A stretch of 64,000 bases of DNA from Nitrosomonadales bacterium (GTDB taxonomy: Bacteria > Pseudomonadota > Gammaproteobacteria > Burkholderiales > Gallionellaceae). The position numbers and the translations under genes were made by a program. Below are positions 1-64,000 of the stretch, piece after piece. Under the pieces are notes generated by a model. It did not search any database. It worked only from the letters and a program-made list of their open reading frames with translations, and was not told the DNA's origin. The DNA is taken from the NCBI GenBank assembly GCA_016716325.1, contig JADJWO010000001.1, positions 497,142-561,141 of the forward strand, given 5' to 3'. How positions within the stretch are numbered: the first letter of the stretch is position 1; every line of letters begins with the position of its first letter.

Positions 1-1532
<1,532 letters not shown>

Positions 1533-1946
1533 CTCACGACCGGGTTTCGGTGAAGACTCATGCCCGCCAAGGCGGGCGTTATGTCGGAGCCAAAACCCGG
1601 CCATACTGGAACAGTTGAGGGAAGTAATCAAATAGCTCACGACCGGATTTCGGTGAAGACTCATGCCCGCCAAGGCGGGCGTTATGTCGGAGCCAAAACC
1701 CGGCCATACTCGAACAGTTGAGGGAAGTAATCAAATAGCTCACGACCGGGTTTCGGTGAAGACTCATGCCCGCCAAGGCGGGCGTTATGTCGGAGCCAAA
1801 ACCATGCCATCCTTCCCCGCCAATCGGGCATCCGGATGAATCCCGCTTTTTTGCGGCATCTCGCCTGATTATCTGACGTTATTTCGGTTGACCTTGCCAT
1901 AGCCTCTCGGCTAACATCGCGCAAATCCGAATTTACTCTAGGAGTT

Positions 1947-3347
1947 GTGTCTGTGTCATTGATCCGGCAGTTTTTTTCTGCATTGCTCGCCAGCGGAATT
2001 TTATTCTTCACCCCCTTCGCTCATGCAGACCAAGAACTGCTCGCACATGCGGATGAAAGCCTCGCACTCAGTACCTCGCTGCAAACTCCCTCGGCTCCGC
2101 TGTCCCTCACCTCGGCACGCAACATCAAACTCGATATCATCCCAGACGATGATGCCGTCATGGGCGATCTGTGGGAACGCATCCGCAGCGGATTCGCGAT
2201 GCGCGATCTTGACAGCACTCTGGTAGCCAGACATGAGCACTGGTATGCCAACCGCCCCGATTACGTCGCGCGGATGACCGACCGGGCGCGCCTCTATCTT
2301 TACTACATCACCGGTGAAGTCGAACGGCGCGGCATGCCTAGCGAGATCGCCCTGTTGCCGATGATAGAGAGCGCTTTCAACCCCGGCGCCTACTCGACCA
2401 GCCGCGCATCCGGTATCTGGCAATTCATCCCGTCCACCGGCAAGAACTTCGGCATGCAGCAGAACTGGTGGTATGACGGCCGGCGCGATATCGTCAGCGC
2501 AACCAACGGTGCGCTCGATTACCTGCAGAAACTGCACGACATGTTCGGAGACTGGGAACTGGCACTGGCTGCCTACAACTGGGGCGAGGGCGCCGTACAG
2601 CGCGCGCAGGAACGCAACCGGAGGCGCGGGCTACCGGTGAATTACACCAGCCTGAAGATGCCGAATGAAACGCGCAACTATGTACCCAAATTGCTGGCCA
2701 TCAAAAACATCATCGCGAATCCGGCCAGCTTTGGCCTGGTATTGCAGGACATCCCCAACAAACCGTATTTTGCCGCTGTTTCCACCGCTCACCATATCGA
2801 TGTGGAACTGGCCGCGCAGCTGGCGGACATCTCGGTGGAGGAATTCACCGCACTCAACCCCGCGCACAACCGTCCGGTGATCCTGCAGGACAACAGCGAC
2901 CTGATCCTGCTGCCGATCGACAAGATGGAAACCTTCCGCGCGAATCTGGAAGCATATGACAAGCCGCTGGTCAGCTGGCAGGCCTACCAACCCAAAAAAG
3001 GCGAACGCCTTGACCGGCTGGCCCCGCGTCTGGGACTTTCCGTTGAAAAACTGAAATCGGTGAACGGCCTGTCACGCCGCTCGAACATCAGTACCGGGCA
3101 GACCCTGCTGGTTCCCATCAATGGCGAAGAGAGCGAAACGGACGACGAGTTCACGGCTTTCAACATGCATCTCTCCCCCACCAATGACCGTGGACGCGCA
3201 ATCAAACACAGGGTACGCAAGGGCGAGACGTTGTCACAGATCGCGCGCCGCTATCATGTCAGCATCGCCAAGCTGAAAAGATGGAATGGTTCTTTGAAAA
3301 GGATCAGGGTAGGCCAGGTTATCCGCCTGTCGGGATCCGGCGGTTGA
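1947..3347 (+). CDS. mltD: membrane-bound lytic murein transglycosylase D-like (SLT domain plus LysM repeats)
   Basis: SLT motif ESAFNPGAYSTSRASGIWQFIPSTG and C-terminal LysM-like repeats such as HRVRKGETLSQIARRYHVSIAKLKRWNG. N-terminal signal-like segment. The start is ambiguous: GTG at 1947 or 1953. Confidence 0.8.
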   Translation: MSVSLIRQFFSALLASGILFFTPFAHADQELLAHADESLALSTSLQTPSAPLSLTSARNIKLDIIPDDDAVMGDLWERIRSGFAMRDLDSTLVARHEHWYANRPDYVARMTDRARLYLYYITGEVERRGMPSEIALLPMIESAFNPGAYSTSRASGIWQFIPSTGKNFGMQQNWWYDGRRDIVSATNGALDYLQKLHDMFGDWELALAAYNWGEGAVQRAQERNRRRGLPVNYTSLKMPNETRNYVPKLLAIKNIIANPASFGLVLQDIPNKPYFAAVSTAHHIDVELAAQLADISVEEFTALNPAHNRPVILQDNSDLILLPIDKMETFRANLEAYDKPLVSWQAYQPKKGERLDRLAPRLGLSVEKLKSVNGLSRRSNISTGQTLLVPINGEESETDDEFTAFNMHLSPTNDRGRAIKHRVRKGETLSQIARRYHVSIAKLKRWNGSLKRIRVGQVIRLSGSGG

Positions 3348-3406
3348 TATAGAAAGCGTCGATTCGGTAGTCGTACCGGATGGACGCTACGCCGCGTGAG
3401 CGCACC

Positions 3407-3703
3407 TCACGAAGACAAGTGACGCGAAGCAAACCTTTCGGAAAACGCGGCAAAATAGCGATATCCCTTCCATACCAGCCAGCCGCTCCGCAACAAGCCA
3501 ACGACGCCATGGCGGCGGATCACGAACAGCATCACCGCACCCGCCACCAGCACCGGCCTGGCGCGCAGATAATTCAGCACAGCCAAGCCACGGTCGGCGA
3601 ATGCCAGAGGTGTTTGCCAGCGCGCGCCGACCCCGGCCACTTCTTCGCGCTGCGCGGAAATCTTCGCCAGCAATTCGCTGCGACGCTGCATCACATCGGC
3701 CAT
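3407..3703 (-). CDS. YqjK-like small membrane protein
   Basis: 98-aa product MADVMQRRSELLAKISAQREEV... lying downstream of the DUF883 and DUF1469-like genes, as in the yqjD-yqjE-yqjK arrangement. Start placed at ATG 3703, because the longer tracked ORF overlaps the upstream gene. Confidence 0.5.
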   Translation of the reverse strand: MADVMQRRSELLAKISAQREEVAGVGARWQTPLAFADRGLAVLNYLRARPVLVAGAVMLFVIRRHGVVGLLRSGWLVWKGYRYFAAFSERFASRHLSS

Positions 3704-3707
3704 TTTT

Positions 3708-4094
3708 CTATTCGCGGTCGGCATCGAGATGCTCACGATCTTTGGCCAACTCGGCCAGACTGACGGAAAACAATCTTGATTTTTCCTGCAACATGCGGTG
3801 CAGCAATGCCCCAATGAGGGTGCCGGCCGTAATGAAAAGCACACTCATCACGGCAGTCACCACAAGCCGGTGTTCATCCCAGAACAACAGCACGATGAAC
3901 AACGTCAGCAGCAACGCGCCTACACCGAAACAGAATAACGCCAGCAGAGCAAGGAGCAGCATCTGCGAGAGACGCAGACGCTCCTCCTGCCACTCGTTCG
4001 CCAGCAACTCGAGCCGCGTCGAAGCGATAGAAACCAGCGTGGAAAGCAACTGTCTGGCAGATGCCATCAGTCCTTGACCAGCCTCCGACATCAC
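3708..4094 (-). CDS. YqjE-like / DUF1469 (phage-holin-family-like) membrane protein
   Basis: 128 aa with two hydrophobic helices (LLLALLALFCFGVGALLLTLFIVLLF; VVTAVMSVLFITAGTLIGALL). Abuts the DUF883 gene directly, stop to start. Confidence 0.55.
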   Translation of the reverse strand: MMSEAGQGLMASARQLLSTLVSIASTRLELLANEWQEERLRLSQMLLLALLALFCFGVGALLLTLFIVLLFWDEHRLVVTAVMSVLFITAGTLIGALLHRMLQEKSRLFSVSLAELAKDREHLDADRE

Positions 4095-4424
4095 TTAGCG
4101 ACCGCGCCCGATCAGCATCCCGACGACCAAACCGACGCTCGCAGCGATTCCCACCGCATACCAAGGATTCTCGTGCACATACTCATCAGTCGCCTTGGCC
4201 GCCTGCTTCGTTGTCTCGATCACAGCCTCTTCCGCTTCCAGCAGCCGTTCCTTGGCAACAGCGAGATTCTTCTGGATGCGCTCACGCACAGCAGCCACTT
4301 TTTCGCCAGCCTGTCCGGCGGTTGCATGCAACAGCTCTTCCGCGTCATTCACCACTGCGCGCATGTCCTGCGCGAGTTTTTCCTTGCTGACATCCCTTGT
4401 CACGCTTACCGACTTGGTGCTCAT
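4095..4424 (-). CDS. DUF883 (ElaB/YqjD-like) C-tail-anchored membrane protein
   Basis: 109 aa. Helical N-terminal region, then ENPWYAVGIAASVGLVVGMLIGRGR, a C-terminal anchor typical of the ElaB/YqjD family. Confidence 0.7.
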   Translation of the reverse strand: MSTKSVSVTRDVSKEKLAQDMRAVVNDAEELLHATAGQAGEKVAAVRERIQKNLAVAKERLLEAEEAVIETTKQAAKATDEYVHENPWYAVGIAASVGLVVGMLIGRGR

Positions 4425-4546
4425 GATCCACTCCTTTTAGTAGTAACTGAAAGATTTGCAACCAGTACCCGGAAACATCCAGAAAGCTTCCAGATACCCC
4501 TGCCTCTTTTTAAACCAATTACCTATCCCCGTCAACCGAAGTACCG

Positions 4547-6529
4547 TTATCGCGTGTATAAATGACACCGGACTGCATGCGCCGATGACAACATGGCTTC
4601 TTCGGGATAGGCACGGCGACAACGTTCGTCCGCCTGCGGACAACGCGGCGCAAAATGGCAACCGGGGGGAGGGTTCGCCGGCGATGGCAGATCGCCCTCC
4701 AGCCGGATGAATTTCCGGCCCTTGGTGTCTATGCGCGGCACAGCCGACAACAATGCCTGCGAGTAAGGATGTTGGGGATTGTGCATCACCTCTTCCGTCG
4801 TGCCCCGTTCGACGATACGTCCCAGATACATCACACATACTTCATGCGCGAGATATTCGACTACCGCCAGATTGTGTGTGATGAACAGGTAGCTCAACGC
4901 CAGCTCATCCTGTAGCGACTTCAGCAGGTTCAGTATCTGCGCCTGCACCGATACATCCAGCGCCGAAGTCGGCTCGTCGCAGATCAGCAGTCTGGGCGAC
5001 ACCGCCAGCGCGCGCGCGATGGCAATACGTTGCCGTTGTCCGCCGGAGAACTCGTGCGGATAGCGCCACTTGCTGTCGCGCGCCAGCCCCACCTTGTCCA
5101 GCAGCTCATCGATATGTACCTGACGCGCAGCGCTGTCGCCGCCGATGCCGAGCGCACTCATACCCTCTTCCAGTATCTCCGCCACGCGCATCTTGGGATT
5201 CAGCGAGGCATAGGGATCCTGGAACACCATCTGCATCCCGGCATAATGTCTCGCACCATCCAGTGTTACGCCATCGAACATTACCTGTCCTGCAGTCGGC
5301 CTGTTCAAATTCAGCAACGCCTTGCCCAGCGTCGTCTTGCCGCAGCCCGACTCCCCCACCAGTGCCAGCGTGCGTCCCTGCGGTATCTCCAGGGAAACGC
5401 CATCCACCGCCTTCACCTGCCCCACCGTGTGCTGCAGCAAACCCTTGCGGATCGGGAAATGAACGCGCAAGTCGGCGACTTGCAGAAGAGGATTCAGGAT
5501 ACGGGATACAGGATTCGGGGATCCCTCCTCCGCAAGCATGCGGGAGGTGCCAGTTTCTGTATCCCGTATCCTGTATCCCGCATCCCGATAAAGATGGCAC
5601 CGTACCCCCTTCCCATCGATAACCGTCCACTCCGGCGCCTGCTCATGGCACAACATCCATGCCCGGTCGCAACGCGGCGCGAAACGACAGCCCTCCGTGA
5701 TGCCGTCCAACGGCGGCACACTGCCCGGAATAGCCACCAATGGTTTTCCGCTGTGGCTTGCATCCGGCAAGGCAGCAAACAATTTCCGGGTATACGGATG
5801 CAACGGCTGCTCGAACAATTGTTCACGCGTCGCCTGCTCCACGATCTGCCCGGCATACATCACGCCGACGCGGTGTGCATTCTCCGCCACCACACCCAGG
5901 TCGTGCGTGATGAGAAGCACCCCCATGCCGCTCTGCCGCTGTGTCTCGCGTAGCAGTTGCAGCACCTGCGCCTGTATCGTTACATCCAGTGCGGTGGTCG
6001 GCTCGTCGGCGATGAGTAGTTCTGGTTCTCCCGCCAGCGCCATCGCGATCATCACGCGCTGCTTCATGCCGCCAGACATCTGGAACGGATACTCATGCAC
6101 ACGCCGCGCCGCGTCCGGGATGCCCACCTGCTCCAGCAAATCGATACTACGTGCAAGCGCGGCGTTACCCTGCAAATCCTTGTGCAGCGCCAGCGATTCA
6201 GAGATCTGCTCTCCTACCGTCATCACCGGATTCAGGCTCAGCCCCGGCTCCTGGAAGATCATCGCCATCCTGCCGCCGCGCACCTCGCGCATGTCACGTT
6301 CGGCAAGTTCGAACAAAGACACGTCTCCCAGCTTCGCGGATCCGCTTGCGTTCTCCACCCCGTCCGGTAGCAACCGCATCAATGACAGCGCCGACATCGA
6401 CTTGCCGCAACCCGATTCGCCGAGCAGTGCGAAAGTCTCGCCAGCCTCGATGTCGAACGAGATGCCATTGACGATGGCCGCACCGCTGTGCAAAGAAGTG
6501 ATGAGAGATCGAACAGAAAGGATAGGCAT
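4547..6529 (-). CDS. ABC transporter ATP-binding protein with two fused NBDs (oligopeptide/YejF-like)
   Basis: 660 aa. Two Walker A motifs (GESGCGKS twice), two signature motifs (MSGGMKQR and FSGGQRQR), and two oligopeptide-type C-terminal extensions (CRFAPRC and CHFAPRC). Confidence 0.85.
   Translation of the reverse strand: MPILSVRSLITSLHSGAAIVNGISFDIEAGETFALLGESGCGKSMSALSLMRLLPDGVENASGSAKLGDVSLFELAERDMREVRGGRMAMIFQEPGLSLNPVMTVGEQISESLALHKDLQGNAALARSIDLLEQVGIPDAARRVHEYPFQMSGGMKQRVMIAMALAGEPELLIADEPTTALDVTIQAQVLQLLRETQRQSGMGVLLITHDLGVVAENAHRVGVMYAGQIVEQATREQLFEQPLHPYTRKLFAALPDASHSGKPLVAIPGSVPPLDGITEGCRFAPRCDRAWMLCHEQAPEWTVIDGKGVRCHLYRDAGYRIRDTETGTSRMLAEEGSPNPVSRILNPLLQVADLRVHFPIRKGLLQHTVGQVKAVDGVSLEIPQGRTLALVGESGCGKTTLGKALLNLNRPTAGQVMFDGVTLDGARHYAGMQMVFQDPYASLNPKMRVAEILEEGMSALGIGGDSAARQVHIDELLDKVGLARDSKWRYPHEFSGGQRQRIAIARALAVSPRLLICDEPTSALDVSVQAQILNLLKSLQDELALSYLFITHNLAVVEYLAHEVCVMYLGRIVERGTTEEVMHNPQHPYSQALLSAVPRIDTKGRKFIRLEGDLPSPANPPPGCHFAPRCPQADERCRRAYPEEAMLSSAHAVRCHLYTR
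5495..5573. repeat. intragenic nested palindrome with heptamer repeats, inside the inter-NBD linker
   Basis: caggatacgggatacag (5495-5511) is the exact reverse complement of ctgtatcccgtatcctg (5557-5573). The 45-nt spacer holds a second, imperfect hairpin centred on gcatgc. The right arm lies in a run of 7-nt repeats (g/c)(t/c)atcc(c/t). Confidence 0.8.
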
Positions 6530-6649
6530 ATGGATGTGTATTGTATGAGGAATGCATCAATTGCCAAACCATAATGCCAAGCAGACAACGCGGCATCCAT
6601 AGATGCAGGAAAAAACGTGGCCTGAGCCCGCTCCGGTTTAGTCGCAAAG

Positions 6650-6790
6650 AAACAATTTCCGACATCCTGCGGCACACGCGCCAATGCATGGGCTCATTGT
6701 TCAGTCGTACAGCTTGATGAGCTTGTGGATGCGTCAAACTGCATCACTGATAAACGCAGTCGGATGAATCGCAGCCTAGCCATGAATCGA
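6650..6790 (+). pseudogene. 3'-terminal remnant of a tyrosine-integrase gene (copy of the int 3' end at 30148-30267)
   Basis: Roughly 90% nucleotide identity by eye to the last ~120 nt of int. No upstream integrase coding sequence is present. Confidence 0.7.
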
Positions 6791-6924
6791 CGGGAAAGGC
6801 TTGGGAATGAAAGTCCCAAAAAAGTCCCAGTGGAAAGAAAAATGGGTTAGATCATATTTGACCTAACCCATTGATTATATGGCGCGCCCGAAGAGATTCG
6901 AACTCCTGACCCCTTGGTTCGTAG
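6664..6924. repeat. left copy of a ~260-bp imperfect direct repeat (partner at 30148-30406)
   Basis: By-eye alignment runs from atcctgcggca... to ...ccccttggttcgtag. The repeat includes a conserved hairpin (tgggttag...ctaaccca) and the tRNA 3' segment. Confidence 0.85.
6880..6924 (-). other. 45-nt 3' fragment of tRNA-Arg(ACG); distal att-type repeat of the island
   Basis: tggcgcgcccgaagagattcgaactcctgaccccttggttcgtag is identical to 30362-30406, which runs from the CCA end to the anticodon loop. Identity stops there: ttccaa on the left versus ccaagt on the right. Confidence 0.9.
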
Positions 6925-7105
6925 TTCCAAACTGAAAGCGTATCCATATGATTATTAACCGATAATGCCGTGGCGACCGTTGCAACTGTTGCACCACAAT
7001 GCATAACCGTTCATAACTGATTTACGCAAAAGTCACGCACAAAACACTAAGGCCTGGGTAGTCATTGTCACGCACAAATCACTAAGCCCCACCCTTCCTA
7101 TTCAC

Positions 7106-7531
7106 TCAAAATGGCTCAGCGCGCGCTATTTCCAGCAGTTCCTCGTCGCTCATAGCCTCAAGTCTGGAGAGATAGGCTTTGCCGCTATCGGTCACATCAA
7201 CCGTGTGCCGTTCTGGGCTATAAAACCCGCACATCTTCGCGATCTCACGCCAGCCTGCTATGACCGTGGCGGGGTCGTTCTTAAGTTTCGCCACATGGAT
7301 GGCATCCTGAAGCTCCAGAAGCACCTCTGCGCGCGTTAAATCGAGCTCTCTGGCGGTCTGTGCCTCGCGCACGGCTAGAGCGGCTAAAACCTTATGATTT
7401 CTTAACAGCAGCGAGCCGGTAACATGGGCCGAGGATACAGCGAACCCCGCTCTTCGCGCGGCGTCCGAAGCGCAGCGGCTGATGGAATATTCTTCGACAA
7501 AACGGGCTTGGCGGGCTGTAAGTTTCTGCAT
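7106..7531 (-). CDS. phage terminase small subunit (Terminase_2/P27-like)
   Basis: MQKLTARQARFVEEYSISRCASDAARRAGFAVSSAHVTGSLLLRNHKV... fits the LTxxQxxFvxEY...AAxxAG...LL pattern of small terminases. Start moved to ATG 7531. Confidence 0.75.
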   Translation of the reverse strand: MQKLTARQARFVEEYSISRCASDAARRAGFAVSSAHVTGSLLLRNHKVLAALAVREAQTARELDLTRAEVLLELQDAIHVAKLKNDPATVIAGWREIAKMCGFYSPERHTVDVTDSGKAYLSRLEAMSDEELLEIARAEPF

Positions 7532-7835
7532 GGCTGACAACTCCCTTCTTCGCACACAGATCATCGTTCGAAGTGCTTCGTGCGATGTGCGGATTATACC
7601 GCTAATACCATGTATTGTATGGGTTTATATGAGCATCCGCTGGCAGCATCCAAAGCATAAATCCTGCTCAGATTGCTATGTGATGCGCCCGCTTATGCTT
7701 TTTCGATGACTCTGGCAACATCGCCGCGACACTCAGAGCACAAACCCACCAACAGGTCGTGCGCTACTACGAGAAGCACTAAGTGGACGGGCATTATCGG
7801 GGGGGGCTGTTAGTGCGGATGATGCTGGATATGAC

Positions 7836-8390
7836 ATGTTGCTTGCAAGTGCTGTATCGCAGAATGAGTTGTATATCTGTGATTGGCTGATGCAGCATGG
7901 GGCGATGCTTGCGCATGAATCGAGCAAAGTTGTGCTGTATAACGATAACTCGGCACTCCTGCAAAAGTTGATTGATTACACACCAAATGGTTTGAGTGCA
8001 TTTGTTAAACTTAACAATTTATGGTTGGAGTCAATTGCCACCGGAGCTAAACGTTGTGAACCTATTATCGCAAGAGCGATGCTCCACACTGCATCATCCA
8101 CAGACCGAGTTAAAACTCCAAATGGGTATTGTGTGCAGCTTTGTATCGCTGCGCGATATGGATTTATTGATGAGTTTGAGAATCTGGTTCTCAAGGGGGC
8201 AGACCCCAACGAGAGCCTCGACGCGTTTTCGTTAGAAAATATGCCGCTTGTTTGGGCAGTACATTATAGGCAATTAGCCATATGTCTTCGTTTGCTAGCG
8301 CTAGGGGCCAAGATTGCACCTATATCATTATTGGCCAACCTATCTGACCGAGAATGGTTCTATAAAAATGTACTAGATGAAAATCTTTAA
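7836..8390 (+). CDS. ankyrin-repeat-like protein (low-GC cargo)
   Basis: At least two ANK-like repeats: NGYCVQLCIAARYGFIDEFENLVLKGADPNE and MPLVWAVHYRQLAICLRLLALGAKI. Confidence 0.45.
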   Translation: MLLASAVSQNELYICDWLMQHGAMLAHESSKVVLYNDNSALLQKLIDYTPNGLSAFVKLNNLWLESIATGAKRCEPIIARAMLHTASSTDRVKTPNGYCVQLCIAARYGFIDEFENLVLKGADPNESLDAFSLENMPLVWAVHYRQLAICLRLLALGAKIAPISLLANLSDREWFYKNVLDENL

Positions 8391-8696
8391 ATCTAGTAAT
8401 TTCAATATCAGCCACCACAAACATCAGTAATGAACCGCTCCGACCCCATAACAGCATTGCAATCTCACGCCAAGGCTTCAAGCTCTGTTGTTTTGCGCAG
8501 GTCGGATTACCCAGTTTGCGTAAGCCTAACTACCCAGAGTGATATGGCATATTTCCCGTACTGGGCAACACAGTACAGCAAAATCTGATGGGTAGTCTTA
8601 ATCGCGCAGTATGGGTAATTTGATGCGCGCATCAACGCCCAGAGTCTATCCGTTGACGTTTCCACAAACGTCTGCCACAGTGCTGACGTAGGGAGA

Positions 8697-10175
8697 ATGA
8701 CCATGTCCGAAAAATGGAACGAGCGAGGTCGAACCGCCGCCAGCGCCGTCAAGCGCGGCGCCGAAGCCACGGCTAACGGCATACACACTGCCACCAATTT
8801 CGTCGCCCGCAATGACGGGCGCGTCGCTGATGGTGCGCAGGTAGTCACCCAGGTGCTTGGCGGCGGCCTCGATAAAATGGGCGGCAGCCTCGCCGCAGCG
8901 TCCCAGCAGGCCAGCCAATCCCTCCACAGCAACGCATCGCGTCTGGCCGATGCAGCACAAAACTCCATCGTCGGTACAGGGCCAGCAAGCGGCTGGCGCA
9001 AGGGCGCAGGTCTCTTGGCATGGGGGCTTACCAAGGTTGCCACCCACACCGTAGGGGTGACTGCAAATGCCGCCACGGTGCTGGGCAAGGTGACAGCCGC
9101 TACGGGCCGTGTTACCGAACGGTCAGCACCAGCGATTGGCGGCGCAGTAGGTGGTGTTGTGCGCGGTGCTGTCGAGATCACATCCAACGCTGTGGACGCA
9201 GCAGCACTGCCCGCGTCCCGCATCGACGCCATGCGCTCAGAGTTGCGCACCTTGGGCCAGAAAGAAATGCAGCGGGCCGAGGTACTGATGCGGAAGATCG
9301 CATCTGCCAAGCGCGGCAAACGAAAAGCCGAACTGCTCGACTTGCTGGTGGTCGGCGGCATTACCCTGGCCCAAGCCATCCGCAACCCTGCGGGCGTGCC
9401 ACCAGAGATCGAACGTGCTTTCGACTTGGCCTATCCAGGGCTGACACAAACTGAATCGTTTGCGGATGCCGTCAACCGCATGTCCAGCGACCAGTTGACT
9501 GGGCTGGTTTCCAGCATTAAGGGCAAGCTCTTTGAAATTGAACTGGTGGACCACCTGAACGAAGGTGGACTGCCGGACGGGTTCCGCGCTGAACTTGCCC
9601 AGAGTGTTACCCAGCCGGGCTGGGATATCCAGATCACGGATGCACAAGGGAACGTCAACGAACTACTGCAAGCCAAAGCGACAGAGTCGGCCAGCTACGT
9701 GCAGGACGCGCTGGAACGTTACCCCAACATTGATGTGATGACGACCAGCGAAGTGCACGGCCAGTTGGTGGCCATGGGCCTGGCGCAGAACGCACATGAC
9801 AGCGGAATCAGCGAAACAGTTTTGCAGGCCAAAGTTGATGCAGCCACTCATGGAGGTACTGCTTTTGATGCAAGCGACCTGGTGCCATCCAGCATCGGCC
9901 TGGCGGTGATTGCGCTCTCAGTGTTTATGAACAAGGAAGGCAGCCTGCGCGAAAAGGGTGCCGTGTTTGGTACTCGCTCGGCCAAGGCGGGTGTGTCTAG
10001 CGCGGTGGGCAAAGTTGCTATGGTCGTGACGCAGACTTGGTGGCTGGGACTGGTTGCGGGGGTGGGGTCGAGCTGGCTGGCTGCCAGCGGGCACGGGAAG
10101 CGAGAACAGTATGAGGCGCTGCGGGGGGCGCTGGGGGTGATGCAGAATAAGTGGCTGCCGCAACTGAGCATTTGA
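8697..10175 (+). CDS. hypothetical protein: Ala/Gly/Thr-rich N-terminal region, Mrr-cat-like PD-(D/E)xK domain, C-terminal transmembrane helices
   Basis: GKLFEIELVDHLNEGG...PGWDIQITDAQGNVNELLQAKAT fits the E...D-x-D...Q-x-K pattern of Mrr-type nuclease cores. Hydrophobic segments: SSIGLAVIALSVFM and WWLGLVAGVGSSWLAA. The start may be ATG 8703, which has better SD spacing. Confidence 0.5.
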   Translation: MTMSEKWNERGRTAASAVKRGAEATANGIHTATNFVARNDGRVADGAQVVTQVLGGGLDKMGGSLAAASQQASQSLHSNASRLADAAQNSIVGTGPASGWRKGAGLLAWGLTKVATHTVGVTANAATVLGKVTAATGRVTERSAPAIGGAVGGVVRGAVEITSNAVDAAALPASRIDAMRSELRTLGQKEMQRAEVLMRKIASAKRGKRKAELLDLLVVGGITLAQAIRNPAGVPPEIERAFDLAYPGLTQTESFADAVNRMSSDQLTGLVSSIKGKLFEIELVDHLNEGGLPDGFRAELAQSVTQPGWDIQITDAQGNVNELLQAKATESASYVQDALERYPNIDVMTTSEVHGQLVAMGLAQNAHDSGISETVLQAKVDAATHGGTAFDASDLVPSSIGLAVIALSVFMNKEGSLREKGAVFGTRSAKAGVSSAVGKVAMVVTQTWWLGLVAGVGSSWLAASGHGKREQYEALRGALGVMQNKWLPQLSI

Positions 10176-10195
10176 AACTGTTCACCGCAGGCCGC

Positions 10196-10477
10196 TCATT
10201 TACACGACCACTCGGACGGCGACAGCCATCTGCAGTTCTCTGGATAGCCCGGGCGTCCGTCTTTGTCAAATACATGGGGTTCTGATGGCACGGGTGGCAG
10301 GTTTACCTCAAACGTCCTATCGCTTGGAGAATTCAGTTCACAAGCCAGATAATCTTCGTCTGATATAACACTTTTGCGCTCACGGATTTTTCCAGGGTTT
10401 TGTTTCTGGCGCGTCGCAGTATCTGTGTGGTGGTCTACGGTTGGTGGTATGAAAGTCATCCGTTTTCTACGATGCAA
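10196..10477 (-). CDS. hypothetical small protein, convergent with the 8697-10175 gene
   Basis: ORF only (93 aa, or 87 aa from MTFIPP). No motif recognised. Confidence 0.25.
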   Translation of the reverse strand: MHRRKRMTFIPPTVDHHTDTATRQKQNPGKIRERKSVISDEDYLACELNSPSDRTFEVNLPPVPSEPHVFDKDGRPGYPENCRWLSPSEWSCK

Positions 10478-10812
10478 TTGACAGGACGAACGTTCTATAA
10501 CGCGGTTACAGAGCTCTCAGCTATGGCCGAATTGCCGTCAGTTCCACATGCTAGTTTGGGAGACCATAGCACTGATCCTATAAGCTGACTCACACAGCCC
10601 TTAGTTCGGACAACTTATTCGCTCCCCCAAATTTTTATAATTTTTTTTTCAACTCCCTCGCGCCAGCATCCCCTCCCACCCCGTCCCAAACAGCCACCCC
10701 ACTTCGGATTCGGTTTCTGATTTCTGAAATCTACGCAGCGCGAAAAGCCGCGCTGCGGCCTACGAGCTTCATGTAAGTAATCTCACTTACACAACCTCAT
10801 AGGAGATCCATC

Positions 10813-11001
10813 ATGAACACAATCCATCTAAGCAAAGCAGCCAAACCTACTTCCCAGTCCAGCCTCCTCAAGCGCTGCGCCTTGACCGTTTTCAAAACAG
10901 TTCGCTCGGTTGCCGAGCAAGGCAAGAAAGCGCCTTCAGCACTGGCCCAAAGCTTCACTGAGGTGCGTGATGCGTGGGTCGAAACCCGCCCAAACGTATA
11001 G
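10813..11001 (+). CDS. hypothetical small protein
   Basis: 62-aa ORF preceded by aggag at 10801-10805 (7-nt spacing). First gene of a co-directional set. Confidence 0.4.
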   Translation: MNTIHLSKAAKPTSQSSLLKRCALTVFKTVRSVAEQGKKAPSALAQSFTEVRDAWVETRPNV

Positions 11002-11013
11002 CGGAGAAAAATC

Positions 11014-11292
11014 ATGTTTATTACCGGATTCATGGTTTTTCTCGGCGTTGCACTTATTTTCGTCAAGCTCCCGCGACGGATACTGCTGCGCGCTTTGAAG
11101 CACGATATGTTGATCGACATACTGGTGAGCTGTTTGGTGCTGCTGATTCACTGGGGGACATTCAGCGGCGTGATGGCCGCTACCGTCGCTGGCCTGATGA
11201 CCAGCCTCATGACCTCGGGCCTGAAGAGACTCTTCGGTTACATCGACGGCGACCTCTACTACATCGGAAAGTGGAGGCTCAACGTGGATTAA
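11014..11292 (+). CDS. hypothetical membrane protein
   Basis: 92 aa with 2-3 hydrophobic helices (FITGFMVFLGVALIFV; ILVSCLVLLIHWGTF; VMAATVAGLMTSLM). Confidence 0.45.
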   Translation: MFITGFMVFLGVALIFVKLPRRILLRALKHDMLIDILVSCLVLLIHWGTFSGVMAATVAGLMTSLMTSGLKRLFGYIDGDLYYIGKWRLNVD

Positions 11293-11380
11293 AACCGCTG
11301 CTCGACGTCTTCCTCTGGACGGCAATCGCTGAGATTGCCCGTCAAGTCATCCGCAATGGATGGCGCATCTTGCTCTAACC

Positions 11381-11411
11381 GCCCAGCTAACCCAGCTGGG
11401 CTTTTTCATTT
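11381..11411 (+). terminator. rho-independent terminator-like hairpin
   Basis: Stem gcccagc / gctgggc with a 7-nt loop, followed by tttttcatttt. Confidence 0.55.
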
Positions 11412-11425
11412 TAAGGAGAAATAAA

Positions 11426-12367
11426 ATGGCGCATCTCGTTCAAACCATGGCCTATGCCAACGAAACCCCGTGGCACGGCCTCGGCAACCCCCTCACACCC
11501 AACCAACCTTTGGAGGTCTGGCTACACCAAGCCGGGATGGACTGGTCTATCCAATCCTCCCCCGTGCATTACCAAGGCGACACGCTGCGTCAGTTCAATG
11601 ACGCCAAGGTGCTGTATCGCTCCGACACCCACGATGCCCTGTCCGTGGTCTCCAACCGCTATCAGGTCGTCCAACCCCGTGAAGTGCTGGAGTTCTACCG
11701 CGATCTCGTTGAGGTCGGCGGCTTCGAGCTGGAAACCGCAGGCGTACTCAAAGGCGGCAAGAAGCTCTGGGCACTTGCCCGCACAGGGCAAGAGACATAT
11801 CTCAAGGGTAACGACCAAGTGAAAGCCTACCTGCTGCTGGCAACCGCGTGCGACGGCACGCTGGCGACCACCGCCCAGTTCACCTCCGTCCGCGTCGTGT
11901 GCAACAACACCCTTGCTATCGCCACCAGCGACAGTGCAGGCGCGATCAAAGTGCCGCACTCCACCAAGTTCGACCCCGACAAGGTGAAGCAGCAGCTCGG
12001 CATCGGCATCACCAGCTGGCAGCGCTTCATCGCAGAGATGCGGCGCCTGTCCGACAGGCCCGTGCATCCGTTCGAGGCGCGGCGCTATCTGGTCGAACTG
12101 ATGGGAGATGCCAATCTGCCTTTCCACAGCCAGCCCAACGGCAAAGCCCCCAACCGCGTGTTTGATCTGTACGCCGGGGCGGGCAAAGGTGCCGACCTTG
12201 CCGCCGCGAACGACACCGCGTGGGGGCTGCTCAATGCCGTCACGCAGTTCGTCGACCATGAACGCCGAGCGCGGAGCACAGACAACCGGCTGGATTCTGC
12301 GTGGTTCGGACAAGGTGCTGCCATCAAGCAGCGTGCGCTCGAACAGGCATTAGCCCTCACCGCATAA
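11426..12367 (+). CDS. DUF932 (phage/plasmid-like) protein
   Basis: MAHLVQTMAYANETPWHGLGN... is an N-terminus typical of DUF932 proteins of mobile elements. Strong SD aaggag lies 7 nt upstream of ATG 11426. Confidence 0.7.
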   Translation: MAHLVQTMAYANETPWHGLGNPLTPNQPLEVWLHQAGMDWSIQSSPVHYQGDTLRQFNDAKVLYRSDTHDALSVVSNRYQVVQPREVLEFYRDLVEVGGFELETAGVLKGGKKLWALARTGQETYLKGNDQVKAYLLLATACDGTLATTAQFTSVRVVCNNTLAIATSDSAGAIKVPHSTKFDPDKVKQQLGIGITSWQRFIAEMRRLSDRPVHPFEARRYLVELMGDANLPFHSQPNGKAPNRVFDLYAGAGKGADLAAANDTAWGLLNAVTQFVDHERRARSTDNRLDSAWFGQGAAIKQRALEQALALTA

Positions 12368-12493
12368 GCAACACCCTCGCGGTCTGATCAGCCGCGCGGA
12401 GCAGTCATAACAACAAGAGCCTTTGGCGACTTACGGTGCTCGATAAAAAGGGAAACGTCGCAACACTCTCAGCAGCTCTTTATCGCTGAACCC

Positions 12494-12534
12494 GAAGCCC
12501 GGCCTGACGCAAGTCTGCCGGGCTTCTTTCTTTC
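12494..12534 (+). terminator. rho-independent terminator
   Basis: Stem gaagcccggc / gccgggcttc (10 bp), followed by tttctttcc. Confidence 0.65.
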
Positions 12535-12561
12535 CGTCACACACACTAGAGAGGTCTCATC

Positions 12562-13212
12562 ATGAAAATCGAATCCAACTATTTCGCCGAGCTGGCGAAG
12601 ATCAACGTCAACGAACACATCGAACGCAAAGGCCAGTTCTCCTATCTGAGCTGGCCGTTCGCTGTCGCCCAGCTACGGCAGTTCGACGCCACCGCAACGT
12701 GGGAAGTGAAACGCTTCGACGGCCTGCCGTATCTGGCAACAGACACCGGCTGCTATGTCGAAGTCTCCGTCACCGTGCGCAGCATCACGCTCTCACAGAT
12801 TCATCCGGTGCTCGACAGTAAAAACCGCCCCTTGCTCACCCCCAGCGCCTTCGACATCAACACCTCGATTCAGCGCTGCTTGGTCAAGGCCATCGCCCTG
12901 CACGGCTTGGGGCTCTATATCTATGCCGGAGAGGATTTACCCGATGAACAAAATGATCCTAAAACACCGTCACAACCATCACCATCGTCACCCACGGTAC
13001 GGCAGTTCCAGAAGCCCAAAGCGGTGAGCGACTCAACCGAGCCGCTGACCGTCAATCAGCTGCGTTTCATCAAGAAACTGATCTCTGAAACCGGCACTGA
13101 CGAAGAACAGCTACTTGGCTTCTTTGGCTTCGACGCACTGGAGAACATCCCCAAGGTCGAGGTGAACCGTGTCCTGAAGATGCTCGAAGGCAACCGCAAG
13201 GAGGCAGCATGA
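12562..13212 (+). CDS. Rad52-like single-strand annealing protein (Sak/DUF1071 type)
   Basis: FSYLSWPFAVAQL... and ...RCLVKAIALHGLGLYIYAGEDLP match the signature pattern of Sak/DUF1071 recombinases. Confidence 0.7.
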   Translation: MKIESNYFAELAKINVNEHIERKGQFSYLSWPFAVAQLRQFDATATWEVKRFDGLPYLATDTGCYVEVSVTVRSITLSQIHPVLDSKNRPLLTPSAFDINTSIQRCLVKAIALHGLGLYIYAGEDLPDEQNDPKTPSQPSPSSPTVRQFQKPKAVSDSTEPLTVNQLRFIKKLISETGTDEEQLLGFFGFDALENIPKVEVNRVLKMLEGNRKEAA

Positions 13213-14069
13213 AAGCGCTCATGAAGATGGTACAGGGTAGCCCGGAGTGGCACGCGCATCGTGCGCAGTACCGCAATGCCAGCGAGACCGCAGCGGTATG
13301 CGGTGCGTCGCCTTGGATGACGCCCTACGAACTATGGCTGGTGAAGACTGGCCGCAAAGTCGTGGAGGAGAATGCAGCCATGCGCCACGGCACCCAGATG
13401 GAGCCCGCTGCGCGTGCCGCTTTCGAGGAGGTCTCCGGACTCATCATGCAACCACAGGTGGTGGTCGATGGGCTGTACTCAGCCAGTTTGGACGGCATCA
13501 CGCTAGGCGGCGATACCCTCTTGGAGATCAAATGCCCCTTCAAGGGGGCGGTATCCGAGCTATGGCAGTCGGTAAAGTCAGGCACGGTGCCCGAGCACTA
13601 CCAGCTTCAGGTGCAGCACCAGCTGATGGTGACGGGGGCAAGGCAAGCGTATCTCTGGGTGTACGACGGCAACGTCGGCATCAAGAACCTGATCCAGCCG
13701 GACGAAATCATCTTTGCTCGGATTCGGGAGTGCTGGGAATTGTTTCAGCCGTTCCTCGACGGGGATACACCGCCACCGCTCACTGACCAAGACACTTGTA
13801 TCCGAACAGATCACAAGTGGCAGACCGCCGCCGAGGAGTACCGAGGCTGGAAATCAGTGGCCGACGAAGCCTCGGCCAAGGCGGATGCCGCCAAAGCCAA
13901 GCTGGTAGAGCTGACGAAACATTCGCGCGAGTCTGGCTTCGGTGTGGCGGTCACCCGGTACTGGAAGGCGGGCAATGTGGACTACAAGAAGGTGGTCGAG
14001 CTACAGGGTGTCGATCTGGAGCAGTATCGGGGGAAGATGCGAGAGGAGGTCAGGGTTAGCGTCGCCTGA
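13209..14069 (+). CDS. YqaJ-family (lambda-Exo-like) viral recombination exonuclease
   Basis: GSPEWHAHRAQYRNASETAAVCG..SPWMTPYELW...LEIKCP motifs. A 4-nt overlap couples it to the annealing-protein gene. Confidence 0.75.
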   Translation: MKALMKMVQGSPEWHAHRAQYRNASETAAVCGASPWMTPYELWLVKTGRKVVEENAAMRHGTQMEPAARAAFEEVSGLIMQPQVVVDGLYSASLDGITLGGDTLLEIKCPFKGAVSELWQSVKSGTVPEHYQLQVQHQLMVTGARQAYLWVYDGNVGIKNLIQPDEIIFARIRECWELFQPFLDGDTPPPLTDQDTCIRTDHKWQTAAEEYRGWKSVADEASAKADAAKAKLVELTKHSRESGFGVAVTRYWKAGNVDYKKVVELQGVDLEQYRGKMREEVRVSVA

Positions 14070-14231
14070 TTAGAAGCCTGGGCAGCGATGCCTGGGCTTC
14101 AATATTTCGCTGCATCTTGTCATGGGATGGACAATGGGATTCGAAAGGCCTATATATTCTCAGGTATTGTTCAGCGGTCCGCCTCGGGATACCATCCAAA
14201 GGGGATAAAACTAAAATCAATAAATACTTCA

Positions 14232-17200
14232 ATGAGCAATCCATTCTTTGACCACCCAATTCTGAACTCACCCTACGAATGTCCAATGAGACATTGGGAG
14301 CTTGATGATGACGGTCAGCCCACGCAGAAGACTCTTGAAACCCGCCGCCCCGCTAAGTTCATCACGCCGATCCCGAAGCCCAAGAAGCGCAAGGGCGCGG
14401 CCAAACAGGATGGATTTGTTTTCGATGACGGCGCAGGACTTTCGACGAAGGAGCAGCAATACGACCCTACTTCGATTATCAATGAGGTGCGCGGCCATGT
14501 GGATACCTGGCGCGCCTTACCCAATCCCAATCAGTGGCAGGTCACCCCTGAGACTGTTCGGCTTTTACAACACTGGCGCCATCATAAGTTCAACTCCATT
14601 CGCCCCTTTTTCTGCCAGGTAGAAGCGGTGGAAACCGCGATCTGGCTAACGGAGGTCGCCCCCCAATCCAAGCACGGCAAGCGCGTGCTCGATCATCTCG
14701 CCGCCGCGAACAAAGATGCCAATCCGGAGTTGATGCGCCTGGCTTTGAAACTGGCGACCGGGGCGGGGAAGACGACCGTCATGGCGATGCTGATCGCGTG
14801 GCAGACGATCAATGCGGTACGCCGCCCAACCAGCAAACATTTCACACGAGGATTTTTGATCTGTGCCCCCGGCCTGACCATCAAGGATCGTCTACGTGTT
14901 TTGCAACCCAACGACCCCAACAGCTATTACAAAGACCGCGAGCTGGTGCCCGGCGACATGCTCGACGACGTGAATCGGGCCAAGATCGTCATCACCAACT
15001 ACCACGCCTTCAAGCTGCGCGAGCGCATTGACCTGACCAAGGGCGGACGTCAACTGCTCCAGGGCCGTACTGGCGATGCACCACTAACACTCGAAACCGA
15101 AGGCCAGATGCTCCAGCGTGTGATGCCTGATTTGATGGGCATGAAGAACATCCTGGTCATCAACGACGAGGCGCACCACTGCTACCGTGAAAAGCCGCAT
15201 GACCGGAGACGACGAAAAGGCCAAAGGGGACGAGAAGGAAGGAGGCCAGGGAGAAGAACAACGAGGCCGCGCGCCTCTGGATCTCCGGCCTCGAAGCCGT
15301 GAACCGCAAGCTCGGCCTCAGTCGCGTCATCGACCTGTCGGCGACGCCCTTCTTCCTGCGCGGCTCGGGCTATGCCGAAGGCACGCTGTTTCCCTGGACG
15401 ATGAGCGACTTCTCGCTGATGGACGCCATCGAATGCGGCATCGTCAAGCTGCCGCGTGTGCCGGTGGCGGAGAACATCCCCGGCGACGAGATGCCGGTGT
15501 TCCGCAACCTGTGGGAGAACATCCGCAAGGACATGCCGAAGAAGGGCCGGGGTTCGAATCAGGACCTCGACCCGCTGAAGCTTCCCACCCGCTTGCAGAC
15601 CGCCTTGCAAGCGCTCTACGGCCACTACGAGAAGACCTTCAAGCTGTGGCAGGAGAAGGGCATCAAGGTGCCGCCCTGCTTCATCATCGTCTGCCAGAAC
15701 ACCGCCATCTCCAAGCTCGTCTACGACTTCATCTCGGGCTTCCAGCGCAAGAACGACGATGGCACCACCACGCTGGAAAACGGCCGCCTCGCCCTGTTCC
15801 GCAACTTCGACGAAACCACCGGCAACCCGCTGCCGCGCCCGAATACGCTGCTCATCGACAGCGAGCAGCTCGAAGCCGGCGACGCGCTCGACGACAATTT
15901 CCGCGGCATGGCCGCCGACGAAATCGGGCGCTTCCGTCGCGAGATCGTCGAACGCACCGGCGACGCGCACGCCGGCGACAACATCACCGACCAGGAACTG
16001 CTGCGCGAGGTCATGAACACCGTCGGCAAGGCGGGCCAGCTCGGCGGCTCGATCCGCTGCGTCGTCTCGGTCTCGATGCTCACCGAAGGCTGGGACGCCA
16101 ACACCGTCACCCACGTGCTCGGCATCCGCGCCTTCGGCACGCAACTCCTGTGCGAGCAGGTCATCGGCCGCGCGCTGCGCCGCCAGTCCTACGACCTCAA
16201 CGAGGAAGGGCTGTTCAACGTCGAATACGCCGACGTCTTCGGCATCCCCTTCGACTTCACCGCCAAGCCGGTCATCGCCCCGCCGCAGCCGCCGCGCGAA
16301 ACGGTGCAGGTGAAGGCCGTGCGGCCGGATCGCGACCACCTGGAAATCCGGTTCCCGCGCGTCGAGGGCTATCGCGTCGAGCTGCCGGAAGAACGCCTGA
16401 CCGCCGAGTTCAACGACGATTCCATCCTGATACTCAGACCCCGATCTGGTCGGCCCATCCATCACCCACAACTCCGGCATCATCGGCGAAGGCGTGGACC
16501 TGAGCCTCAAGCACCTGGGGACCTGCGGCCCTCCACGCTTGTCTTCCAGCTGACCCAGCGCCTGCTCTACACCAAATGGCGCGACCCGGGCGAAGGGACC
16601 GAAGCTATCCCTCTTCGGCCAGCTCAAGCGGATCGCCAAGCAATGGCTCGACACCTGCCTGGTCTGCAAGGGGGACACCTATCCGGGCTTGCTCATGTAC
16701 CAAGAGCTGGCCGACATGGCCTGCAACAAGATCACGCCGGCATCACCGGCGCTTCCTCGACGAGCGGCCGATCAAGGCACTGCTCGATCCCTACAACCCC
16801 ACCGGTTCGACTCGGCATGTGCGCTTCAACACATCCAAGCACGACCGCTGGGAGACGAGTTCAATGCATTGCCACATCAACTGGGTGGTGCTCGACAGCG
16901 ACTGGGAAGCCGAATTCTGCCGGGTCGCCGAGTCGCACCCCAAGGTGTTGGCCTATGTGAAGAACCACGGCCTCGGTTTGGAAGTGCCGTATCGCTACGC
17001 CTCCGAGATGCGCAAGTATCTGCCCGACTTCATCGTGCTGGTGGATGACGGCCACGGTGACGATGACCTGCTGCATCTCGTCGTCGAGATCAAGGGCTAC
17101 CGGCGCGAGGACGCCAAGGAGAAAAAATCCACCATGGACACCTACTGGGTGCCCGGCGTAAACCATCTCGGCAGCTATGGCCGCTGGGCGTTTGCCGAGT

Positions 17201-17306
17201 TCACCGAGGTGTACCAGATCGAGGCCGACTTCAAAGCCAAGGTCGAAAGCGAGTTCAACAAAATGATCGAGTCCGCCGCAACACAAACGGGGCAGGGAAG
17301 AAATAA
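14232..17306 (+). pseudogene. type III-like restriction subunit (helicase plus PD-(D/E)xK nuclease), disrupted by at least six frameshifts
   Basis: Recognisable Res sequence (MSNPFFDHPILNSPYE, ATGAGKT, NDEAHHCY, VIDLSATPFF, MLTEGWD, LVVEIKGY) can be followed only by changing frame near 15195, 15250, 16447, 16525, 16600 and 16740. The last frame has no stop before 17421. Confidence 0.8.
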
Positions 17307-17308
17307 TC

Positions 17309-20074
17309 ATGGCCAAGAAACCACCTACACTGAAATCCGTCGAATCCCTCACCCACGACGAGGCCAAGCGCAAGAACATCCCCTCTGCCGAGCAGCAGTC
17401 CATCGTGCAGAAGGAGCATGAGCAGCCGCGCAAGGTGAAATATCCGCGCAACACCGACCTCGACCCGCAGCTCGTCTGGCGCGGCAAGGACGAGCAGGAC
17501 TGGAGCGACCTCGTCGTCCACGCGCCGCCGCTCTACATCCAGGAGAAGGTGCACCCCAAGGCGCTGATCGATGACCTGCTGCGCGAAACCAAGGAGCGCG
17601 AGCATGAAGCCGGGCAGATCACCGCCGACCTGTTCGCCGACTTCAACGGCATCCCCAAGGGCGTGGACAAGACCGAGTTCTACCAGCACGACCAGAACTG
17701 GACCAACCGCATGATCCTCGGCGATTCGCTGCAGGTCATGGCCAGCCTGGCCGAGCGCGAAGGGCTGCGCGGCAAGGTGCAGTGCATCTACTTCGATCCG
17801 CCCTACGGCATCAAATTCAACAGCAACTTCCAGTGGAGCACGACTAGCAACGACGTGAAGGACGGCAAGGCCGACCACATCACGCGCGAGCCGGAGCAGG
17901 TCAAGGCCTTCCGCGATACTTGGCGCGATGGCATCCACAGCTATCTGACTTACCTGCGTGACCGCCTCACCGTCGCTCGCGATCTGCTCACAGAGTCCGG
18001 CTCGATCTTCGTGCAAATCGGCGATGAAAATGTCCACCGAGTTCGGGCGGTGATGGATGAAGTGTTTGGAGATGATAATTTCGTCACCATAATCACTGTA
18101 AAGAAGACTGCTGGCCTTGGGAAAGGTTTGATGGCTGAAGTCACCGATTTTGTGCTGTGGTATTCAAAGAGCAAGGAAGCCGCAAAGCGCCGATTGCTAT
18201 TCACCGACAAAGATCCAGAGTCCGATGGCGCATACACGTTGGTTAAGGAAACTGTCGGACATTTCCGGCGAGTGGCCAGCGGCGAGTCAATTGATCCAAA
18301 TAGATACGCGAGGTTCCAAATCCTGTTGGCAGCTGGCCGTACGCCAAGTTGTGTATATCCGACAGACTTTCAAGGCCAAACCTATGAACCAACCGCCGGT
18401 CGCAGTTGGTCTACAAATCGGGAGGGCATGCAGCGATTGACACGCGCAGATCGTGTCGCCCAATCAGGCCGCACGATTAATTACGTACGGTTCGTTGCAG
18501 ACAACCCTGTCAATCCAGTGTCCAACTTGTGGGCCGACACCGCCTCAGGTAGCGGAATGGACAAGATTTACGTAGTGCAGACCTCTACGAAGGTAATCGA
18601 GCGGTGCATCCAGATGGCCACAGACCCCGGCGACCTTGTACTCGACCCAACCTGTGGGTCTGGCACCACCGCCACCGTTGCAGAGCAATGGGGCCGCCGC
18701 TGGATCACGATAGACACCTCGCGCGTGGCGCTGGCGCTGGCCCGTGCCCGCATCATGGGCGCGCGCTATCCGTTTTACCTGCTGGCCGATTCCCGCGAAG
18801 GCCAGCTCAAGGAAGCCGAAGTCACCCGCACCGCGCCGAGTTCGCAGCCGGTGCACGGCAACATTCGCCACGGCTTTGTCTATGAGCGCGTGCCGCACAT
18901 CATGCTCAGTTCCGTTGCCAAGAACGCCGAGATCGATGTCATCTGGGAGCAGTGGCAATCGAAGCTGGAGCCCTTGCGCGAGAATCTGAATGCGGCGCTG
19001 AAGAAGACCTGGCAGGAATGGGAGATTCCGCGCGAAACTGATGCCAAGTGGCCAGACGCCGCGAAGAAACTGCACGCCGACTGGTGGCAGGCGCGCATCG
19101 CCCGGCAGCAGGAGATCGACAAGTCCATCGCGGCCAAGGCCGAATTCGAGTACCTCTACGACAAGCCCTACGAAAACAAGAAGTGTGTGCGCGTGGCCGG
19201 CCCCTTCACCGTGGAGAGCCTGAGCCCTCACCGTATGCTGGGCGTGGATGAGAACGATGAACTGATCGACACCCTCAAGCAGGACAACGCCGAATACGCC
19301 GCCAAACAATCCTTCCCGCAGATGATTCTGGAAAACCTCAAGACCGCCGGGGTGCAGCAGGCGCACAAGGAAGACCGCATCACCTTCACCGCGCTCACCC
19401 CGTGGCCGGGCGAGGGATCGGTTTGTGCCGAAGGCCGTTACATGGAAGGCGACACCGAGAAACGCGCCGGCATCTTCATCGGTCCCGAATTTGGCACCGT
19501 GCAACGCAGTGACCTGGTGGAAGCCGCCCGCGAGTGTGGCGATGCCGGATTCGATGTGCTGATCGCCTGCGCCTTCAACTACGAGGCGCACGCCACCGAG
19601 TTCAGCAAGCTGGGGCGCATCCCCGTGCTCAAGGCGCGCATGAACGCCGACCTGCACATGGCCGAAGACCTGAAGAACACCGGCAAGGGCAACCTGTTCG
19701 TCATCTTCGGCGAGCCGGACATCGACCTGCTGCCGCAAGCAGACGGCAAGCTATGCGTGAAGGTGAACGGCGTGGATGTCTTCAAACCCCAAACCGGCGA
19801 AGTCATCAGCGATGGTGCAGACGGCATCGCCTGCTGGTTCATCGACACCGACTACAACGAAGAGAGCTTCTTCGTCCGCCACGCTTACTTCCTTGGAGCC
19901 AATGACCCCTACAGCGCGCTCAAGACCACGCTGAAAGCGGAGATTGACCCGGAGGCGTGGGCGACCTTGAACAGCGACACCTCGCGGCCTTTCGATAAAC
20001 CCAAGTCCGGGCGGATCGCGGTGAAGGTCATCAATCATCTGGGTGATGAGGTGATGAAAGTGTTTCGTGTATAG
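17309..20074 (+). CDS. site-specific DNA methyltransferase (beta-class N6A/N4C, type III Mod-like), intact
   Basis: 921 aa. Motif IV IYFDPPYG lies upstream of motif I LVLDPTCGSGTT. The lower-GC segment at about 18040-18560 sits where the target-recognition domain is expected. Confidence 0.85.
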   Translation: MAKKPPTLKSVESLTHDEAKRKNIPSAEQQSIVQKEHEQPRKVKYPRNTDLDPQLVWRGKDEQDWSDLVVHAPPLYIQEKVHPKALIDDLLRETKEREHEAGQITADLFADFNGIPKGVDKTEFYQHDQNWTNRMILGDSLQVMASLAEREGLRGKVQCIYFDPPYGIKFNSNFQWSTTSNDVKDGKADHITREPEQVKAFRDTWRDGIHSYLTYLRDRLTVARDLLTESGSIFVQIGDENVHRVRAVMDEVFGDDNFVTIITVKKTAGLGKGLMAEVTDFVLWYSKSKEAAKRRLLFTDKDPESDGAYTLVKETVGHFRRVASGESIDPNRYARFQILLAAGRTPSCVYPTDFQGQTYEPTAGRSWSTNREGMQRLTRADRVAQSGRTINYVRFVADNPVNPVSNLWADTASGSGMDKIYVVQTSTKVIERCIQMATDPGDLVLDPTCGSGTTATVAEQWGRRWITIDTSRVALALARARIMGARYPFYLLADSREGQLKEAEVTRTAPSSQPVHGNIRHGFVYERVPHIMLSSVAKNAEIDVIWEQWQSKLEPLRENLNAALKKTWQEWEIPRETDAKWPDAAKKLHADWWQARIARQQEIDKSIAAKAEFEYLYDKPYENKKCVRVAGPFTVESLSPHRMLGVDENDELIDTLKQDNAEYAAKQSFPQMILENLKTAGVQQAHKEDRITFTALTPWPGEGSVCAEGRYMEGDTEKRAGIFIGPEFGTVQRSDLVEAARECGDAGFDVLIACAFNYEAHATEFSKLGRIPVLKARMNADLHMAEDLKNTGKGNLFVIFGEPDIDLLPQADGKLCVKVNGVDVFKPQTGEVISDGADGIACWFIDTDYNEESFFVRHAYFLGANDPYSALKTTLKAEIDPEAWATLNSDTSRPFDKPKSGRIAVKVINHLGDEVMKVFRV

Positions 20075-20108
20075 CAACCTAAATTGCAGTTAGGTGGGGA
20101 GGCGCAGC

Positions 20109-23100
20109 ATGGTAACTAAAGCATCAGTTTCTGATAGTCGAGGATCAGTTTGGAATCGATGGGATCCTCATATCCATACGCCGGGAACATTGCTGAATGA
20201 CCAGTATGGTGGCGAGAATCCCTGGGAATCATTCCTCACCAAAGTAAATAAGTCCCAACCCACGATTCGTGCACTGGGCATCACTGACTACTTATCTATC
20301 GAGCAGTATGAGGAGGCCATTCGACAGCGTGATGCTGGTCATCTACCCGGTGTCGGTCTCATCTTCCCAAACGTGGAGATGCGTTTCGGAATCGAAACGT
20401 CCAAGGGATCATGGATTAACGTCCACTTGCTCTTCTCCCCGGATGATCCAAACCACGTCGAGGAAATCAATAGATTCCTCCATAAGCTAGAGTTTCGTGA
20501 TCCGCGCGAAAGCTATTGCTGCTGCAAAGCCGACTTAATTCGCCTTGGGCGTAGGCATGATCCATCGGCCAATACCGATGACGCGGCATTGTCTGTTGGA
20601 GTTAACCAGTTCAAGGTTGACTTCGTGCAATTGCAGGATGAGTGGCGCAAGAGTGAGTGGGTTCGGCGGAACTGTCTTGTAGCAGTCGCGGCAGGTGAGC
20701 GCGACGGTACGTCGGGTCTACGAGATGCCGCTGACTCGGGTGCCGCTTTGAGAAAAAACATCGAGGCTTTTGCACACATCATTTTTTCTGCAAATCCATC
20801 CCAGATTGAGTTCTGGCTAGGGCGTAAGGGTGCGACATTAGATGACCTTGAGTCAAAGTGGGGTGGCATGAAACCTTGTATGCATGGTTCCGATGCGCAC
20901 GAAGATGTTCGTGTAGGGGCACCAGTCAACGAGCGATTTTGCTGGATTAAGGGAGATTTGACCTTTGAGTCACTGCGTCAGGCATGCATAGAACCTGAAG
21001 GACGAGTGTATATCGGTTCTCAGCCACCGCGAGGTTCGCTTGCTGGACATACCATACAGACGCTCAAAGTTTCAAATGCCTCGTGGATGATTCCATCGAC
21101 AGTGTCTTTGAATCCAGGTCTTATCGCGGTTATTGGTGCAAGGGGGTCTGGAAAGACGGCTCTAGCTGATCTGATTGCGGCTGGCGGCCTGGCGGTAAGT
21201 GCGAGGTTAAATAAGCAATCCTTTGTTGTGCGTGCGAAGGAATATCTTGTTGACAGCCGTTCTGTCCTCTCATGGGAAAACAACGAGGAAACTGGAAACG
21301 ATCTTATACATATTGACTTTGAAGAGCTACAGGACACACCAAGGGTTCAATATCTGTCACAACAATTTGTTGAAAATTTGTGTTCGGCAGAAGGTATGGC
21401 GGACTCATTAGTAGATGAAATTGAACGTGTCATTTTCAGTGCACACCCGGTAGAGGAACGTGAAGGTACCAGCTCATTCAAGGAACTTTATGCGATACGA
21501 TCCGCTGCTGCTATCGAGCAGCGCGTTCGACATGAACAAGAGTTTGAAGCTGCATCAAATGCACTGACGCAGGAAAGACAGTTAAAGCAAGAGCTACCTG
21601 CGCTAATTAAGCAGCAATCAGAGTTAACAAAACAAATCGCGCAGGATCAAAATGATCGTAATGTCCTTGTTGGCAAAGGCCAAGAAGTCAGAGCTAAACG
21701 ACACGAACAACTCGCAAAGACACTTGATTTGCGGCGGCGAGAACTTGATGTAATACAGGCGAGATTGCGTGCATTAAATGCACTTAAAGAAGACGTGGTA
21801 GACATTCGGCAGCGGCGCATTCCGGCTTGGTTAGCAGAGCTACAGCAAACGCGATCTGATGCAGCTCTCCAACAAAGCGAGTGGGATCATTTCAAACTTG
21901 GCTTTACGGGCGATGTAGACCTAATGCTACAAGAACACATTAATAGCGCCGCCTCCGAATCAAAACAAATTTCTGGGACGTTGCCTGCCGCAACAGACCC
22001 TATAGTGGATACAGACCCCAACGAGCCGCTAATTGCAGATAATGCGAATCTCACAGAGATAACTGTGGTGTTGCTCCAGCAAGAACTCGCACGGCTCGGC
22101 AAGCTCATCGGTATTGATGCACAGAACACGAAGCGCTTCGCTGTGTTGAATGACAAGATTGCAAAAGCAGCCAAAGTACTTGAAAAACTCAATGCTCAGA
22201 TTGAGAAGTCTAAAACCGCAGAGGAACGTATTCAGGTATTGATCCTACGAAGACGCGAAGCATATGCCGGTGTCTTCAATGCTATTGTCAATCTTGAAAA
22301 ACAGCTTGGCCTTCTATACGCACCGCTTGCAAGGAATCTTAGCGACACTTCCGGTTCACTCGGGAAATTGGGCTTTGCAGTGAGACGACAGGTTAACGTT
22401 GATAGGTGGGCAGTAGAAGGTGAGGCGCTTTTAGACCTGCGACGCAACGGCCCATTTAAGGGGCGTGGGGCGTTGCTTGATGCTGCGAAGGCGACGCTAC
22501 TAATCCCTTGGCAAAGTGGTAATCCAGAAGATGTTTCCGCCGCCATGCAGGAATTCGTTAAAGAAAATGAGGCTGCACTCAAAGCACACAAGCCTGATGA
22601 CGTGAACAATCGCGAATGGATTTCAGGGGTGTCGAAGTGGCTGCACAATACTAGTCACATTGAGGTTTCGTATGGCATCCAGTATGACAGTGTGGACATT
22701 GAGCGACTATCTCCAGGTACGCGTGGAATAGTTCTGTTACTTCTATATCTTGCAATTGACGAAGAGGATGACCGCCCACTGATAATTGATCAGCCAGAAG
22801 AAAATTTAGACCCGCAGTCGATTTATGACGAACTGGTTGCTCGATTTCGTTCAGCCAAGAATCGCCGACAAATAATCATCGTGACGCATAACGCGAATCT
22901 CGTGGTAAACACTGATGCAGACCAAGTGATTGTTGCGACGGCAGGACATCACAGACCGGGCGAGTTACCGCAAATCACGTATGAGTCTGGCGGACTGGAA
23001 AACCCCCTTATTCGCAGGCGTGTCTGCGACATCCTCGAAGGTGGAGAACGTGCCTTCAAGGCACGGGCTCGACGACTGCGCCTTGGGATTAGTGATGTAT

Positions 23101-23135
23101 CTGTCCAACAAATCGCAGTGCTAGGTACACTATGA
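20109..23135 (+). CDS. PHP-domain phosphoesterase fused to an SMC/Rad50-like ABC ATPase with a long coiled coil
   Basis: PHP-like His/Asp motifs HIHTPG, GITDY, NVEMRF and MHGSDAH. Walker A GARGSGKTA. About 400 aa of heptad-rich Q/E/K/L sequence. Signature-like LSPGTRG, Walker B LIIDQPEENLD, and IIVTHNANL. SD ggggagg lies upstream of ATG 20109. Confidence 0.7.
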   Translation: MVTKASVSDSRGSVWNRWDPHIHTPGTLLNDQYGGENPWESFLTKVNKSQPTIRALGITDYLSIEQYEEAIRQRDAGHLPGVGLIFPNVEMRFGIETSKGSWINVHLLFSPDDPNHVEEINRFLHKLEFRDPRESYCCCKADLIRLGRRHDPSANTDDAALSVGVNQFKVDFVQLQDEWRKSEWVRRNCLVAVAAGERDGTSGLRDAADSGAALRKNIEAFAHIIFSANPSQIEFWLGRKGATLDDLESKWGGMKPCMHGSDAHEDVRVGAPVNERFCWIKGDLTFESLRQACIEPEGRVYIGSQPPRGSLAGHTIQTLKVSNASWMIPSTVSLNPGLIAVIGARGSGKTALADLIAAGGLAVSARLNKQSFVVRAKEYLVDSRSVLSWENNEETGNDLIHIDFEELQDTPRVQYLSQQFVENLCSAEGMADSLVDEIERVIFSAHPVEEREGTSSFKELYAIRSAAAIEQRVRHEQEFEAASNALTQERQLKQELPALIKQQSELTKQIAQDQNDRNVLVGKGQEVRAKRHEQLAKTLDLRRRELDVIQARLRALNALKEDVVDIRQRRIPAWLAELQQTRSDAALQQSEWDHFKLGFTGDVDLMLQEHINSAASESKQISGTLPAATDPIVDTDPNEPLIADNANLTEITVVLLQQELARLGKLIGIDAQNTKRFAVLNDKIAKAAKVLEKLNAQIEKSKTAEERIQVLILRRREAYAGVFNAIVNLEKQLGLLYAPLARNLSDTSGSLGKLGFAVRRQVNVDRWAVEGEALLDLRRNGPFKGRGALLDAAKATLLIPWQSGNPEDVSAAMQEFVKENEAALKAHKPDDVNNREWISGVSKWLHNTSHIEVSYGIQYDSVDIERLSPGTRGIVLLLLYLAIDEEDDRPLIIDQPEENLDPQSIYDELVARFRSAKNRRQIIIVTHNANLVVNTDADQVIVATAGHHRPGELPQITYESGGLENPLIRRRVCDILEGGERAFKARARRLRLGISDVSVQQIAVLGTL

Positions 23136-23178
23136 GATATGGATGCAACATGAATTTCTGCATCGTTGACAAAGTGCC

Positions 23179-23262
23179 ATGATGACCGAACCCCAACAAT
23201 TCCTGATCTACCAAAGCGAAGACGGCTCCACCCGCATCGACGTGATGCTGGAGGCGGACTGA
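23179..23262 (+). pseudogene. 27-codon remnant resembling the N-terminus of RhuM-family proteins
   Basis: MMTEPQQFLIYQSEDGSTRIDVMLEAD-stop. The FLIYQxEDGxTRIDV pattern matches RhuM-type N-termini as I recall them. The stop overlaps the helicase start as ATGA. Confidence 0.4.
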
Positions 23263-25364
23263 TGAACTTCCTCATCGCCGACACATTCACCGACAGCCTC
23301 GCCAAACTTTCTGGCGATGAGCAGAAAGCTGCCAAAACAACGGCATTCGATCTGCAATTGAACCCGGCCAATCCGGGCATGAGTTTTCATAAGCTGGACA
23401 AGGCGCGGGACAAGAATTTCTGGTCAGTGCGGGTGAGCAGTGACATTCGTATGATCGTCCACAAGACCGATGCCAGTTTGTTGCTGTGCTATGTGGATCA
23501 CCACGACAAGGCGTATGACTGGGCGGAACGGCGCAAACTGGAAACGCACCCGCAAACCGGCGCGGCGCAGTTGGTCGAGATACGCGAGACGGTGCAGGAA
23601 ATCGTGGTGCCGGTCTATGTGCAGACTGAAATTGCTCTCGCGCCGAAGCCTGCACCCGCACTGAAACCGCTATTCCTTGGCAGAACCGATGATGAACTGC
23701 TCGGTTACGGCGTACCTGCCGAGTGGCTGGACGACGTGAAGAACGCGACCGAGGACACGCTGCTGGCCTTGTGCGACCACCTGCCTGCCGAGGCGGCAGA
23801 GGCACTGCTGGAACTGGCGACGGGTGGCAAGCCTCGCGTGTCCAAGCCTGTTGCAGCAACGGTGAATCCATTCGATCATCCCGATGCACAGCGCCGCTTC
23901 CGCGTGATGACCAATGTGGAGGAGTTGCAGCGCGCGCTCGATTTTCCCTGGGAAAAGTGGACGGTCTTCCTGCACCCCGAACAGCGGCAATGGGTGGAGC
24001 GCGATTACACCGGCCCGGCGCGCGTCTCCGGTTCAGCCGGTACGGGCAAGACGATTGTTGCTTTGCACCGTGCTGCTTATCTGGCGCGCACACATTCCGA
24101 AGCCCGTGTCCTGTTGACAACCTTTTCCGACACGCTGGCGAGCGCACTGAATACCAAGCTGAAGCGGCTGTTGGGCAATGAGCCGCGCCTTGCAGAACGC
24201 ATAGATGTTCATTCGCTCGATGCCATCGGCCTGCGGCTCTACAAGTCGCACATCGGGCAGGCGACGATTGTCAGCCGCGATATTATCCGCGAGTTGCTGA
24301 AGAGGTCTGCCAGTGCCGTGGGTGGTCACAAATTTGGCCTGCATTTCCTGCTAACAGAATGGGAGCAGGTGGTGGATGCCTGGCAATTGGAGAACTGGGA
24401 TGCGTATCGTGATGTTGCGCGCCTCGGCAGAAAGACCCGGTTGCCGGAAGCACAGCGCGCGGTCTTATGGTCGATCTTCGAGCGCGTGCGCGCCGGATTG
24501 CAGGAGCGCAAGCTAATTACGCACGCGCAGCTATTCACAGCACTGGCCGCAGCCCTTTCCGCCAACAAGAATGTGGTGTTCGACTTCGCCGTCGTGGACG
24601 AGGCGCAGGACGTAGGCGTCGCCCATCTTCGCTTCTTTGCCGCCTTGGGTGGCGGTCGGCCCAATGCACTCTTTTTCGCAGGTGATCTCGGGCAACGCAT
24701 CTTCCAGCAGCCATTCTCATGGAAGGGCATCGGCGTGGATATTCGTGGGCGGTCGCGCACCTTGCGCGTCAATTACCGCACTTCGCACCAAATCCGCACG
24801 CAGGCTGATCGCCTGCTCGGCCCGGTAGTCAGCGACGTGGATGGCAACTCCGAGGATCGCAGCGACACCGTTTCAGTATTCAACGGCCCGCCGCCAGTAA
24901 TTTACACATTCAAGGACGAAGGCGAGGAAATCAAGGCCGTCGGCAACTGGATTGCGGAGCTGGCCAAGTCGGGTGTGCTACCGCACGAGTTTGGTGTATT
25001 CGTCCGCTCCGAAGCGCAACTGGAACGGGCGCAGGCAGCAGTAAAGGCGGCAGGTTTGGCCTTCAAGATACTCGATGAACACGTCGAGACCCTCAGCGGT
25101 CATGTCTCGATCAGCACCATGCACCTCGCCAAAGGATTAGAGTTTCGTGCCGTCGTGGTGATGGCCTGCGATGATGAGGTCATCCCTTTGCAGGAACGCA
25201 TCGAAACGGTCGGCGATGATGCTGATCTGCAAGAGGTATATGACACTGAGCGACATCTGCTTTATGTAGCCTGCACGCGAGCGAGAGATCATTTGCTGGT
25301 GACTAGCGTCGAGCCTGCTTCAGAATTCCTTGATGACATGAATATAGCTGGCCATATCAGCTGA
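23262..25364 (+). CDS. UvrD/Rep-family (SF1) helicase with an extra ~110-aa N-terminal RelE/ParE-like domain
   Basis: Walker A GSAGTGKT, DEAQD, and C-terminal MHLAKGLEFRAVVV...YVACTRARDHL. The N-terminal FWSVRVSSDIRMIVHKTDASLLLCYVDHHDKAY resembles the RelE/ParE core pattern (inference). Confidence 0.75.
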   Translation: MNFLIADTFTDSLAKLSGDEQKAAKTTAFDLQLNPANPGMSFHKLDKARDKNFWSVRVSSDIRMIVHKTDASLLLCYVDHHDKAYDWAERRKLETHPQTGAAQLVEIRETVQEIVVPVYVQTEIALAPKPAPALKPLFLGRTDDELLGYGVPAEWLDDVKNATEDTLLALCDHLPAEAAEALLELATGGKPRVSKPVAATVNPFDHPDAQRRFRVMTNVEELQRALDFPWEKWTVFLHPEQRQWVERDYTGPARVSGSAGTGKTIVALHRAAYLARTHSEARVLLTTFSDTLASALNTKLKRLLGNEPRLAERIDVHSLDAIGLRLYKSHIGQATIVSRDIIRELLKRSASAVGGHKFGLHFLLTEWEQVVDAWQLENWDAYRDVARLGRKTRLPEAQRAVLWSIFERVRAGLQERKLITHAQLFTALAAALSANKNVVFDFAVVDEAQDVGVAHLRFFAALGGGRPNALFFAGDLGQRIFQQPFSWKGIGVDIRGRSRTLRVNYRTSHQIRTQADRLLGPVVSDVDGNSEDRSDTVSVFNGPPPVIYTFKDEGEEIKAVGNWIAELAKSGVLPHEFGVFVRSEAQLERAQAAVKAAGLAFKILDEHVETLSGHVSISTMHLAKGLEFRAVVVMACDDEVIPLQERIETVGDDADLQEVYDTERHLLYVACTRARDHLLVTSVEPASEFLDDMNIAGHIS

Positions 25365-25376
25365 TGATACGCAGCC

Positions 25377-26024
25377 ATGCCAATTCCTCAGCTCCACTTT
25401 GACGATGAATCGGAAGGCCTACCGCGACAACTGGTGCCGCTGCGCTTTGCCGTTTTAGTGACTGGCCTCACAGTTATCCAGGTCATTGAAATGACCACCA
25501 ATGCCTACCAGCTATCTGATGATGTCAATATTTCTCTGCTGGATTGCCACGAGTTTAGCGGTAACAAAATTCGAAAGTGCAGCCTTACTGCCACCAAAGC
25601 TTTACTGACAGCAGTGAGGACATTAGGCATCGAAAAAGAGCGCTTTAAAAATATACCAAGCGGTTGGTTTGTCTACTCTGATGAATTGGCTGCGGCATTT
25701 TTAAATTGGATAGATTTTACTGTGGGGCTTGAGTCTGTCTCACTCCACGATATGGGCTTGAATTGGAACCCTGCCCTGCATCCCTACGAAGCAGAAATCA
25801 AAGCCTGCTCGGTCATGCCTGCGTCCAAGTCTGCCTTATCCGCGCGCGAAAAAAGAAAACGCGCAACAGCCGAGAAGCATTCGGCTTTGTACTCGGACTA
25901 TATCGAGCTAAAGAAAAATAATCCGAAAAAGTCGGATGTACAACTTTCTGCCACCATTGCAAAAAAATACAACAAGAACCCTGACACTGTTCGACGCATC
26001 ATCTCTGATAGAAAAAATAGCTGA
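25377..26024 (+). CDS. hypothetical protein (low GC)
   Basis: 215-aa ORF with a basic C-terminal region (REKRKRATAEKH...). No motif recognised. Confidence 0.4.
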   Translation: MPIPQLHFDDESEGLPRQLVPLRFAVLVTGLTVIQVIEMTTNAYQLSDDVNISLLDCHEFSGNKIRKCSLTATKALLTAVRTLGIEKERFKNIPSGWFVYSDELAAAFLNWIDFTVGLESVSLHDMGLNWNPALHPYEAEIKACSVMPASKSALSAREKRKRATAEKHSALYSDYIELKKNNPKKSDVQLSATIAKKYNKNPDTVRRIISDRKNS

Positions 26025-26046
26025 GCGAAAATATTATCGCTCAGCT
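26019..26046 (+). terminator. terminator-like hairpin overlapping the stop codon
   Basis: agctgagcga / tcgctcagct form a 10-bp stem with an 8-nt AT loop, followed by ttctctc. The T-tract is weak. Confidence 0.4.
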
Positions 26047-26318
26047 TTCTCTCCCTCCGCTTCCCACAGAATCAAACAGATAACACCCCTGCCCTAGTTT
26101 TTCATTCGCACAGCCAAAATTCTTAAGTCACTGTTTTCAATACAAGCGCAGCTTTATCAGAGCCTGCATCAAGGCTGTCTTGCCCTATTTTTTCGCTCAG
26201 TACGCTCAGGAAAAATCTCTCCGTGAACTGCAAAACTCTTTGCATCTGTTCAGGATGACCGTGACTGCCCAGCGCGTGCCATCGCATTTCGCATAAACAT
26301 GGGCTTAGGTACAGATTT

Positions 26319-27299
26319 ATGAATACGTTATCAAGCAACAAGACAGACATTGCTATCACCAATAGCGATTTTCTGATGTACGGCTTTGCAGGACTTGATC
26401 TAGACGAACAGTTTTGGGTCGCAGGTTTCCCCGGTGATCCTTACGATGTTCAACCTTGGATGTGGGGTGGAAAGGGAGCACCGCCTGGCCTGCCTGGATT
26501 CATTCGACCCAACCACAACAACTATATCGCCGTAAGCAGTTTCAAGCGTGGCACAGACGGCAGGTTCCATCGTCGAAAGGCAAATTTCGGACGCATGTTC
26601 ATGGTCATGATCGATGACGTGGGCACCAAAGTCGGATTTGAACGCCTCGCGCTACTTCCGAGTGCTTTAGTAGAGACCAGTCCGGGTAACTATCAGGCTT
26701 GGTACTTCTTGGTCACACCAGAACCCGACCGGGGCAAAGCCGAGCGGCTCATTGACGGCATGATTGCAGCGGGGCTGACTGCCGACGCCAGTGATCCTGG
26801 TATGAAAGGTGTGACGCGCTACGGTCGTCTGCCTGTTGGCGTCAATGGCAAGGGTAAGTATGTCGAGAAACTGGGCGCTCCGTTCGTTCAGACCGTTGCT
26901 GTCTGGGACCCCGCGACGCGCTACAGCATCGAGGAGATCGCTGCCGCCTATGGCGTCGATCTCACTGCCGCACCTCCGCCTACGCGCCGTACTAACCGGC
27001 GTATGCCATCCGCTGCCCCCATCGGCGGTGATGCCCTCGTCGCGCAATTGGTAGATGCGGGCCTGTATCTGGAGCCCGAACTCAGTGTTGCAGGGATGCA
27101 CCGCATCGTTTGTCCTTGGGTGCATGAACATACCGACGAAGAGCCCAGCGGCACGGCCTATTTTGAGCCTAGTGAAGACAACGACTCTCGTGGAGGCTTT
27201 AAGTGCCATCACGGTCACTGCGCGCACCGCCGCGTCTCTGATTTGAAGCTCTTCCTGTCGTATCTGCAATCCCTGACCAAGGAGAACCACCATGCCTAA
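26319..27299 (+). CDS. RepB'-type / primase-polymerase-like DNA primase with a C-terminal Cys/His zinc-binding motif
   Basis: MVMIDDVG (acidic DxD-type motif), ETSPGNYQAWYFL, and C-terminal CPWVHEHT...FKCHHGHC. Confidence 0.6.
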   Translation: MNTLSSNKTDIAITNSDFLMYGFAGLDLDEQFWVAGFPGDPYDVQPWMWGGKGAPPGLPGFIRPNHNNYIAVSSFKRGTDGRFHRRKANFGRMFMVMIDDVGTKVGFERLALLPSALVETSPGNYQAWYFLVTPEPDRGKAERLIDGMIAAGLTADASDPGMKGVTRYGRLPVGVNGKGKYVEKLGAPFVQTVAVWDPATRYSIEEIAAAYGVDLTAAPPPTRRTNRRMPSAAPIGGDALVAQLVDAGLYLEPELSVAGMHRIVCPWVHEHTDEEPSGTAYFEPSEDNDSRGGFKCHHGHCAHRRVSDLKLFLSYLQSLTKENHHA

Positions 27300-28953
27300 T
27301 AATATTGAAACCAGTAACGCAGTACGTCAGGCGGCTGAAGAAACCGCCAATCCAGAAGCCATTGTGACGGCTGCGCTGGGGCAGCTTCAAGCAAACCCTG
27401 ACGCGCTGTATCAGGAACATGTGATCGCCGCACTGAAGCTCGTTCGTCAGAATGACCCTGTTGCATATGCCCGCTTGATCAACCGCGCTAAAGGTCACAA
27501 AGGCAGGCTCGAAGAGCTTACAGCGGCGGGACGGGAAAATCGCGATGACAGCAATCTCGCCCAACTCATTGCCCTCGCTCGCGAATCGTCTAGGCTCGGC
27601 CACGCCAAAGATGGCAAAGGGGTCGCTATTGTCACAGTCAAGGGAATCCGCCAGACTTGGTACATCGGTTCGTATGGATATGCCGAGTGGCTGCGTGCTG
27701 CTTTCTATAAATCGAGGGGCTCGGGGGTGGGTGACACACTGTTGACGAGCGCCATCGCGACGCTCTCCTCCATCGGCAACTTTGAAGGCGAGGAATTCAC
27801 TGTGCATATGCGCTGCGCCAAGCATGGAGATGACTACTACATTGATCTGTGCGATGACTCGTGGCAGGCAATTCGTCTTAATGCCGACGGTTGGTCAGTG
27901 GTTAGCGCCCCGCCCGTCCTGTTCACTCGCACTCGCAACATGCGTCCGCTCCCCACGCCCGTCTCTGGCAGGATCGACGAACTGTGGCAGTACGCCAATG
28001 TTCCGGAGCTCCTTTACCCCTTGGCACTCACTTGGTTGATCGATAGTTTCCGCCCGGACACTCCGTTCTCCATTCTGGAACTGTGCGGCGAGCAAGGAAG
28101 TGCCAAAAGTTCAACCCAGCGCTGTCTGCGCGACCTGACCGATCCCAACATGGTAGCGCTACGCGGCAAGCCGAAGATGACCGAAGACATTTACATAGCG
28201 GCCAACAATAGCTGGGTGGTGAGCTTCGAGAATCTCTCCAGTCTGACCTCAGACCAGCAGGATGCACTTTGCACGTTGGCGACGGGGGGCGGATTCGCGT
28301 CGCGGCAGCTGTACTCCAATGGCGACGAGTTCGTTATGGAGACAAAGCGGCCCGTCATGCTGAACGGCATCAGCCCTGTAGCGACACGCCCCGATCTGAT
28401 CGAGCGCGTCATCAGTATCGAGTGTCCGAGCATACCGGCAGCACAGCGTCGGGACGAGCAGTCGCTCGCGGCGGAATGGCAAGACAGTTATCCGGCCATT
28501 TTCGGGGGATTGCTGGACTTGTTCTCCGCAGCGCTTCGCCATCTCCCTACGGTTAACCTCGACCAGAAGTTTCGCATGGCCGACTTCCAACTGTTGGGCG
28601 AGGCCGTTTGTATGGCGCTAGATCACCCTCCCGGATATTTCACCGAGCTATATGAAGCATCTGTACGCGAAGGGGTAGATCGTAGTCTGGAAACTTATGG
28701 GGTCGCCAATGCATTACAGGTTTTCATGGCGCAACAGAAGAACAAGGCTTGGGAAGGCACGGTACTTACACTGAAATCCCAGCTTGAAGGTGTATGTGGT
28801 CAAGATAAGTCGGCTTGGCCGAAATCGGCACGGGGCTTGTCTGGGCAGCTTGCACGGATCAGGCCGGGGCTGCGTCAACGCGGGATTCAAATCGAGCACT
28901 TGGGACATAGTCGTGCCGGTGCAAAGCTTCGCATCACCCTCATGAACGACTAA
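27292..28953 (+). CDS. P-loop NTPase, putative replicative (SF3-like) helicase of the island
   Basis: 553 aa. Walker-A-like CGEQGSAKSST. An 8-nt overlap couples it to the primase gene. Confidence 0.45.
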   Translation: MPNNIETSNAVRQAAEETANPEAIVTAALGQLQANPDALYQEHVIAALKLVRQNDPVAYARLINRAKGHKGRLEELTAAGRENRDDSNLAQLIALARESSRLGHAKDGKGVAIVTVKGIRQTWYIGSYGYAEWLRAAFYKSRGSGVGDTLLTSAIATLSSIGNFEGEEFTVHMRCAKHGDDYYIDLCDDSWQAIRLNADGWSVVSAPPVLFTRTRNMRPLPTPVSGRIDELWQYANVPELLYPLALTWLIDSFRPDTPFSILELCGEQGSAKSSTQRCLRDLTDPNMVALRGKPKMTEDIYIAANNSWVVSFENLSSLTSDQQDALCTLATGGGFASRQLYSNGDEFVMETKRPVMLNGISPVATRPDLIERVISIECPSIPAAQRRDEQSLAAEWQDSYPAIFGGLLDLFSAALRHLPTVNLDQKFRMADFQLLGEAVCMALDHPPGYFTELYEASVREGVDRSLETYGVANALQVFMAQQKNKAWEGTVLTLKSQLEGVCGQDKSAWPKSARGLSGQLARIRPGLRQRGIQIEHLGHSRAGAKLRITLMND

Positions 28954-29032
28954 TAGCGACTGATAAGTCCATCACCCCTATCACTTCTCGTGACGATGTG
29001 ACTGTGGTGATGGTCATTCAGCATTTTTTATC

Positions 29033-29392
29033 ATGGCAATGATCCTACTCCCCCGCTTCATCAGATTTCGTGATGCGCCGGACTATCTAGGCATGGATCG
29101 CAATCGATTCAGTGCCGAAGTCAGGCCGTATCTGACGGAAGTACCCATAGGGGTGCAAGGGATTGCCTTCGACCGACTTGAACTGGATGCCTGGGCGGAG
29201 CAATATATGCGCTGCAACGGTCGCCCCGGTCGAAAGAAAGGAATTTTGACATGGGACGAAAAAGAGCCGCTGGACTCTACCTGCGTAACGGGGTCTGGCA
29301 CATCGACAAGCAGTATCGAGGACTCCGAATTTGCGAGAGCACTGGCGAAAGTGAGCTCGCCAAAGCGGAAGAGTTCCTCACAAAGAGGCTAG
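29033..29392 (+). CDS. AlpA/excisionase-like small DNA-binding protein (3' end uncertain)
   Basis: FIRFRDAPDYLGMDRNRFSAEVRPYLTEVPIGVQGIAFDRLELDAW fits the excisionase/AlpA HTH pattern. The tracked ORF overlaps int by ~140 nt, so its end is doubtful. Confidence 0.5.
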   Translation: MAMILLPRFIRFRDAPDYLGMDRNRFSAEVRPYLTEVPIGVQGIAFDRLELDAWAEQYMRCNGRPGRKKGILTWDEKEPLDSTCVTGSGTSTSSIEDSEFARALAKVSSPKRKSSSQRG

Positions 29393-30267
29393 ACGAAGCA
29401 AGGCAAGCTCGGGTTTTTGGTATTCGTCCAAAGCGGAGTTTTCGCGCGGCGGCGACCCGATACCTGAACGAAAATAGCCATAAGCGCAGTATCGCAACGG
29501 ATGCCCACCATTTGAAACTGGTTGACCCTTTTATTGGTAGGCTTTCGTTGGACTCAGTGCATATGGGTACGCTTCAGCAATTCATCAGTGCGAGAAAAAG
29601 GGACGGCGTAAAAACCAAGACGATTAACGCATCGTTAGCAGTCATCCGGCATCTGCTGAATATGGCAGCATCAGAGTGGCTGGATGACAACAATCTAACT
29701 TGGCTACCCGTTGCCCCAAAGATCAAGCTGCTGAAAGTGACCGATGCACACAAGCCCTATCCGCTGTCTTGGGAAGAGCAAACCGCGTTGTTCACCGAAT
29801 TGCCCGCCCACCTTCAGCCGATGGCCCTGTTTAAGGTTAATACGGGCTGCCGTGATGGAGAGGTCTGTAGTCTGCGCTGGGACTGGGAGGTAAAAGTAGA
29901 AGAGCTGGACACGAGTGTATTCATCATCCCCGATGCATACGTCAAGAATGGTGACGAGCGACTGGTGGTGCTTAATCGGGTAGCTAAGTCGGTAGTTGCA
30001 GGACAACGCGGAAAGCACCCCGTCTACGTCTTCACATATCGAGGAAAGCCGATTGAAACCATGAACAACTCGGGCTGGCAGCACGCAAGGCGGCGAGTCA
30101 ATCTTCAGCATGTAAGGGTTCATGACCTGAAACATACTTTTGCCGAGATCCTGCGGCAGCGCGCCAAAGCATGGGCTCATTGTTCAGTCGGACAGCTTGA
30201 TGAGCTTGTGGATGCGTCAAACTGCATCGCTGATAAACGCAGTCGGATGAATCGCAGCCTAGCATGA
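29251..30267 (+). CDS. int: tyrosine-recombinase-family integrase, probably inactive (no Tyr after box II)
   Basis: NTGCRDGE (Arg I), KNGDER, and HDLKHTF (box II). The remaining 41 aa (AEILRQRAKAWAHCSVGQLDELVDASNCIADKRSRMNRSLA) contain no tyrosine and no LLGH motif. Confidence 0.75.
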   Translation: MGRKRAAGLYLRNGVWHIDKQYRGLRICESTGESELAKAEEFLTKRLDEARQARVFGIRPKRSFRAAATRYLNENSHKRSIATDAHHLKLVDPFIGRLSLDSVHMGTLQQFISARKRDGVKTKTINASLAVIRHLLNMAASEWLDDNNLTWLPVAPKIKLLKVTDAHKPYPLSWEEQTALFTELPAHLQPMALFKVNTGCRDGEVCSLRWDWEVKVEELDTSVFIIPDAYVKNGDERLVVLNRVAKSVVAGQRGKHPVYVFTYRGKPIETMNNSGWQHARRRVNLQHVRVHDLKHTFAEILRQRAKAWAHCSVGQLDELVDASNCIADKRSRMNRSLA

Positions 30268-30406
30268 TCGACAGGAAGGCTGGGAATGAAAGTCCCAAAA
30301 AGGTCAAGTGGAAAGAAAAATGGGTTGATACAGTTTGCGCTAACCCATTGATTACAAAATATGGCGCGCCCGAAGAGATTCGAACTCCTGACCCCTTGGT
30401 TCGTAG
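30148..30406. repeat. right copy of the ~260-bp imperfect direct repeat
   Basis: Partner of 6664-6924. Covers the int 3' end, the tRNA terminator hairpin and the 45-nt tRNA 3' segment. Confidence 0.85.
30311..30347 (-). terminator. rho-independent terminator downstream of tRNA-Arg
   Basis: On the minus strand, tgggttagcgcaaactgtatcaaccca is followed by tttttctttc. A hairpin sits at the same position in the left repeat copy, with a different loop. Confidence 0.6.
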
Positions 30407-30438
30407 CCAAGTACTCTATCCAGCTGAGCTACGGGCGC
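30362..30438 (-). tRNA. tRNA-Arg (anticodon ACG)
   Basis: Reverse complement: GCGCCCGTAGCTCAGCTGGATAGAGTACTTGGCTACGAACCAAGGGGTCAGGAGTTCGAATCTCTTCGGGCGCGCCA. It folds as a cloverleaf with anticodon loop CUACGAA. Confidence 0.95.
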
Positions 30439-30458
30439 GTTTTTTTGAAACTTTGTTG

Positions 30459-30552
30459 TGGCGGAGAGGGAGGGATTCGAACCCTCGATACAAGTTTAAG
30501 CTCGTATGCGCCCTTAGCAGGGGCGTGCCTTCGACCTCTCGGCCACCTCTCC
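30459..30552 (-). tRNA. tRNA-Ser (anticodon GCU)
   Basis: Reverse complement GGAGAGGTGGCCGAGAGGTCGAAGGCACGCCCCTGCTAAGGGCG...GAGGGTTCGAATCCCTCCCTCTCCGCCA, with a long variable arm and anticodon loop CUGCUAA. Confidence 0.9.
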
Positions 30553-30597
30553 GAAGGCCGCGAATGATACTGACTTGAGGCTAGGCGGTCAAACGGT

Positions 30598-31830
30598 TTA
30601 TGCGTCTTCCTGATCCAGGTCGAACGCTTTGTGCAGGACACGAACAGCCAGCTCCAGATATTTCTCGTCGATGACGACCGATATCTTGATTTCGGATGTG
30701 GAGATCATCTGGATGTTGATACCCTCTTCCGACAAGGTGCGGAACATCTTGCTGGCAATGCCGACATGCGAGCGCATTCCCACGCCTACCACCGAAACCT
30801 TGGCGGCCTTATTGTCGCCGATCACTTCGCGTGCGCCGATGTGCCCTTGCACCTTGCTCTTCAGGATGTCCATCGCCCTGACGAATTCGTTGCGATGCAC
30901 GGTGAAGGAAAAGTCGGTCGTGCCGTCCACGCCGACGTTCTGGATGATCATGTCCACATCGATGTTGGCATCGGAGACCGGGCCCAGGATCTGGTATGCG
31001 ATACCCGGCCTGTCGGGCACGCCGACGACGGTGATCTTGGCTTCGTCGCGGTTGAACGCGATTCCGGAAATGATAGCTTGTTCCATTTTGTCGTCATCCT
31101 CAAAAGTAATCAGGGTGCCGTCGCCCTCTTCTTCAAAGCTGGACAGCACGCGCAGTTTGACCTTGTATTTCCCGGCAAACTCCACCGAGCGTATCTGTAA
31201 TACCTTGGAACCCAGACTGGCCATCTCGAGCATTTCCTCGAAAGTGATGCTCTTCAGGCGGCGCGCTTCCGGCACCAAGCGGGGATCGGTGGTATATACC
31301 CCGTCCACATCGGTATAGATCTGGCATTCATCGGCATTCAGCGCGGCGGCAACAGCGACGCCGGTCGTATCCGAACCGCCGCGTCCCAGCGTGGTGATAT
31401 TGCCGTCTTCGTCCACCCCCTGGAAGCCCGCCACCACCACGACATGATCGTTTTCCAGATCCGCGCGAATGTTCTGTTCGTCGATGCTGACAATGCGCGC
31501 CTTGTTGAAAGCGCTGTCGGTCACAATGCTGACCTGCCCGCCGGTATAGCTCTTGGCTTTGACGCCAAGGCTCTTGAGCGCCATCGCCAGCAGGCCGATG
31601 GTGACCTGTTCGCCGGTGGAAACGACCACGTCGAGTTCGCGCGGGTCGGGATGTTTCTGGATCTCATGGGCAAGATGGATCAGGCGGTTGGTTTCGCCGC
31701 TCATCGCGGAAACCACCACCACGACCTGATGTCCCTGTGCCTTGAATTTCGCAACGCGCCGAGCCACATTTTTGATGCGATCGGGGTTGCCGACCGATGT
31801 ACCGCCGTACTTTTGAACGATCAATGCCAC
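30598..31830 (-). CDS. lysC: aspartate kinase
   Basis: [14 protein letters not shown]..., [12 protein letters not shown], and C-terminal ACT-domain repeats. 410 aa. Confidence 0.9.
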
Positions 31831-31992
31831 GATTTTTCGTACCTTGCTAAAAAGTGGGCGCGATTCTATCGTAATTGACCAAAAAAAACGAGGTGGCGAT
31901 ATATCCGGACGCTGGTTGCCTCGAAGAGGTTCTCGCGCCCCCGGAGTGCTAAACTCGGCTCATATGAAATAACGCTCGAACCGATTGTTTCC

Positions 31993-33690
31993 ATGCCTGA
32001 GATCGTACCGCGCAACATACCCGAACTGGCCCTGCGGCATTTGCTCGACAGCGGTCACCCCTCTGCCTTGGCAAAGATCTTCGCGGCGCGGGGCATCACC
32101 GACAACCGGCAACTTGAAACTTCGCTCGCCGGACTGCTGCCGTTCGACAACCTGAAAAACATCCATGAAATGGCGCGCCATCTGGCCGACGCCATCGCTG
32201 CACAAGACAGCATACTGGTCATCGCCGACTATGACGCGGACGGCGCGACCGCCTGCGCAGTGGCCGTACGCGGGTTGCGTGCCTTTGGCGCGCACATCGA
32301 CTTCCTCGTGCCGAACCGTTTTGAATACGGGTACGGGCTGACGCCGGAGATCGTGCGACTGGCCGCCCGAAGTGAGCCGGACATCCTGTTGACGGTGGAT
32401 AACGGCATCGCCAGCATCGAAGGCGTGGCGGAAGCCAACCAGCTCGGGATGCGCGTGCTGGTCACCGACCATCATTTGCCCGCCGATGCCTTGCCGGATG
32501 CCGCGAGCATCGTCAATCCCAATCAGCGCGGATGCGCCTTTCCAGACAAGCACTTGGCGGGCGTGGGCGTGATGTTCTATGTGCTGCTGGCGTTGCGCGC
32601 GGAACTGCGCGCACGCGGCACATTCACCGATTGTCCCGAACCCAGGCTTGCCGAACTACTCGATCTCGTGGCCCTGGGCACGGTTGCCGACGTGGTCAAA
32701 CTAGGCCAGAACAATCGCATCCTGGTGCAGCAGGGCCTGCAGCGCATCCGTGCCGGACGCGCCTGCGCCGGCATCAAAGCGCTGTTGCAAGTGGCAAGGA
32801 AAGACCCAGCCCACACATCCAGCCAGGACCTGGGCTTTGCCGTCGGCCCGCGCCTGAACGCAGCCGGGCGACTGGACGACATGAGTCTTGGCATCGAATG
32901 CCTGCTGTCCGACGATGCCGCAACCGCGATGCGGATCGCGACCCGGCTGGACGCCCTCAACCGCGAGCGACGCACCATCGAGACCGACATGCAGGAAGCG
33001 GCGCTGGCGGCGCTCGAGTCGGTCGAGCCAAGCGAAAGTTTCAGTCTCGCGCTGTTCGACGAAAACTGGCATCAGGGCGTGATCGGCATCCTCGCTTCGC
33101 GCCTCAAGGACAAGTTCCATCGCCCGACCATCGCCTTCGCGCGCGCCAATGACGGTGAACTGAAAGGTTCGGGACGTTCCATCTCCGGATTGCACCTGCG
33201 TGATGCGCTGGATCTGGTCAGCAAACGGCATCCTGCGCTGATCAGGAAATTCGGTGGTCACGCCGCAGCCGCCGGCCTGAGCATCGCCGAGGCCGATTTC
33301 GACCGGTTCGCCTCATCCTTCGAACAGGTCGCCAGCGAACTGCTCGACACCGACGACCTGACTCAGCGCATCGAAACGGACGGCTCGCTGGAACATGCGG
33401 ACATGACGCTGGAAACGGCGCGCCTGCTCGAAGACCAGGTGTGGGGACAGGGCTTCCCCGCGCCGCAGTTCAATGACGACTTCATCGTGCAGGGCCAGCG
33501 CGTGGTCGGCGAAAAACATCTCAAGTTGCGTCTGGGAATACAGGGGAGATCCATGGACGCGATACTGTTCGGTCAAAGCGAACCGCTGCCGGAGCGCGTG
33601 CATCTCGTGTACAGCCTGGGCGTCAATGAATACAATGGCACGCAGGATCTGCAACTCATCGTTCGGCAGTGGCAGCACACGAAAGGGTGA
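31993..33690 (+). CDS. recJ: single-stranded-DNA-specific exonuclease RecJ
   Basis: DHH motifs (IADYDADGATA, TVDNG, LVTDHH) and a DHHA1 region (GGHAAAAG). 565 aa. Confidence 0.9.
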   Translation: MPEIVPRNIPELALRHLLDSGHPSALAKIFAARGITDNRQLETSLAGLLPFDNLKNIHEMARHLADAIAAQDSILVIADYDADGATACAVAVRGLRAFGAHIDFLVPNRFEYGYGLTPEIVRLAARSEPDILLTVDNGIASIEGVAEANQLGMRVLVTDHHLPADALPDAASIVNPNQRGCAFPDKHLAGVGVMFYVLLALRAELRARGTFTDCPEPRLAELLDLVALGTVADVVKLGQNNRILVQQGLQRIRAGRACAGIKALLQVARKDPAHTSSQDLGFAVGPRLNAAGRLDDMSLGIECLLSDDAATAMRIATRLDALNRERRTIETDMQEAALAALESVEPSESFSLALFDENWHQGVIGILASRLKDKFHRPTIAFARANDGELKGSGRSISGLHLRDALDLVSKRHPALIRKFGGHAAAAGLSIAEADFDRFASSFEQVASELLDTDDLTQRIETDGSLEHADMTLETARLLEDQVWGQGFPAPQFNDDFIVQGQRVVGEKHLKLRLGIQGRSMDAILFGQSEPLPERVHLVYSLGVNEYNGTQDLQLIVRQWQHTKG

Positions 33691-33694
33691 AGCG

Positions 33695-34957
33695 ATGGAA
33701 CTCGATTTTCTGCAAGGGAACGGCATCGAAGCCTTGCCGCAGTTTCTCACCAGCCTGGCCCTAGGCTTGCTGATCGGGCTGGAGCGCGAACGCAACCCGT
33801 CGGCCAAGGCCGGTCTGCGCACCTTCGCGCTGGTCGCCGTGCTGGGCACGCTGCTGGCGCTGCTCTCCGACAAACTCGGCTCGCCCTGGCTGCTGGTGGT
33901 CGGACTGGTCGCGGTGGCGGGCATGATCGTCGCCGCCTACCTCAATCATCCCGGGGACGAATCCGACCCCGGCACCACCACGGTCATCGCACTGCTGCTC
34001 AGTTACGGGCTGGGCATCATGATCTGGTACGACCTGGCCAGACTCGCCGTGATGCTGGCGATCGGCATCACCGCCCTGCTCTATTTCAAACCCGAACTGC
34101 ACGGCATATCGCAACGGCTGACGCGCCGCGATCTGGTCGCCATACTGCAATTCGCGGTACTGACCTTCATCGTGCTGCCGATCCTGCCGGACCAGAATTA
34201 CGGGCCGTACGATGCCGTCAATCCCTACCAGGCATGGCTGATGGTGGTGCTGATCTCCGGGCTCAGCCTCACCGGTTACGCCGCACTGCAAATGGTGGGC
34301 ACGCGCTATGGCACGCTGTTGCTGGGCTTTCTCGGCGGCCTGGTGTCGAGCACCGCAACCACATTGAGCTATGCGAGGCGCGGCAAGAGCGCCCCTGCCA
34401 TGCTGGAAGTGGCCGCCTCGGTCATCGTGATCGCCAGCATGGTGGTATTACTGCGCCTGATAATTGTCAGTTCCGTGGTCGCCTACGCCGCATTGCCCGA
34501 CCTGTTGCCGGTACTGCTGGGCGGACTGCTGTCGGGCCTGTTCGTCGCACTGTATAACTGGCGCAGGATGAGCAATGCCCCCGAGCCTCACTTCCCCGAG
34601 ACTTCCAATCCCGCCGAACTGCACACCGCCATCGGCTTCGGCCTGATGTATGTGGCGGTGTTGCTGGCGGCGGCATGGATGGAGGATTTCGCGGGCAATC
34701 AGGGGTTGTATGTCGTGGCACTGGTCTCCGGACTGACCGATGTGGACGCGATCACGTTATCCAGTCTGCGCCTGCTGAATCTCGGCCAGTTAAGCCAGCA
34801 GCAGGCGGTAACAGCCATCGCCATCGCTTTTCTTTCCAATCTCGCCTTCAAGTTCGGCATGGTGGTCTTCATCGGCGGCTGGGTTCTCGCAAGACATGTC
34901 GCCATCGGATTCGGCGCCATCGCCCTCGGGGTGCTGGCCGGACTGTTTGCGTTATAA
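33695..34957 (+). CDS. MgtC/SapB-family membrane protein with a DUF4010-like C-terminal half
   Basis: SLALGLLIGLERERN motif. About 10 hydrophobic helices. Start set at ATG 33695, just after the recJ stop. Confidence 0.7.
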   Translation: MELDFLQGNGIEALPQFLTSLALGLLIGLERERNPSAKAGLRTFALVAVLGTLLALLSDKLGSPWLLVVGLVAVAGMIVAAYLNHPGDESDPGTTTVIALLLSYGLGIMIWYDLARLAVMLAIGITALLYFKPELHGISQRLTRRDLVAILQFAVLTFIVLPILPDQNYGPYDAVNPYQAWLMVVLISGLSLTGYAALQMVGTRYGTLLLGFLGGLVSSTATTLSYARRGKSAPAMLEVAASVIVIASMVVLLRLIIVSSVVAYAALPDLLPVLLGGLLSGLFVALYNWRRMSNAPEPHFPETSNPAELHTAIGFGLMYVAVLLAAAWMEDFAGNQGLYVVALVSGLTDVDAITLSSLRLLNLGQLSQQQAVTAIAIAFLSNLAFKFGMVVFIGGWVLARHVAIGFGAIALGVLAGLFAL

Positions 34958-34986
34958 TCGCGCCCTTTTCAGCACACGACAAAATC

Positions 34987-36091
34987 ATGGAAGCCGAACA
35001 ACTCAACGCCTTGTCCAACCAGCTGCAGGATCTCGCCTCGCGCAGCGCAGAATTGCGGAGGTATCTTTGACTTCGATACCAAGCAGGAACGCCTGACCGA
35101 AGTCTGCGAACTCGCCGAAGACCCGGCCATCTGGCAGGACGCCAAACGCGCCCAGGATCTGGGACGTGAGCGCAAGTCGCTGGAAACCGTTGTGCTCGGC
35201 CTGACGAAGATTCGGCAGGACATCACTGACGCCTCGGAACTGTTCGAGATGGCCCAGGCTGAGAACGACGAGGACAGCCTGAACGGCATCGCGGACGATG
35301 TCCGGGACATCGAAAAACGCGTTGCGGAAATGGAATTCCGCCGCATGTTCTCCAACCCGGCAGACCCGAACAACTGCTTCATCGACATCCAGGCCGGCGC
35401 AGGCGGTACCGAAGCCTGTGACTGGGCTTCCATGCTACTGCGCCAATACCTGAAATACTGCGAACGCAAGGGCTTCAAGGTCGAAGTACTGGAACAGACC
35501 GACGGCGATGTCGCGGGCATCCGCAGCGCTTCGCTCAAGGTCGAAGGCGAATATGCCTATGGACACCTGCGCACCGAGACCGGCGTGCATCGCCTGGTGC
35601 GCAAATCGCCGTTCGATTCTTCCGGCGGACGACACACCTCCTTTGCCAGCCTGTTCGTCTCGCCCGAAGTGGACGACTCCATCGAGGTGGACATCAACCC
35701 GGCCGACCTGCGCATCGACACCTTCCGCGCCAGCGGCGCGGGTGGCCAGCACATCAACAAGACCGACTCAGCGATCCGCATCACCCACGCGCCGACCGGC
35801 ATCGTCGTGCAATGCCAGAGCGACCGTTCGCAGCATCGCAACAAGGCCGAAGCGATGGCCATGCTGAAATCGCGCCTGTACGAACTGGAACTGCGCAAGC
35901 GCCAATCCGAAGCGGACAAGCTGGAAGCCTCCAAGACCGATGTGGGCTGGGGCCACCAGATACGATCCTATGTGCTCGACAACTCGCGCATCAAGGATCT
36001 GCGCACCAACGTCGAGATCTCCGCCACGCAAAAAGTGCTCGACGGCGACCTCGATGCCTTCATCGAAGCCAGCCTGAAGCAAGGCGTTTAA
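34987..36091 (+). CDS. prfB: peptide chain release factor 2, expressed through a programmed +1 frameshift
   Basis: ORF0 is [27 protein letters not shown] followed by in-frame TGA at 35068. ORF1 resumes at 35069 ([12 protein letters not shown]...) and contains SPF and GGQHINK motifs. Confidence 0.95.
35057..35070 (+). promoter_or_regulatory. prfB autoregulatory frameshift site
   Basis: ggaggtatCTTTGAc: an internal SD-like GGAGG lies 3 nt upstream of the slippery CUU-UGA-C, essentially the E. coli arrangement. Confidence 0.9.
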
Positions 36092-36093
36092 CA

Positions 36094-37368
36094 ATGTCCG
36101 AGCATGACGAAAATTCGCTAGCTGAATTTTTCGCACCCGGCATCGTCCCGAATGACGTAGAGCAATTTTTCCCACTGAACAAAGCCAAGCCACTGATTGG
36201 CGCGATGATCGCGCTGTTTCGCGGTGGTGATGAAGAAGTGCTGGTGCGCCTAGTTATATTGCGCGAGATTGGCCTTCGTGCTGATGCGCCGGACTGGTCT
36301 CCGCGTGAACTGGAAACGCACTTCGCGTTTTTCGCTTCAGCAAAACTCAATACTGTACTCAGCCGTTTGCGCGAACACGAACTACTGCTGTGGGATGTAG
36401 AACGCCGCGTTTATCGCTTATCCACCGCTGGTCGCATGGTGTTGGCGGCACTATCCAACCTTCTTTCGTTCAGCGCCGAGGCTGATAGCGAATTGGGATT
36501 TTATGCCGCCCAAGTCGCTGCTGGTTCCGCCGTCGGAAAACTATCGCCCGAAGCACTGTCACACCTGCTGGCACGCCTCACCGAACTGGAAGATTCGTTT
36601 GCCCAAGCAGTCGCCTCCGGCTCTGAGTTTCGTTTGCGTGCCGCACAAAGCCAACTCCAATCAGTATGGAAGTGGATGGAGAAAGGCAACGAAGTGCTGA
36701 AGAACCTCGGTGAATCTGGACTTGCTGATGATGCCAGTTGGCGGCTGGCACAGGAAATCGGCTCACGCCAATCGCGCATCATGCGCATGTCATCTGTATT
36801 CCAAAGGGAGCTTGCCGCCATTGCGCGACAGCAAGTGCATTTATCGCAAGGCGGGCTCACCTCCTCCGAATTGGCTATATGGCTCAAAGAACGCACGATA
36901 GATGAACTAGTCGTTCTGTCTGATCAACAACTCGCAGTCGTTCCTGAAGCGACCTTTGTACTACCCGATGTGATGGTGGATAACACCGAAGATTTCATCG
37001 AACGCGAACAACCCACGCGGCGTGTCTCCACACTGCCCCCGCCCGCTGCCATCGAACACACCCAAGACATCCCACACGAACCGCCGCCGCAACTGGCTGC
37101 GCTTATCCGCCTACTTTCCGCCTTACCTCAAGCAATGTCTGTCACCGATGCCGTGGTTGGAGACAATTTCAGCGCGGCTTCCTATCGCATGTCATTGCTG
37201 GCATTTATTGGCGAACAAAACGTCGATCCGGAACTCGCGCCGTTGGCAACGCTGCCATTAACTGTGTATTGGGATAACAGCAGTAACGAATTGCACCCCG
37301 TGCATCGCAACGAAGTCGCCTCCATGAGCGCGGGCGAACTTATTCCTTTACAGGAGAACTCAAAATGA
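36094..37368 (+). CDS. jetA: JetA/MksF-like (kleisin-like) subunit of a Wadjet-like system
   Basis: 424 aa and the first gene of the four-gene operon. Winged-helix-like N-terminus (VRLVILREIGL...VYRLSTAGRMVLAAL), helical middle, conserved-looking C-terminal domain. Assigned by position and architecture, not by an HMM. Confidence 0.5.
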   Translation: MSEHDENSLAEFFAPGIVPNDVEQFFPLNKAKPLIGAMIALFRGGDEEVLVRLVILREIGLRADAPDWSPRELETHFAFFASAKLNTVLSRLREHELLLWDVERRVYRLSTAGRMVLAALSNLLSFSAEADSELGFYAAQVAAGSAVGKLSPEALSHLLARLTELEDSFAQAVASGSEFRLRAAQSQLQSVWKWMEKGNEVLKNLGESGLADDASWRLAQEIGSRQSRIMRMSSVFQRELAAIARQQVHLSQGGLTSSELAIWLKERTIDELVVLSDQQLAVVPEATFVLPDVMVDNTEDFIEREQPTRRVSTLPPPAAIEHTQDIPHEPPPQLAALIRLLSALPQAMSVTDAVVGDNFSAASYRMSLLAFIGEQNVDPELAPLATLPLTVYWDNSSNELHPVHRNEVASMSAGELIPLQENSK

Positions 37369-38030
37369 ATCACGACCCTGCCGCGCGGCTGATTGCGCGC
37401 TTACTGGCGATGCGCTACTTGCCGCGTGAAGATGCAGAGGTACGCCGCTTGCTGATCGACAGCAGCTTCCGCGATGAAGTGGATCAGCGCCTTGCCACCT
37501 GCGGCATGCGCCTACTGTCGCAACCGTTTGCCGCCCATGTCGGCATCGCTCTCACCCGCGATATCGAGAGCGCAGTATTCGAGCAGCACGACACCTGGCA
37601 AGCCAGCAACATCGGCCTGCCCAAAGACGCGGTGGCGCTGCTGGTGATTCTGTGGGCGCTCATCATCCTGCCCAAGCGCGAGCGCCAGCTGGCGGGCGAG
37701 GCGGCGCAACAGGAGTCGCAAAGCGAGCTGTTTGAGACCGTAAAACTCACGCCGCTTGCGCACGAAGCCTCGCGCGGCATCGCCGAAAATATTCTGCTGG
37801 AAGACTATGGCAAGTTGCTGGGTGGGAAAACGCGCCTCGAAAAATTTGCCCTTGCTCCACTTTCTCGCCTCGGTTTTATTGAACGCAAAAACAAAGTCAT
37901 CCACGAAGGCCCATTGCTCGACCTCGCCTTCGACTACGCCGAAATGGCTCCGCGCATCCTCAACGGCGCGCTGGCCGACTTGCTGAAAAAACGTGGCGTG
38001 CTGGCCGAAGTTACCCCGGAGGTCAACTGA
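37365..38030 (+). CDS. jetB: JetB/MksE-like small subunit
   Basis: 221 aa. ATGA overlap with the upstream gene. Its size and position match the KITE-like subunit (DUF4194) of Wadjet operons. Confidence 0.45.
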   Translation: MNHDPAARLIARLLAMRYLPREDAEVRRLLIDSSFRDEVDQRLATCGMRLLSQPFAAHVGIALTRDIESAVFEQHDTWQASNIGLPKDAVALLVILWALIILPKRERQLAGEAAQQESQSELFETVKLTPLAHEASRGIAENILLEDYGKLLGGKTRLEKFALAPLSRLGFIERKNKVIHEGPLLDLAFDYAEMAPRILNGALADLLKKRGVLAEVTPEVN

Positions 38031-40804
38031 TGTTTCGCCTGCTCGAACTGGAAACCGTACATTGGGACTACTGGCAGCGCTTCAAATTGCCGCTGGATGC
38101 TTCCATCATCACCATCGTCGGCCCCAACGGCTCGGGCAAGACCACGCTACTCGATGCGCTGCGCACGCTGCTGGCGCTGGAATGCTCGAAGAAGCGCGAT
38201 TACAAACGTTATGTGCGGCGCAACGGCGAAGACTTCTGCTGGCTGCGCGGCGTGGTGGATAACCAGCGCCCGCCCGGCTCAAGCCGCCGCCCGTTCGGTC
38301 TGCCCTACCAGCAAGACCGCATCACGCTGGCTTGTCGCATCGACAAGAAAGGTGGCGACTGGGTGCGCAAATATTGGGTGGCGGAAGGCGAAGTATCGCT
38401 GGAAGACATCGAGCAACAGGGACAGGAATTCGGCGTGCGCGATTATCAGCGCCTGCTGCACAGCGCCGGATTGTCGCCCGCTATCGCGCGCGTGTTGTCG
38501 CTGGAACAGGGGCAAACCGACAAGCTGTGCGAGCTTTCGCCCAAAGAATTGCTTGAGCTGGTGTTTCAGGTGTTTGGCGACAAGGAAGTGCTGGAGCGCT
38601 ATCAGGAAGCGCGCCACCATCAGGAGTACACCTCGCGCGAACTGGATGCAGTGCAGCGAAATTTGGAAGCGCTTGGTTATAGCCTCAAAACACACGAACT
38701 GAACGTAAATCGTTATCTCGAATGGCAGCGCCTAAACGAAGAGCGCACCGTGCTGGTGTCGGAAACGCGCCCGCGCCTGGAACACCATCTGCTGCAAAAA
38801 GAAGCCGAGAACGCGGGGCGCACATTGCAGGGCTTACGCCGCGACTGGCGCGGCAAGCGCGCCGAGCGCCACGCGCTGACGCTGGAACTGCAAGTGCAGC
38901 AGCAAGCCCTGCAAGCGGCGCAGTTGCGCAAGCAGGCCGCGCACGAAAACGAGCAAGTGCAACAGCGCGCGCTGAACGAACTCAACCGCGAACTGGGCAA
39001 CTGGGAAGCCCTCGTCAAACAGCATGACCGGCTGTTGCAGCAAGTTGAAAGCGCGGGCGGCCAAGCCGCCGATGCGCGCGAACTGGAGCATCTGGAAAAC
39101 GAGCGCGACCGTCTGCGCTTGCGCATCGCCGAACTGGAACAGCAGCAGCGCCAACTGGACGAGATGCTGGAAAACCTCGCCGCCGGACGGCGCAGCGATC
39201 CCGCCGATGTCGCCGCGTTCCGTCAAGCGTTAAGCGGCGCGGGCATCGCCCACGATTTGCTCACCGATCTGGTGGAGATCGTCGATCCGTCTTGGCAAGC
39301 CGCCGTGGAGGCCGTGCTGGCGCCGTTCGCACACATCGTGTTGCTGGCGAAAGAAAAAGATGCGGAAGCGGCGATGGCGCTCGGCGAAAAATTGCGCTAC
39401 CGCCATTTCATCGTGCCGGAACGCAGCAAGCCCGGCCTCGCACCGCAAGGTTCGTTGCTGGAAGTGGTGCGCTTTGCGCAGCCGGTGCCGGAATGGTTGT
39501 TGCGGCTGCTGGAACGCATCCGCCGCGTGGAAGATGCCAACGCGGGCGCGAAACTGCCGCGCGGCGAAGACTGGATCACGCGCCAGGGTTATTTGCGCGA
39601 GCGGCGCGGCGGACGTTTTGCCGCACCGGAACAGGCGCGCTTCGGCAAGGCGCGGCTGGAATCGCTGCGCCAGCAACGCGCCGATCTGGAAAAAATCCTC
39701 GCGCCATTGCGCCAGCAACGCGATGACTTGTCTGCGCGCCTGAACAATCTTAAAGCGCAACTCGCCGGAGAAGATGCCAGCGCGCGACTGGCTGCGCGCG
39801 CCGCCGAGTTTGCCGAGGCACGCCAACACTATGACGTGCTGGTCATCAAACGCCGCGACAACGGCGTATTTCAAGCACAGCAAGATCGCGAACAAGCAGA
39901 TGATGCGGTGGTTGCGGCAAACAGCACACTGGGGAATATCCGCCAGTTCATGCAAAGACTGGACAAAGAAATCGCCGAAAAAGAAAACCGCCCCGCGCGC
40001 GAAGAACAAGCTAAACGTTTACAACGCTTGCGGCATAATCGCCGGCAAATGCCCGCAACTTGGCGCGATGCGACAGCCAATCAGCTAATCGCCGAACAGT
40101 GGCGCGACAGCACCAACATCGAAAGACGCATCCACGAAATCGAAGCCCGCTTTGCCGATGAATCGTGGGAAACCGATGCCAGCGTGATCGTGTTACGCGA
40201 CAAAATTCGCGATGACTACGCGCATCAGGAAAGCGATTTGGCCACGCGCCGCCGCGACAACGAAATGGCGCGCAGCCAGACCGATGCGGCACGCGAGCAA
40301 TACATCGCCGTGCTGCGTTACACCATCGCCCGCTATGTGAAAAATCTCAAGGTGCTGGGCGAAATGGCCGGCATCAAAGTCGAATACGAACCCGTGTCAT
40401 TGGCCAACGGCGACGATGTCACGCTATCGCAAGCCGGGCTGGCAGTGCGCTTCGACTTCGACGAGAAGGGCTTCATGGGTATGAACGACGGCGATGCTTC
40501 CGGCGGACAGCAAGTGATGAAATCGCTGATCCTGCTGGTCGGCCTGATGATGGAAGAATCGCGCCCCGGCGGCTTCGTATTCATCGACGAACCGTTCGCC
40601 CACCTCGATATTGTCAACATCGAGCGCGTCGCCTCTTTCCTCAAAGCCACCCGCGCGCAATACCTGCTCACCACCCCGGTCACACACAACGTCAGCGTGT
40701 ATGACCCGTCCATGCTCACGTTGGTGACGTTCAAGAAACGGCCAAACGATGCGTGGGCTCCGCGTATTGGTGTGTTGGTGCGCGAACAACATGAGCACGC
40801 TTGA
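38030..40804 (+). CDS. jetC: JetC/MksB-like SMC-family ABC ATPase
   Basis: Walker A IVGPNGSGKTTLLDAL at the N-terminus. About 550 aa of R/Q/E/L/A-rich coiled-coil-like sequence. C-terminal signature ASGGQQ and Walker B FVFIDEPFAHLD. 924 aa. Confidence 0.7.
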   Translation: MFRLLELETVHWDYWQRFKLPLDASIITIVGPNGSGKTTLLDALRTLLALECSKKRDYKRYVRRNGEDFCWLRGVVDNQRPPGSSRRPFGLPYQQDRITLACRIDKKGGDWVRKYWVAEGEVSLEDIEQQGQEFGVRDYQRLLHSAGLSPAIARVLSLEQGQTDKLCELSPKELLELVFQVFGDKEVLERYQEARHHQEYTSRELDAVQRNLEALGYSLKTHELNVNRYLEWQRLNEERTVLVSETRPRLEHHLLQKEAENAGRTLQGLRRDWRGKRAERHALTLELQVQQQALQAAQLRKQAAHENEQVQQRALNELNRELGNWEALVKQHDRLLQQVESAGGQAADARELEHLENERDRLRLRIAELEQQQRQLDEMLENLAAGRRSDPADVAAFRQALSGAGIAHDLLTDLVEIVDPSWQAAVEAVLAPFAHIVLLAKEKDAEAAMALGEKLRYRHFIVPERSKPGLAPQGSLLEVVRFAQPVPEWLLRLLERIRRVEDANAGAKLPRGEDWITRQGYLRERRGGRFAAPEQARFGKARLESLRQQRADLEKILAPLRQQRDDLSARLNNLKAQLAGEDASARLAARAAEFAEARQHYDVLVIKRRDNGVFQAQQDREQADDAVVAANSTLGNIRQFMQRLDKEIAEKENRPAREEQAKRLQRLRHNRRQMPATWRDATANQLIAEQWRDSTNIERRIHEIEARFADESWETDASVIVLRDKIRDDYAHQESDLATRRRDNEMARSQTDAAREQYIAVLRYTIARYVKNLKVLGEMAGIKVEYEPVSLANGDDVTLSQAGLAVRFDFDEKGFMGMNDGDASGGQQVMKSLILLVGLMMEESRPGGFVFIDEPFAHLDIVNIERVASFLKATRAQYLLTTPVTHNVSVYDPSMLTLVTFKKRPNDAWAPRIGVLVREQHEHA

Positions 40805-41978
40805 TTCGATCCGGATCGAACTGCTTGATGAGCGCGCACTGTGCAAGCGCCGCCGGCGATTTCGCACTAAGCCTGCCAGCGAACTCGAACTAATCCCCTC
40901 CGATTGGCGTGAACTGTTAACCCGCTGGGTGAGACGCGGCGGCAAAAGCCGTTGGGAAACACTGCTGAAAGACTCTGGCACAGCCAACCTGCCGCTCGCC
41001 GATGCACTGCGTGAATGGCTGCTACGCCAAGGCTGGGCTATCATCATCGAAGAACGCGAGCATGGCGACTGGTGGCCGCGCTCAATGGAACTGCGCAACT
41101 TGCCGCAACTGCGCGCCGCGCTCGGAATCAGCGACAAAGAGCAGAATGCACTTCGCTGGCAAGAACTACGCGAAACGTTGGCGAGCCACTGCGACAACAA
41201 TCTGGCTCCCGCATTACTTGCACTGGATGAACTCCCCTTACATCGCGCTTTGGCACGCGCTGATTTAATCGCTGCCTTGCAGCGCTGGCAGGAAGCGCAA
41301 CGCAACGGCACTCGCCGCGACTTCGCGCTGTTTTCGCGCGGCGACACCAAATCGGTCAGCAATAGTATGTGGGACTGGCTGGAATCGGTGCTCGATCTGG
41401 CCGAATTTGGCATCGAAGGTCACACGCCGTTGCTGCTGCTCGCCACACCACTGCTGCTTTACCTGCCGCATGGGCAAATCGATCTCGCTGCCAACCCGGA
41501 CTTTGCCGCGATCACGCCTGAAACCATGCAGGCTGTAACGAAAACATCAGGAACGATCAACCGCTGGCAACTGGTAGAGAACCGCACCAGCTTTGAGCGC
41601 GTCGCCAAACAACGCGAACTGGACGCGGGTGTTATCTGGCTGCCCGGCTTCCCGCCGACTTGGTGGCGCGCGGCTGTCGGCCATCTGCTTGATCTGGCTC
41701 CCGCACCAGCCCAACTGGCCTGCGACCCGGACCCGGCAGGCATCGCCATCGCTCTCAAGGCTGCTGAACTGTGGCGCGAACGCAAACTAGACTGGCAACC
41801 GTGGCGGATGTCCGCCAACGACCTCTCTGCCCTGCGCGTGCGCAAGCCTCTGACCGAGGGTGACAAGCTGCAACTCGCCACCCTGAGCCAGGAACCCACA
41901 CTCCCCGCCCCGCTATCCGAATTGCTGGAATGGATGCTGGAACATGGCGAAAAGGGCGAGCAAGAAGGGTATCTGTAG
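40791..41978 (+). CDS. jetD: JetD/MksG-like Toprim-domain protein (putative nuclease subunit)
   Basis: 395 aa. Toprim-type motifs WQLVENRTSFE (catalytic Glu) and LACDPDPAGIAIA (DxD). A 14-nt overlap couples it to the ATPase gene. Confidence 0.6.
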   Translation: MSTLDSIRIELLDERALCKRRRRFRTKPASELELIPSDWRELLTRWVRRGGKSRWETLLKDSGTANLPLADALREWLLRQGWAIIIEEREHGDWWPRSMELRNLPQLRAALGISDKEQNALRWQELRETLASHCDNNLAPALLALDELPLHRALARADLIAALQRWQEAQRNGTRRDFALFSRGDTKSVSNSMWDWLESVLDLAEFGIEGHTPLLLLATPLLLYLPHGQIDLAANPDFAAITPETMQAVTKTSGTINRWQLVENRTSFERVAKQRELDAGVIWLPGFPPTWWRAAVGHLLDLAPAPAQLACDPDPAGIAIALKAAELWRERKLDWQPWRMSANDLSALRVRKPLTEGDKLQLATLSQEPTLPAPLSELLEWMLEHGEKGEQEGYL

Positions 41979-42046
41979 CCCTGAAAACCCCGTCCCTGTG
42001 CTATATTTCACGCCGCCAAAATTAACCTTCAGTCATACAGAACATC

Positions 42047-43549
42047 ATGAGCAACGAACCCATCATCCCAGCCCAAGACGAGAACCAGATCATCGCGGAA
42101 CGCCGCGCCAAACTGAATGCGATCCGCGCACAAGGCGTCGCCTTCCCGAACGACTTCGACCGCACGCACCTCGCCGGGGACCTGCATGCCGAGTTCGGCG
42201 GCAAGACGCACGACGAACTGGAGGCCGCACAGGTCCGCGTTGCAGTGGCCGGGCGCATGATGCTGAAGCGCGTGATGGGCAAGGCCAGCTTCGCCACCGT
42301 CCAGGACATGGGCGGGCGCATCCAGTTGTTCGTCAGCAATAACGATACCGGCGAGGAAGCGCACGACGCGTTCAAACATTACGATCTCGGCGACATCCTC
42401 GGCGCGCAGGGCGTGCTGTTCAAGACCAAGACCGGAGAACTGTCGGTGCGCGTCTCGCAAATCCGCCTGCTGACCAAGTCGCTGCGCCCGCTTCCGGAAA
42501 AATTCCACGGCCTGACCGACCAGGAGCAGAAATACCGCCAGCGCTATCTCGACCTGATCACCAACGAGGATGCGCGCAAGGTGTTCGTGACGCGCACCCG
42601 CATCATCCAGGCGATCCGCGATTTCTTCGTGAACCACGGTTACATGGAAGTGGAGACGCCGATGATGCACTCCATCCCGGGCGGCGCGGCGGCCAAGCCG
42701 TTCGAGACGCACCACAACGCGCTGGACATGAAGATGTATCTGCGCATCGCGCCGGAGTTGTACCTGAAGCGTCTGGTGGTCGGCGGTTTCGAGAAGGTAT
42801 TCGAGGTCAACCGCAACTTCCGCAACGAGGGCCTGTCCACGCGCCACAACCCGGAATTCACGATGCTGGAATTCTACGAGGCGTACCGAGATTACCAATA
42901 CCTGATGGATTTCACCGAGCGCCTGTTCCGCGAGGTGACGCAAAAAGTGCTGGGCGCCACGCTCATCACTTACCAGGGCAAGGAACTTGACCTTGGCAAA
43001 CCGTTCCACCGACTGACCATGGTGCAGGCGATCCAGAAATATCATCCGCAGTTCACCGACGCGCAACTGGGCGACCGCGATTTCGTGATCAACGAACTGG
43101 AAGACCTGAAGGCCAAGTACAAGCCCGAGGACGGCATCGGCGGATTGCAGCTCTCGCTGTTCGAGGAACTGGCCGAAGCCCACCTGTTCGAGCCCACCTT
43201 CATCGTCGATTACCCGATCGAGGTCTCGCCGCTGGCGCGCAGCAGCGACACCCGTCCCGACATCACCGAGCGCTTCGAACTGTTCATCGTCGGGCGCGAG
43301 ATCGCCAACGGCTTCTCCGAGCTGAACGACGCTGAAGACCAGGCGGCGCGTTTCGACGCGCAGGTTGCGGCCAAGGATGCCGGCGACGAAGAAGCGATGT
43401 TCAAGGACAACGATTACGTGCGCGCGCTGGAATATGGCCTGCCGCCGACCGCCGGGGAAGGCATCGGCATCGATCGTCTGGTGATGCTGCTGACGGATAG
43501 TGCCAGCATCCGCGATGTGATCCTGTTCCCGCAGATGCGACCGGAATGA
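42047..43549 (+). CDS. lysS: lysine--tRNA ligase (class II)
   Basis: 500 aa. Contains ...[20 protein letters not shown]... and [11 protein letters not shown], class II synthetase motifs. Confidence 0.95.
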
Positions 43550-43567
43550 GAAACCGCTCCGCTCGGT

Positions 43568-44245
43568 ATGACTGTGTTGTCCATGCCTGACGACCTGCGC
43601 GCTCGACTGCTACAGCACTACCCGATGCTGCGCGAACTGCCTGTCGGGGAACTCGGAACACTGCTGGCCGAAGCGAATGTGGTGCAGCTACCGGCCGGCA
43701 CGATCGTGTTCGACGAGAACCAGCCCTGCCAAGGGTTCCCGCTGCTGCTCTCAGGATCTGTCCGCGTGACCAAGAGTTCGCCGAACGGGCGCGAACTCCA
43801 GCTGTACCGCGTCGGCCCGGGCGAAAGCTGCATCTTGACCAGCAGCTGCCTGCTCGGACATGCCCCATACCACGCACGCGGCCTGGTCGATCAGGATGTG
43901 GACATGCTGGTGTTGTCGCCGACCATGTTCAAGACCCTGATCGCCCGGCATGAACCATTCAGGGATTACATCTTCAGCCTGTTCTCCGAACGCCTGACCG
44001 ACCTGATGCAACTGGTTTCGGCCGTCGCCTTCCAGAAACTCGACCAGCGCCTCGCCGCCCTGCTGGTCGCCAAACCCTCGCCCATTCGCGCCACCCACCA
44101 GGCGCTCGCCGACGAACTCGGCAGCGTGAGGGAGATTGTCAGCCGCTTGCTGAAGAACTTCGCCGAACAGGGATGGATCAGGCTGGGGCGTGAGCAAATA
44201 GAACTCGTCGACATCCCCGCCCTGCGCAAATTCTCCGCGCTTTGA
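43568..44245 (+). CDS. Crp/Fnr-family transcriptional regulator
   Basis: cNMP-binding-like N-terminal domain and C-terminal HTH (ATHQALADELGSVREIVSRLLKNFAEQGWI). No N-terminal Cys cluster. Confidence 0.8.
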   Translation: MTVLSMPDDLRARLLQHYPMLRELPVGELGTLLAEANVVQLPAGTIVFDENQPCQGFPLLLSGSVRVTKSSPNGRELQLYRVGPGESCILTSSCLLGHAPYHARGLVDQDVDMLVLSPTMFKTLIARHEPFRDYIFSLFSERLTDLMQLVSAVAFQKLDQRLAALLVAKPSPIRATHQALADELGSVREIVSRLLKNFAEQGWIRLGREQIELVDIPALRKFSAL

Positions 44246-44332
44246 CCTCTGTGTGACCTTTCTCACAGACAGCACACCGACTCCCCTCTACCATCCGCCC
44301 CTATTCACATTATCTGGGCACGAACCTCATTC

Positions 44333-44797
44333 ATGAAACTCAGCAAACTTGCCTTAACCGCCATCCTCCTCTGGTTCGCCACCATCGCCACCTTTGCCTG
44401 GTTCTTCGTGCGCGGCAATACCGCCGAAGGCACCGACAACCGCACCGCCATCGTGCTGCAGGCCAGCGAACGCGACCTGGTGCTGACCGAAATGCGCGGC
44501 CTGCTCGGCGCAACCCACGGCATCCTGCAAGGCATCAACAGCAACGACATGAAACAGGTCGCTGCCGCGGCGCGTTCGGCCGGCATGGCCGCAGCCGCAG
44601 ACGTCAATCCGACACTGCTGGCAAAATTGCCGCTGCCTTTCAAGCAACTGGGCATGAGCGTACATCACAGCATGGACGACCTTGCCACTGCCGCCGAGGC
44701 AGGCAAACCTGCCCCGGAGATCATGGGCATGCTGACCGACACGCTGTCGAGTTGCGTGGCCTGCCACGATTCCTGGCAGTTGCAGGCTGCCAAGTGA
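44333..44797 (+). CDS. class II (cytochrome c'-like) c-type cytochrome
   Basis: Signal/anchor segment, predicted helical body, and a single CVACH haem-binding motif close to the C-terminus. Confidence 0.6.
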   Translation: MKLSKLALTAILLWFATIATFAWFFVRGNTAEGTDNRTAIVLQASERDLVLTEMRGLLGATHGILQGINSNDMKQVAAAARSAGMAAAADVNPTLLAKLPLPFKQLGMSVHHSMDDLATAAEAGKPAPEIMGMLTDTLSSCVACHDSWQLQAAK

Positions 44798-44845
44798 TAT
44801 AAACAGATTCATCAACCCGCGTTTCAACCACAAAAGGAGGACAGC

Positions 44846-45037
44846 ATGAAACTCAACGTAGGCGGTATCGACCGCATCGCACGCATCGTCGCAGGTCTGG
44901 CTCTGGTCGGCATGGCAGTGGCCGGCATGTACACCCCATGGACATGGATCGGTGTCGTACCCTTGCTGACCGGCATCTTTGGGTTCTGCCCGGCCTATAC
45001 CCTGTTCGGCATGAGCACCTGCCCGATGAAAAAATAA
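44846..45037 (+). CDS. DUF2892 (YgaP-C-like) small membrane protein
   Basis: NVGGIDRIARIVAGLALVG...GFCPAYTLFG pattern. Confidence 0.7.
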   Translation: MKLNVGGIDRIARIVAGLALVGMAVAGMYTPWTWIGVVPLLTGIFGFCPAYTLFGMSTCPMKK

Positions 45038-45058
45038 CCGGACGCCTCCCTCCGGTTC

Positions 45059-45093
45059 CGCCCGATAGACCCTGTTGTCTGTCGGGCGTTTTT
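45059..45093 (+). terminator. rho-independent terminator
   Basis: cgcccgatagac / gtctgtcgggcg form a 12-bp stem with one mismatch and a 6-nt loop, followed by ttttt. Confidence 0.7.
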
Positions 45094-45111
45094 AGCACAA
45101 GGAGAATCAGC

Positions 45112-45684
45112 ATGAAAAAACCGCTCGCCCTCACAACCCTGCTCGCCCTCTCGTCTGCGGGAGTTCAAGCGGCCGACCTCGCCGGTTACATCGAGGAAAG
45201 TCGCGCCGTGGTCAAACCGTTCGCTCAGCAACTGATGGCCGAAAACAAAAAAGCCGTGATGGAAGGCGGCCCGGAGTCCGCCATCGGCGTGTGCAAGGAC
45301 ATCGCCCCGAAACTGGCCGGCGACATCTCCCGCCAGCAGGGCTGGAAGCTTTCACGCGTTTCGCTCAAGGTGCGCAATCCCATGCTGGGCACCCCCGACG
45401 CATGGGAACAGAAGATGCTGAAACGATTCGAGGTACGCGTTGCCAAGGGCGAGGATACCGACATGATGGAGGCCGCCGAGATCGTCAAGGAGCCTAACGG
45501 AAAATACTTCCGCTACATGAAAGCCATCGCGCTGCAACCCAGCTGTGTCGCCTGCCACGGCACGCCGGAGCAGATCTCCGACAACGTGAAAGCGCGCCTG
45601 TCCGAGAACTATCCGCACGACCAGGCGACCGGATACAGCGCCGGCCAGATTCGCGGGGCGGTAAGCATAAAACGCCCGCTGTAA
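45112..45684 (+). CDS. DUF3365-type periplasmic c-type haem protein
   Basis: Signal peptide [20 protein letters not shown] and a CVACHG haem motif near the C-terminus. SD aaggag lies upstream of ATG 45112. Confidence 0.6.
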
Positions 45685-45706
45685 ATCGTGCTACATTCGG
45701 CGTGAG

Positions 45707-47872
<2,166 letters not shown>

Positions 47873-47882
47873 CTCATTCCAG

Positions 47883-49061
47883 TCAGTGCTCTTTACCATC
47901 GACCCGTGGCTGCATCAAAAAGGGGATGTACCGCCAGGAGAGTATTGCAAAACAAGCGAACCAGCATGATGCCGCAAGGTCAATCCACAATATATACTCA
48001 TCAGGGTAAAATCGCGGGGCAACAATACGGAACACGAATGCCATCATCATGACCCGCAGGGCCAGTTTGTCGATGATGTCGAAATACACCTTTCTGCCTG
48101 TATGCCCCTTGGCTATCCTGATCATCATGGCAGGAATAATCAGTCCCATCACGCCGAAGGTGAAGATATGAACGGACATGGATACAGTCCATTCCGCGTG
48201 AACGAACTGCCTGGTCAATTCGATAAGCAGCTGTGCAACAAGTGCGAGGTAACCCAAGTACATGATGCCGATATCGAGCCTCTGCATCGCCAATTGGGGC
48301 TTCCAGTAAAGAAAACGCCCGGCCAGCAGCAGCGCAAGCAGCAATTCGACGCTTCCCGCTATCTGCAACGGCATCAGACTTTCGAACACAAGCAGCAGAC
48401 CGAGTATCTTGATCGCCTGGTTCAGCGTCGCATGGTTAAGAATCTCGACCTGGAATACTCCTTTCATGAAATGGAATATCGTTCTCTCCAGCATCACCAA
48501 GAAAGCCATTCGAAACAACCCTACCGCCATACTCCAGCCAATATCATAGTGCGCAGCACTGAGCATCAGGTTCTTGCTTAACATGAAAACCGGGAGAATC
48601 ACCAGGAACAGGAAGTTGTCGCGGTAAACGTCATTCCTGCGATTTCGGATCAGCGTCCACAACAGCATCGCGACGATGGCCCCCAGAAACAGATTGTTCG
48701 ATATCTTGAACAGGAATGGCGGCCAATCGCCTTCGAACCACATGCCGATCCGTTCGAACAGCCATGCGGCCGCAAGAAACATCAGCGAATAACCGTGATA
48801 GCCACGCACCCGAACCCAGTTTTTGGTTGCCGTCAGCAAGAAACCACCAAGAACCGCCCAGCCAAACCCGAAGAACATCTCATGTGCATGCCACTGCGCC
48901 GTCGAGAAAGTAGTCTTGGGGGCGTGCATCGCACCCGAAAAAAACATCACCCATAGAATCGGCATGATAGATCCGGATATAAGCGCCAATGCAAAGAATG
49001 GACGAAAGCCCACCAGCCAGACCGGATGAGACGACAGTTTCATCCTTGGCCGGAACTCCAT
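47883..49061 (-). CDS. nnrS: NnrS-family haem/copper membrane protein (NO-stress associated)
   Basis: GFRPFFALA N-terminal motif and about 12 hydrophobic helices. The start could be ATG 49061 or 49043. Confidence 0.7.
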   Translation of the reverse strand: MEFRPRMKLSSHPVWLVGFRPFFALALISGSIMPILWVMFFSGAMHAPKTTFSTAQWHAHEMFFGFGWAVLGGFLLTATKNWVRVRGYHGYSLMFLAAAWLFERIGMWFEGDWPPFLFKISNNLFLGAIVAMLLWTLIRNRRNDVYRDNFLFLVILPVFMLSKNLMLSAAHYDIGWSMAVGLFRMAFLVMLERTIFHFMKGVFQVEILNHATLNQAIKILGLLLVFESLMPLQIAGSVELLLALLLAGRFLYWKPQLAMQRLDIGIMYLGYLALVAQLLIELTRQFVHAEWTVSMSVHIFTFGVMGLIIPAMMIRIAKGHTGRKVYFDIIDKLALRVMMMAFVFRIVAPRFYPDEYILWIDLAASCWFACFAILSWRYIPFLMQPRVDGKEH

Positions 49062-49160
49062 GCTCTATGCTGCCTCATGCTGGCGATATTCGTATCGGGT
49101 AGCAGCATATCTTTCTCGTCGGGTGCTCACTTTATGGTTAACTCGTCCGGCGCCATGAAC

Positions 49161-51434
49161 TTATAATGCAAACGACATTTCGACAGTCAGATTCCTTCCG
49201 GGCAACAGGAAATAGGAATAGGCCTTGGTGTTAAACAGATTGTTGATATCCAGCCTCCCTTTGACACCCCTTGAAAACTCATAGCCGATGTTCGCGTTCA
49301 CCATGGTATGCGCGTCATAACTACCCGGCACGCCTTCGACGATATCGGTGTTCTGCGCCGTCCAGAATATATGACTGTAATGGCGCGCGCTCAGAACACC
49401 CGTCCATGCTCCCTGTCGCGCCGTCAACGAAACTCCGGCGATGTTCTTGGGTACATCAGTGAGCCGTTTGCCCACACTCAAAGGGTCAGCCAGATTATCG
49501 AGCATCCTCGAATCGATGTATGCGTAATTGGCTTCCAGTTCAAGCCTGCCTGTCAATCTGGTGGCAACAGCCAGTTCGAGCCCCTTTACTTTGGCTTTGC
49601 CGGCATTGATGCGCAGCGACTTTGTCGCGGAGACTTGCTGCAAATAAATCAGATCGCTTAACTGTGTTTCGTAATAGGTAGCAGTGAATTTGCTGCCTTC
49701 GCCATTTCTCCATTCCCCTCCCAGTTCCCATGTCGTACCTTGTTCGGGTTTGAGATCCGGGTCGCCGGTCGTCGTACGCCCTCTACTGGTTGAGGATGTG
49801 TATAGATCCTGATTGGTCGGCGCGCGAAACGATTTCCCAAAAGAAGTTCGCAATGTCACTGTATCAAACGGTTTGTACACTGCAGATATTTTGGGACTGA
49901 TTGCAGAGACTGTGCGCGAAGCATGGATCGTTGTTCCGAGCGGGGCGATATTGCTGAAGTTGTCACCCTGAGTCTTCCAGTCATCCCACCTTCCACCCAG
50001 ATACAACGTGAACGCATCCGTCACATTGATTTCATCTTGGGCAAAGATCGAGACTGTCGTTGATTGACCGTTGTAACCACTGTTCACGGCCCTTGTTGAA
50101 CCCGGGTCACGCCAGTTTGAAAGTTCGAGGATCTGCTGGTTTACCTTGTCCTGATGCAGTGCGATGCCGGTAACCAGAAAGTGCCGCTCTCCGACAGGAA
50201 AACTCAACTGCACCGAGCCGTCGATCGCATCGTTCGGCGTGTCCGACAAAGTACCCGTACCGTTATCCCAATTGGCAGTCGGACTAGCCATGGTGAACTG
50301 GTAGCCGCGTGTGATCTTTGCCATATCTATTTTCAACAAATAGTCGTCACCTATCACGCCGTCATAACCGAGCAGGAATTGCGTCGTCGTTTCGCGCAAA
50401 GGCAGGAACGAGAAGAGTGTGAAATCGTAATTCGTCAGTACAACACGCTGACCGTTGACATTGAGTGTTCCGCTACTGACGGGTGCGCCGGTCGCGGCAT
50501 CCCTGAGATAGGTATTGAATCCCGTAGCCCGTTGGCTGGTTTCCTGATAGTTGATTCCGGCGTATATTTTGTCGCCTGCGTTCAAATCATAGTAAAGCTT
50601 CGTTGTCGCGTTGATCGAGCGCCAAGGTGTTCTGCCAAGGTCACCGACCAGATAGGCAGGCAAACCATCTCGGGTCGTGATCGGTTTTGCTCCGGTGACA
50701 GGTGTGCCCGGCACCCCAGCAACCGGCCTCTTGACCGCGAAATCGTTCACATAGCTGTCGCGATTCTGATACCCCAGCCCGGCGACGAGCCCGACCCCGT
50801 TCTCCATCCTGCCACGGAAATACACGCTGACATCCTCGCCGCCGGCGTCACCCCAGCCTTTTTTTATCTTGGTCGTGAACTCGCGTCGATCCGGTCGCTT
50901 GCTGATGATGTTGACCACACCGCCGATTGCGTTGCTGCCATACAGCGAGGAAAAGGCTCCCGGCACGATCTCGATGCGCTGGATGTCCTCTATAAACGGT
51001 ATGCGCCAGTTCACCTTGCCCGAGCTGGCATCCTGTAAGGGCTGGCCGTCCAGCAACACCAGCGTGCGCGACTGGTCGATGCCGCGCAACGACATGCTGC
51101 TCGTCCCCTGTGTGCCCTGCGACTGTCCCAGAGCACCTCCACGCACGTACAAGCTGGGCACCTGCTGCAGCGCGTCGCCCAGTCGCGTGGTGTTCTTCGT
51201 CTGGATGTCCGATGCCGTGACCACCGTCACACCTGTCGGCGCCTGCTGTGCGCCGATTTCACTGCGCGTCGCCGTCACCACCACCTCGCCCAGCATATCC
51301 TGAGCACCTGCCGGAACGGCCCAACACAGTACCAAACATATTGCCGACCAGCTCCGGACACTTCCATTCCAGACCACTTCCACCCCCATCGCAAAAAAGA
51401 AAGGCGGGGATGCCCCCGCCCCTCGTCGAATCAT
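49161..51434 (-). CDS. TonB-dependent outer-membrane receptor
   Basis: Plug-domain motifs (VVVTATRSE, RGIDQSRTLVLLDG) and a C-terminal beta-barrel ending ...VEMSFAL. The start is uncertain (51434 or 51389). Confidence 0.85.
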   Translation of the reverse strand: MIRRGAGASPPFFFAMGVEVVWNGSVRSWSAICLVLCWAVPAGAQDMLGEVVVTATRSEIGAQQAPTGVTVVTASDIQTKNTTRLGDALQQVPSLYVRGGALGQSQGTQGTSSMSLRGIDQSRTLVLLDGQPLQDASSGKVNWRIPFIEDIQRIEIVPGAFSSLYGSNAIGGVVNIISKRPDRREFTTKIKKGWGDAGGEDVSVYFRGRMENGVGLVAGLGYQNRDSYVNDFAVKRPVAGVPGTPVTGAKPITTRDGLPAYLVGDLGRTPWRSINATTKLYYDLNAGDKIYAGINYQETSQRATGFNTYLRDAATGAPVSSGTLNVNGQRVVLTNYDFTLFSFLPLRETTTQFLLGYDGVIGDDYLLKIDMAKITRGYQFTMASPTANWDNGTGTLSDTPNDAIDGSVQLSFPVGERHFLVTGIALHQDKVNQQILELSNWRDPGSTRAVNSGYNGQSTTVSIFAQDEINVTDAFTLYLGGRWDDWKTQGDNFSNIAPLGTTIHASRTVSAISPKISAVYKPFDTVTLRTSFGKSFRAPTNQDLYTSSTSRGRTTTGDPDLKPEQGTTWELGGEWRNGEGSKFTATYYETQLSDLIYLQQVSATKSLRINAGKAKVKGLELAVATRLTGRLELEANYAYIDSRMLDNLADPLSVGKRLTDVPKNIAGVSLTARQGAWTGVLSARHYSHIFWTAQNTDIVEGVPGSYDAHTMVNANIGYEFSRGVKGRLDINNLFNTKAYSYFLLPGRNLTVEMSFAL

Positions 51435-51441
51435 CCCATGC

Positions 51442-53238
<1,797 letters not shown>

Positions 53239-54690
53239 TCAGTCGTGCGACACCACCACCTGCATCGGGCGACTCTCACCCTTGCCGATGGTCAGCAAGT
53301 CCCACACCAGCAAGATGAAGCCGACGAGGAACATCACGCCGAACGCCTCGCGCCACCACATACCTTGTACGAACCAGGGATGTATCTGTGCCGCGAAATA
53401 TCCCGTCCACGAAGAGCCTTCGATAGCGCGCTCGATCTGAGACTGGACGTAGCCGGAGATCAACATCGCAACCGTCATGCCGATCATGCCGAGGTTGAGC
53501 AGACCCAGTGACCATTTCCACTTCCAGCCATTACCGGGCAGATCACCGGACATCCAGACGCCCCCTCTCCAACGCTGCACACCGAGGTAGAACATGGCGA
53601 TGATGATGGTGGCGTAGGCACCAAAGAATGCGAGGTGACCGTGCGATGCCGACCATTGTGTGCCGTGGGTGTAGAGATTGATCTGCGGCAAGGTGTGCAT
53701 GAAGCCCCACACACCCGCACCGAAGAAGTTACCGAAAGCGTGGGCGATCAACCAGGCCATGGCGGGATGGTTGTTGTTCTTGACATGACGCGCACCTGCA
53801 TCGAACACAGCATGCACCACCATCGCCACCAACGGGATCGGTTCGAGCGCAGAGAAGAAACCACCGATGCTGAACCAGTATTCAGGTGTGCCAATCCAGA
53901 AGTAGTGGTGACCCAAGCCCAAGATGCCGGAACCGAACATCAATGCGACTTCGATGTACAGCCATGTCTCGACGATCTTGCGGCTCACGCCCAACACCTT
54001 CATCAGACCGTAAGCCATGATGCAGGCGACCATCACCTCCCAAGTCGCTTCTACCCACAGATGGATCACCCACCACCACCAGTATTGGTCGATGGAGATG
54101 TTGGTGGTGTAGAACATACCGGCCAGATAGATGCCGAATAAAGCCAGCATATCCAGCACCAACACACCCGCGATACCGGTGTAACGGCCTTTGGAAAAAG
54201 TCGCTGCCACGTTGTAGAACACCACCAGAACGCTGACCACGATACCGATGTCGGCCCAGCGCGGCGCTTCGATGTATTCACGCCCTTCGTTGATGAGCCA
54301 GATGGAAGATTCCTTGCCGGGGCCGATCTGCACCAGCAGATACACCAGCACCACCACGGTGACTGCCGCTGTGAGTACCCAATAGATCAGGTTGCCCAGC
54401 TTGAGCCCTACTACCTCATGTTGCGATTCTTCTTCCAGCAACCAATACACCGAGCCTAAGAATCCATACAGCAACCACACCACCAGCGCATTGATATGCA
54501 CCATACGGTTGACGCTGAAATCCAACACACCATATAAAAAGTCTGGGTACAGGTATTGCAGTCCAGAGAGCAGACCAAACAATACTTGTGCGCCGAACAA
54601 CACGATCGCCACAGTGAAATATTTCACCGCCAGCTTCTGCCCACCGTTCAGGTTGGCACTATCCAACATTCCTAGCGTCGCCATGATCAA
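53239..54690 (-). CDS. norB: nitric oxide reductase large subunit (cNOR NorB)
   Basis: 483 aa, 12-helix haem-copper-oxidase-like protein with conserved His (HLWVEATWE, GHHYFWIG, HGHLAFFGAY). Confidence 0.9.
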   Translation of the reverse strand: MIMATLGMLDSANLNGGQKLAVKYFTVAIVLFGAQVLFGLLSGLQYLYPDFLYGVLDFSVNRMVHINALVVWLLYGFLGSVYWLLEEESQHEVVGLKLGNLIYWVLTAAVTVVVLVYLLVQIGPGKESSIWLINEGREYIEAPRWADIGIVVSVLVVFYNVAATFSKGRYTGIAGVLVLDMLALFGIYLAGMFYTTNISIDQYWWWWVIHLWVEATWEVMVACIMAYGLMKVLGVSRKIVETWLYIEVALMFGSGILGLGHHYFWIGTPEYWFSIGGFFSALEPIPLVAMVVHAVFDAGARHVKNNNHPAMAWLIAHAFGNFFGAGVWGFMHTLPQINLYTHGTQWSASHGHLAFFGAYATIIIAMFYLGVQRWRGGVWMSGDLPGNGWKWKWSLGLLNLGMIGMTVAMLISGYVQSQIERAIEGSSWTGYFAAQIHPWFVQGMWWREAFGVMFLVGFILLVWDLLTIGKGESRPMQVVVSHD

Positions 54691-55280
54691 TTCTCCTGTT
54701 CGATGGATTTGAAGTTATAGGGGAAGCCGTTGGTGTCGATGCTGGACATCCACTTCAGGAAAGCCACCACGCCACGCGCTTCCTCATCGGTGATCTCCAA
54801 CTTGGGCATGCGACGTCCCATGCTGTTGTGTACCTTGTCGGAAGGATCTTTGATGAAAGCGAGCATCTGCTCCTCGCGCACTTCTTTGGTACCCCAATAC
54901 TGATCCAGCCATGATTTGGTGAGATCGGGCGCGTAGTAAGCACCGTTGCCCAGCAAGGTATGGCAGTTCATGCAGTTCTTCGACTGCGTGGTCAACTTAC
55001 CCAGTTTGACCAGGGCTTCAGCTTCTTCTTCGGTCAACTCTTTACCGAACAAAGGCTCTTTCGCTCCGATGACTGGCACCTGCACGTGACGCGTCTCGTC
55101 GAACTTGTATTCGATGCGATGATTGATGACCGAATACGCCGGAACACGTTTTGAGCCGCTCGATATTTGCGGGATCGTGTCCATCGTTAAAAATATCAAT
55201 GCGACGAATGACCCACCGGTGACCCAGATGGCCGTCTTGCGCCAGAATGATTCAGATGCCCACCACTGGTTTGCAGCCAT
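54687..55280 (-). CDS. norC: nitric oxide reductase cytochrome c subunit
   Basis: N-terminal anchor helix and a CMNCH haem-c motif. A 4-nt overlap couples it to norB. Confidence 0.85.
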   Translation of the reverse strand: MAANQWWASESFWRKTAIWVTGGSFVALIFLTMDTIPQISSGSKRVPAYSVINHRIEYKFDETRHVQVPVIGAKEPLFGKELTEEEAEALVKLGKLTTQSKNCMNCHTLLGNGAYYAPDLTKSWLDQYWGTKEVREEQMLAFIKDPSDKVHNSMGRRMPKLEITDEEARGVVAFLKWMSSIDTNGFPYNFKSIEQEN

Positions 55281-55298
55281 GGCTTTCTCCTCTTCTAT

Positions 55299-55676
55299 TT
55301 AAGTTGATGAATTCTCGGAAGCAGCAGGAATCTCATGCGCGTTCGCATGCGTACCCACGCACAAATGCCAGATCGCATGCGGCGCGAGCAGATAACCGAC
55401 CAGCATGAATACGACGACCGCCTGCCAAACCGGGTGATTGAACAGATTGGCCGCATCGGCCAGGAACAGCACGGATGCGAACAATCCGGCGTAGGAGGCA
55501 TATGCCAAAGGCATCAATTTCGAGGATTTCCTGATGCGCGAATAGGCGAACAACAAGGCATACAAGGCACCGCACATGATCACCATCGCAGATGTGAAAA
55601 AGATGGTGAAAAAATTTGCAAGGCTGGCTGGCTCTATCATTTCATTCCCTACGAACGACAGGGTTAATTGATTCAT
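55299..55676 (-). CDS. hypothetical 4-helix membrane protein upstream of norCB
   Basis: 125-aa ORF with four hydrophobic segments, ending 18 nt upstream of norC. Confidence 0.45.
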   Translation of the reverse strand: MNQLTLSFVGNEMIEPASLANFFTIFFTSAMVIMCGALYALLFAYSRIRKSSKLMPLAYASYAGLFASVLFLADAANLFNHPVWQAVVVFMLVGYLLAPHAIWHLCVGTHANAHEIPAASENSST

Positions 55677-55800
55677 TCGCCGTCAATGTATTCCATTTTT
55701 CATAAACATTCAACAGTAATGAATGTAATATAACCTGTAACGGGACATCATCCCGGTCTTGCTCCTATAATCGGACCCCCATATAAAACGAACACCCGCC

Positions 55801-56220
55801 ATGCAACTCAACCTGTCCACCGACATTGCCTTGCGCACCCTGATCTATCTCGGTCAAAAGGACGCGCCGGCCACCATCAATGAGGTTTCCGAAGCGTTCG
55901 ATATCTCCAAGACTCATCTGATGAAGGTGGTCATGACCCTGGTCTCGTCGAATCTGCTCGTCAGTGAGCGCGGCAGGAACGGGGGCATCCGTTTGGCACT
56001 TGATGCGAAAGACATTGCGATAGGTGAAGTTGTCCGGCTGATGGAAAACCATCTCGCGCTGGTGATCTGCATGAAAGAGGATGCAACGAATGATGTCTGC
56101 CCGCTGATGCCGCAATGCCGGTTAAGAAGCGTATTCTTTGACGCGCAACTTGCGTTTCTTGACTCATTGAATAGATGCTCTTTGGCCGATCTATTGATGC
56201 CCTCCGCTAAAAAACGGTGA
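55801..56220 (+). CDS. nsrR: Rrf2-family NO-sensing repressor (NsrR-like)
   Basis: N-terminal wHTH (MQLNLSTDIALRTLIYLG...INEVSEAFDISKTHLMKVV) and three Cys in VICMKEDATNDVCPLMPQC. Divergent from the nor operon. Confidence 0.75.
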   Translation: MQLNLSTDIALRTLIYLGQKDAPATINEVSEAFDISKTHLMKVVMTLVSSNLLVSERGRNGGIRLALDAKDIAIGEVVRLMENHLALVICMKEDATNDVCPLMPQCRLRSVFFDAQLAFLDSLNRCSLADLLMPSAKKR

Positions 56221-56924
56221 CCATGGACATCAAAAACACCATCAAATCATTCCGACCGAATTCTCTGCCGGCCAGTTTTGCCGAAAAGGCGCGCAGCGGA
56301 TTCGCCGGAGGACTCGCGATCTTCCTGCTGGCATGGGCGCTCTACCACCTGCCGCAGCCCGAATATCCGCTGCTGTTGCTCGGCTCGATGGCGGCTTCCG
56401 CAGTGCTGCTGTTCGCGGTTCCGCACAGCCCGCTCGCGCAGCCATGGAACCTGATCGGCGGCCACTTCGTCTCGGCGCTTGCCGGCTGGACGGCCATCCA
56501 TCTGGTCGCCGACCCGGTGACCGCCGCCGGCGTCGCCGTCGGCTCCGCCATCTTCCTGATGTATTTGCTGAACTGCCTGCACCCGCCCGGCGCGGCGACC
56601 GCGCTGACACTGGTGCTGGGTGCGCCCCAGTTCCAGCAGATGGGCTGGCACTGGGTCGCGCTGATCGTGGCCGCCAATGCCGGCATCTTCCTGCTGTTGG
56701 CCCTGATCATCAACAATTCCCTGCCGCAGCGCCGCTACCCGGCCATGTCAGCCAAACCGCCCCCCCCGTTGCCGGAAACGACCATCATCCCGGAACAAGA
56801 AGACCTGGAATGGGCGCTGGGCCGGATGGACAGCATGATAGACATCAATATCGAAGACCTGAACAGCATCTATGCAGCTGCGCATGAACATGCCCAATCG
56901 CGCTTCGATTCAAGGATCAAGTAG
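56217..56924 (+). CDS. HPP-family membrane protein
   Basis: LNCLHPPGAATAL motif, four or more helices. Confidence 0.7.
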   Translation: MTMDIKNTIKSFRPNSLPASFAEKARSGFAGGLAIFLLAWALYHLPQPEYPLLLLGSMAASAVLLFAVPHSPLAQPWNLIGGHFVSALAGWTAIHLVADPVTAAGVAVGSAIFLMYLLNCLHPPGAATALTLVLGAPQFQQMGWHWVALIVAANAGIFLLLALIINNSLPQRRYPAMSAKPPPPLPETTIIPEQEDLEWALGRMDSMIDINIEDLNSIYAAAHEHAQSRFDSRIK

Positions 56925-56934
56925 GTAAAACAGG

Positions 56935-57309
56935 ATGTTCATACTCAAGTCACTGCATGTCGCCTGCGTCATCATCAGCTTCACGTTGTTCTTCCTGCGC
57001 GGCGTCTGGCTGATGCGCGGCTCGCCGATCATGCGCCAGCGCTGGGTCAGGATCGCGCCGCACAGCGTCGACACGGTACTGCTCGCCAGTGCCATCGTCC
57101 TCGCATGGCAACTCGGCTATACCCCGTTCAATTCGCCTTGGCTGGCTGCCAAGATTGCCGCCCTGCTGCTCTATATCGGACTCGGCATGGCCGCATTCAG
57201 GTTCGCCGGTACACCCCGGCTGCGCATGGCGTCATGGCTTTCGGCACAAGCCGTTTTCCTGTACATCGTCGCTGCGGCGGTCACGCACGACCCGTTGCTT
57301 ACCTTGTGA
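56935..57309 (+). CDS. SirB2/YchQ-family membrane protein
   Basis: 124 aa. HVACVIISFTLFFLRG...PHSVDTVLLASAI pattern. Confidence 0.6.
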   Translation: MFILKSLHVACVIISFTLFFLRGVWLMRGSPIMRQRWVRIAPHSVDTVLLASAIVLAWQLGYTPFNSPWLAAKIAALLLYIGLGMAAFRFAGTPRLRMASWLSAQAVFLYIVAAAVTHDPLLTL

Positions 57310-57319
57310 AAGACTATCC

Positions 57320-57856
57320 GTGAGTACACTGATTGGCGGCACCGATGCCCCGGGATTCGACGAACCGCTGGAAATGCTGCATGCCTGTCACGACAGGATA
57401 CAAGCCCAGTGCGACACCCTGCTCAGGCTGGCGGCGCATCTCCGGCTGAATGGCAACGATGCGCAGGCAAGCCAGGCAGCACGCGCCATCCTGCGTTATT
57501 TCGACACCGCCGGGCGGCATCATCATCAGGACGAGGAACGCGACCTGCTCCCCCTGCTGCTCGCCACCAGCGATCCGTCCACCCCGGCGTTGATCGCGCG
57601 CCTGCTGGCCGAGCATCAGCAGATGGATGCCGCATGGCAACGCCTGCGCCCTCTCCTGACCGACATTGCGGAAGACCGGGCCGACCGGCTCGACGAAGAA
57701 TCCGCGACGCATTTCGCCGGGCTGTATGCCAAACACATCGCGCTGGAGAACGGGGAACTATTGCCGCTGGCCGCTCGCCTGCTCGACCCGCAACAACTGG
57801 AACGCCTCGGCAGGAACATGGCGGAACGGCGCGGCGTTTCCTTTGCAGACGCCTAG
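57320..57856 (+). CDS. hemerythrin-like (HHE cation-binding) domain protein
   Basis: His/Glu-rich helices: LEMLHACHDRI, GRHHHQDEERDLLPLL, LAEHQQMD. GTG start inferred at 57320. Confidence 0.6.
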   Translation: MSTLIGGTDAPGFDEPLEMLHACHDRIQAQCDTLLRLAAHLRLNGNDAQASQAARAILRYFDTAGRHHHQDEERDLLPLLLATSDPSTPALIARLLAEHQQMDAAWQRLRPLLTDIAEDRADRLDEESATHFAGLYAKHIALENGELLPLAARLLDPQQLERLGRNMAERRGVSFADA

Positions 57857-58710
57857 TCGGCCTCTTCCACCTTGAGCAGCACCTTGCGCCGTTCGCTGCC
57901 CGCGCTGTCGCCACGCGTGCCGATTCCGCCCGACTGCCCGGCCTGCTGCCGGTCGACACCGCCCACTGCCAGCCATTCGCCGAGACGCCCCGCCACCGTG
58001 GTATCGGCGCGCTGGATGCGCGTGGTCGGGTAGCCACCCTGGTCGGGTCCGGGCGCGTCGTTCTGCGTGCTGATCTCCAGGGTTACACGGTCGCCGTTGA
58101 CGCGCGGCAGCACATAAAAACCGCTGCCGACTTCCTGATATTGCGTGGTATCGATCACCTGCGTCGCACCGGGATACAGGATCACATGACGCTGCGGTAT
58201 CGGCACGGATTGCCCGGTGCGCACGAAGGCGCGGCTGCCTTCCAGCACCTGAAGTTGCTGGGTCTTGTGGTCGCTCGTCACACTGTCGGCGCGCTCGATG
58301 CGCGCCTTCAACCGGTCCTCACCGCGACCGGCCTCCACTGTCAGGCCGCCCGTACCGCCGCTTCCCGGCACGCTGACGCGCGCCTCGCGGCCCACTCCGA
58401 CACTGCCGGAAACTTCGGTCAGGCGCGTGACGGTGTCGCTGTCCACATCCTGCAGCACGGTGATCTTCAGGCGGCGCGGCGCAACGTCGATATGTTGCAG
58501 CAGTTCATGTATCTGTTCCAGGTTTTGCGGCGAGGTGCGCAGGATGAGCTGGTAGTTCATACCGCTGGCGACAGCGTCCTTGTCCAGCAAGGGCCGGATG
58601 ACGGGCAGCAGTTCTTCGGCGCTGCGATGCTTGAGCGCGATGACTTCCAGTTCCGCCCACGAGGGTGCGGACGACAGCAGCAGGACCAGGCACACGAGAA
58701 GGCTTTTCAT
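57853..58710 (-). CDS. secreted protein with a secretin-N/NolW-like domain
   Basis: Signal peptide MKSLLVCLVLLLSSAPSWA, then EVIALKHRSAEELLPVIRPLL..., typical of the short N-domains of secretins. Confidence 0.5.
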   Translation of the reverse strand: MKSLLVCLVLLLSSAPSWAELEVIALKHRSAEELLPVIRPLLDKDAVASGMNYQLILRTSPQNLEQIHELLQHIDVAPRRLKITVLQDVDSDTVTRLTEVSGSVGVGREARVSVPGSGGTGGLTVEAGRGEDRLKARIERADSVTSDHKTQQLQVLEGSRAFVRTGQSVPIPQRHVILYPGATQVIDTTQYQEVGSGFYVLPRVNGDRVTLEISTQNDAPGPDQGGYPTTRIQRADTTVAGRLGEWLAVGGVDRQQAGQSGGIGTRGDSAGSERRKVLLKVEEAD

Positions 58711-58758
58711 CGGATTCCTCCTTTACAGGCGTATCCACTTTACCGTAAATTCGGCGGC

Positions 58759-59209
58759 ATGCAACTCATCATCCCCCTCATCCTCGTCCTGCTGGTCAGC
58801 GCCTGCGCCACCCCCGTTCGCACTCCCGAGCGGGTACCGGATGCGCGCATGAACGAAGTCGCCCTGTATGCGATGAGCCTGGCCGACACGCCTTACCGTT
58901 ATGGCGGCGATTCGCGCGGGGACGGGTTCGATTGCAGCGGTTTCGTTCAGTATGTGTACCTGAACACGACCGGGACGAAGCTGCCGCGCACCAGCGCGGA
59001 GATGGGCAGAACGGGAAGGAGGCTGGACAAGAGCGAGTTGCGCCCCGGTGATCTGGTGTTCTTCAATACCCGCCGCAAGGCGTATTCGCATGTCGGCATC
59101 TATGTCGGCGAGAACCGTTTCGTGCATTCGCCGAGCAGCGGAAAATCCATCACCGTCACCGATATGGACAGCCGGTACTGGCGCGCCCGTTACGACGGCG
59201 CACGGCGGG

Positions 59210-59226
<17 letters not shown>
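58759..59226 (+). CDS. NlpC/P60 (C40) peptidoglycan endopeptidase lipoprotein
   Basis: Lipobox LVSAC, catalytic FDCSGFV, and a downstream HVGIY...H segment. Confidence 0.85.
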
Positions 59227-61730
<2,504 letters not shown>

Positions 61731-61741
<11 letters not shown>

Positions 61742-62405
61742 ACTTCTTGCCCATCACGTAGATCAGGTACTCGAAGAACACCTCGCACCAGTCCTGGTCG
61801 TTTTCCTTGAGGGAATGCAGCAACTTCTTGACTTCAGTGATCGGCCACTTGGGATCGTACGCGACCAGCATCTGTTCGGGATACAGCTTGAGCGACGTCT
61901 GGAACCGCTCGGCCATCTTGCTGATCTGGTCGAACATCAGCGCGACATCCTTGTCGGTCTCGATCTCCGCCGTCAGGTCACCGTAAATCTTCGGGTTCTG
62001 CCGGGTGTACTCGATGAACTTGGTGAGGATGTAGAAGAACTCGCCCTTGTTGTCCTTGGTGACCGGGTCGCCAAGCATGAACGGCAGCACCGATAGTTCC
62101 AGCCAGTAATAGCCCAGCTTGGGATTGCGCATCTTGGACACGCCGATGAATCCCTTGCGTTTGCTGGCGCGCTGGATCGCATCGTCCAGCAGCAGCTTTT
62201 CCGAGGGACGCGAAGCGATGTCCTTGCCCACCAGAACCTCCGGCTTGAGCAGAAAGAAATCCGGAAAATCATCGTACAGCTTCCCGGAATGACTGTGCGC
62301 CTTGTAATACTGATTGAACAGTCTCAACACCAGCTCGGCGTTCTTGCTGACATCGCAATACTCGGCGGCTCGATGTTTGCCCGCGTCGGACTTTCCGTTT
62401 GTCAT
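61731..62405 (-). CDS. conserved hypothetical protein
   Basis: 224-aa ORF from MTNGKSD with host-like codon usage. No motif recognised. Confidence 0.45.
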
Positions 62406-62570
62406 AGCGAATACCCCACTTAACCTCCCCATTATGACCCTAGAGACAGATCTTTTATTATGTCCCGATTATGATACCTTCGTGTGCTAGACTTGTGCAT
62501 AGATTCGGAAATATTTTTTTAGTATCCTTATCCTGTATGGAAACTGACCAAAGCAAACTACGGAGGTAGC

Positions 62571-63041
62571 ATGAAAACATTTCTGCTGGCTATTTTCCTG
62601 GCTTTTTTCAGCCTAAGCGCCCATGCCGCACTCAGCAAGTGGGTGGACGAGAACGGCAAGGTACACTACTCCGATCAGCCACCGCTCAACGTAAAAACGA
62701 CCACCTTGCGCACCTCCGCTTCCCCCTCCACACCCGCTGTGGACGGCGACGCATCCAGGGATGCGCCTGCCGCGCAAAAGACCTATGTGGAACGGGAAGC
62801 GGAACTGAAGAAAGCCCAACAAGCCGGAAAGGAAACCGCCGAGCGTGCCGCACAGGAACAGGAAGTCGCGGAAGTCAACAGAAAGAACTGCGAGATCGCG
62901 CGGAGTAACCTTGCGTCGTTACAGGCGGGCGGCAGGCTGGTCGAATACGACGCCAATGGCGAGCGCCGCTTCGTGGAAGACGCCGAACTGAGGCAGCGTA
63001 TCGCCAAGGAACAGCAGGACATCGGCACTTTCTGCAAGTAA
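62571..63041 (+). CDS. DUF4124-domain protein
   Basis: Signal peptide, then KWVDENGKVHYSDQPP, the DUF4124 signature. Confidence 0.7.
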   Translation: MKTFLLAIFLAFFSLSAHAALSKWVDENGKVHYSDQPPLNVKTTTLRTSASPSTPAVDGDASRDAPAAQKTYVEREAELKKAQQAGKETAERAAQEQEVAEVNRKNCEIARSNLASLQAGGRLVEYDANGERRFVEDAELRQRIAKEQQDIGTFCK

Positions 63042-63043
63042 AG

Positions 63044-64000
63044 CTACGCGACGACCTGTTCGTCGCGGATGCGTAGCGCCTCTTCGATATCCACCGACAC
63101 GACGTTCGACACACCCTTCTCCTGCATGGTCACGCCGATCAGCTGCTCGGCCAGTTCCATGGTGATCTTGTTGTGGCTGATGAACACGAACTGGGTGTTC
63201 TGCGCCATCCGCCTGATCAGCGTGCAGAGCCGTTCGGTGTTGGCATCGTCCAGCGGCGCGTCCACCTCGTCGAGCATGCAGAACGGCGCCGGATTGAGCT
63301 GGAACAGCGAAAACACCAGCGCGATCGCCGTCAGCGCCTTCTCTCCGCCGGACAACAGATGGATCGAGCTGTTCTTCTTGCCGGGCGGCTGCGCCATCAC
63401 CTGCACCCCGCTATCGAGGATCTCCTCCCCGGTCAGCACCAGACGCGCCTCCCCGCCACCGAACAGCACCGGGAACATCTCGCCCAGATGGCGATTGACC
63501 TGGTTGTAGGTATCCATCAGCAGTTCGCGCGATTCCCTGTCGATGCGCCGGATCGCCTCCTCCAGCGTCGCCATCGCCTCGTTCAGATCAGCGGCCTGCG
63601 CATCCAGATAGGCCTTGCGCTCGGTCGCGGCCTGCAATTCCTCCAGCGCGGCGAGATTCACAGCCCCCAGTGCTTCGATCTCGCCATCCAGACGATCCAG
63701 GTCGGCCTGCAGGCTGTTCGGTTTGCGGCTGCCGGATTCCAGCAGTGGCAATAGCGCCTGCTCGTCCACGCCCTGCAACTGCTCGGCCCATTGCTCGAAA
63801 TGCAGCCGCGCTTCCTGTTCCTTGAGCGTCAATTCATTGAGCCTGTCACGCAGCGGGTTCAGCCTGTGCTCACAGGCCAGCCTTTCCTGTTCCAGTTGCT
63901 GCAGGCCGACCGTGGCATTCTCCAGCACGTTGCGCGCCTCCGCGAGTGCCTGTTCGCAGGCCTGGCGTGCCTGCAACGCATCCTGCAATTGCTGCTGCGC
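63044..64000 (-). CDS. smc: chromosome segregation protein SMC, C-terminal head portion (gene continues past the window end)
   Basis: [39 protein letters not shown] (signature plus Walker B). The frame is open to position 64000. Confidence 0.9.

Follow-up and report, generated by a model that had tools for sequence, protein, structure and literature searches.

Does the 23.4-kb segment that abuts a tRNA-Arg gene in the window (the whole stretch of DNA analysed, 64,000 nucleotides) represent a phage satellite with defence cargo, as a preliminary description proposed, and is it still one? From its observed anatomy, homologies and gene damage, its recurrence elsewhere and the unoccupied site in a relative, positions 6925-30358 (Table 1) are probably a phage-satellite island similar to phage-inducible chromosomal islands (PICIs), which has since been immobilised and partly degraded.

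Table 1. Features of the tRNA-Arg island and its junctions (window coordinates)
Feature	Position	Strand	Basis
Relic outside distal att core	6660..6876		Repeat comparison
Distal att core, exact 48-nt copy	6877..6924		Repeat search
Two 23-nt direct repeats (GTCACGCACAAA[A/T]CACTAAG), 35 nt apart, in att core-terS interval	7032..7089	+	Repeat search
TerS, small terminase subunit	7106..7564	-	PF03592 (E 3.8e-14), phrog_51
184-aa protein	7836..8390	+	Marginal ankyrin-repeat matches, weak PDC-M72A match
492-aa protein	8697..10175	+	Central domain matches PADLOC candidate PDC-M72B
Two small conserved ORFs: 62 aa (10813-11001), 92 aa (11014-11292)	10813..11292	+	tblastx collinearity with L104, L083
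DUF932 protein	11360..12367	+	PF06067 (E 5.8e-70)
Sak single-strand annealing protein	12562..13212	+	PF06378, phrog_8492; relatives
YqaJ/RecE-like exonuclease	13209..14069	+	PF09588, phrog_434
ResIII/BPTD_3080-family restriction endonuclease (res), pseudogene	14232..~17300	+	NF046055
Type III-type DNA methyltransferase (N6_N4 MTase, mod)	17309..20074	+	PF01555; PADLOC MTase_III, 1435 bits
TrlF-family AAA-like (SMC/ABC-type) ATPase, 1013 aa	20094..23135	+	NF045780, 680 bits (cutoff 350)
RhuM-family gene relic, 5' end, 79 nt	23180..23258	+	100% identity to L191 9003-9073
UvrD-like SF1 helicase, RelE/HigB-like N-terminal domain	23262..25364	+	Profile searches
215-aa protein, low GC	25377..26024	+	Small family
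RepB'-type (AEP) primase, C-terminal Cys/His cluster	26319..27299	+	RepB_primase PF16793, phrog_4861
SF3 (D5-type) helicase or replication initiator, 553 aa	27292..28953	+	Walker A, fold match
Integrase-associated small protein, 119 aa; overlaps integrase start	29033..29392	+	phrog_13517
Tyrosine integrase, defective	29251..30267	+	PF00589
Spacer, integrase stop codon to tRNA-Arg, with terminator-like hairpin	30268..30358		Left hairpin copy scored
Proximal att core (30359-30406) inside intact tRNA-Arg(ACG) gene (30362-30438)	30359..30438	-	ARAGORN, Rfam, repeat search

Attachment site and integrase

The tRNA-Arg(ACG) gene has a tRNA-Ser(GCT) gene as its neighbour (30459-30552, minus strand; ARAGORN and Rfam), and the last 45 nt of the 48-nt direct repeat that brackets the segment are the tRNA-Arg 3' end. 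The identical 45-nt repeat described previously is thus exact, but it belongs to a longer one of ~265 nt (6660-6924 versus 30142-30406), with 90.6% identity over 266 nt, rising to 97% in the 104 nt encoding the integrase C-terminus. Outside the distal core, 6660-6780 is the terminal (3') part of an integrase gene and shares both the deletion junction and the Tyr to Cys codon with the island integrase; 6781-6876 is a spacer bearing a terminator-like hairpin with a 14-bp stem (6841-6872, minus strand). Beside this integrase relic the ABC permease genes are missing, leaving a chromosomal deletion scar. With an integrase relic in it and a chromosomal deletion adjoining it, the distal repeat cannot be called a clean duplication of att. 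The two 23-nt repeats found between the core and terS are candidate arm-type integrase sites or a candidate packaging site.

On the right the island is flanked by lysC and recJ, and on the left by a gene for an ABC ATPase and, beyond it, genes in synteny with those of relatives; no phage structural or conjugation genes lie just outside the repeats. The lysC, tRNA-Ser and tRNA-Arg genes are kept in relatives and, rather than the block being vertically conserved, the tRNA-Arg site is empty in L112, a close relative (LysC 92% identical) in which ordinary signalling genes follow the tRNA. In two other relatives (L122 and L132) different integrase-bearing elements occupy the same tRNA. At the level of sequence, these comparisons support a horizontal origin of the island.

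The island integrase is 74% identical to the intact integrase of its closest relative (L104) and 46% identical to the enzyme of Achromobacter phage CF418P1. Through an in-frame deletion the enzyme lacks 15 aa, with AAGVSLEDRQDLLGH removed and the LLGH histidine among the lost residues; the catalytic Tyr is replaced by Cys. With both the Tyr and the 15-aa segment lost the enzyme is dead, which makes excision by the island's own integrase impossible, so that of the earlier wording "is, or was" a satellite, for which comparison of loci gives support, we retain only "was". The small protein encoded across the integrase start is 44% identical to phiPSA1 gp18, which likewise overlaps the integrase gene of that phage, and is probably an excisionase or directionality factor; integrase and partner are both of temperate-phage type. 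An AlpA identity had been suggested for this 119-aa protein, but it is unconfirmed, as profile searches gave no Phage_AlpA match.

Backbone genes and related islands

The tRNA-proximal order proposed earlier (primase, helicase, AlpA, int) stands for the primase, the helicase, which is of SF3 type, and int. The primase is 54-72% identical to its relatives; RepB'-type primases are typical of mobilisable IncQ-type plasmids. In the 553-aa P-loop protein the Walker A motif GEQGSAKS is invariant, and the AF2 model of the protein (pLDDT 75) retrieved in Foldseek only SF3/D5-type primase-helicases (ASFV PrimPol, D5/E5, NrS-1 and SaPIbov1 Rep), which supports a predicted fold like that of an SF3 replicative helicase. 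At least 961 homologues make up the large family that the primase and this helicase, as a pair, define.

The islands that its members form are small and lack structural genes; they carry an integrase, frequently an AlpA-type gene and, time and again, a TerS homologue encoded on the other strand. In L082, L088 and the P0014 contig, primase and helicase are followed by an opposite-strand TerS without structural genes; the integrase is also present in L082 and P0014, L088 being a short contig of 4.1 kb, and the minimal form of the architecture is ~6 kb. Other members carry cargo: L081 has a tRNA-Thr, integrase, primase and helicase followed by a type I R-M system, and L083 has AlpA, primase, helicase, type I R-M, Sak and DUF932. 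L104, collinear with the island of the window, uses the same tRNA-Arg; the stretch covered runs from a 91-aa ORF through DUF932, Sak, YqaJ, two different cargo genes, the primase, helicase, an xis-like gene and the integrase to the tRNA-Arg 3' end. L108-L110 form a second island family, which has another replicase and an integrase of P4 type. Structural, lysis and conjugation genes were found in none of the related primase/SF3 helicase/TerS/integrase loci.

As previously described, the window also holds a Sak/YqaJ pair with a DUF932 gene. The DUF932 protein is 72-83% identical in L083 and L104, YqaJ is 67% identical in L104, and the 92-aa ORF matches phrog_29412. Being conserved in L083 and L104, DUF932, Sak, YqaJ and the two small ORFs are backbone and not cargo. 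DUF932 proteins, as well as TrlF, are often found on conjugative plasmids and also occur on mobilisable ones.

The solitary TerS at the distal end, on the opposite strand, was likewise recovered. The Pfam match spans only profile positions 1-74 of 141, the N-terminal half, but the protein is full length relative to its homologues (39-51% identity in L082, L088 and L108-L110) and to phage TerS, the phage matches being distant. Among families for capsid, portal, tail, lysis, TerL, relaxase and T4SS functions, none matched an island ORF, in agreement with the preliminary description as regards the phage genes, and the window copy yielded neither a capsid-size or morphogenesis gene nor a regulator of AlpA or Stl type. 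The published PICI definition lists five core functions (integrase, regulator, primase-replicase, small terminase and capsid morphogenesis) and forbids tail, holin and portal genes (PMC10085698); by this definition four of the five SatelliteFinder core functions are present in the island, and none of the forbidden ones.

Every backbone gene (integrase, Sak, YqaJ, primase and TerS) has phage homologues, and the window copy is clearly decaying, which would fit a temperate phage integrated at tRNA-Arg that was stripped of structural and lysis functions, kept integrase, partner protein, terS and the genes for recombination and replication, and acquired defence genes at a later time. We consider this improbable, because the compact layout free of structural genes recurs in independent loci, including the ~6-kb form and L104, which indicates a stable element type and not random erosion. 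In addition, terS stands alone at the end of the element, and profile and PHROG searches of the neighbouring ORFs revealed no TerL relic beside it.

It is also unlikely, though less so, that the segment was never a satellite but an integrative, self-replicating or mobilisable island, chiefly devoted to defence and moved by conjugative mobilisation or transformation, in which the TerS-like protein only binds DNA. The plasmid associations of DUF932 and TrlF, the partial Pfam match of TerS, the lack of a known capsid-remodelling gene or helper phage, and a more distant helicase relative (L103) whose element has a serine recombinase and no TerS all fit such an island. However, relaxase, coupling protein and T4SS genes were not found in the island or its flanks, the homologues of TerS prove full length when set against the phage proteins, and TerS recurs at one and the same place in two island families that otherwise differ; the temperate-phage type of the integrase and its partner also argues against it.

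Cargo slots and proposed history of the probable satellite island

Since the DUF932/Sak/YqaJ block is conserved in L083 and L104, the cargo, earlier taken as one block of 7.8-26 kb, occupies two slots, at ~7.6-10.8 kb (slot 1) and 14.1-26.0 kb (slot 2).

Slot 1 carries the 184-aa ankyrin-like gene and the gene for the 492-aa protein, which has a hydrophobic C-terminus and invariant residues E280, D310 and Q325-x-K327; its structure model is of poor quality. Its homologues lie at island edges, adjoining type I R-M genes and terS, in L108-L110, where this gene and TerS bracket the cargo. This arrangement, the tandem copies seen in L109 and the integrase relic at the outer junction, evidence of a former tandem partner, could point to a tandem composite at tRNA-Arg that was never one mobile unit, its left part (terS, the ankyrin-like gene and the 492-aa gene) coming from the L108-L110 family and its right part being of L104 type. 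Such an origin is highly improbable: a search of the whole window found no third, internal or partial copy of the att core, TerS belongs to the primase-helicase family too (L082, L088 and the P0014 contig), and the DNA-level match to L108 is limited to the 492-aa gene, without its flanks, which fits cassette exchange over fusion.

In slot 2, the type III-like R-M module reported earlier is not intact, as res is a multiply frameshifted pseudogene. Frame changes in tblastn and alignment to the intact L192 gene reveal ~7 frameshifting indels (near 15203, 15245, 16438, 16520, 16591, 16735 and 16746), all outside homopolymers. The methyltransferase, whose central (target-recognition) segment is divergent, appears to be intact. 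The UvrD-like helicase, the last gene of the res-mod cassette, bears out its earlier assignment, with 96% and 93% identity to its counterparts in L191 and L192 and 59% to a Gemmobacter plasmid gene. RhuM is annotated in L191 and L192, whereas here the gene has lost ~920 nt of its body. Nested between mod and this relic is the TrlF gene, of low GC (47-51%), which elsewhere stands alone on plasmids and mobile elements; on these sequence comparisons, the res-mod-helicase cassette appears to travel widely, with a stand-alone TrlF gene nested inside it. The gene had been described as a PHP-SMC-like ATPase. The ATPase part holds, the C-terminal ABC/SMC-type region matching Ppl (PADLOC E 1.9e-33; NCBIfam 122 bits), but the N-terminal 330 aa have no Pfam match to PHP, and the literature searched contained no experimental defence phenotype for TrlF. 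The 215-aa protein belongs to a family with 76 representatives among 1.84 billion.

We propose that the satellite island entered by site-specific recombination into the tRNA-Arg(ACG) 3' end. In intact relatives, infection by or induction of a helper phage would lead to excision and to replication by the island's own primase and helicase; TerS would then direct the helper's large terminase, so that island DNA is packaged in helper capsids. TerS-type piracy encoded by islands has precedent (PMC6739421), and both helper dependence and this hijacking are putative here. The two slots, between terS and the recombination block and between YqaJ and the primase, hold accessory genes, presumably active in defence; the R-M, the one classical system among them, is broken. 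Decay presumably followed: the integrase was disabled, res became a pseudogene and RhuM was deleted, and at the outer junction lies what is left of a second integrase end with identical defects, fused to a chromosomal deletion. With integrase and restriction enzyme broken, the island is an ordinary, decaying example of an already known element type and now a fixed genomic fossil; any present contribution would come from its intact cargo, namely the methylase, TrlF, the helicase and the 492-aa protein.

Comparison with known systems

The slot 2 cassette shares the res, mod, helicase order of BPTD_3080-family R-M cassettes on the Gemmobacter plasmid and on the Gallionellaceae contigs L191 and L192. 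In these two contigs the slot upstream of the helicase is taken by RhuM, preceded in L191 by Gabija, whereas in the island it is taken by TrlF, next to a RhuM relic and a frameshifted res. TrlF resembles Ppl in its C-terminal ATPase region and in that it is also found stand-alone on mobile elements, but its 122 bits fall well short of the Ppl equivalog cutoff of 1000, Pfam detects no PHP domain, and the protein belongs to a family of its own, TrlF (680 bits, cutoff 350).

P4-like satellites have in common with the island tRNA-associated integration, their own primase-helicase function and variable hotspots for defence systems, Ppl, the relative of TrlF, being listed as an anti-phage protein (PADLOC, NCBIfam). 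In contrast, psu, delta, sid, epsilon and a fused primase-helicase of P4 alpha type all went undetected in profile searches of the island, which has a TerS gene that P4 does not; its integrase differs from the P4 arm-binding type, which the L109 family does have.

PICIs (SaPIs and the Gram-negative EcCICFT073 type) differ in host, here a betaproteobacterium of the Gallionellaceae, and in size, the 23.4-kb island exceeding the typical PICI. The island also differs in its RepB'-type primase, in a backbone with Sak, YqaJ and DUF932, which lie outside the five PICI core functions (PMC10085698), in lacking a detected AlpA/Stl regulator or capsid-morphogenesis gene, in its inactive integrase and in its putative helper dependence. 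Nevertheless, both are integrated site-specifically and have the integrase gene at one of their ends, both encode their own primase and initiator helicase, the fold of the latter matching SaPIbov1 Rep among other SF3 helicases, both carry a lone small-terminase-type gene in the absence of TerL, capsid, tail and lysis genes, and both hold accessory or defence genes in variable slots (PMC10085698, PMC6739421).

Boundaries and gene content of the island

The island spans 6925-30358 (23,434 bp) between two copies of an exact 48-nt direct repeat (6877-6924 and 30359-30406), which includes the last 45 nt of the tRNA-Arg gene, so that the preliminary description, which had placed a 45-nt copy of the tRNA 3' end on either side, was correct about the boundaries. 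Over the whole window, Rfam detected nothing beyond this tRNA and the neighbouring tRNA-Ser. The GC content of the island is mosaic, ranging from 0.47 to 0.64. That it is a composite of two islands is highly improbable, as no third copy of the att core, whole or partial, was found within the window, and with it no internal att site.

Genes were called with Pfam, PHROGs, NCBIfam and PADLOC. These searches recovered the solitary TerS on the opposite strand at the distal end, the Sak/YqaJ recombination pair with its DUF932 gene, the UvrD-like helicase in the interior and the RepB'-type primase, all of which had been described from the sequence. No island ORF matched capsid, portal, tail, lysis, TerL, relaxase or T4SS families in the four collections, upholding the earlier statement that large terminase, portal, capsid, tail and lysis genes are lacking. 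The backbone genes other than the integrase are full length relative to their homologues. No near match to the island was found in a DNA search of a phage collection, and plasmid DNA matched the R-M genes only.

Genes of the island and adjoining tRNA genes, in window coordinates
Feature	Position	Strand	Match or remark
TerS	7106-7564	-	PF03592, phrog_51
184-aa protein	7836-8390	+	marginal ankyrin matches
492-aa protein	8697-10175	+	central domain vs PADLOC candidate PDC-M72B, E 1.6e-19
Small ORFs	10813-11001, 11014-11292	+	
DUF932	11360-12367	+	
Sak	12562-13212	+	
YqaJ	13209-14069	+	
BPTD_3080-family restriction gene (res)	14232-~17300	+	
Type III-type methyltransferase (mod)	17309-20074	+	PF01555, PADLOC MTase_III 1435 bits
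TrlF-family ATPase	20094-23135	+	NF045780, 680 bits (cutoff 350)
UvrD-like helicase, RelE/HigB-like N-terminus	23262-25364	+	
215-aa protein	25377-26024	+	
RepB'-type primase	26319-27299	+	RepB_primase
553-aa protein	27292-28953	+	no family match in profile searches
119-aa protein	29033-29392	+	phrog_13517
Tyrosine integrase	29251-30267	+	PF00589, phrog_1
tRNA-Arg(ACG)	30362-30438	-	ARAGORN, Rfam
tRNA-Ser(GCT)	30459-30552	-	ARAGORN, Rfam

Between the distal att core and the stop codon of terS there are two 23-nt direct repeats with a 35-nt spacing (7032-7054 and 7067-7089), which may serve as arm-type integrase sites or belong to a packaging site. Upstream of the primase gene, a gap of 295 nt holds a palindrome of the perfect type (GCTGAGCGAAAAT/ATTATCGCTCAGC, 26020-26045) with a matching inverted copy 152 nt away (26187-26200), a pair that is a candidate operator or origin element.

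The terminal repeat extends beyond the core, with 6660-6924 and 30142-30406 sharing 90.6% identity over 266 nt. It is made up of the final ~120 nt of the integrase gene (97% identity over 104 nt), a spacer of ~95 nt bearing a terminator-like hairpin with a 14-bp stem, and the 48-nt core; the integrase relic at 6660-6780 shares the deletion junction and the Cys codon of the island integrase. The start of the fused-type ABC ATPase gene (4547-6529) is now ~130 nt from this relic, across a junction stretch at 6530-6660, and the two permease genes that relatives carry directly upstream of the ABC ATPase (7669-9995 in the comparison locus L001) are both absent across the entire window. The left, outer junction of the island is therefore the scar of a chromosomal deletion or rearrangement and not an intact flank. 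In the simplest history, a related element would formerly have stood in tandem at tRNA-Arg; nearly all of it would have been deleted, the ABC permease genes being lost with it, and the integrase ends would finally have been made alike, either through gene conversion or by copying of the defective end from one to the other. In the comparison locus L115, the flank just 3' of tRNA-Arg resembles the spacer and hairpin of the window (82% over 91 nt, up to the contig end).

Integration site and integrase

The island is followed on the right by aspartokinase (lysC) and recJ, and on the left by the ABC ATPase gene and then by genes syntenic with relatives; no phage structural or conjugation genes, which the preliminary description had named as evidence that would count against it, were found in the immediate flanks outside the repeats. 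Two adjacent ORFs (158 and 163 aa, 3601-4565) without a Pfam match lie between the ABC ATPase and the syntenic genes. Farther away in the window, which is part of a 2.33-Mb contig, the minus strand of a block with lower GC (47883-55280, 0.51-0.55) carries genes for NnrS, a TonB-dependent receptor, cytochrome cd1 nitrite reductase (NirS) and cytochrome subunits like those of nitric oxide reductase (COX1-type and cytochrome c); judged by these domains, it is a denitrification cluster rather than a mobile element.

An empty site in the same species was sought by exact-protein look-up of the flanking ABC ATPase, which returned no record; this protein is at most 78% identical to those of Sideroxydans and Gallionella MAGs. 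In relatives the ABC gene has no adjoining tRNA and is accompanied by the two permease genes missing here, so the left flank was unusable as an empty-site reference, and synteny on the lysC side was substituted. The order lysC, tRNA-Ser(GCT), tRNA-Arg(ACG) is kept in metagenomic relatives. In one of them (L112, a 300-kb contig with a LysC of 92% identity) the tRNA is followed by ordinary signalling genes and no island, and in two others (L122 and L132) different integrase-bearing elements occupy the same tRNA. The tRNA-Arg site is variably occupied, as expected of a horizontally acquired island, and the vertical conservation without an empty site that had also been named as contrary evidence was not what we found. 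Some relatives have two tandem full tRNA-Arg(ACG) genes after tRNA-Ser (L112, 11399-11578; L139, 2869-3055), in contrast to the window, with one intact copy and a 48-nt fragment.

The integrase lies at the island end adjoining the tRNA. We compared it with phage integrases (46-49% identity) and with the intact integrase (367 aa, 74% identity) of the closest relative island, L104, an integrase whose gene stops ~20 nt short of the 3' end of the same tRNA-Arg. Fifteen residues (AAGVSLEDRQDLLGH) are missing from the window protein, a conserved histidine among them, and its Pfam match ends at profile position 141 of 172. Since AHCS stands where L104 and the phage integrases have (T/S)HYS, the catalytic tyrosine is replaced by cysteine. 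We predict from these changes that the window integrase is catalytically dead, in which case this copy would not excise by itself.

The small partner of the integrase, initially called AlpA/xis-like, could not be kept as an AlpA: the 119-aa protein has no Pfam or NCBIfam AlpA match, no similarity to the AlpA of the related locus L083 and no match to a solved structure. It is 44% identical to phiPSA1 gp18, a small protein overlapping the phage integrase gene. Among the relatives, L083 does have a PF05930 AlpA, placed upstream of its primase, and so does L103, where no primase was called and the AlpA immediately precedes the helicase homologue.

Related islands and the two cargo slots

The primase and the adjoining helicase are separate genes. 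The Walker A motif of the 553-aa protein (GEQGSAKS) is invariant across 24 homologues, and its AlphaFold model (pLDDT 75) matched in the PDB only SF3/D5-type primase-helicases (ASFV PrimPol, vaccinia D5, MPXV E5, NrS-1 and the SaPIbov1 replication initiator), with weak but uniform scores (E 6e-4 to 0.1, TM ~0.3). The motif and the modelled fold point to an SF3 replicative helicase or initiator, which makes the first assignment as P-loop helicase-like right and more precise. At least 961 homologues exist, all unannotated and mainly in Betaproteobacteria.

Gene orders of related islands and of R-M cassettes in comparison loci
Locus	Gene order	Remark
L081	tRNA-Thr, integrase, two small genes, primase, helicase, type I R-M	
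L082	integrase, small genes, primase, helicase, TerS(-)	minimal element, ~6 kb
P0014 contig	integrase, primase, helicase, one gene, TerS(-)	
L088	primase, helicase, TerS(-)	
L083	AlpA, primase, helicase, type I R-M, Sak, DUF932	
L104	91-aa ORF, DUF932, Sak, YqaJ, two unrelated genes, primase, helicase, xis-like gene, integrase	
Gemmobacter plasmid cassette	res, y, mod, x, helicase	helicase 59% identical
L191 cassette	res, mod, GajA, GajB, RhuM, helicase	helicase 96% identical
L192 cassette	res, two small genes, mod, RhuM, helicase	

The L104 and window islands are collinear, their proteins sharing 59-83% identity. An HMM of the window TerS found homologues in L082, in L088 and in a second island family (L108-L110), which has a different replicase and a P4-type integrase. 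This family has a type I R-M slot in which KAP, NERD or DUF3800 genes are nested, flanked by TerS and by homologues of the 492-aa protein at 68-91% identity. We conclude from these gene orders that the small architecture without structural genes is a stable element type, that TerS is a recurrent component of it, and that DUF932, Sak and YqaJ belong to the backbone and not to the cargo. Beside this recurrence, a prophage remnant, of which the integrase and its partner of temperate-phage type might be taken as survivors, is quite improbable. The single cargo region of 7.8-26 kb proposed earlier does hold defence-type cargo, but the backbone block divides it into two slots, one from terS to the recombination block and one from YqaJ to the primase. 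In the L108-L110 family the same TerS type is paired with a ~960-aa protein (no Pfam match) and two small genes, and L109 seems to hold the segment with terS and the ~960-aa gene in two tandem copies (1-6512 and 19987-21506).

In the first slot, the 492-aa protein reaches 92% identity in other metagenomes, and its homologues in L108-L110 are without the ankyrin-like neighbour. The PDC-M72B match spans only the central domain of this much longer protein, and that to PDC-M72A is weak (E 6.6e-4, 17 bits). Because the model is poor (pLDDT 47) and its Foldseek matches are meaningless, a PD-(D/E)xK-like reading of the invariant E/D/QxK residues is a guess. In comparisons across metagenomes, the genes for the 492-aa protein and for the UvrD-like helicase show far greater conservation than the island backbone (54-74%) or host housekeeping genes (ABC ATPase 78%, LysC 92%), which indicates that these cargo cassettes have spread horizontally, widely and in recent times. 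More than 120 clusters contain the helicase at 85% identity or higher, and contigs labelled Nitrotoga, Sulfuritalea and Alphaproteobacteria are among them.

The second slot holds a travelling cassette made up of res, small genes in some cases, mod, a variable slot and, conserved in the last position, the helicase. The type III-like R-M module described earlier stood only in its methyltransferase, a 921-aa ORF downstream of res that is full length relative to homologues except for a variable central segment. On the first res ORF, NF046055 matched positions 1-317 of 970 only (457 bits, below the cutoff of 800). The gene shows at least five reading-frame changes relative to intact homologues of 1015-1028 aa, a length of intact restriction subunit that it does not attain, and its alignment with the L192 gene (84% identical), which is intact, reveals about seven frameshifting indels, near 15203, 15245, 16438, 16520, 16591, 16735 and 16746. 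As the indels lie outside homopolymers and the neighbouring genes of 2-3 kb are intact, we rejected phase variation and homopolymer sequencing error as their source, and generic sequencing error is unlikely. RhuM is likewise broken: 23180-23258 is a 79-nt relic of its 5' end (100% identity to L191 9003-9073), corresponding to about the first 75 nt of the RhuM gene located before the helicase in L191 and L192, with ~920 nt missing. The relic is fused to the helicase start, so that the TTG-started ORF 23166-25364 gains a spurious 32-codon N-terminal extension.

The variable slot of the window cassette holds a low-GC TrlF gene, whose product aligns over residues 16-995 with positions 1-943 of the 944 of NF045780. 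TrlF genes elsewhere stand alone, in varied contexts on many plasmids, and for this reason we take TrlF to be a self-contained module nested in the cassette. The protein had been called a PHP-SMC-like ATPase; it is an ATPase of the TrlF family, and Pfam detects no PHP domain in its N-terminal 330 aa, whereas the anti-phage protein Ppl has one. Against the Ppl profile (NF042955/PADLOC Ppl) it scores 122 bits for a cutoff of 1000, the best stretch being C-terminal only; it is related to Ppl without belonging to that family. The window helicase matches GajB profiles; no GajA is present, and L191 has a genuine GajA-GajB pair beside the helicase orthologue, as separate genes, so in its context the window helicase is not a Gabija GajB. 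PDB sequence searches with the N-terminal regions of TrlF and the helicase gave no matches, and a literature search on TrlF, PDC-M72 and DUF932 in satellites found nothing relevant. The 215-aa protein after the helicase is a member of a rare family in which Pfam recognises no informative domain, and it does not resemble the small proteins that related islands encode.

Other cassettes vary in the same regions: L191 has the complete Gabija pair between mod and RhuM (5220-8941), L192 a PDDEXK_3 gene between res and mod (5215-6141), and L084, from the Gemmobacter plasmid, small genes without assignment at variable positions (4401-4820 and 7913-8491). These arrangements suggest that the BPTD_3080 cassette is a hotspot for defence-gene insertion inside an R-M operon.

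Relation to phage satellites and other mobile elements

We know of no satellites studied in the Gallionellaceae or other environmental Betaproteobacteria. If the island is a satellite, defence-carrying satellite islands reach these iron-oxidising bacteria and other environmental Betaproteobacteria, and the RepB'-type primase, the specific SF3 helicase and the specific TerS provide a searchable signature of the family. The YqaJ-primase slot of these islands, and the slot upstream of RhuM/helicase within BPTD_3080 R-M cassettes, are two reusable landmarks in the search for new defence genes. With integrase, restriction enzyme and RhuM all broken, only some of the cargo of the window copy is likely to be functional, and this copy is a poor choice for mobility experiments.

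A bolder, linked pair of proposals, to which we give a low probability, is that the betaproteobacterial islands with this primase, SF3 helicase and TerS form an undescribed satellite family with a Sak/YqaJ/DUF932 block in its backbone, and that a dedicated slot of the BPTD_3080 cassette, upstream of RhuM/helicase, captures stand-alone defence genes, TrlF in the window and Gabija in L191. As the integrase and its partner are of temperate-phage type, members of the family, even the integrase-dead window copy, might be excised in trans by the integrase of a related helper. PrrC is a back-up within a type I R-M locus, and by analogy the nested slot gene might fire once R-M is disabled. In that case the 492-aa protein, found at the edges of defence slots, would be one more uncharacterised effector.

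Regarding known systems, relaxase, T4CP and T4SS domains of integrative conjugative or mobilisable elements are absent from the island and its flanks, and psu/delta/sid, epsilon and the alpha-type fused primase-helicase of P4-like satellites are unmatched in the island ORFs (Pfam and PHROGs). The PICI core used by SatelliteFinder comprises an integrase, a regulator of AlpA or Stl/MerR type, a primase-replicase, a capsid-morphogenesis gene and a small terminase, and tail, holin, portal and head-tail connector genes are forbidden (PMC10085698). No gene of the island matched known capsid-morphogenesis or size-redirection families (Pfam and PHROGs), though a novel one may lie among the unassigned ORFs, and neither an AlpA nor a repressor match was found in the window, the 119-aa partner matching phrog_13517 and phiPSA1 gp18 only. 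Counted by function, four of the five core components are there, a possible regulator or excision factor being the fourth beside the integrase, the primase-replicase and the small terminase, and none of the forbidden genes was found in the island ORFs or immediate flanks (Pfam and PHROGs). That the element is an integrative island of a non-satellite kind is unlikely. The redirection of helper packaging by TerS-type proteins of satellites is an established mechanism (PMC6739421). The helper-dependent satellite with defence cargo that was first proposed is supported in its core by the architecture of related islands, and needs correction for the broken integrase, res and RhuM; helper dependence, packaging and defence activity of the cargo are inferred. 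We consider that the island is probably a now immobilised PICI-like satellite that carries defence-type cargo and belongs to an uncharacterised family of betaproteobacterial islands.

Follow-up and report, generated by a model that had tools for sequence, protein, structure and literature searches.

The 64,000-nucleotide stretch of DNA analysed here (the window) contains, at positions 36094-41978, four co-directional, tightly packed and overlapping genes, g1 to g4, which according to their open reading frames and the sequence exactly fill the interval between prfB and lysS. The upstream anchor prfB (release factor 2; 34987-36091, plus strand), located from the reading frames and the sequence, contains the site of its programmed +1 frameshift (CTTTGAC, about 35064-35070) and ends with the stop codon TAA at 36089-36091; its orthologues in related loci contain the PCRF and RF-1 domains. 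The ATG of g1 (36094-37368, plus strand, 424 amino acids), which encodes a candidate MukF/JetA-like kleisin, is located 2 nt past this stop. On the same strand follow g2 (37365-38030, 221 amino acids), encoding a small conserved subunit and sharing an ATGA overlap with g1, g3 (38030-40804, 924 amino acids), encoding an SMC ATPase and joined to g2 by a TGATG overlap, and g4 (40791-41978, 395 amino acids), which encodes a putative JetD-like Toprim nuclease and overlaps g3 by 14 nt. A spacer (41979-42046, plus strand) with a candidate extended -10 promoter, TGCTATATT, at 41999-42007 leads to the downstream anchor, the reading frame of lysS (lysyl-tRNA synthetase; 42047-43549, plus strand), whose ATG is found 68 nt past the g4 stop and whose homologues contain the PF01336 and PF00152 domains. 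The overlaps and both distances to the flanking genes, as described in the initial annotation, were verified in the sequence, and the canonical smc gene that it reported is indeed present, with its 3' end at about 63044-64000 on the minus strand.

The initial annotation also stated that there is no obvious GC break, which does not hold. The GC3 value is 0.54 in g1 (overall GC likewise 0.54) and 0.66-0.72 in g2 to g4, compared to 0.79 in prfB and 0.84 in lysS, and the operon is therefore set off from its flanking genes by a lower GC3. The statement that integrases and flanking repeats are missing is correct within the window, where no integrase was found in the 64,000 nt and repeats occur at chance level only; related loci differ in this respect. 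A recent insertion with flanking repeats in the window is ruled out on the same grounds.

The product of g4 is predicted from its sequence to be a JetD-type Toprim nuclease. It matches DUF2399 of Pfam with 26.7 bits, above the cut-off of 23.4, and the JetD1 model of PADLOC (6.4e-15) over residues 148-393, and it contains the catalytic-type residues Glu-263 (in VENRTSFE) as well as Asp-312 and Asp-314, which form the DxD of CDPDPAG; these results bear out the earlier claim that gene 4 carries Toprim motifs. Residues 1-147 remain unmatched, as the JetD1 alignment begins at residue 148 (in JetD, the N-terminal CAP-like DNA-binding domain corresponds to DUF3322). A distant orthologue at locus L084 matches JetD_C (4e-19) and the TOP6A Toprim domain (1e-10).

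In the g3 protein, the two halves of the head are accompanied by coiled-coil arms and by a hinge in the centre, at approximately residues 400-530. Pfam assigns SMC_N (1e-16) and, weakly, SMC_hinge (residues 408-506), and the Walker A (GPNGSGKT, residue 31), Q-loop (LEQGQ, around residue 159), signature (SGGQQ, residue 824) and Walker B (FVFIDE, residue 849) motifs are intact, which together with the profile matches substantiates its identification as an SMC-type ATPase. The motif columns of g3 and g4 are at least 98% conserved over 58-68 orthologues (68 for g3 and 58 for g4), a set that extends to a homologue sharing about 20% identity with the window in g1. Smc3, Smc1 and Smc of bacteria score highest against the g3 family profile, and the hinge constructs 4rsj and 3nwc are among these matches; the alignment with JetC is confined to the part around Walker A, and MukB is not matched by the profile (in Pfam, g3 aligns with the MukB N-terminal domain at an E-value of 0.27). 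In PADLOC, g3 scores on JetC (1.9e-19, mostly coiled coil), on LmuB (8.4e-19) and on other SMC-like defence ATPase models. The solved JetC chains comprise 1096-1119 residues, which makes g3 about 170-200 residues shorter and agrees with the earlier remark on its length. By sequence comparison, g3 is closer to the heads and hinge of canonical Smc than to JetC or MukB.

The first two genes had been proposed to encode a kleisin-like subunit and a small accessory subunit. For g1, searches against Pfam, PADLOC and NCBIfam returned no match, including the models of JetA, JetB, MukF and MukE. The AlphaFold2 model of g1 (pLDDT 86) shows a winged helix at the N-terminus, a long helical section in the middle, a linker of low confidence and a C-terminal winged-helix domain. 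The best full-length Foldseek matches of this model are MukF chains, namely 9gm7_C (E-value 1.8e-3, probability 0.98), 9gm9_D, 7nz2, 1t98_B and 9gmb_C, and the Wadjet-II JetA chain 9qe1_E is also among them; the E-values are weak (1.8e-3 to 4e-2) and the TM-scores low. We therefore regard the fold of g1 as a candidate MukF/JetA-like fold. No match to the JetA families (DUF3375, PF18982, DUF2397) was obtained with g1, with 10 distant members of its family or with the family consensus, and the sole sequence trace of JetA is a faint PF18982 match (E-value 0.018) in one distant family member. The family is small, as a set of 1.84 billion representatives contains 224 of its clusters at 50% identity.

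The g2 protein occupies the position and has the size of a KITE protein (JetB/MukE). Neither g2 nor its family consensus matched Pfam, PADLOC or NCBIfam models, DUF4194, DUF2398 and MukE included, and the consensus sequences of g1 and g2 yielded nothing relevant in Pfam. The family profiles of both proteins likewise found no JetA, JetB, MukF or MukE among PDB sequences. Because the AlphaFold model of g2, calculated from a shallow alignment, is poor (pLDDT 51), the fold search with it was uninformative and gave generic winged-helix and RuvB matches with E-values above 0.5. The sequence of g2 is strongly conserved, for example in the block LLVxLWALIILPKRERQ. Its homologues at the distant loci L084 and L095 match DUF4194 (JetB) below threshold, with E-values of 0.0019 and 0.12, respectively, and an hhalign comparison connects g2 with the homologue of L084 (99.5%). 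Of the proposed pair of subunits, the kleisin is supported at the level of the fold for g1, which resembles MukF and type II JetA; g2 is a putative KITE-like subunit by its position and size.

In Wadjet operons the order of genes is JetA (kleisin), JetB (KITE), JetC (SMC) and JetD (nuclease), where JetC is an SMC-family ATPase of the MukB-like/DUF3584 kind, JetB a KITE protein with tandem winged helices, and JetD has a Toprim domain (JetD_C/DUF2220 or DUF2399) at its C-terminus with a catalytic Glu and DxD. Wadjet acts against circular plasmids through ATP-dependent loop extrusion and cleavage. The cassette shares with Wadjet (JetABCD, MksBEFG or EptABCD; types I-III) the order of the four genes (kleisin, small subunit, SMC ATPase, Toprim nuclease), a fourth protein with matches to JetD models and with the Toprim residues E...DxD conserved, a kleisin model resembling both MukF and JetA, and a patchy, island-like distribution. 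In contrast to Wadjet, g1 and g2 fall outside the JetA and JetB models of every type (DUF3375, PF18982, DUF4194 and the PADLOC sets), g3 is shorter and has a profile closer to canonical Smc, a search of PDB sequences with g4 found no solved JetD, and the cassette has a fixed place on the chromosome, behind prfB. Taken together, we consider it probable that g1 to g4 constitute a divergent and as yet unclassified branch of Wadjet (JetABCD/MksBEFG) type SMC defence complexes. The Wadjet-like reading of the initial annotation is thereby supported by g3, g4 and the fold of g1, and its suspicion of a divergent or unclassified subtype by the failure of g1 and g2 to match any JetA, JetB, MukF or MukE model in Pfam, PADLOC and NCBIfam. 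In the defence-model search with PADLOC-DB v2.0.0, only the JetC- and JetD-like halves were recognized at the locus, and as JetA and JetB stay unmatched, the system would probably not be called. A whole lineage, which numbers 224 or more clusters at 50% identity, has therefore probably been missed in defence censuses of Accumulibacter and of environmentally important betaproteobacteria that oxidise iron, sulfur or methyl compounds.

How could such a complex work? We propose that g3 dimerises via its hinge and that the MukF/JetA-like kleisin g1 would close the g3 heads, while the N-terminal winged helix of g1 probably bridges two motors and g2 would bind to g1 as a KITE-like subunit. In analogy to type I Wadjet, for which loop extrusion, cleavage and the plasmid target are summarised in PMC10586767, the ATPase would load on DNA and extrude loops. 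On a small circular DNA, extrusion would run to completion, and the stalled complex could then license a cut by g4, acting as Toprim nuclease, so that the plasmid is destroyed. By this analogy, plasmid restriction is the function that we infer.

SMC-based defence may also follow a logic unlike that of Wadjet, with sensing of phage or linear DNA ends, or with abortive infection of the Lamassu kind, and with g4 as the effector. Lamassu combines the Rad50/SMC-like LmuB with the effector LmuA and with LmuC. The scores of g3 on LmuB and further SMC-like defence ATPase models would fit such a system, as would the position of g1 and g2 outside the JetA and JetB families. Moreover, distant g1-g2-g3 trios are paired with other fourth genes, for example with a HEAT-repeat protein and MoxR/VWA at locus L093, which suggests that the trio is a sensor core whose effector can be exchanged. 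However, the coiled coil accounts for most of the LmuB and JetC scores, the hinge of g3 is complete in contrast to the Rad50-like LmuB, and genes resembling LmuA or LmuC are missing; g3 alone scores on a Lamassu component, and it is accompanied by a kleisin-like g1 and a JetD-like g4, which are hallmarks of Wadjet. We therefore judge a target or logic of this other kind to be quite unlikely.

The same four-gene architecture is found in 80 related loci and at the distant locus L084. Upstream sequence is covered in 79 of these 80 species loci, and 73 of them have prfB ahead of g1, directly in 59 and with an inserted toxin-antitoxin or AAA_21+DUF4276 module in 14. The L084 homologue is located in a defence island together with HsdR, a ubiquitin-like/E2/E1 module and TCAD9, and its fourth gene encodes a clear JetD_C protein. 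The operon is present in none of seven close relatives, which were sampled through LysS (87-90% identical). In four of them prfB and lysS are directly adjacent, 16-31 nt apart, and in two the site is occupied by toxin-antitoxin or other genes. The cassette is thus an optional one, situated behind prfB in many betaproteobacteria and missing from the closest relatives. Universal presence in the clade, which the initial annotation had named as the mark of a primary condensin, is ruled out by this comparison of the prfB-lysS interval. Together with the canonical smc in the window, it supports the earlier proposal that the complex is accessory and not the housekeeping condensin.

At this point one has to consider whether the operon mainly encodes a second condensin that organises the chromosome in the manner of MksBEF, with g1 to g3 responsible for folding or segregation and g4 dispensable or auxiliary. 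MukBEF and MksBEF are three-gene kleisin-KITE-SMC sets that act on the chromosome without a nuclease. The cassette shares with them the F-E-B-like gene order and a kleisin of MukF-like fold and length (424 residues versus 440 in the MukF chain). It is located within a housekeeping operon, its g3 is Smc-like, and within Gallionellaceae g1 to g3 are conserved like housekeeping genes, with identities of 75-93% for g2 and 73-90% for g3 versus 81-90% for LysS. In addition, g4 is not intact in seven loci: it has vanished completely from six, and L033 retains a remnant; in the six loci compared, g1 to g3 are intact with dN/dS values of 0.03-0.2 at dS 0.35-0.9. These sequences indicate that one clade deleted g4 and keeps g1 to g3 under strong purifying selection, and therefore part of the function would be independent of the nuclease. 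This clade offers a natural test of a Wadjet core without its nuclease. On the other hand, nuclease-less versions occur only at other loci, and in the window g4 is intact with conserved catalytic residues; there are no sequence matches to the MukF, MukE or MukB families, and the cassette is found elsewhere on an IS-flanked island and in the defence island. With the absence from all seven sampled relatives and the separate canonical smc, we consider a chromosomal condensin unlikely.

Smc-ScpAB, which consists of Smc, the kleisin ScpA and the KITE protein ScpB, is near-universal and vertically inherited. The head and hinge of g3 are most similar to canonical SMC proteins, but g3 is shorter (the smc gene of a related locus encodes 1176 amino acids), and its partners show no ScpA or ScpB matches, the best fold matches of g1 being MukF and JetA.

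In some related loci g3 is split (L052, L056, L078 and L081) or insertions separate g3 and g4 (L049 and L064-L068), and one might ask whether the operon is an inactive remnant or passenger without current function in this genome. We regard this as highly improbable, since the four reading frames of the window are intact and overlapping, the catalytic motifs fall in the highly conserved columns of the family, and purifying selection is strong.

For the probable Wadjet-type cassette, several related loci retain traces of insertion. At L081 it is flanked by a 463-nt direct repeat of the prfB 3' end (99.4% identical) and at L068 by a 151-nt repeat (94.7%), and at L069 a decayed prfB 3' fragment follows g4. 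In Sideroxydans CL21, g1 is joined to a 70-codon stub of the prfB 3' end on the IS-flanked island, which adjoins a weak tyrosine-recombinase-like gene. These repeats and the travelling stub point to recombination at the conserved prfB 3' end as the way in which the cassette would arrive at its site. Since the repeats vary in length (463, 151 and about 156 nt), homologous (Campbell-type) recombination appears to fit better than a fixed att site. Islands integrating at lysS are known from Streptococcus ICEs (PMC4701971). The cassette resembles such ICEs, and tRNA/tmRNA-type islands at the 3' ends of conserved genes, in the target-gene repeats that flank it at L081 and L068, and it resembles islands carrying a replacement 3' end in the stub of CL21; it differs in that an integrase is absent from the window and most cassette loci and that the repeats are not uniform. 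No copies were found on plasmids in PLSDB or on viral contigs in IMG/VR, and literature searches found no description of a prfB-targeted island or of a fourth Wadjet type.

No promoter- or terminator-like sites were detected on the plus strand within the operon. With its start 2 nt after prfB and no promoter detected for it, the operon most likely depends on prfB for its transcription and, through coupling, for its translation. The spacer block with TGCTATATT between g4 and lysS is conserved in Gallionellaceae loci that possess the operon, also where g4 has been lost, and is absent from the empty prfB-lysS sites with their spacers of 16-31 nt; in the window the motif occurs only twice, both strands counted. 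We infer that this motif may act as an extended -10 promoter, which would drive lysS anew downstream of the cassette and thereby restore its expression. The strict siting behind prfB and the prfB 3' repeats suggest that a conserved essential gene can serve a defence cassette as both landing pad and expression driver.

An Smc-like ATPase that is combined with a MukF-like kleisin and a JetD nuclease is of interest for the question of how Wadjet and MukBEF arose from Smc-ScpAB. Only tentatively, we put forward a fourth, hitherto unrecognised Wadjet lineage that would unite three unusual features: it would be an intermediate from Smc-ScpAB to Wadjet/MukBEF, with an Smc-like ATPase and hinge, a MukF-like kleisin and JetD; it would travel as a promoter-less cassette homing to the prfB 3' end, with a surrogate prfB 3' segment and an outward promoter for lysS; and it would have lost JetD in at least one clade, where it is kept as a nuclease-free SMC complex. 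If this is true, the nuclease-free clade represents a natural replay of the proposed transition from JetABCD to MksBEF.

As to prfB itself, segment-wise identity gave no clear recombination breakpoint inside the gene and showed bimodality across its whole length.

The local gene order around the operon is headed by recJ (31993-33690), followed by a gene for an MgtC/DUF4010-type membrane protein and by prfB, which on the plus strand runs from 34987 to a stop codon at 36089-36091; the window belongs to a Sideroxydans-like betaproteobacterium of the Gallionellaceae, as the names of its closest homologues show. The programmed +1 frameshift of prfB is of the standard type, with a short open reading frame (34987-35070) stopping at the in-frame TGA of the CTTTGAC site at its end. 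The four operon genes, all on the plus strand, are g1 (36094-37368, 424 aa), g2 (37365-38030, 221 aa), g3 (38030-40804, 924 aa) and g4 (40791-41978, 395 aa), and lysS follows at 42047-43549 on the same strand. The junctions described in the initial annotation were all recovered: g1 starts 2 nt past the prfB stop, g1 and g2 share ATGA, g2 and g3 share TGATG in the same manner, g3 and g4 overlap by 14 nt, and 68 nt separate g4 from lysS. The window likewise contains no integrase, and repeats flanking the operon are at chance level, as had been stated. The accompanying remark that there is no obvious GC break does not hold: g1 has a GC content and a GC3 of 0.54 each, much below its neighbours, and the GC3 of g2-g4 is intermediate (0.66-0.72), compared with 0.76, 0.79 and 0.84 for recJ, prfB and lysS, respectively.

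By its motifs, g3 is an SMC ATPase. It matches Pfam SMC_N at 1e-16 and, weakly, SMC_hinge over residues 408-506, and its Walker A (residue 31), Q-loop (near 159), SGGQQ signature (824) and FVFIDE Walker B (849) motifs are all invariant among 68 orthologues. Searched against the PDB sequences, the family profile of g3 finds Smc3, Smc1 and bacterial Smc on top, with the hinge constructs 4rsj and 3nwc among them. It matches JetC solely around Walker A, and MukB is not matched at all. The predicted product of g4 is a JetD-type nuclease, with Pfam DUF2399 over the cut-off, PADLOC JetD1 at 6.4e-15 across residues 148-393, and family-wide conservation of the Toprim residues E263 (in VENRTSFE) and D312xD314 (in CDPDPAG).

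The first gene has zero matches in Pfam, PADLOC and NCBIfam. Its AlphaFold2 model, calculated from a 63-sequence alignment that includes distant relatives, is confident (pLDDT 86); in it, a winged helix at the N-terminus leads into long helices and a flexible linker, and a winged-helix domain forms the C-terminus. Among PDB structures, Foldseek ranks MukF (9gm7_C, 9gm9_D, 7nz2, 1t98_B and 9gmb_C) and JetA of type II Wadjet (9qe1_E) highest over the full length of this model, with weak E-values of 1.8e-3 to 4e-2, and with moderate confidence we regard g1 as a MukF/JetA-like kleisin at the level of the predicted fold. The model of g2 is of poor quality, and fold, PDB-profile and Pfam-consensus searches gave no JetB/MksE-type assignment. 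It connects to JetB/MksE solely through two distant homologues that match DUF4194 below threshold, to one of which g2 is tied by hhalign at 99.5%.

The Wadjet-like interpretation offered initially is largely right as regards the SMC ATPase, the JetD-type nuclease and the kleisin-like fold of g1, and does not extend to membership in types I-III. The system should not be filed under those types: g1 is not recognized as JetA by sequence, the ATPase is Smc-like, and g2 relates to JetB at most through the sub-threshold DUF4194 matches of its distant homologues. By analogy, it probably still works most like Wadjet, and would then restrict plasmids via loop extrusion and Toprim cleavage. On both the window and L084, a related sediment-metagenome contig, PADLOC sees JetC and JetD and neither JetA nor JetB, so that the system would probably escape a rule based on the complete four-component Wadjet set. 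Searches of the literature returned Wadjet types I-III only, with no description of the g1-g4 lineage. What sets this unrecognized lineage apart is its mosaic of Smc-like, MukF-like and JetD components and its behaviour as a cassette linked to prfB.

The g1 family is small, with 224 clusters at 50% identity out of 1.84 billion representatives. In the L084 contig, g1 shares about 20% identity with its window counterpart, and the four-gene layout recurs (439, 214, 928 and 481 aa), with a fourth gene that clearly encodes a JetD (JetD_C 4e-19, Toprim 1e-10, PADLOC JetD1 5e-36); the operon there neighbours genes for HsdR of type I restriction, for a ubiquitin-like/E2/E1 module and for a TCAD9 protein. 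Other distant g1-g2-g3 trios are followed by fourth genes other than a standard JetD: in locus L093 (8001-17334) by a gene for a HEAT-repeat protein of 636 aa, behind which lie MoxR/VWA genes, and in locus L095 (8001-14064) by one for a short 322-aa protein with only weak Toprim/DUF2399 signals. In the Dechloromonas and Azonexus versions (L064-L068, at about 12700-13570) an extra open reading frame of about 286-290 aa, which has no Pfam match and may encode a fifth subunit, lies between g3 and g4. One Gallionellaceae genome (L049, 12750-14171) has a 473-aa frame, also with no Pfam match, in the same position.

Could the first three genes serve a purpose without the nuclease? Intact g4 is missing in seven loci (L017, L018, L028, L031, L042, L060 and L033), six of which run from g3 directly to lysS; L033 retains a g4 remnant only, with lysS about 1 kb away. 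Five of the seven share a scar in which the last g4 bases and the spacer are retained, indicating that g4 was deleted in place. In the six g4-less loci compared (L033 excluded), g1-g3 are intact, with dN/dS of 0.03-0.2 at dS of 0.35-0.9, and the core is therefore under selection for a g4-independent function. This is the main support for the alternative that the operon encodes a second, chromosome-organizing condensin of the MksBEF kind; the argument from g4 loss, however, does not apply to the window, where g4 is intact. The initial annotation had also called the complex accessory, pointing to a canonical smc at about 63044-64000. The 3′ end of smc (...DEVDAPLD) is indeed present, the gene being cut off by the end of the window; that it lies on the minus strand had not been stated.

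The accessory character was further borne out by the distribution of the operon. Among contigs of seven LysS homologues 87-90% identical to the window LysS, none carries it, so it is not universal in the clade: four have an empty site with a prfB-lysS gap of 16-31 nt, one has a PhdYeFM/PIN pair and one a PAS-GGDEF gene plus a PIN pair at the site, and in one lysS lies at another position. The operon is therefore an optional occupant of a variable hotspot between prfB and lysS. A survey with one genome per species gave 100 loci with a g1 relative, and the best 80 of these were analysed; the carriers belong to Gallionellaceae, Thiobacillus, Dechloromonas/Azonexus, Accumulibacter, Methylophilaceae and Sulfuricella. 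Within these best 80 of 100, prfB lies at most 150 nt upstream of g1 in 59 loci and across an insert of 0.15-1.9 kb in 14, the operon is at another site in six (e.g. between purA and rnr in L007), and the upstream region is uncovered in one. The prfB-g1 inserts examined hold a MazE/PIN toxin-antitoxin pair or an AAA_21 plus DUF4276 pair. As for lysS, it directly follows g4 in 12 loci, lies behind an insert in 9 and was not found within 1.5-3.4 kb in 30. Small modules also gather downstream of prfB, at L029 (6152-7986), between prfB and g1 at L005, L043, L073 and L069, and between prfB and lysS at L088 and L091; they comprise AAA_21 plus DUF4276, MazE/AbrB-PIN or PhdYeFM-PIN toxin-antitoxin pairs and a PAS-GGDEF gene.

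Neither a promoter-like nor a terminator-like site was found on the plus strand of the prfB-lysS interval, which together with the 2-nt gap to prfB and the gene overlaps suggests that g1-g4 are co-transcribed and translationally coupled with prfB. If the cassette is read through from prfB, its expression would be coupled to RF2 autoregulation. The g4-lysS spacer (41979-42046, 68 nt) is conserved in operon carriers as CCTGAAAACCCCG.C.CTGTGCTATATTTCACGCCGC, a block absent from the empty prfB-lysS sites (spacers of 16-31 nt). It contains TGCTATATT at 41999-42007, matching the extended -10 consensus, which occurs just twice in the window with both strands counted. This element may be a candidate promoter brought by the cassette to re-drive lysS, whose transcription it would restore downstream of a 5.9-kb insertion.

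Several related loci carry scars at the cassette borders. In L081 (7079-7975; 14041-14499), 463 nt of the prfB 3′ end are repeated directly past g4 with 99.4% identity, which places the cassette between direct repeats; L068 (5265-6161; 15737-15892) has a 151-nt downstream repeat of 94.7% identity, and L069 (6770-6925) a decayed prfB fragment past g4 that contains a stop codon. In Sideroxydans sp. CL21 (L001, 5751-18793) the operon is at a different location, bracketed by insertion sequences (a DDE transposase and an IS21 istA/istB pair). A 70-codon prfB 3′ remnant precedes it, again at a distance of 2 nt, and just upstream lies a gene whose 350-aa product weakly matches Phage_integrase (E 0.003). 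This arrangement was found in 15 contigs. Integration of a circular prfB′-g1-g4 molecule through one crossover within the conserved prfB 3′ region would be expected to leave such repeats and such a stub, and excision between the prfB repeats would restore the empty site. Since the repeat lengths differ, homologous recombination is favoured over a fixed att site, and we infer that integration proceeds by this route at the prfB 3′ part; in the window, the downstream prfB copy is lost. Compared with the window prfB (35192-36091), the operon-linked prfB genes of L004-L083 show, within Gallionellaceae, a bimodal whole-gene identity of either 75-80% or 88-93%, which does not track g1-g3 identity (in L004, 90% for g1 and 76% for prfB); allelic replacement of the whole gene is a possible explanation.
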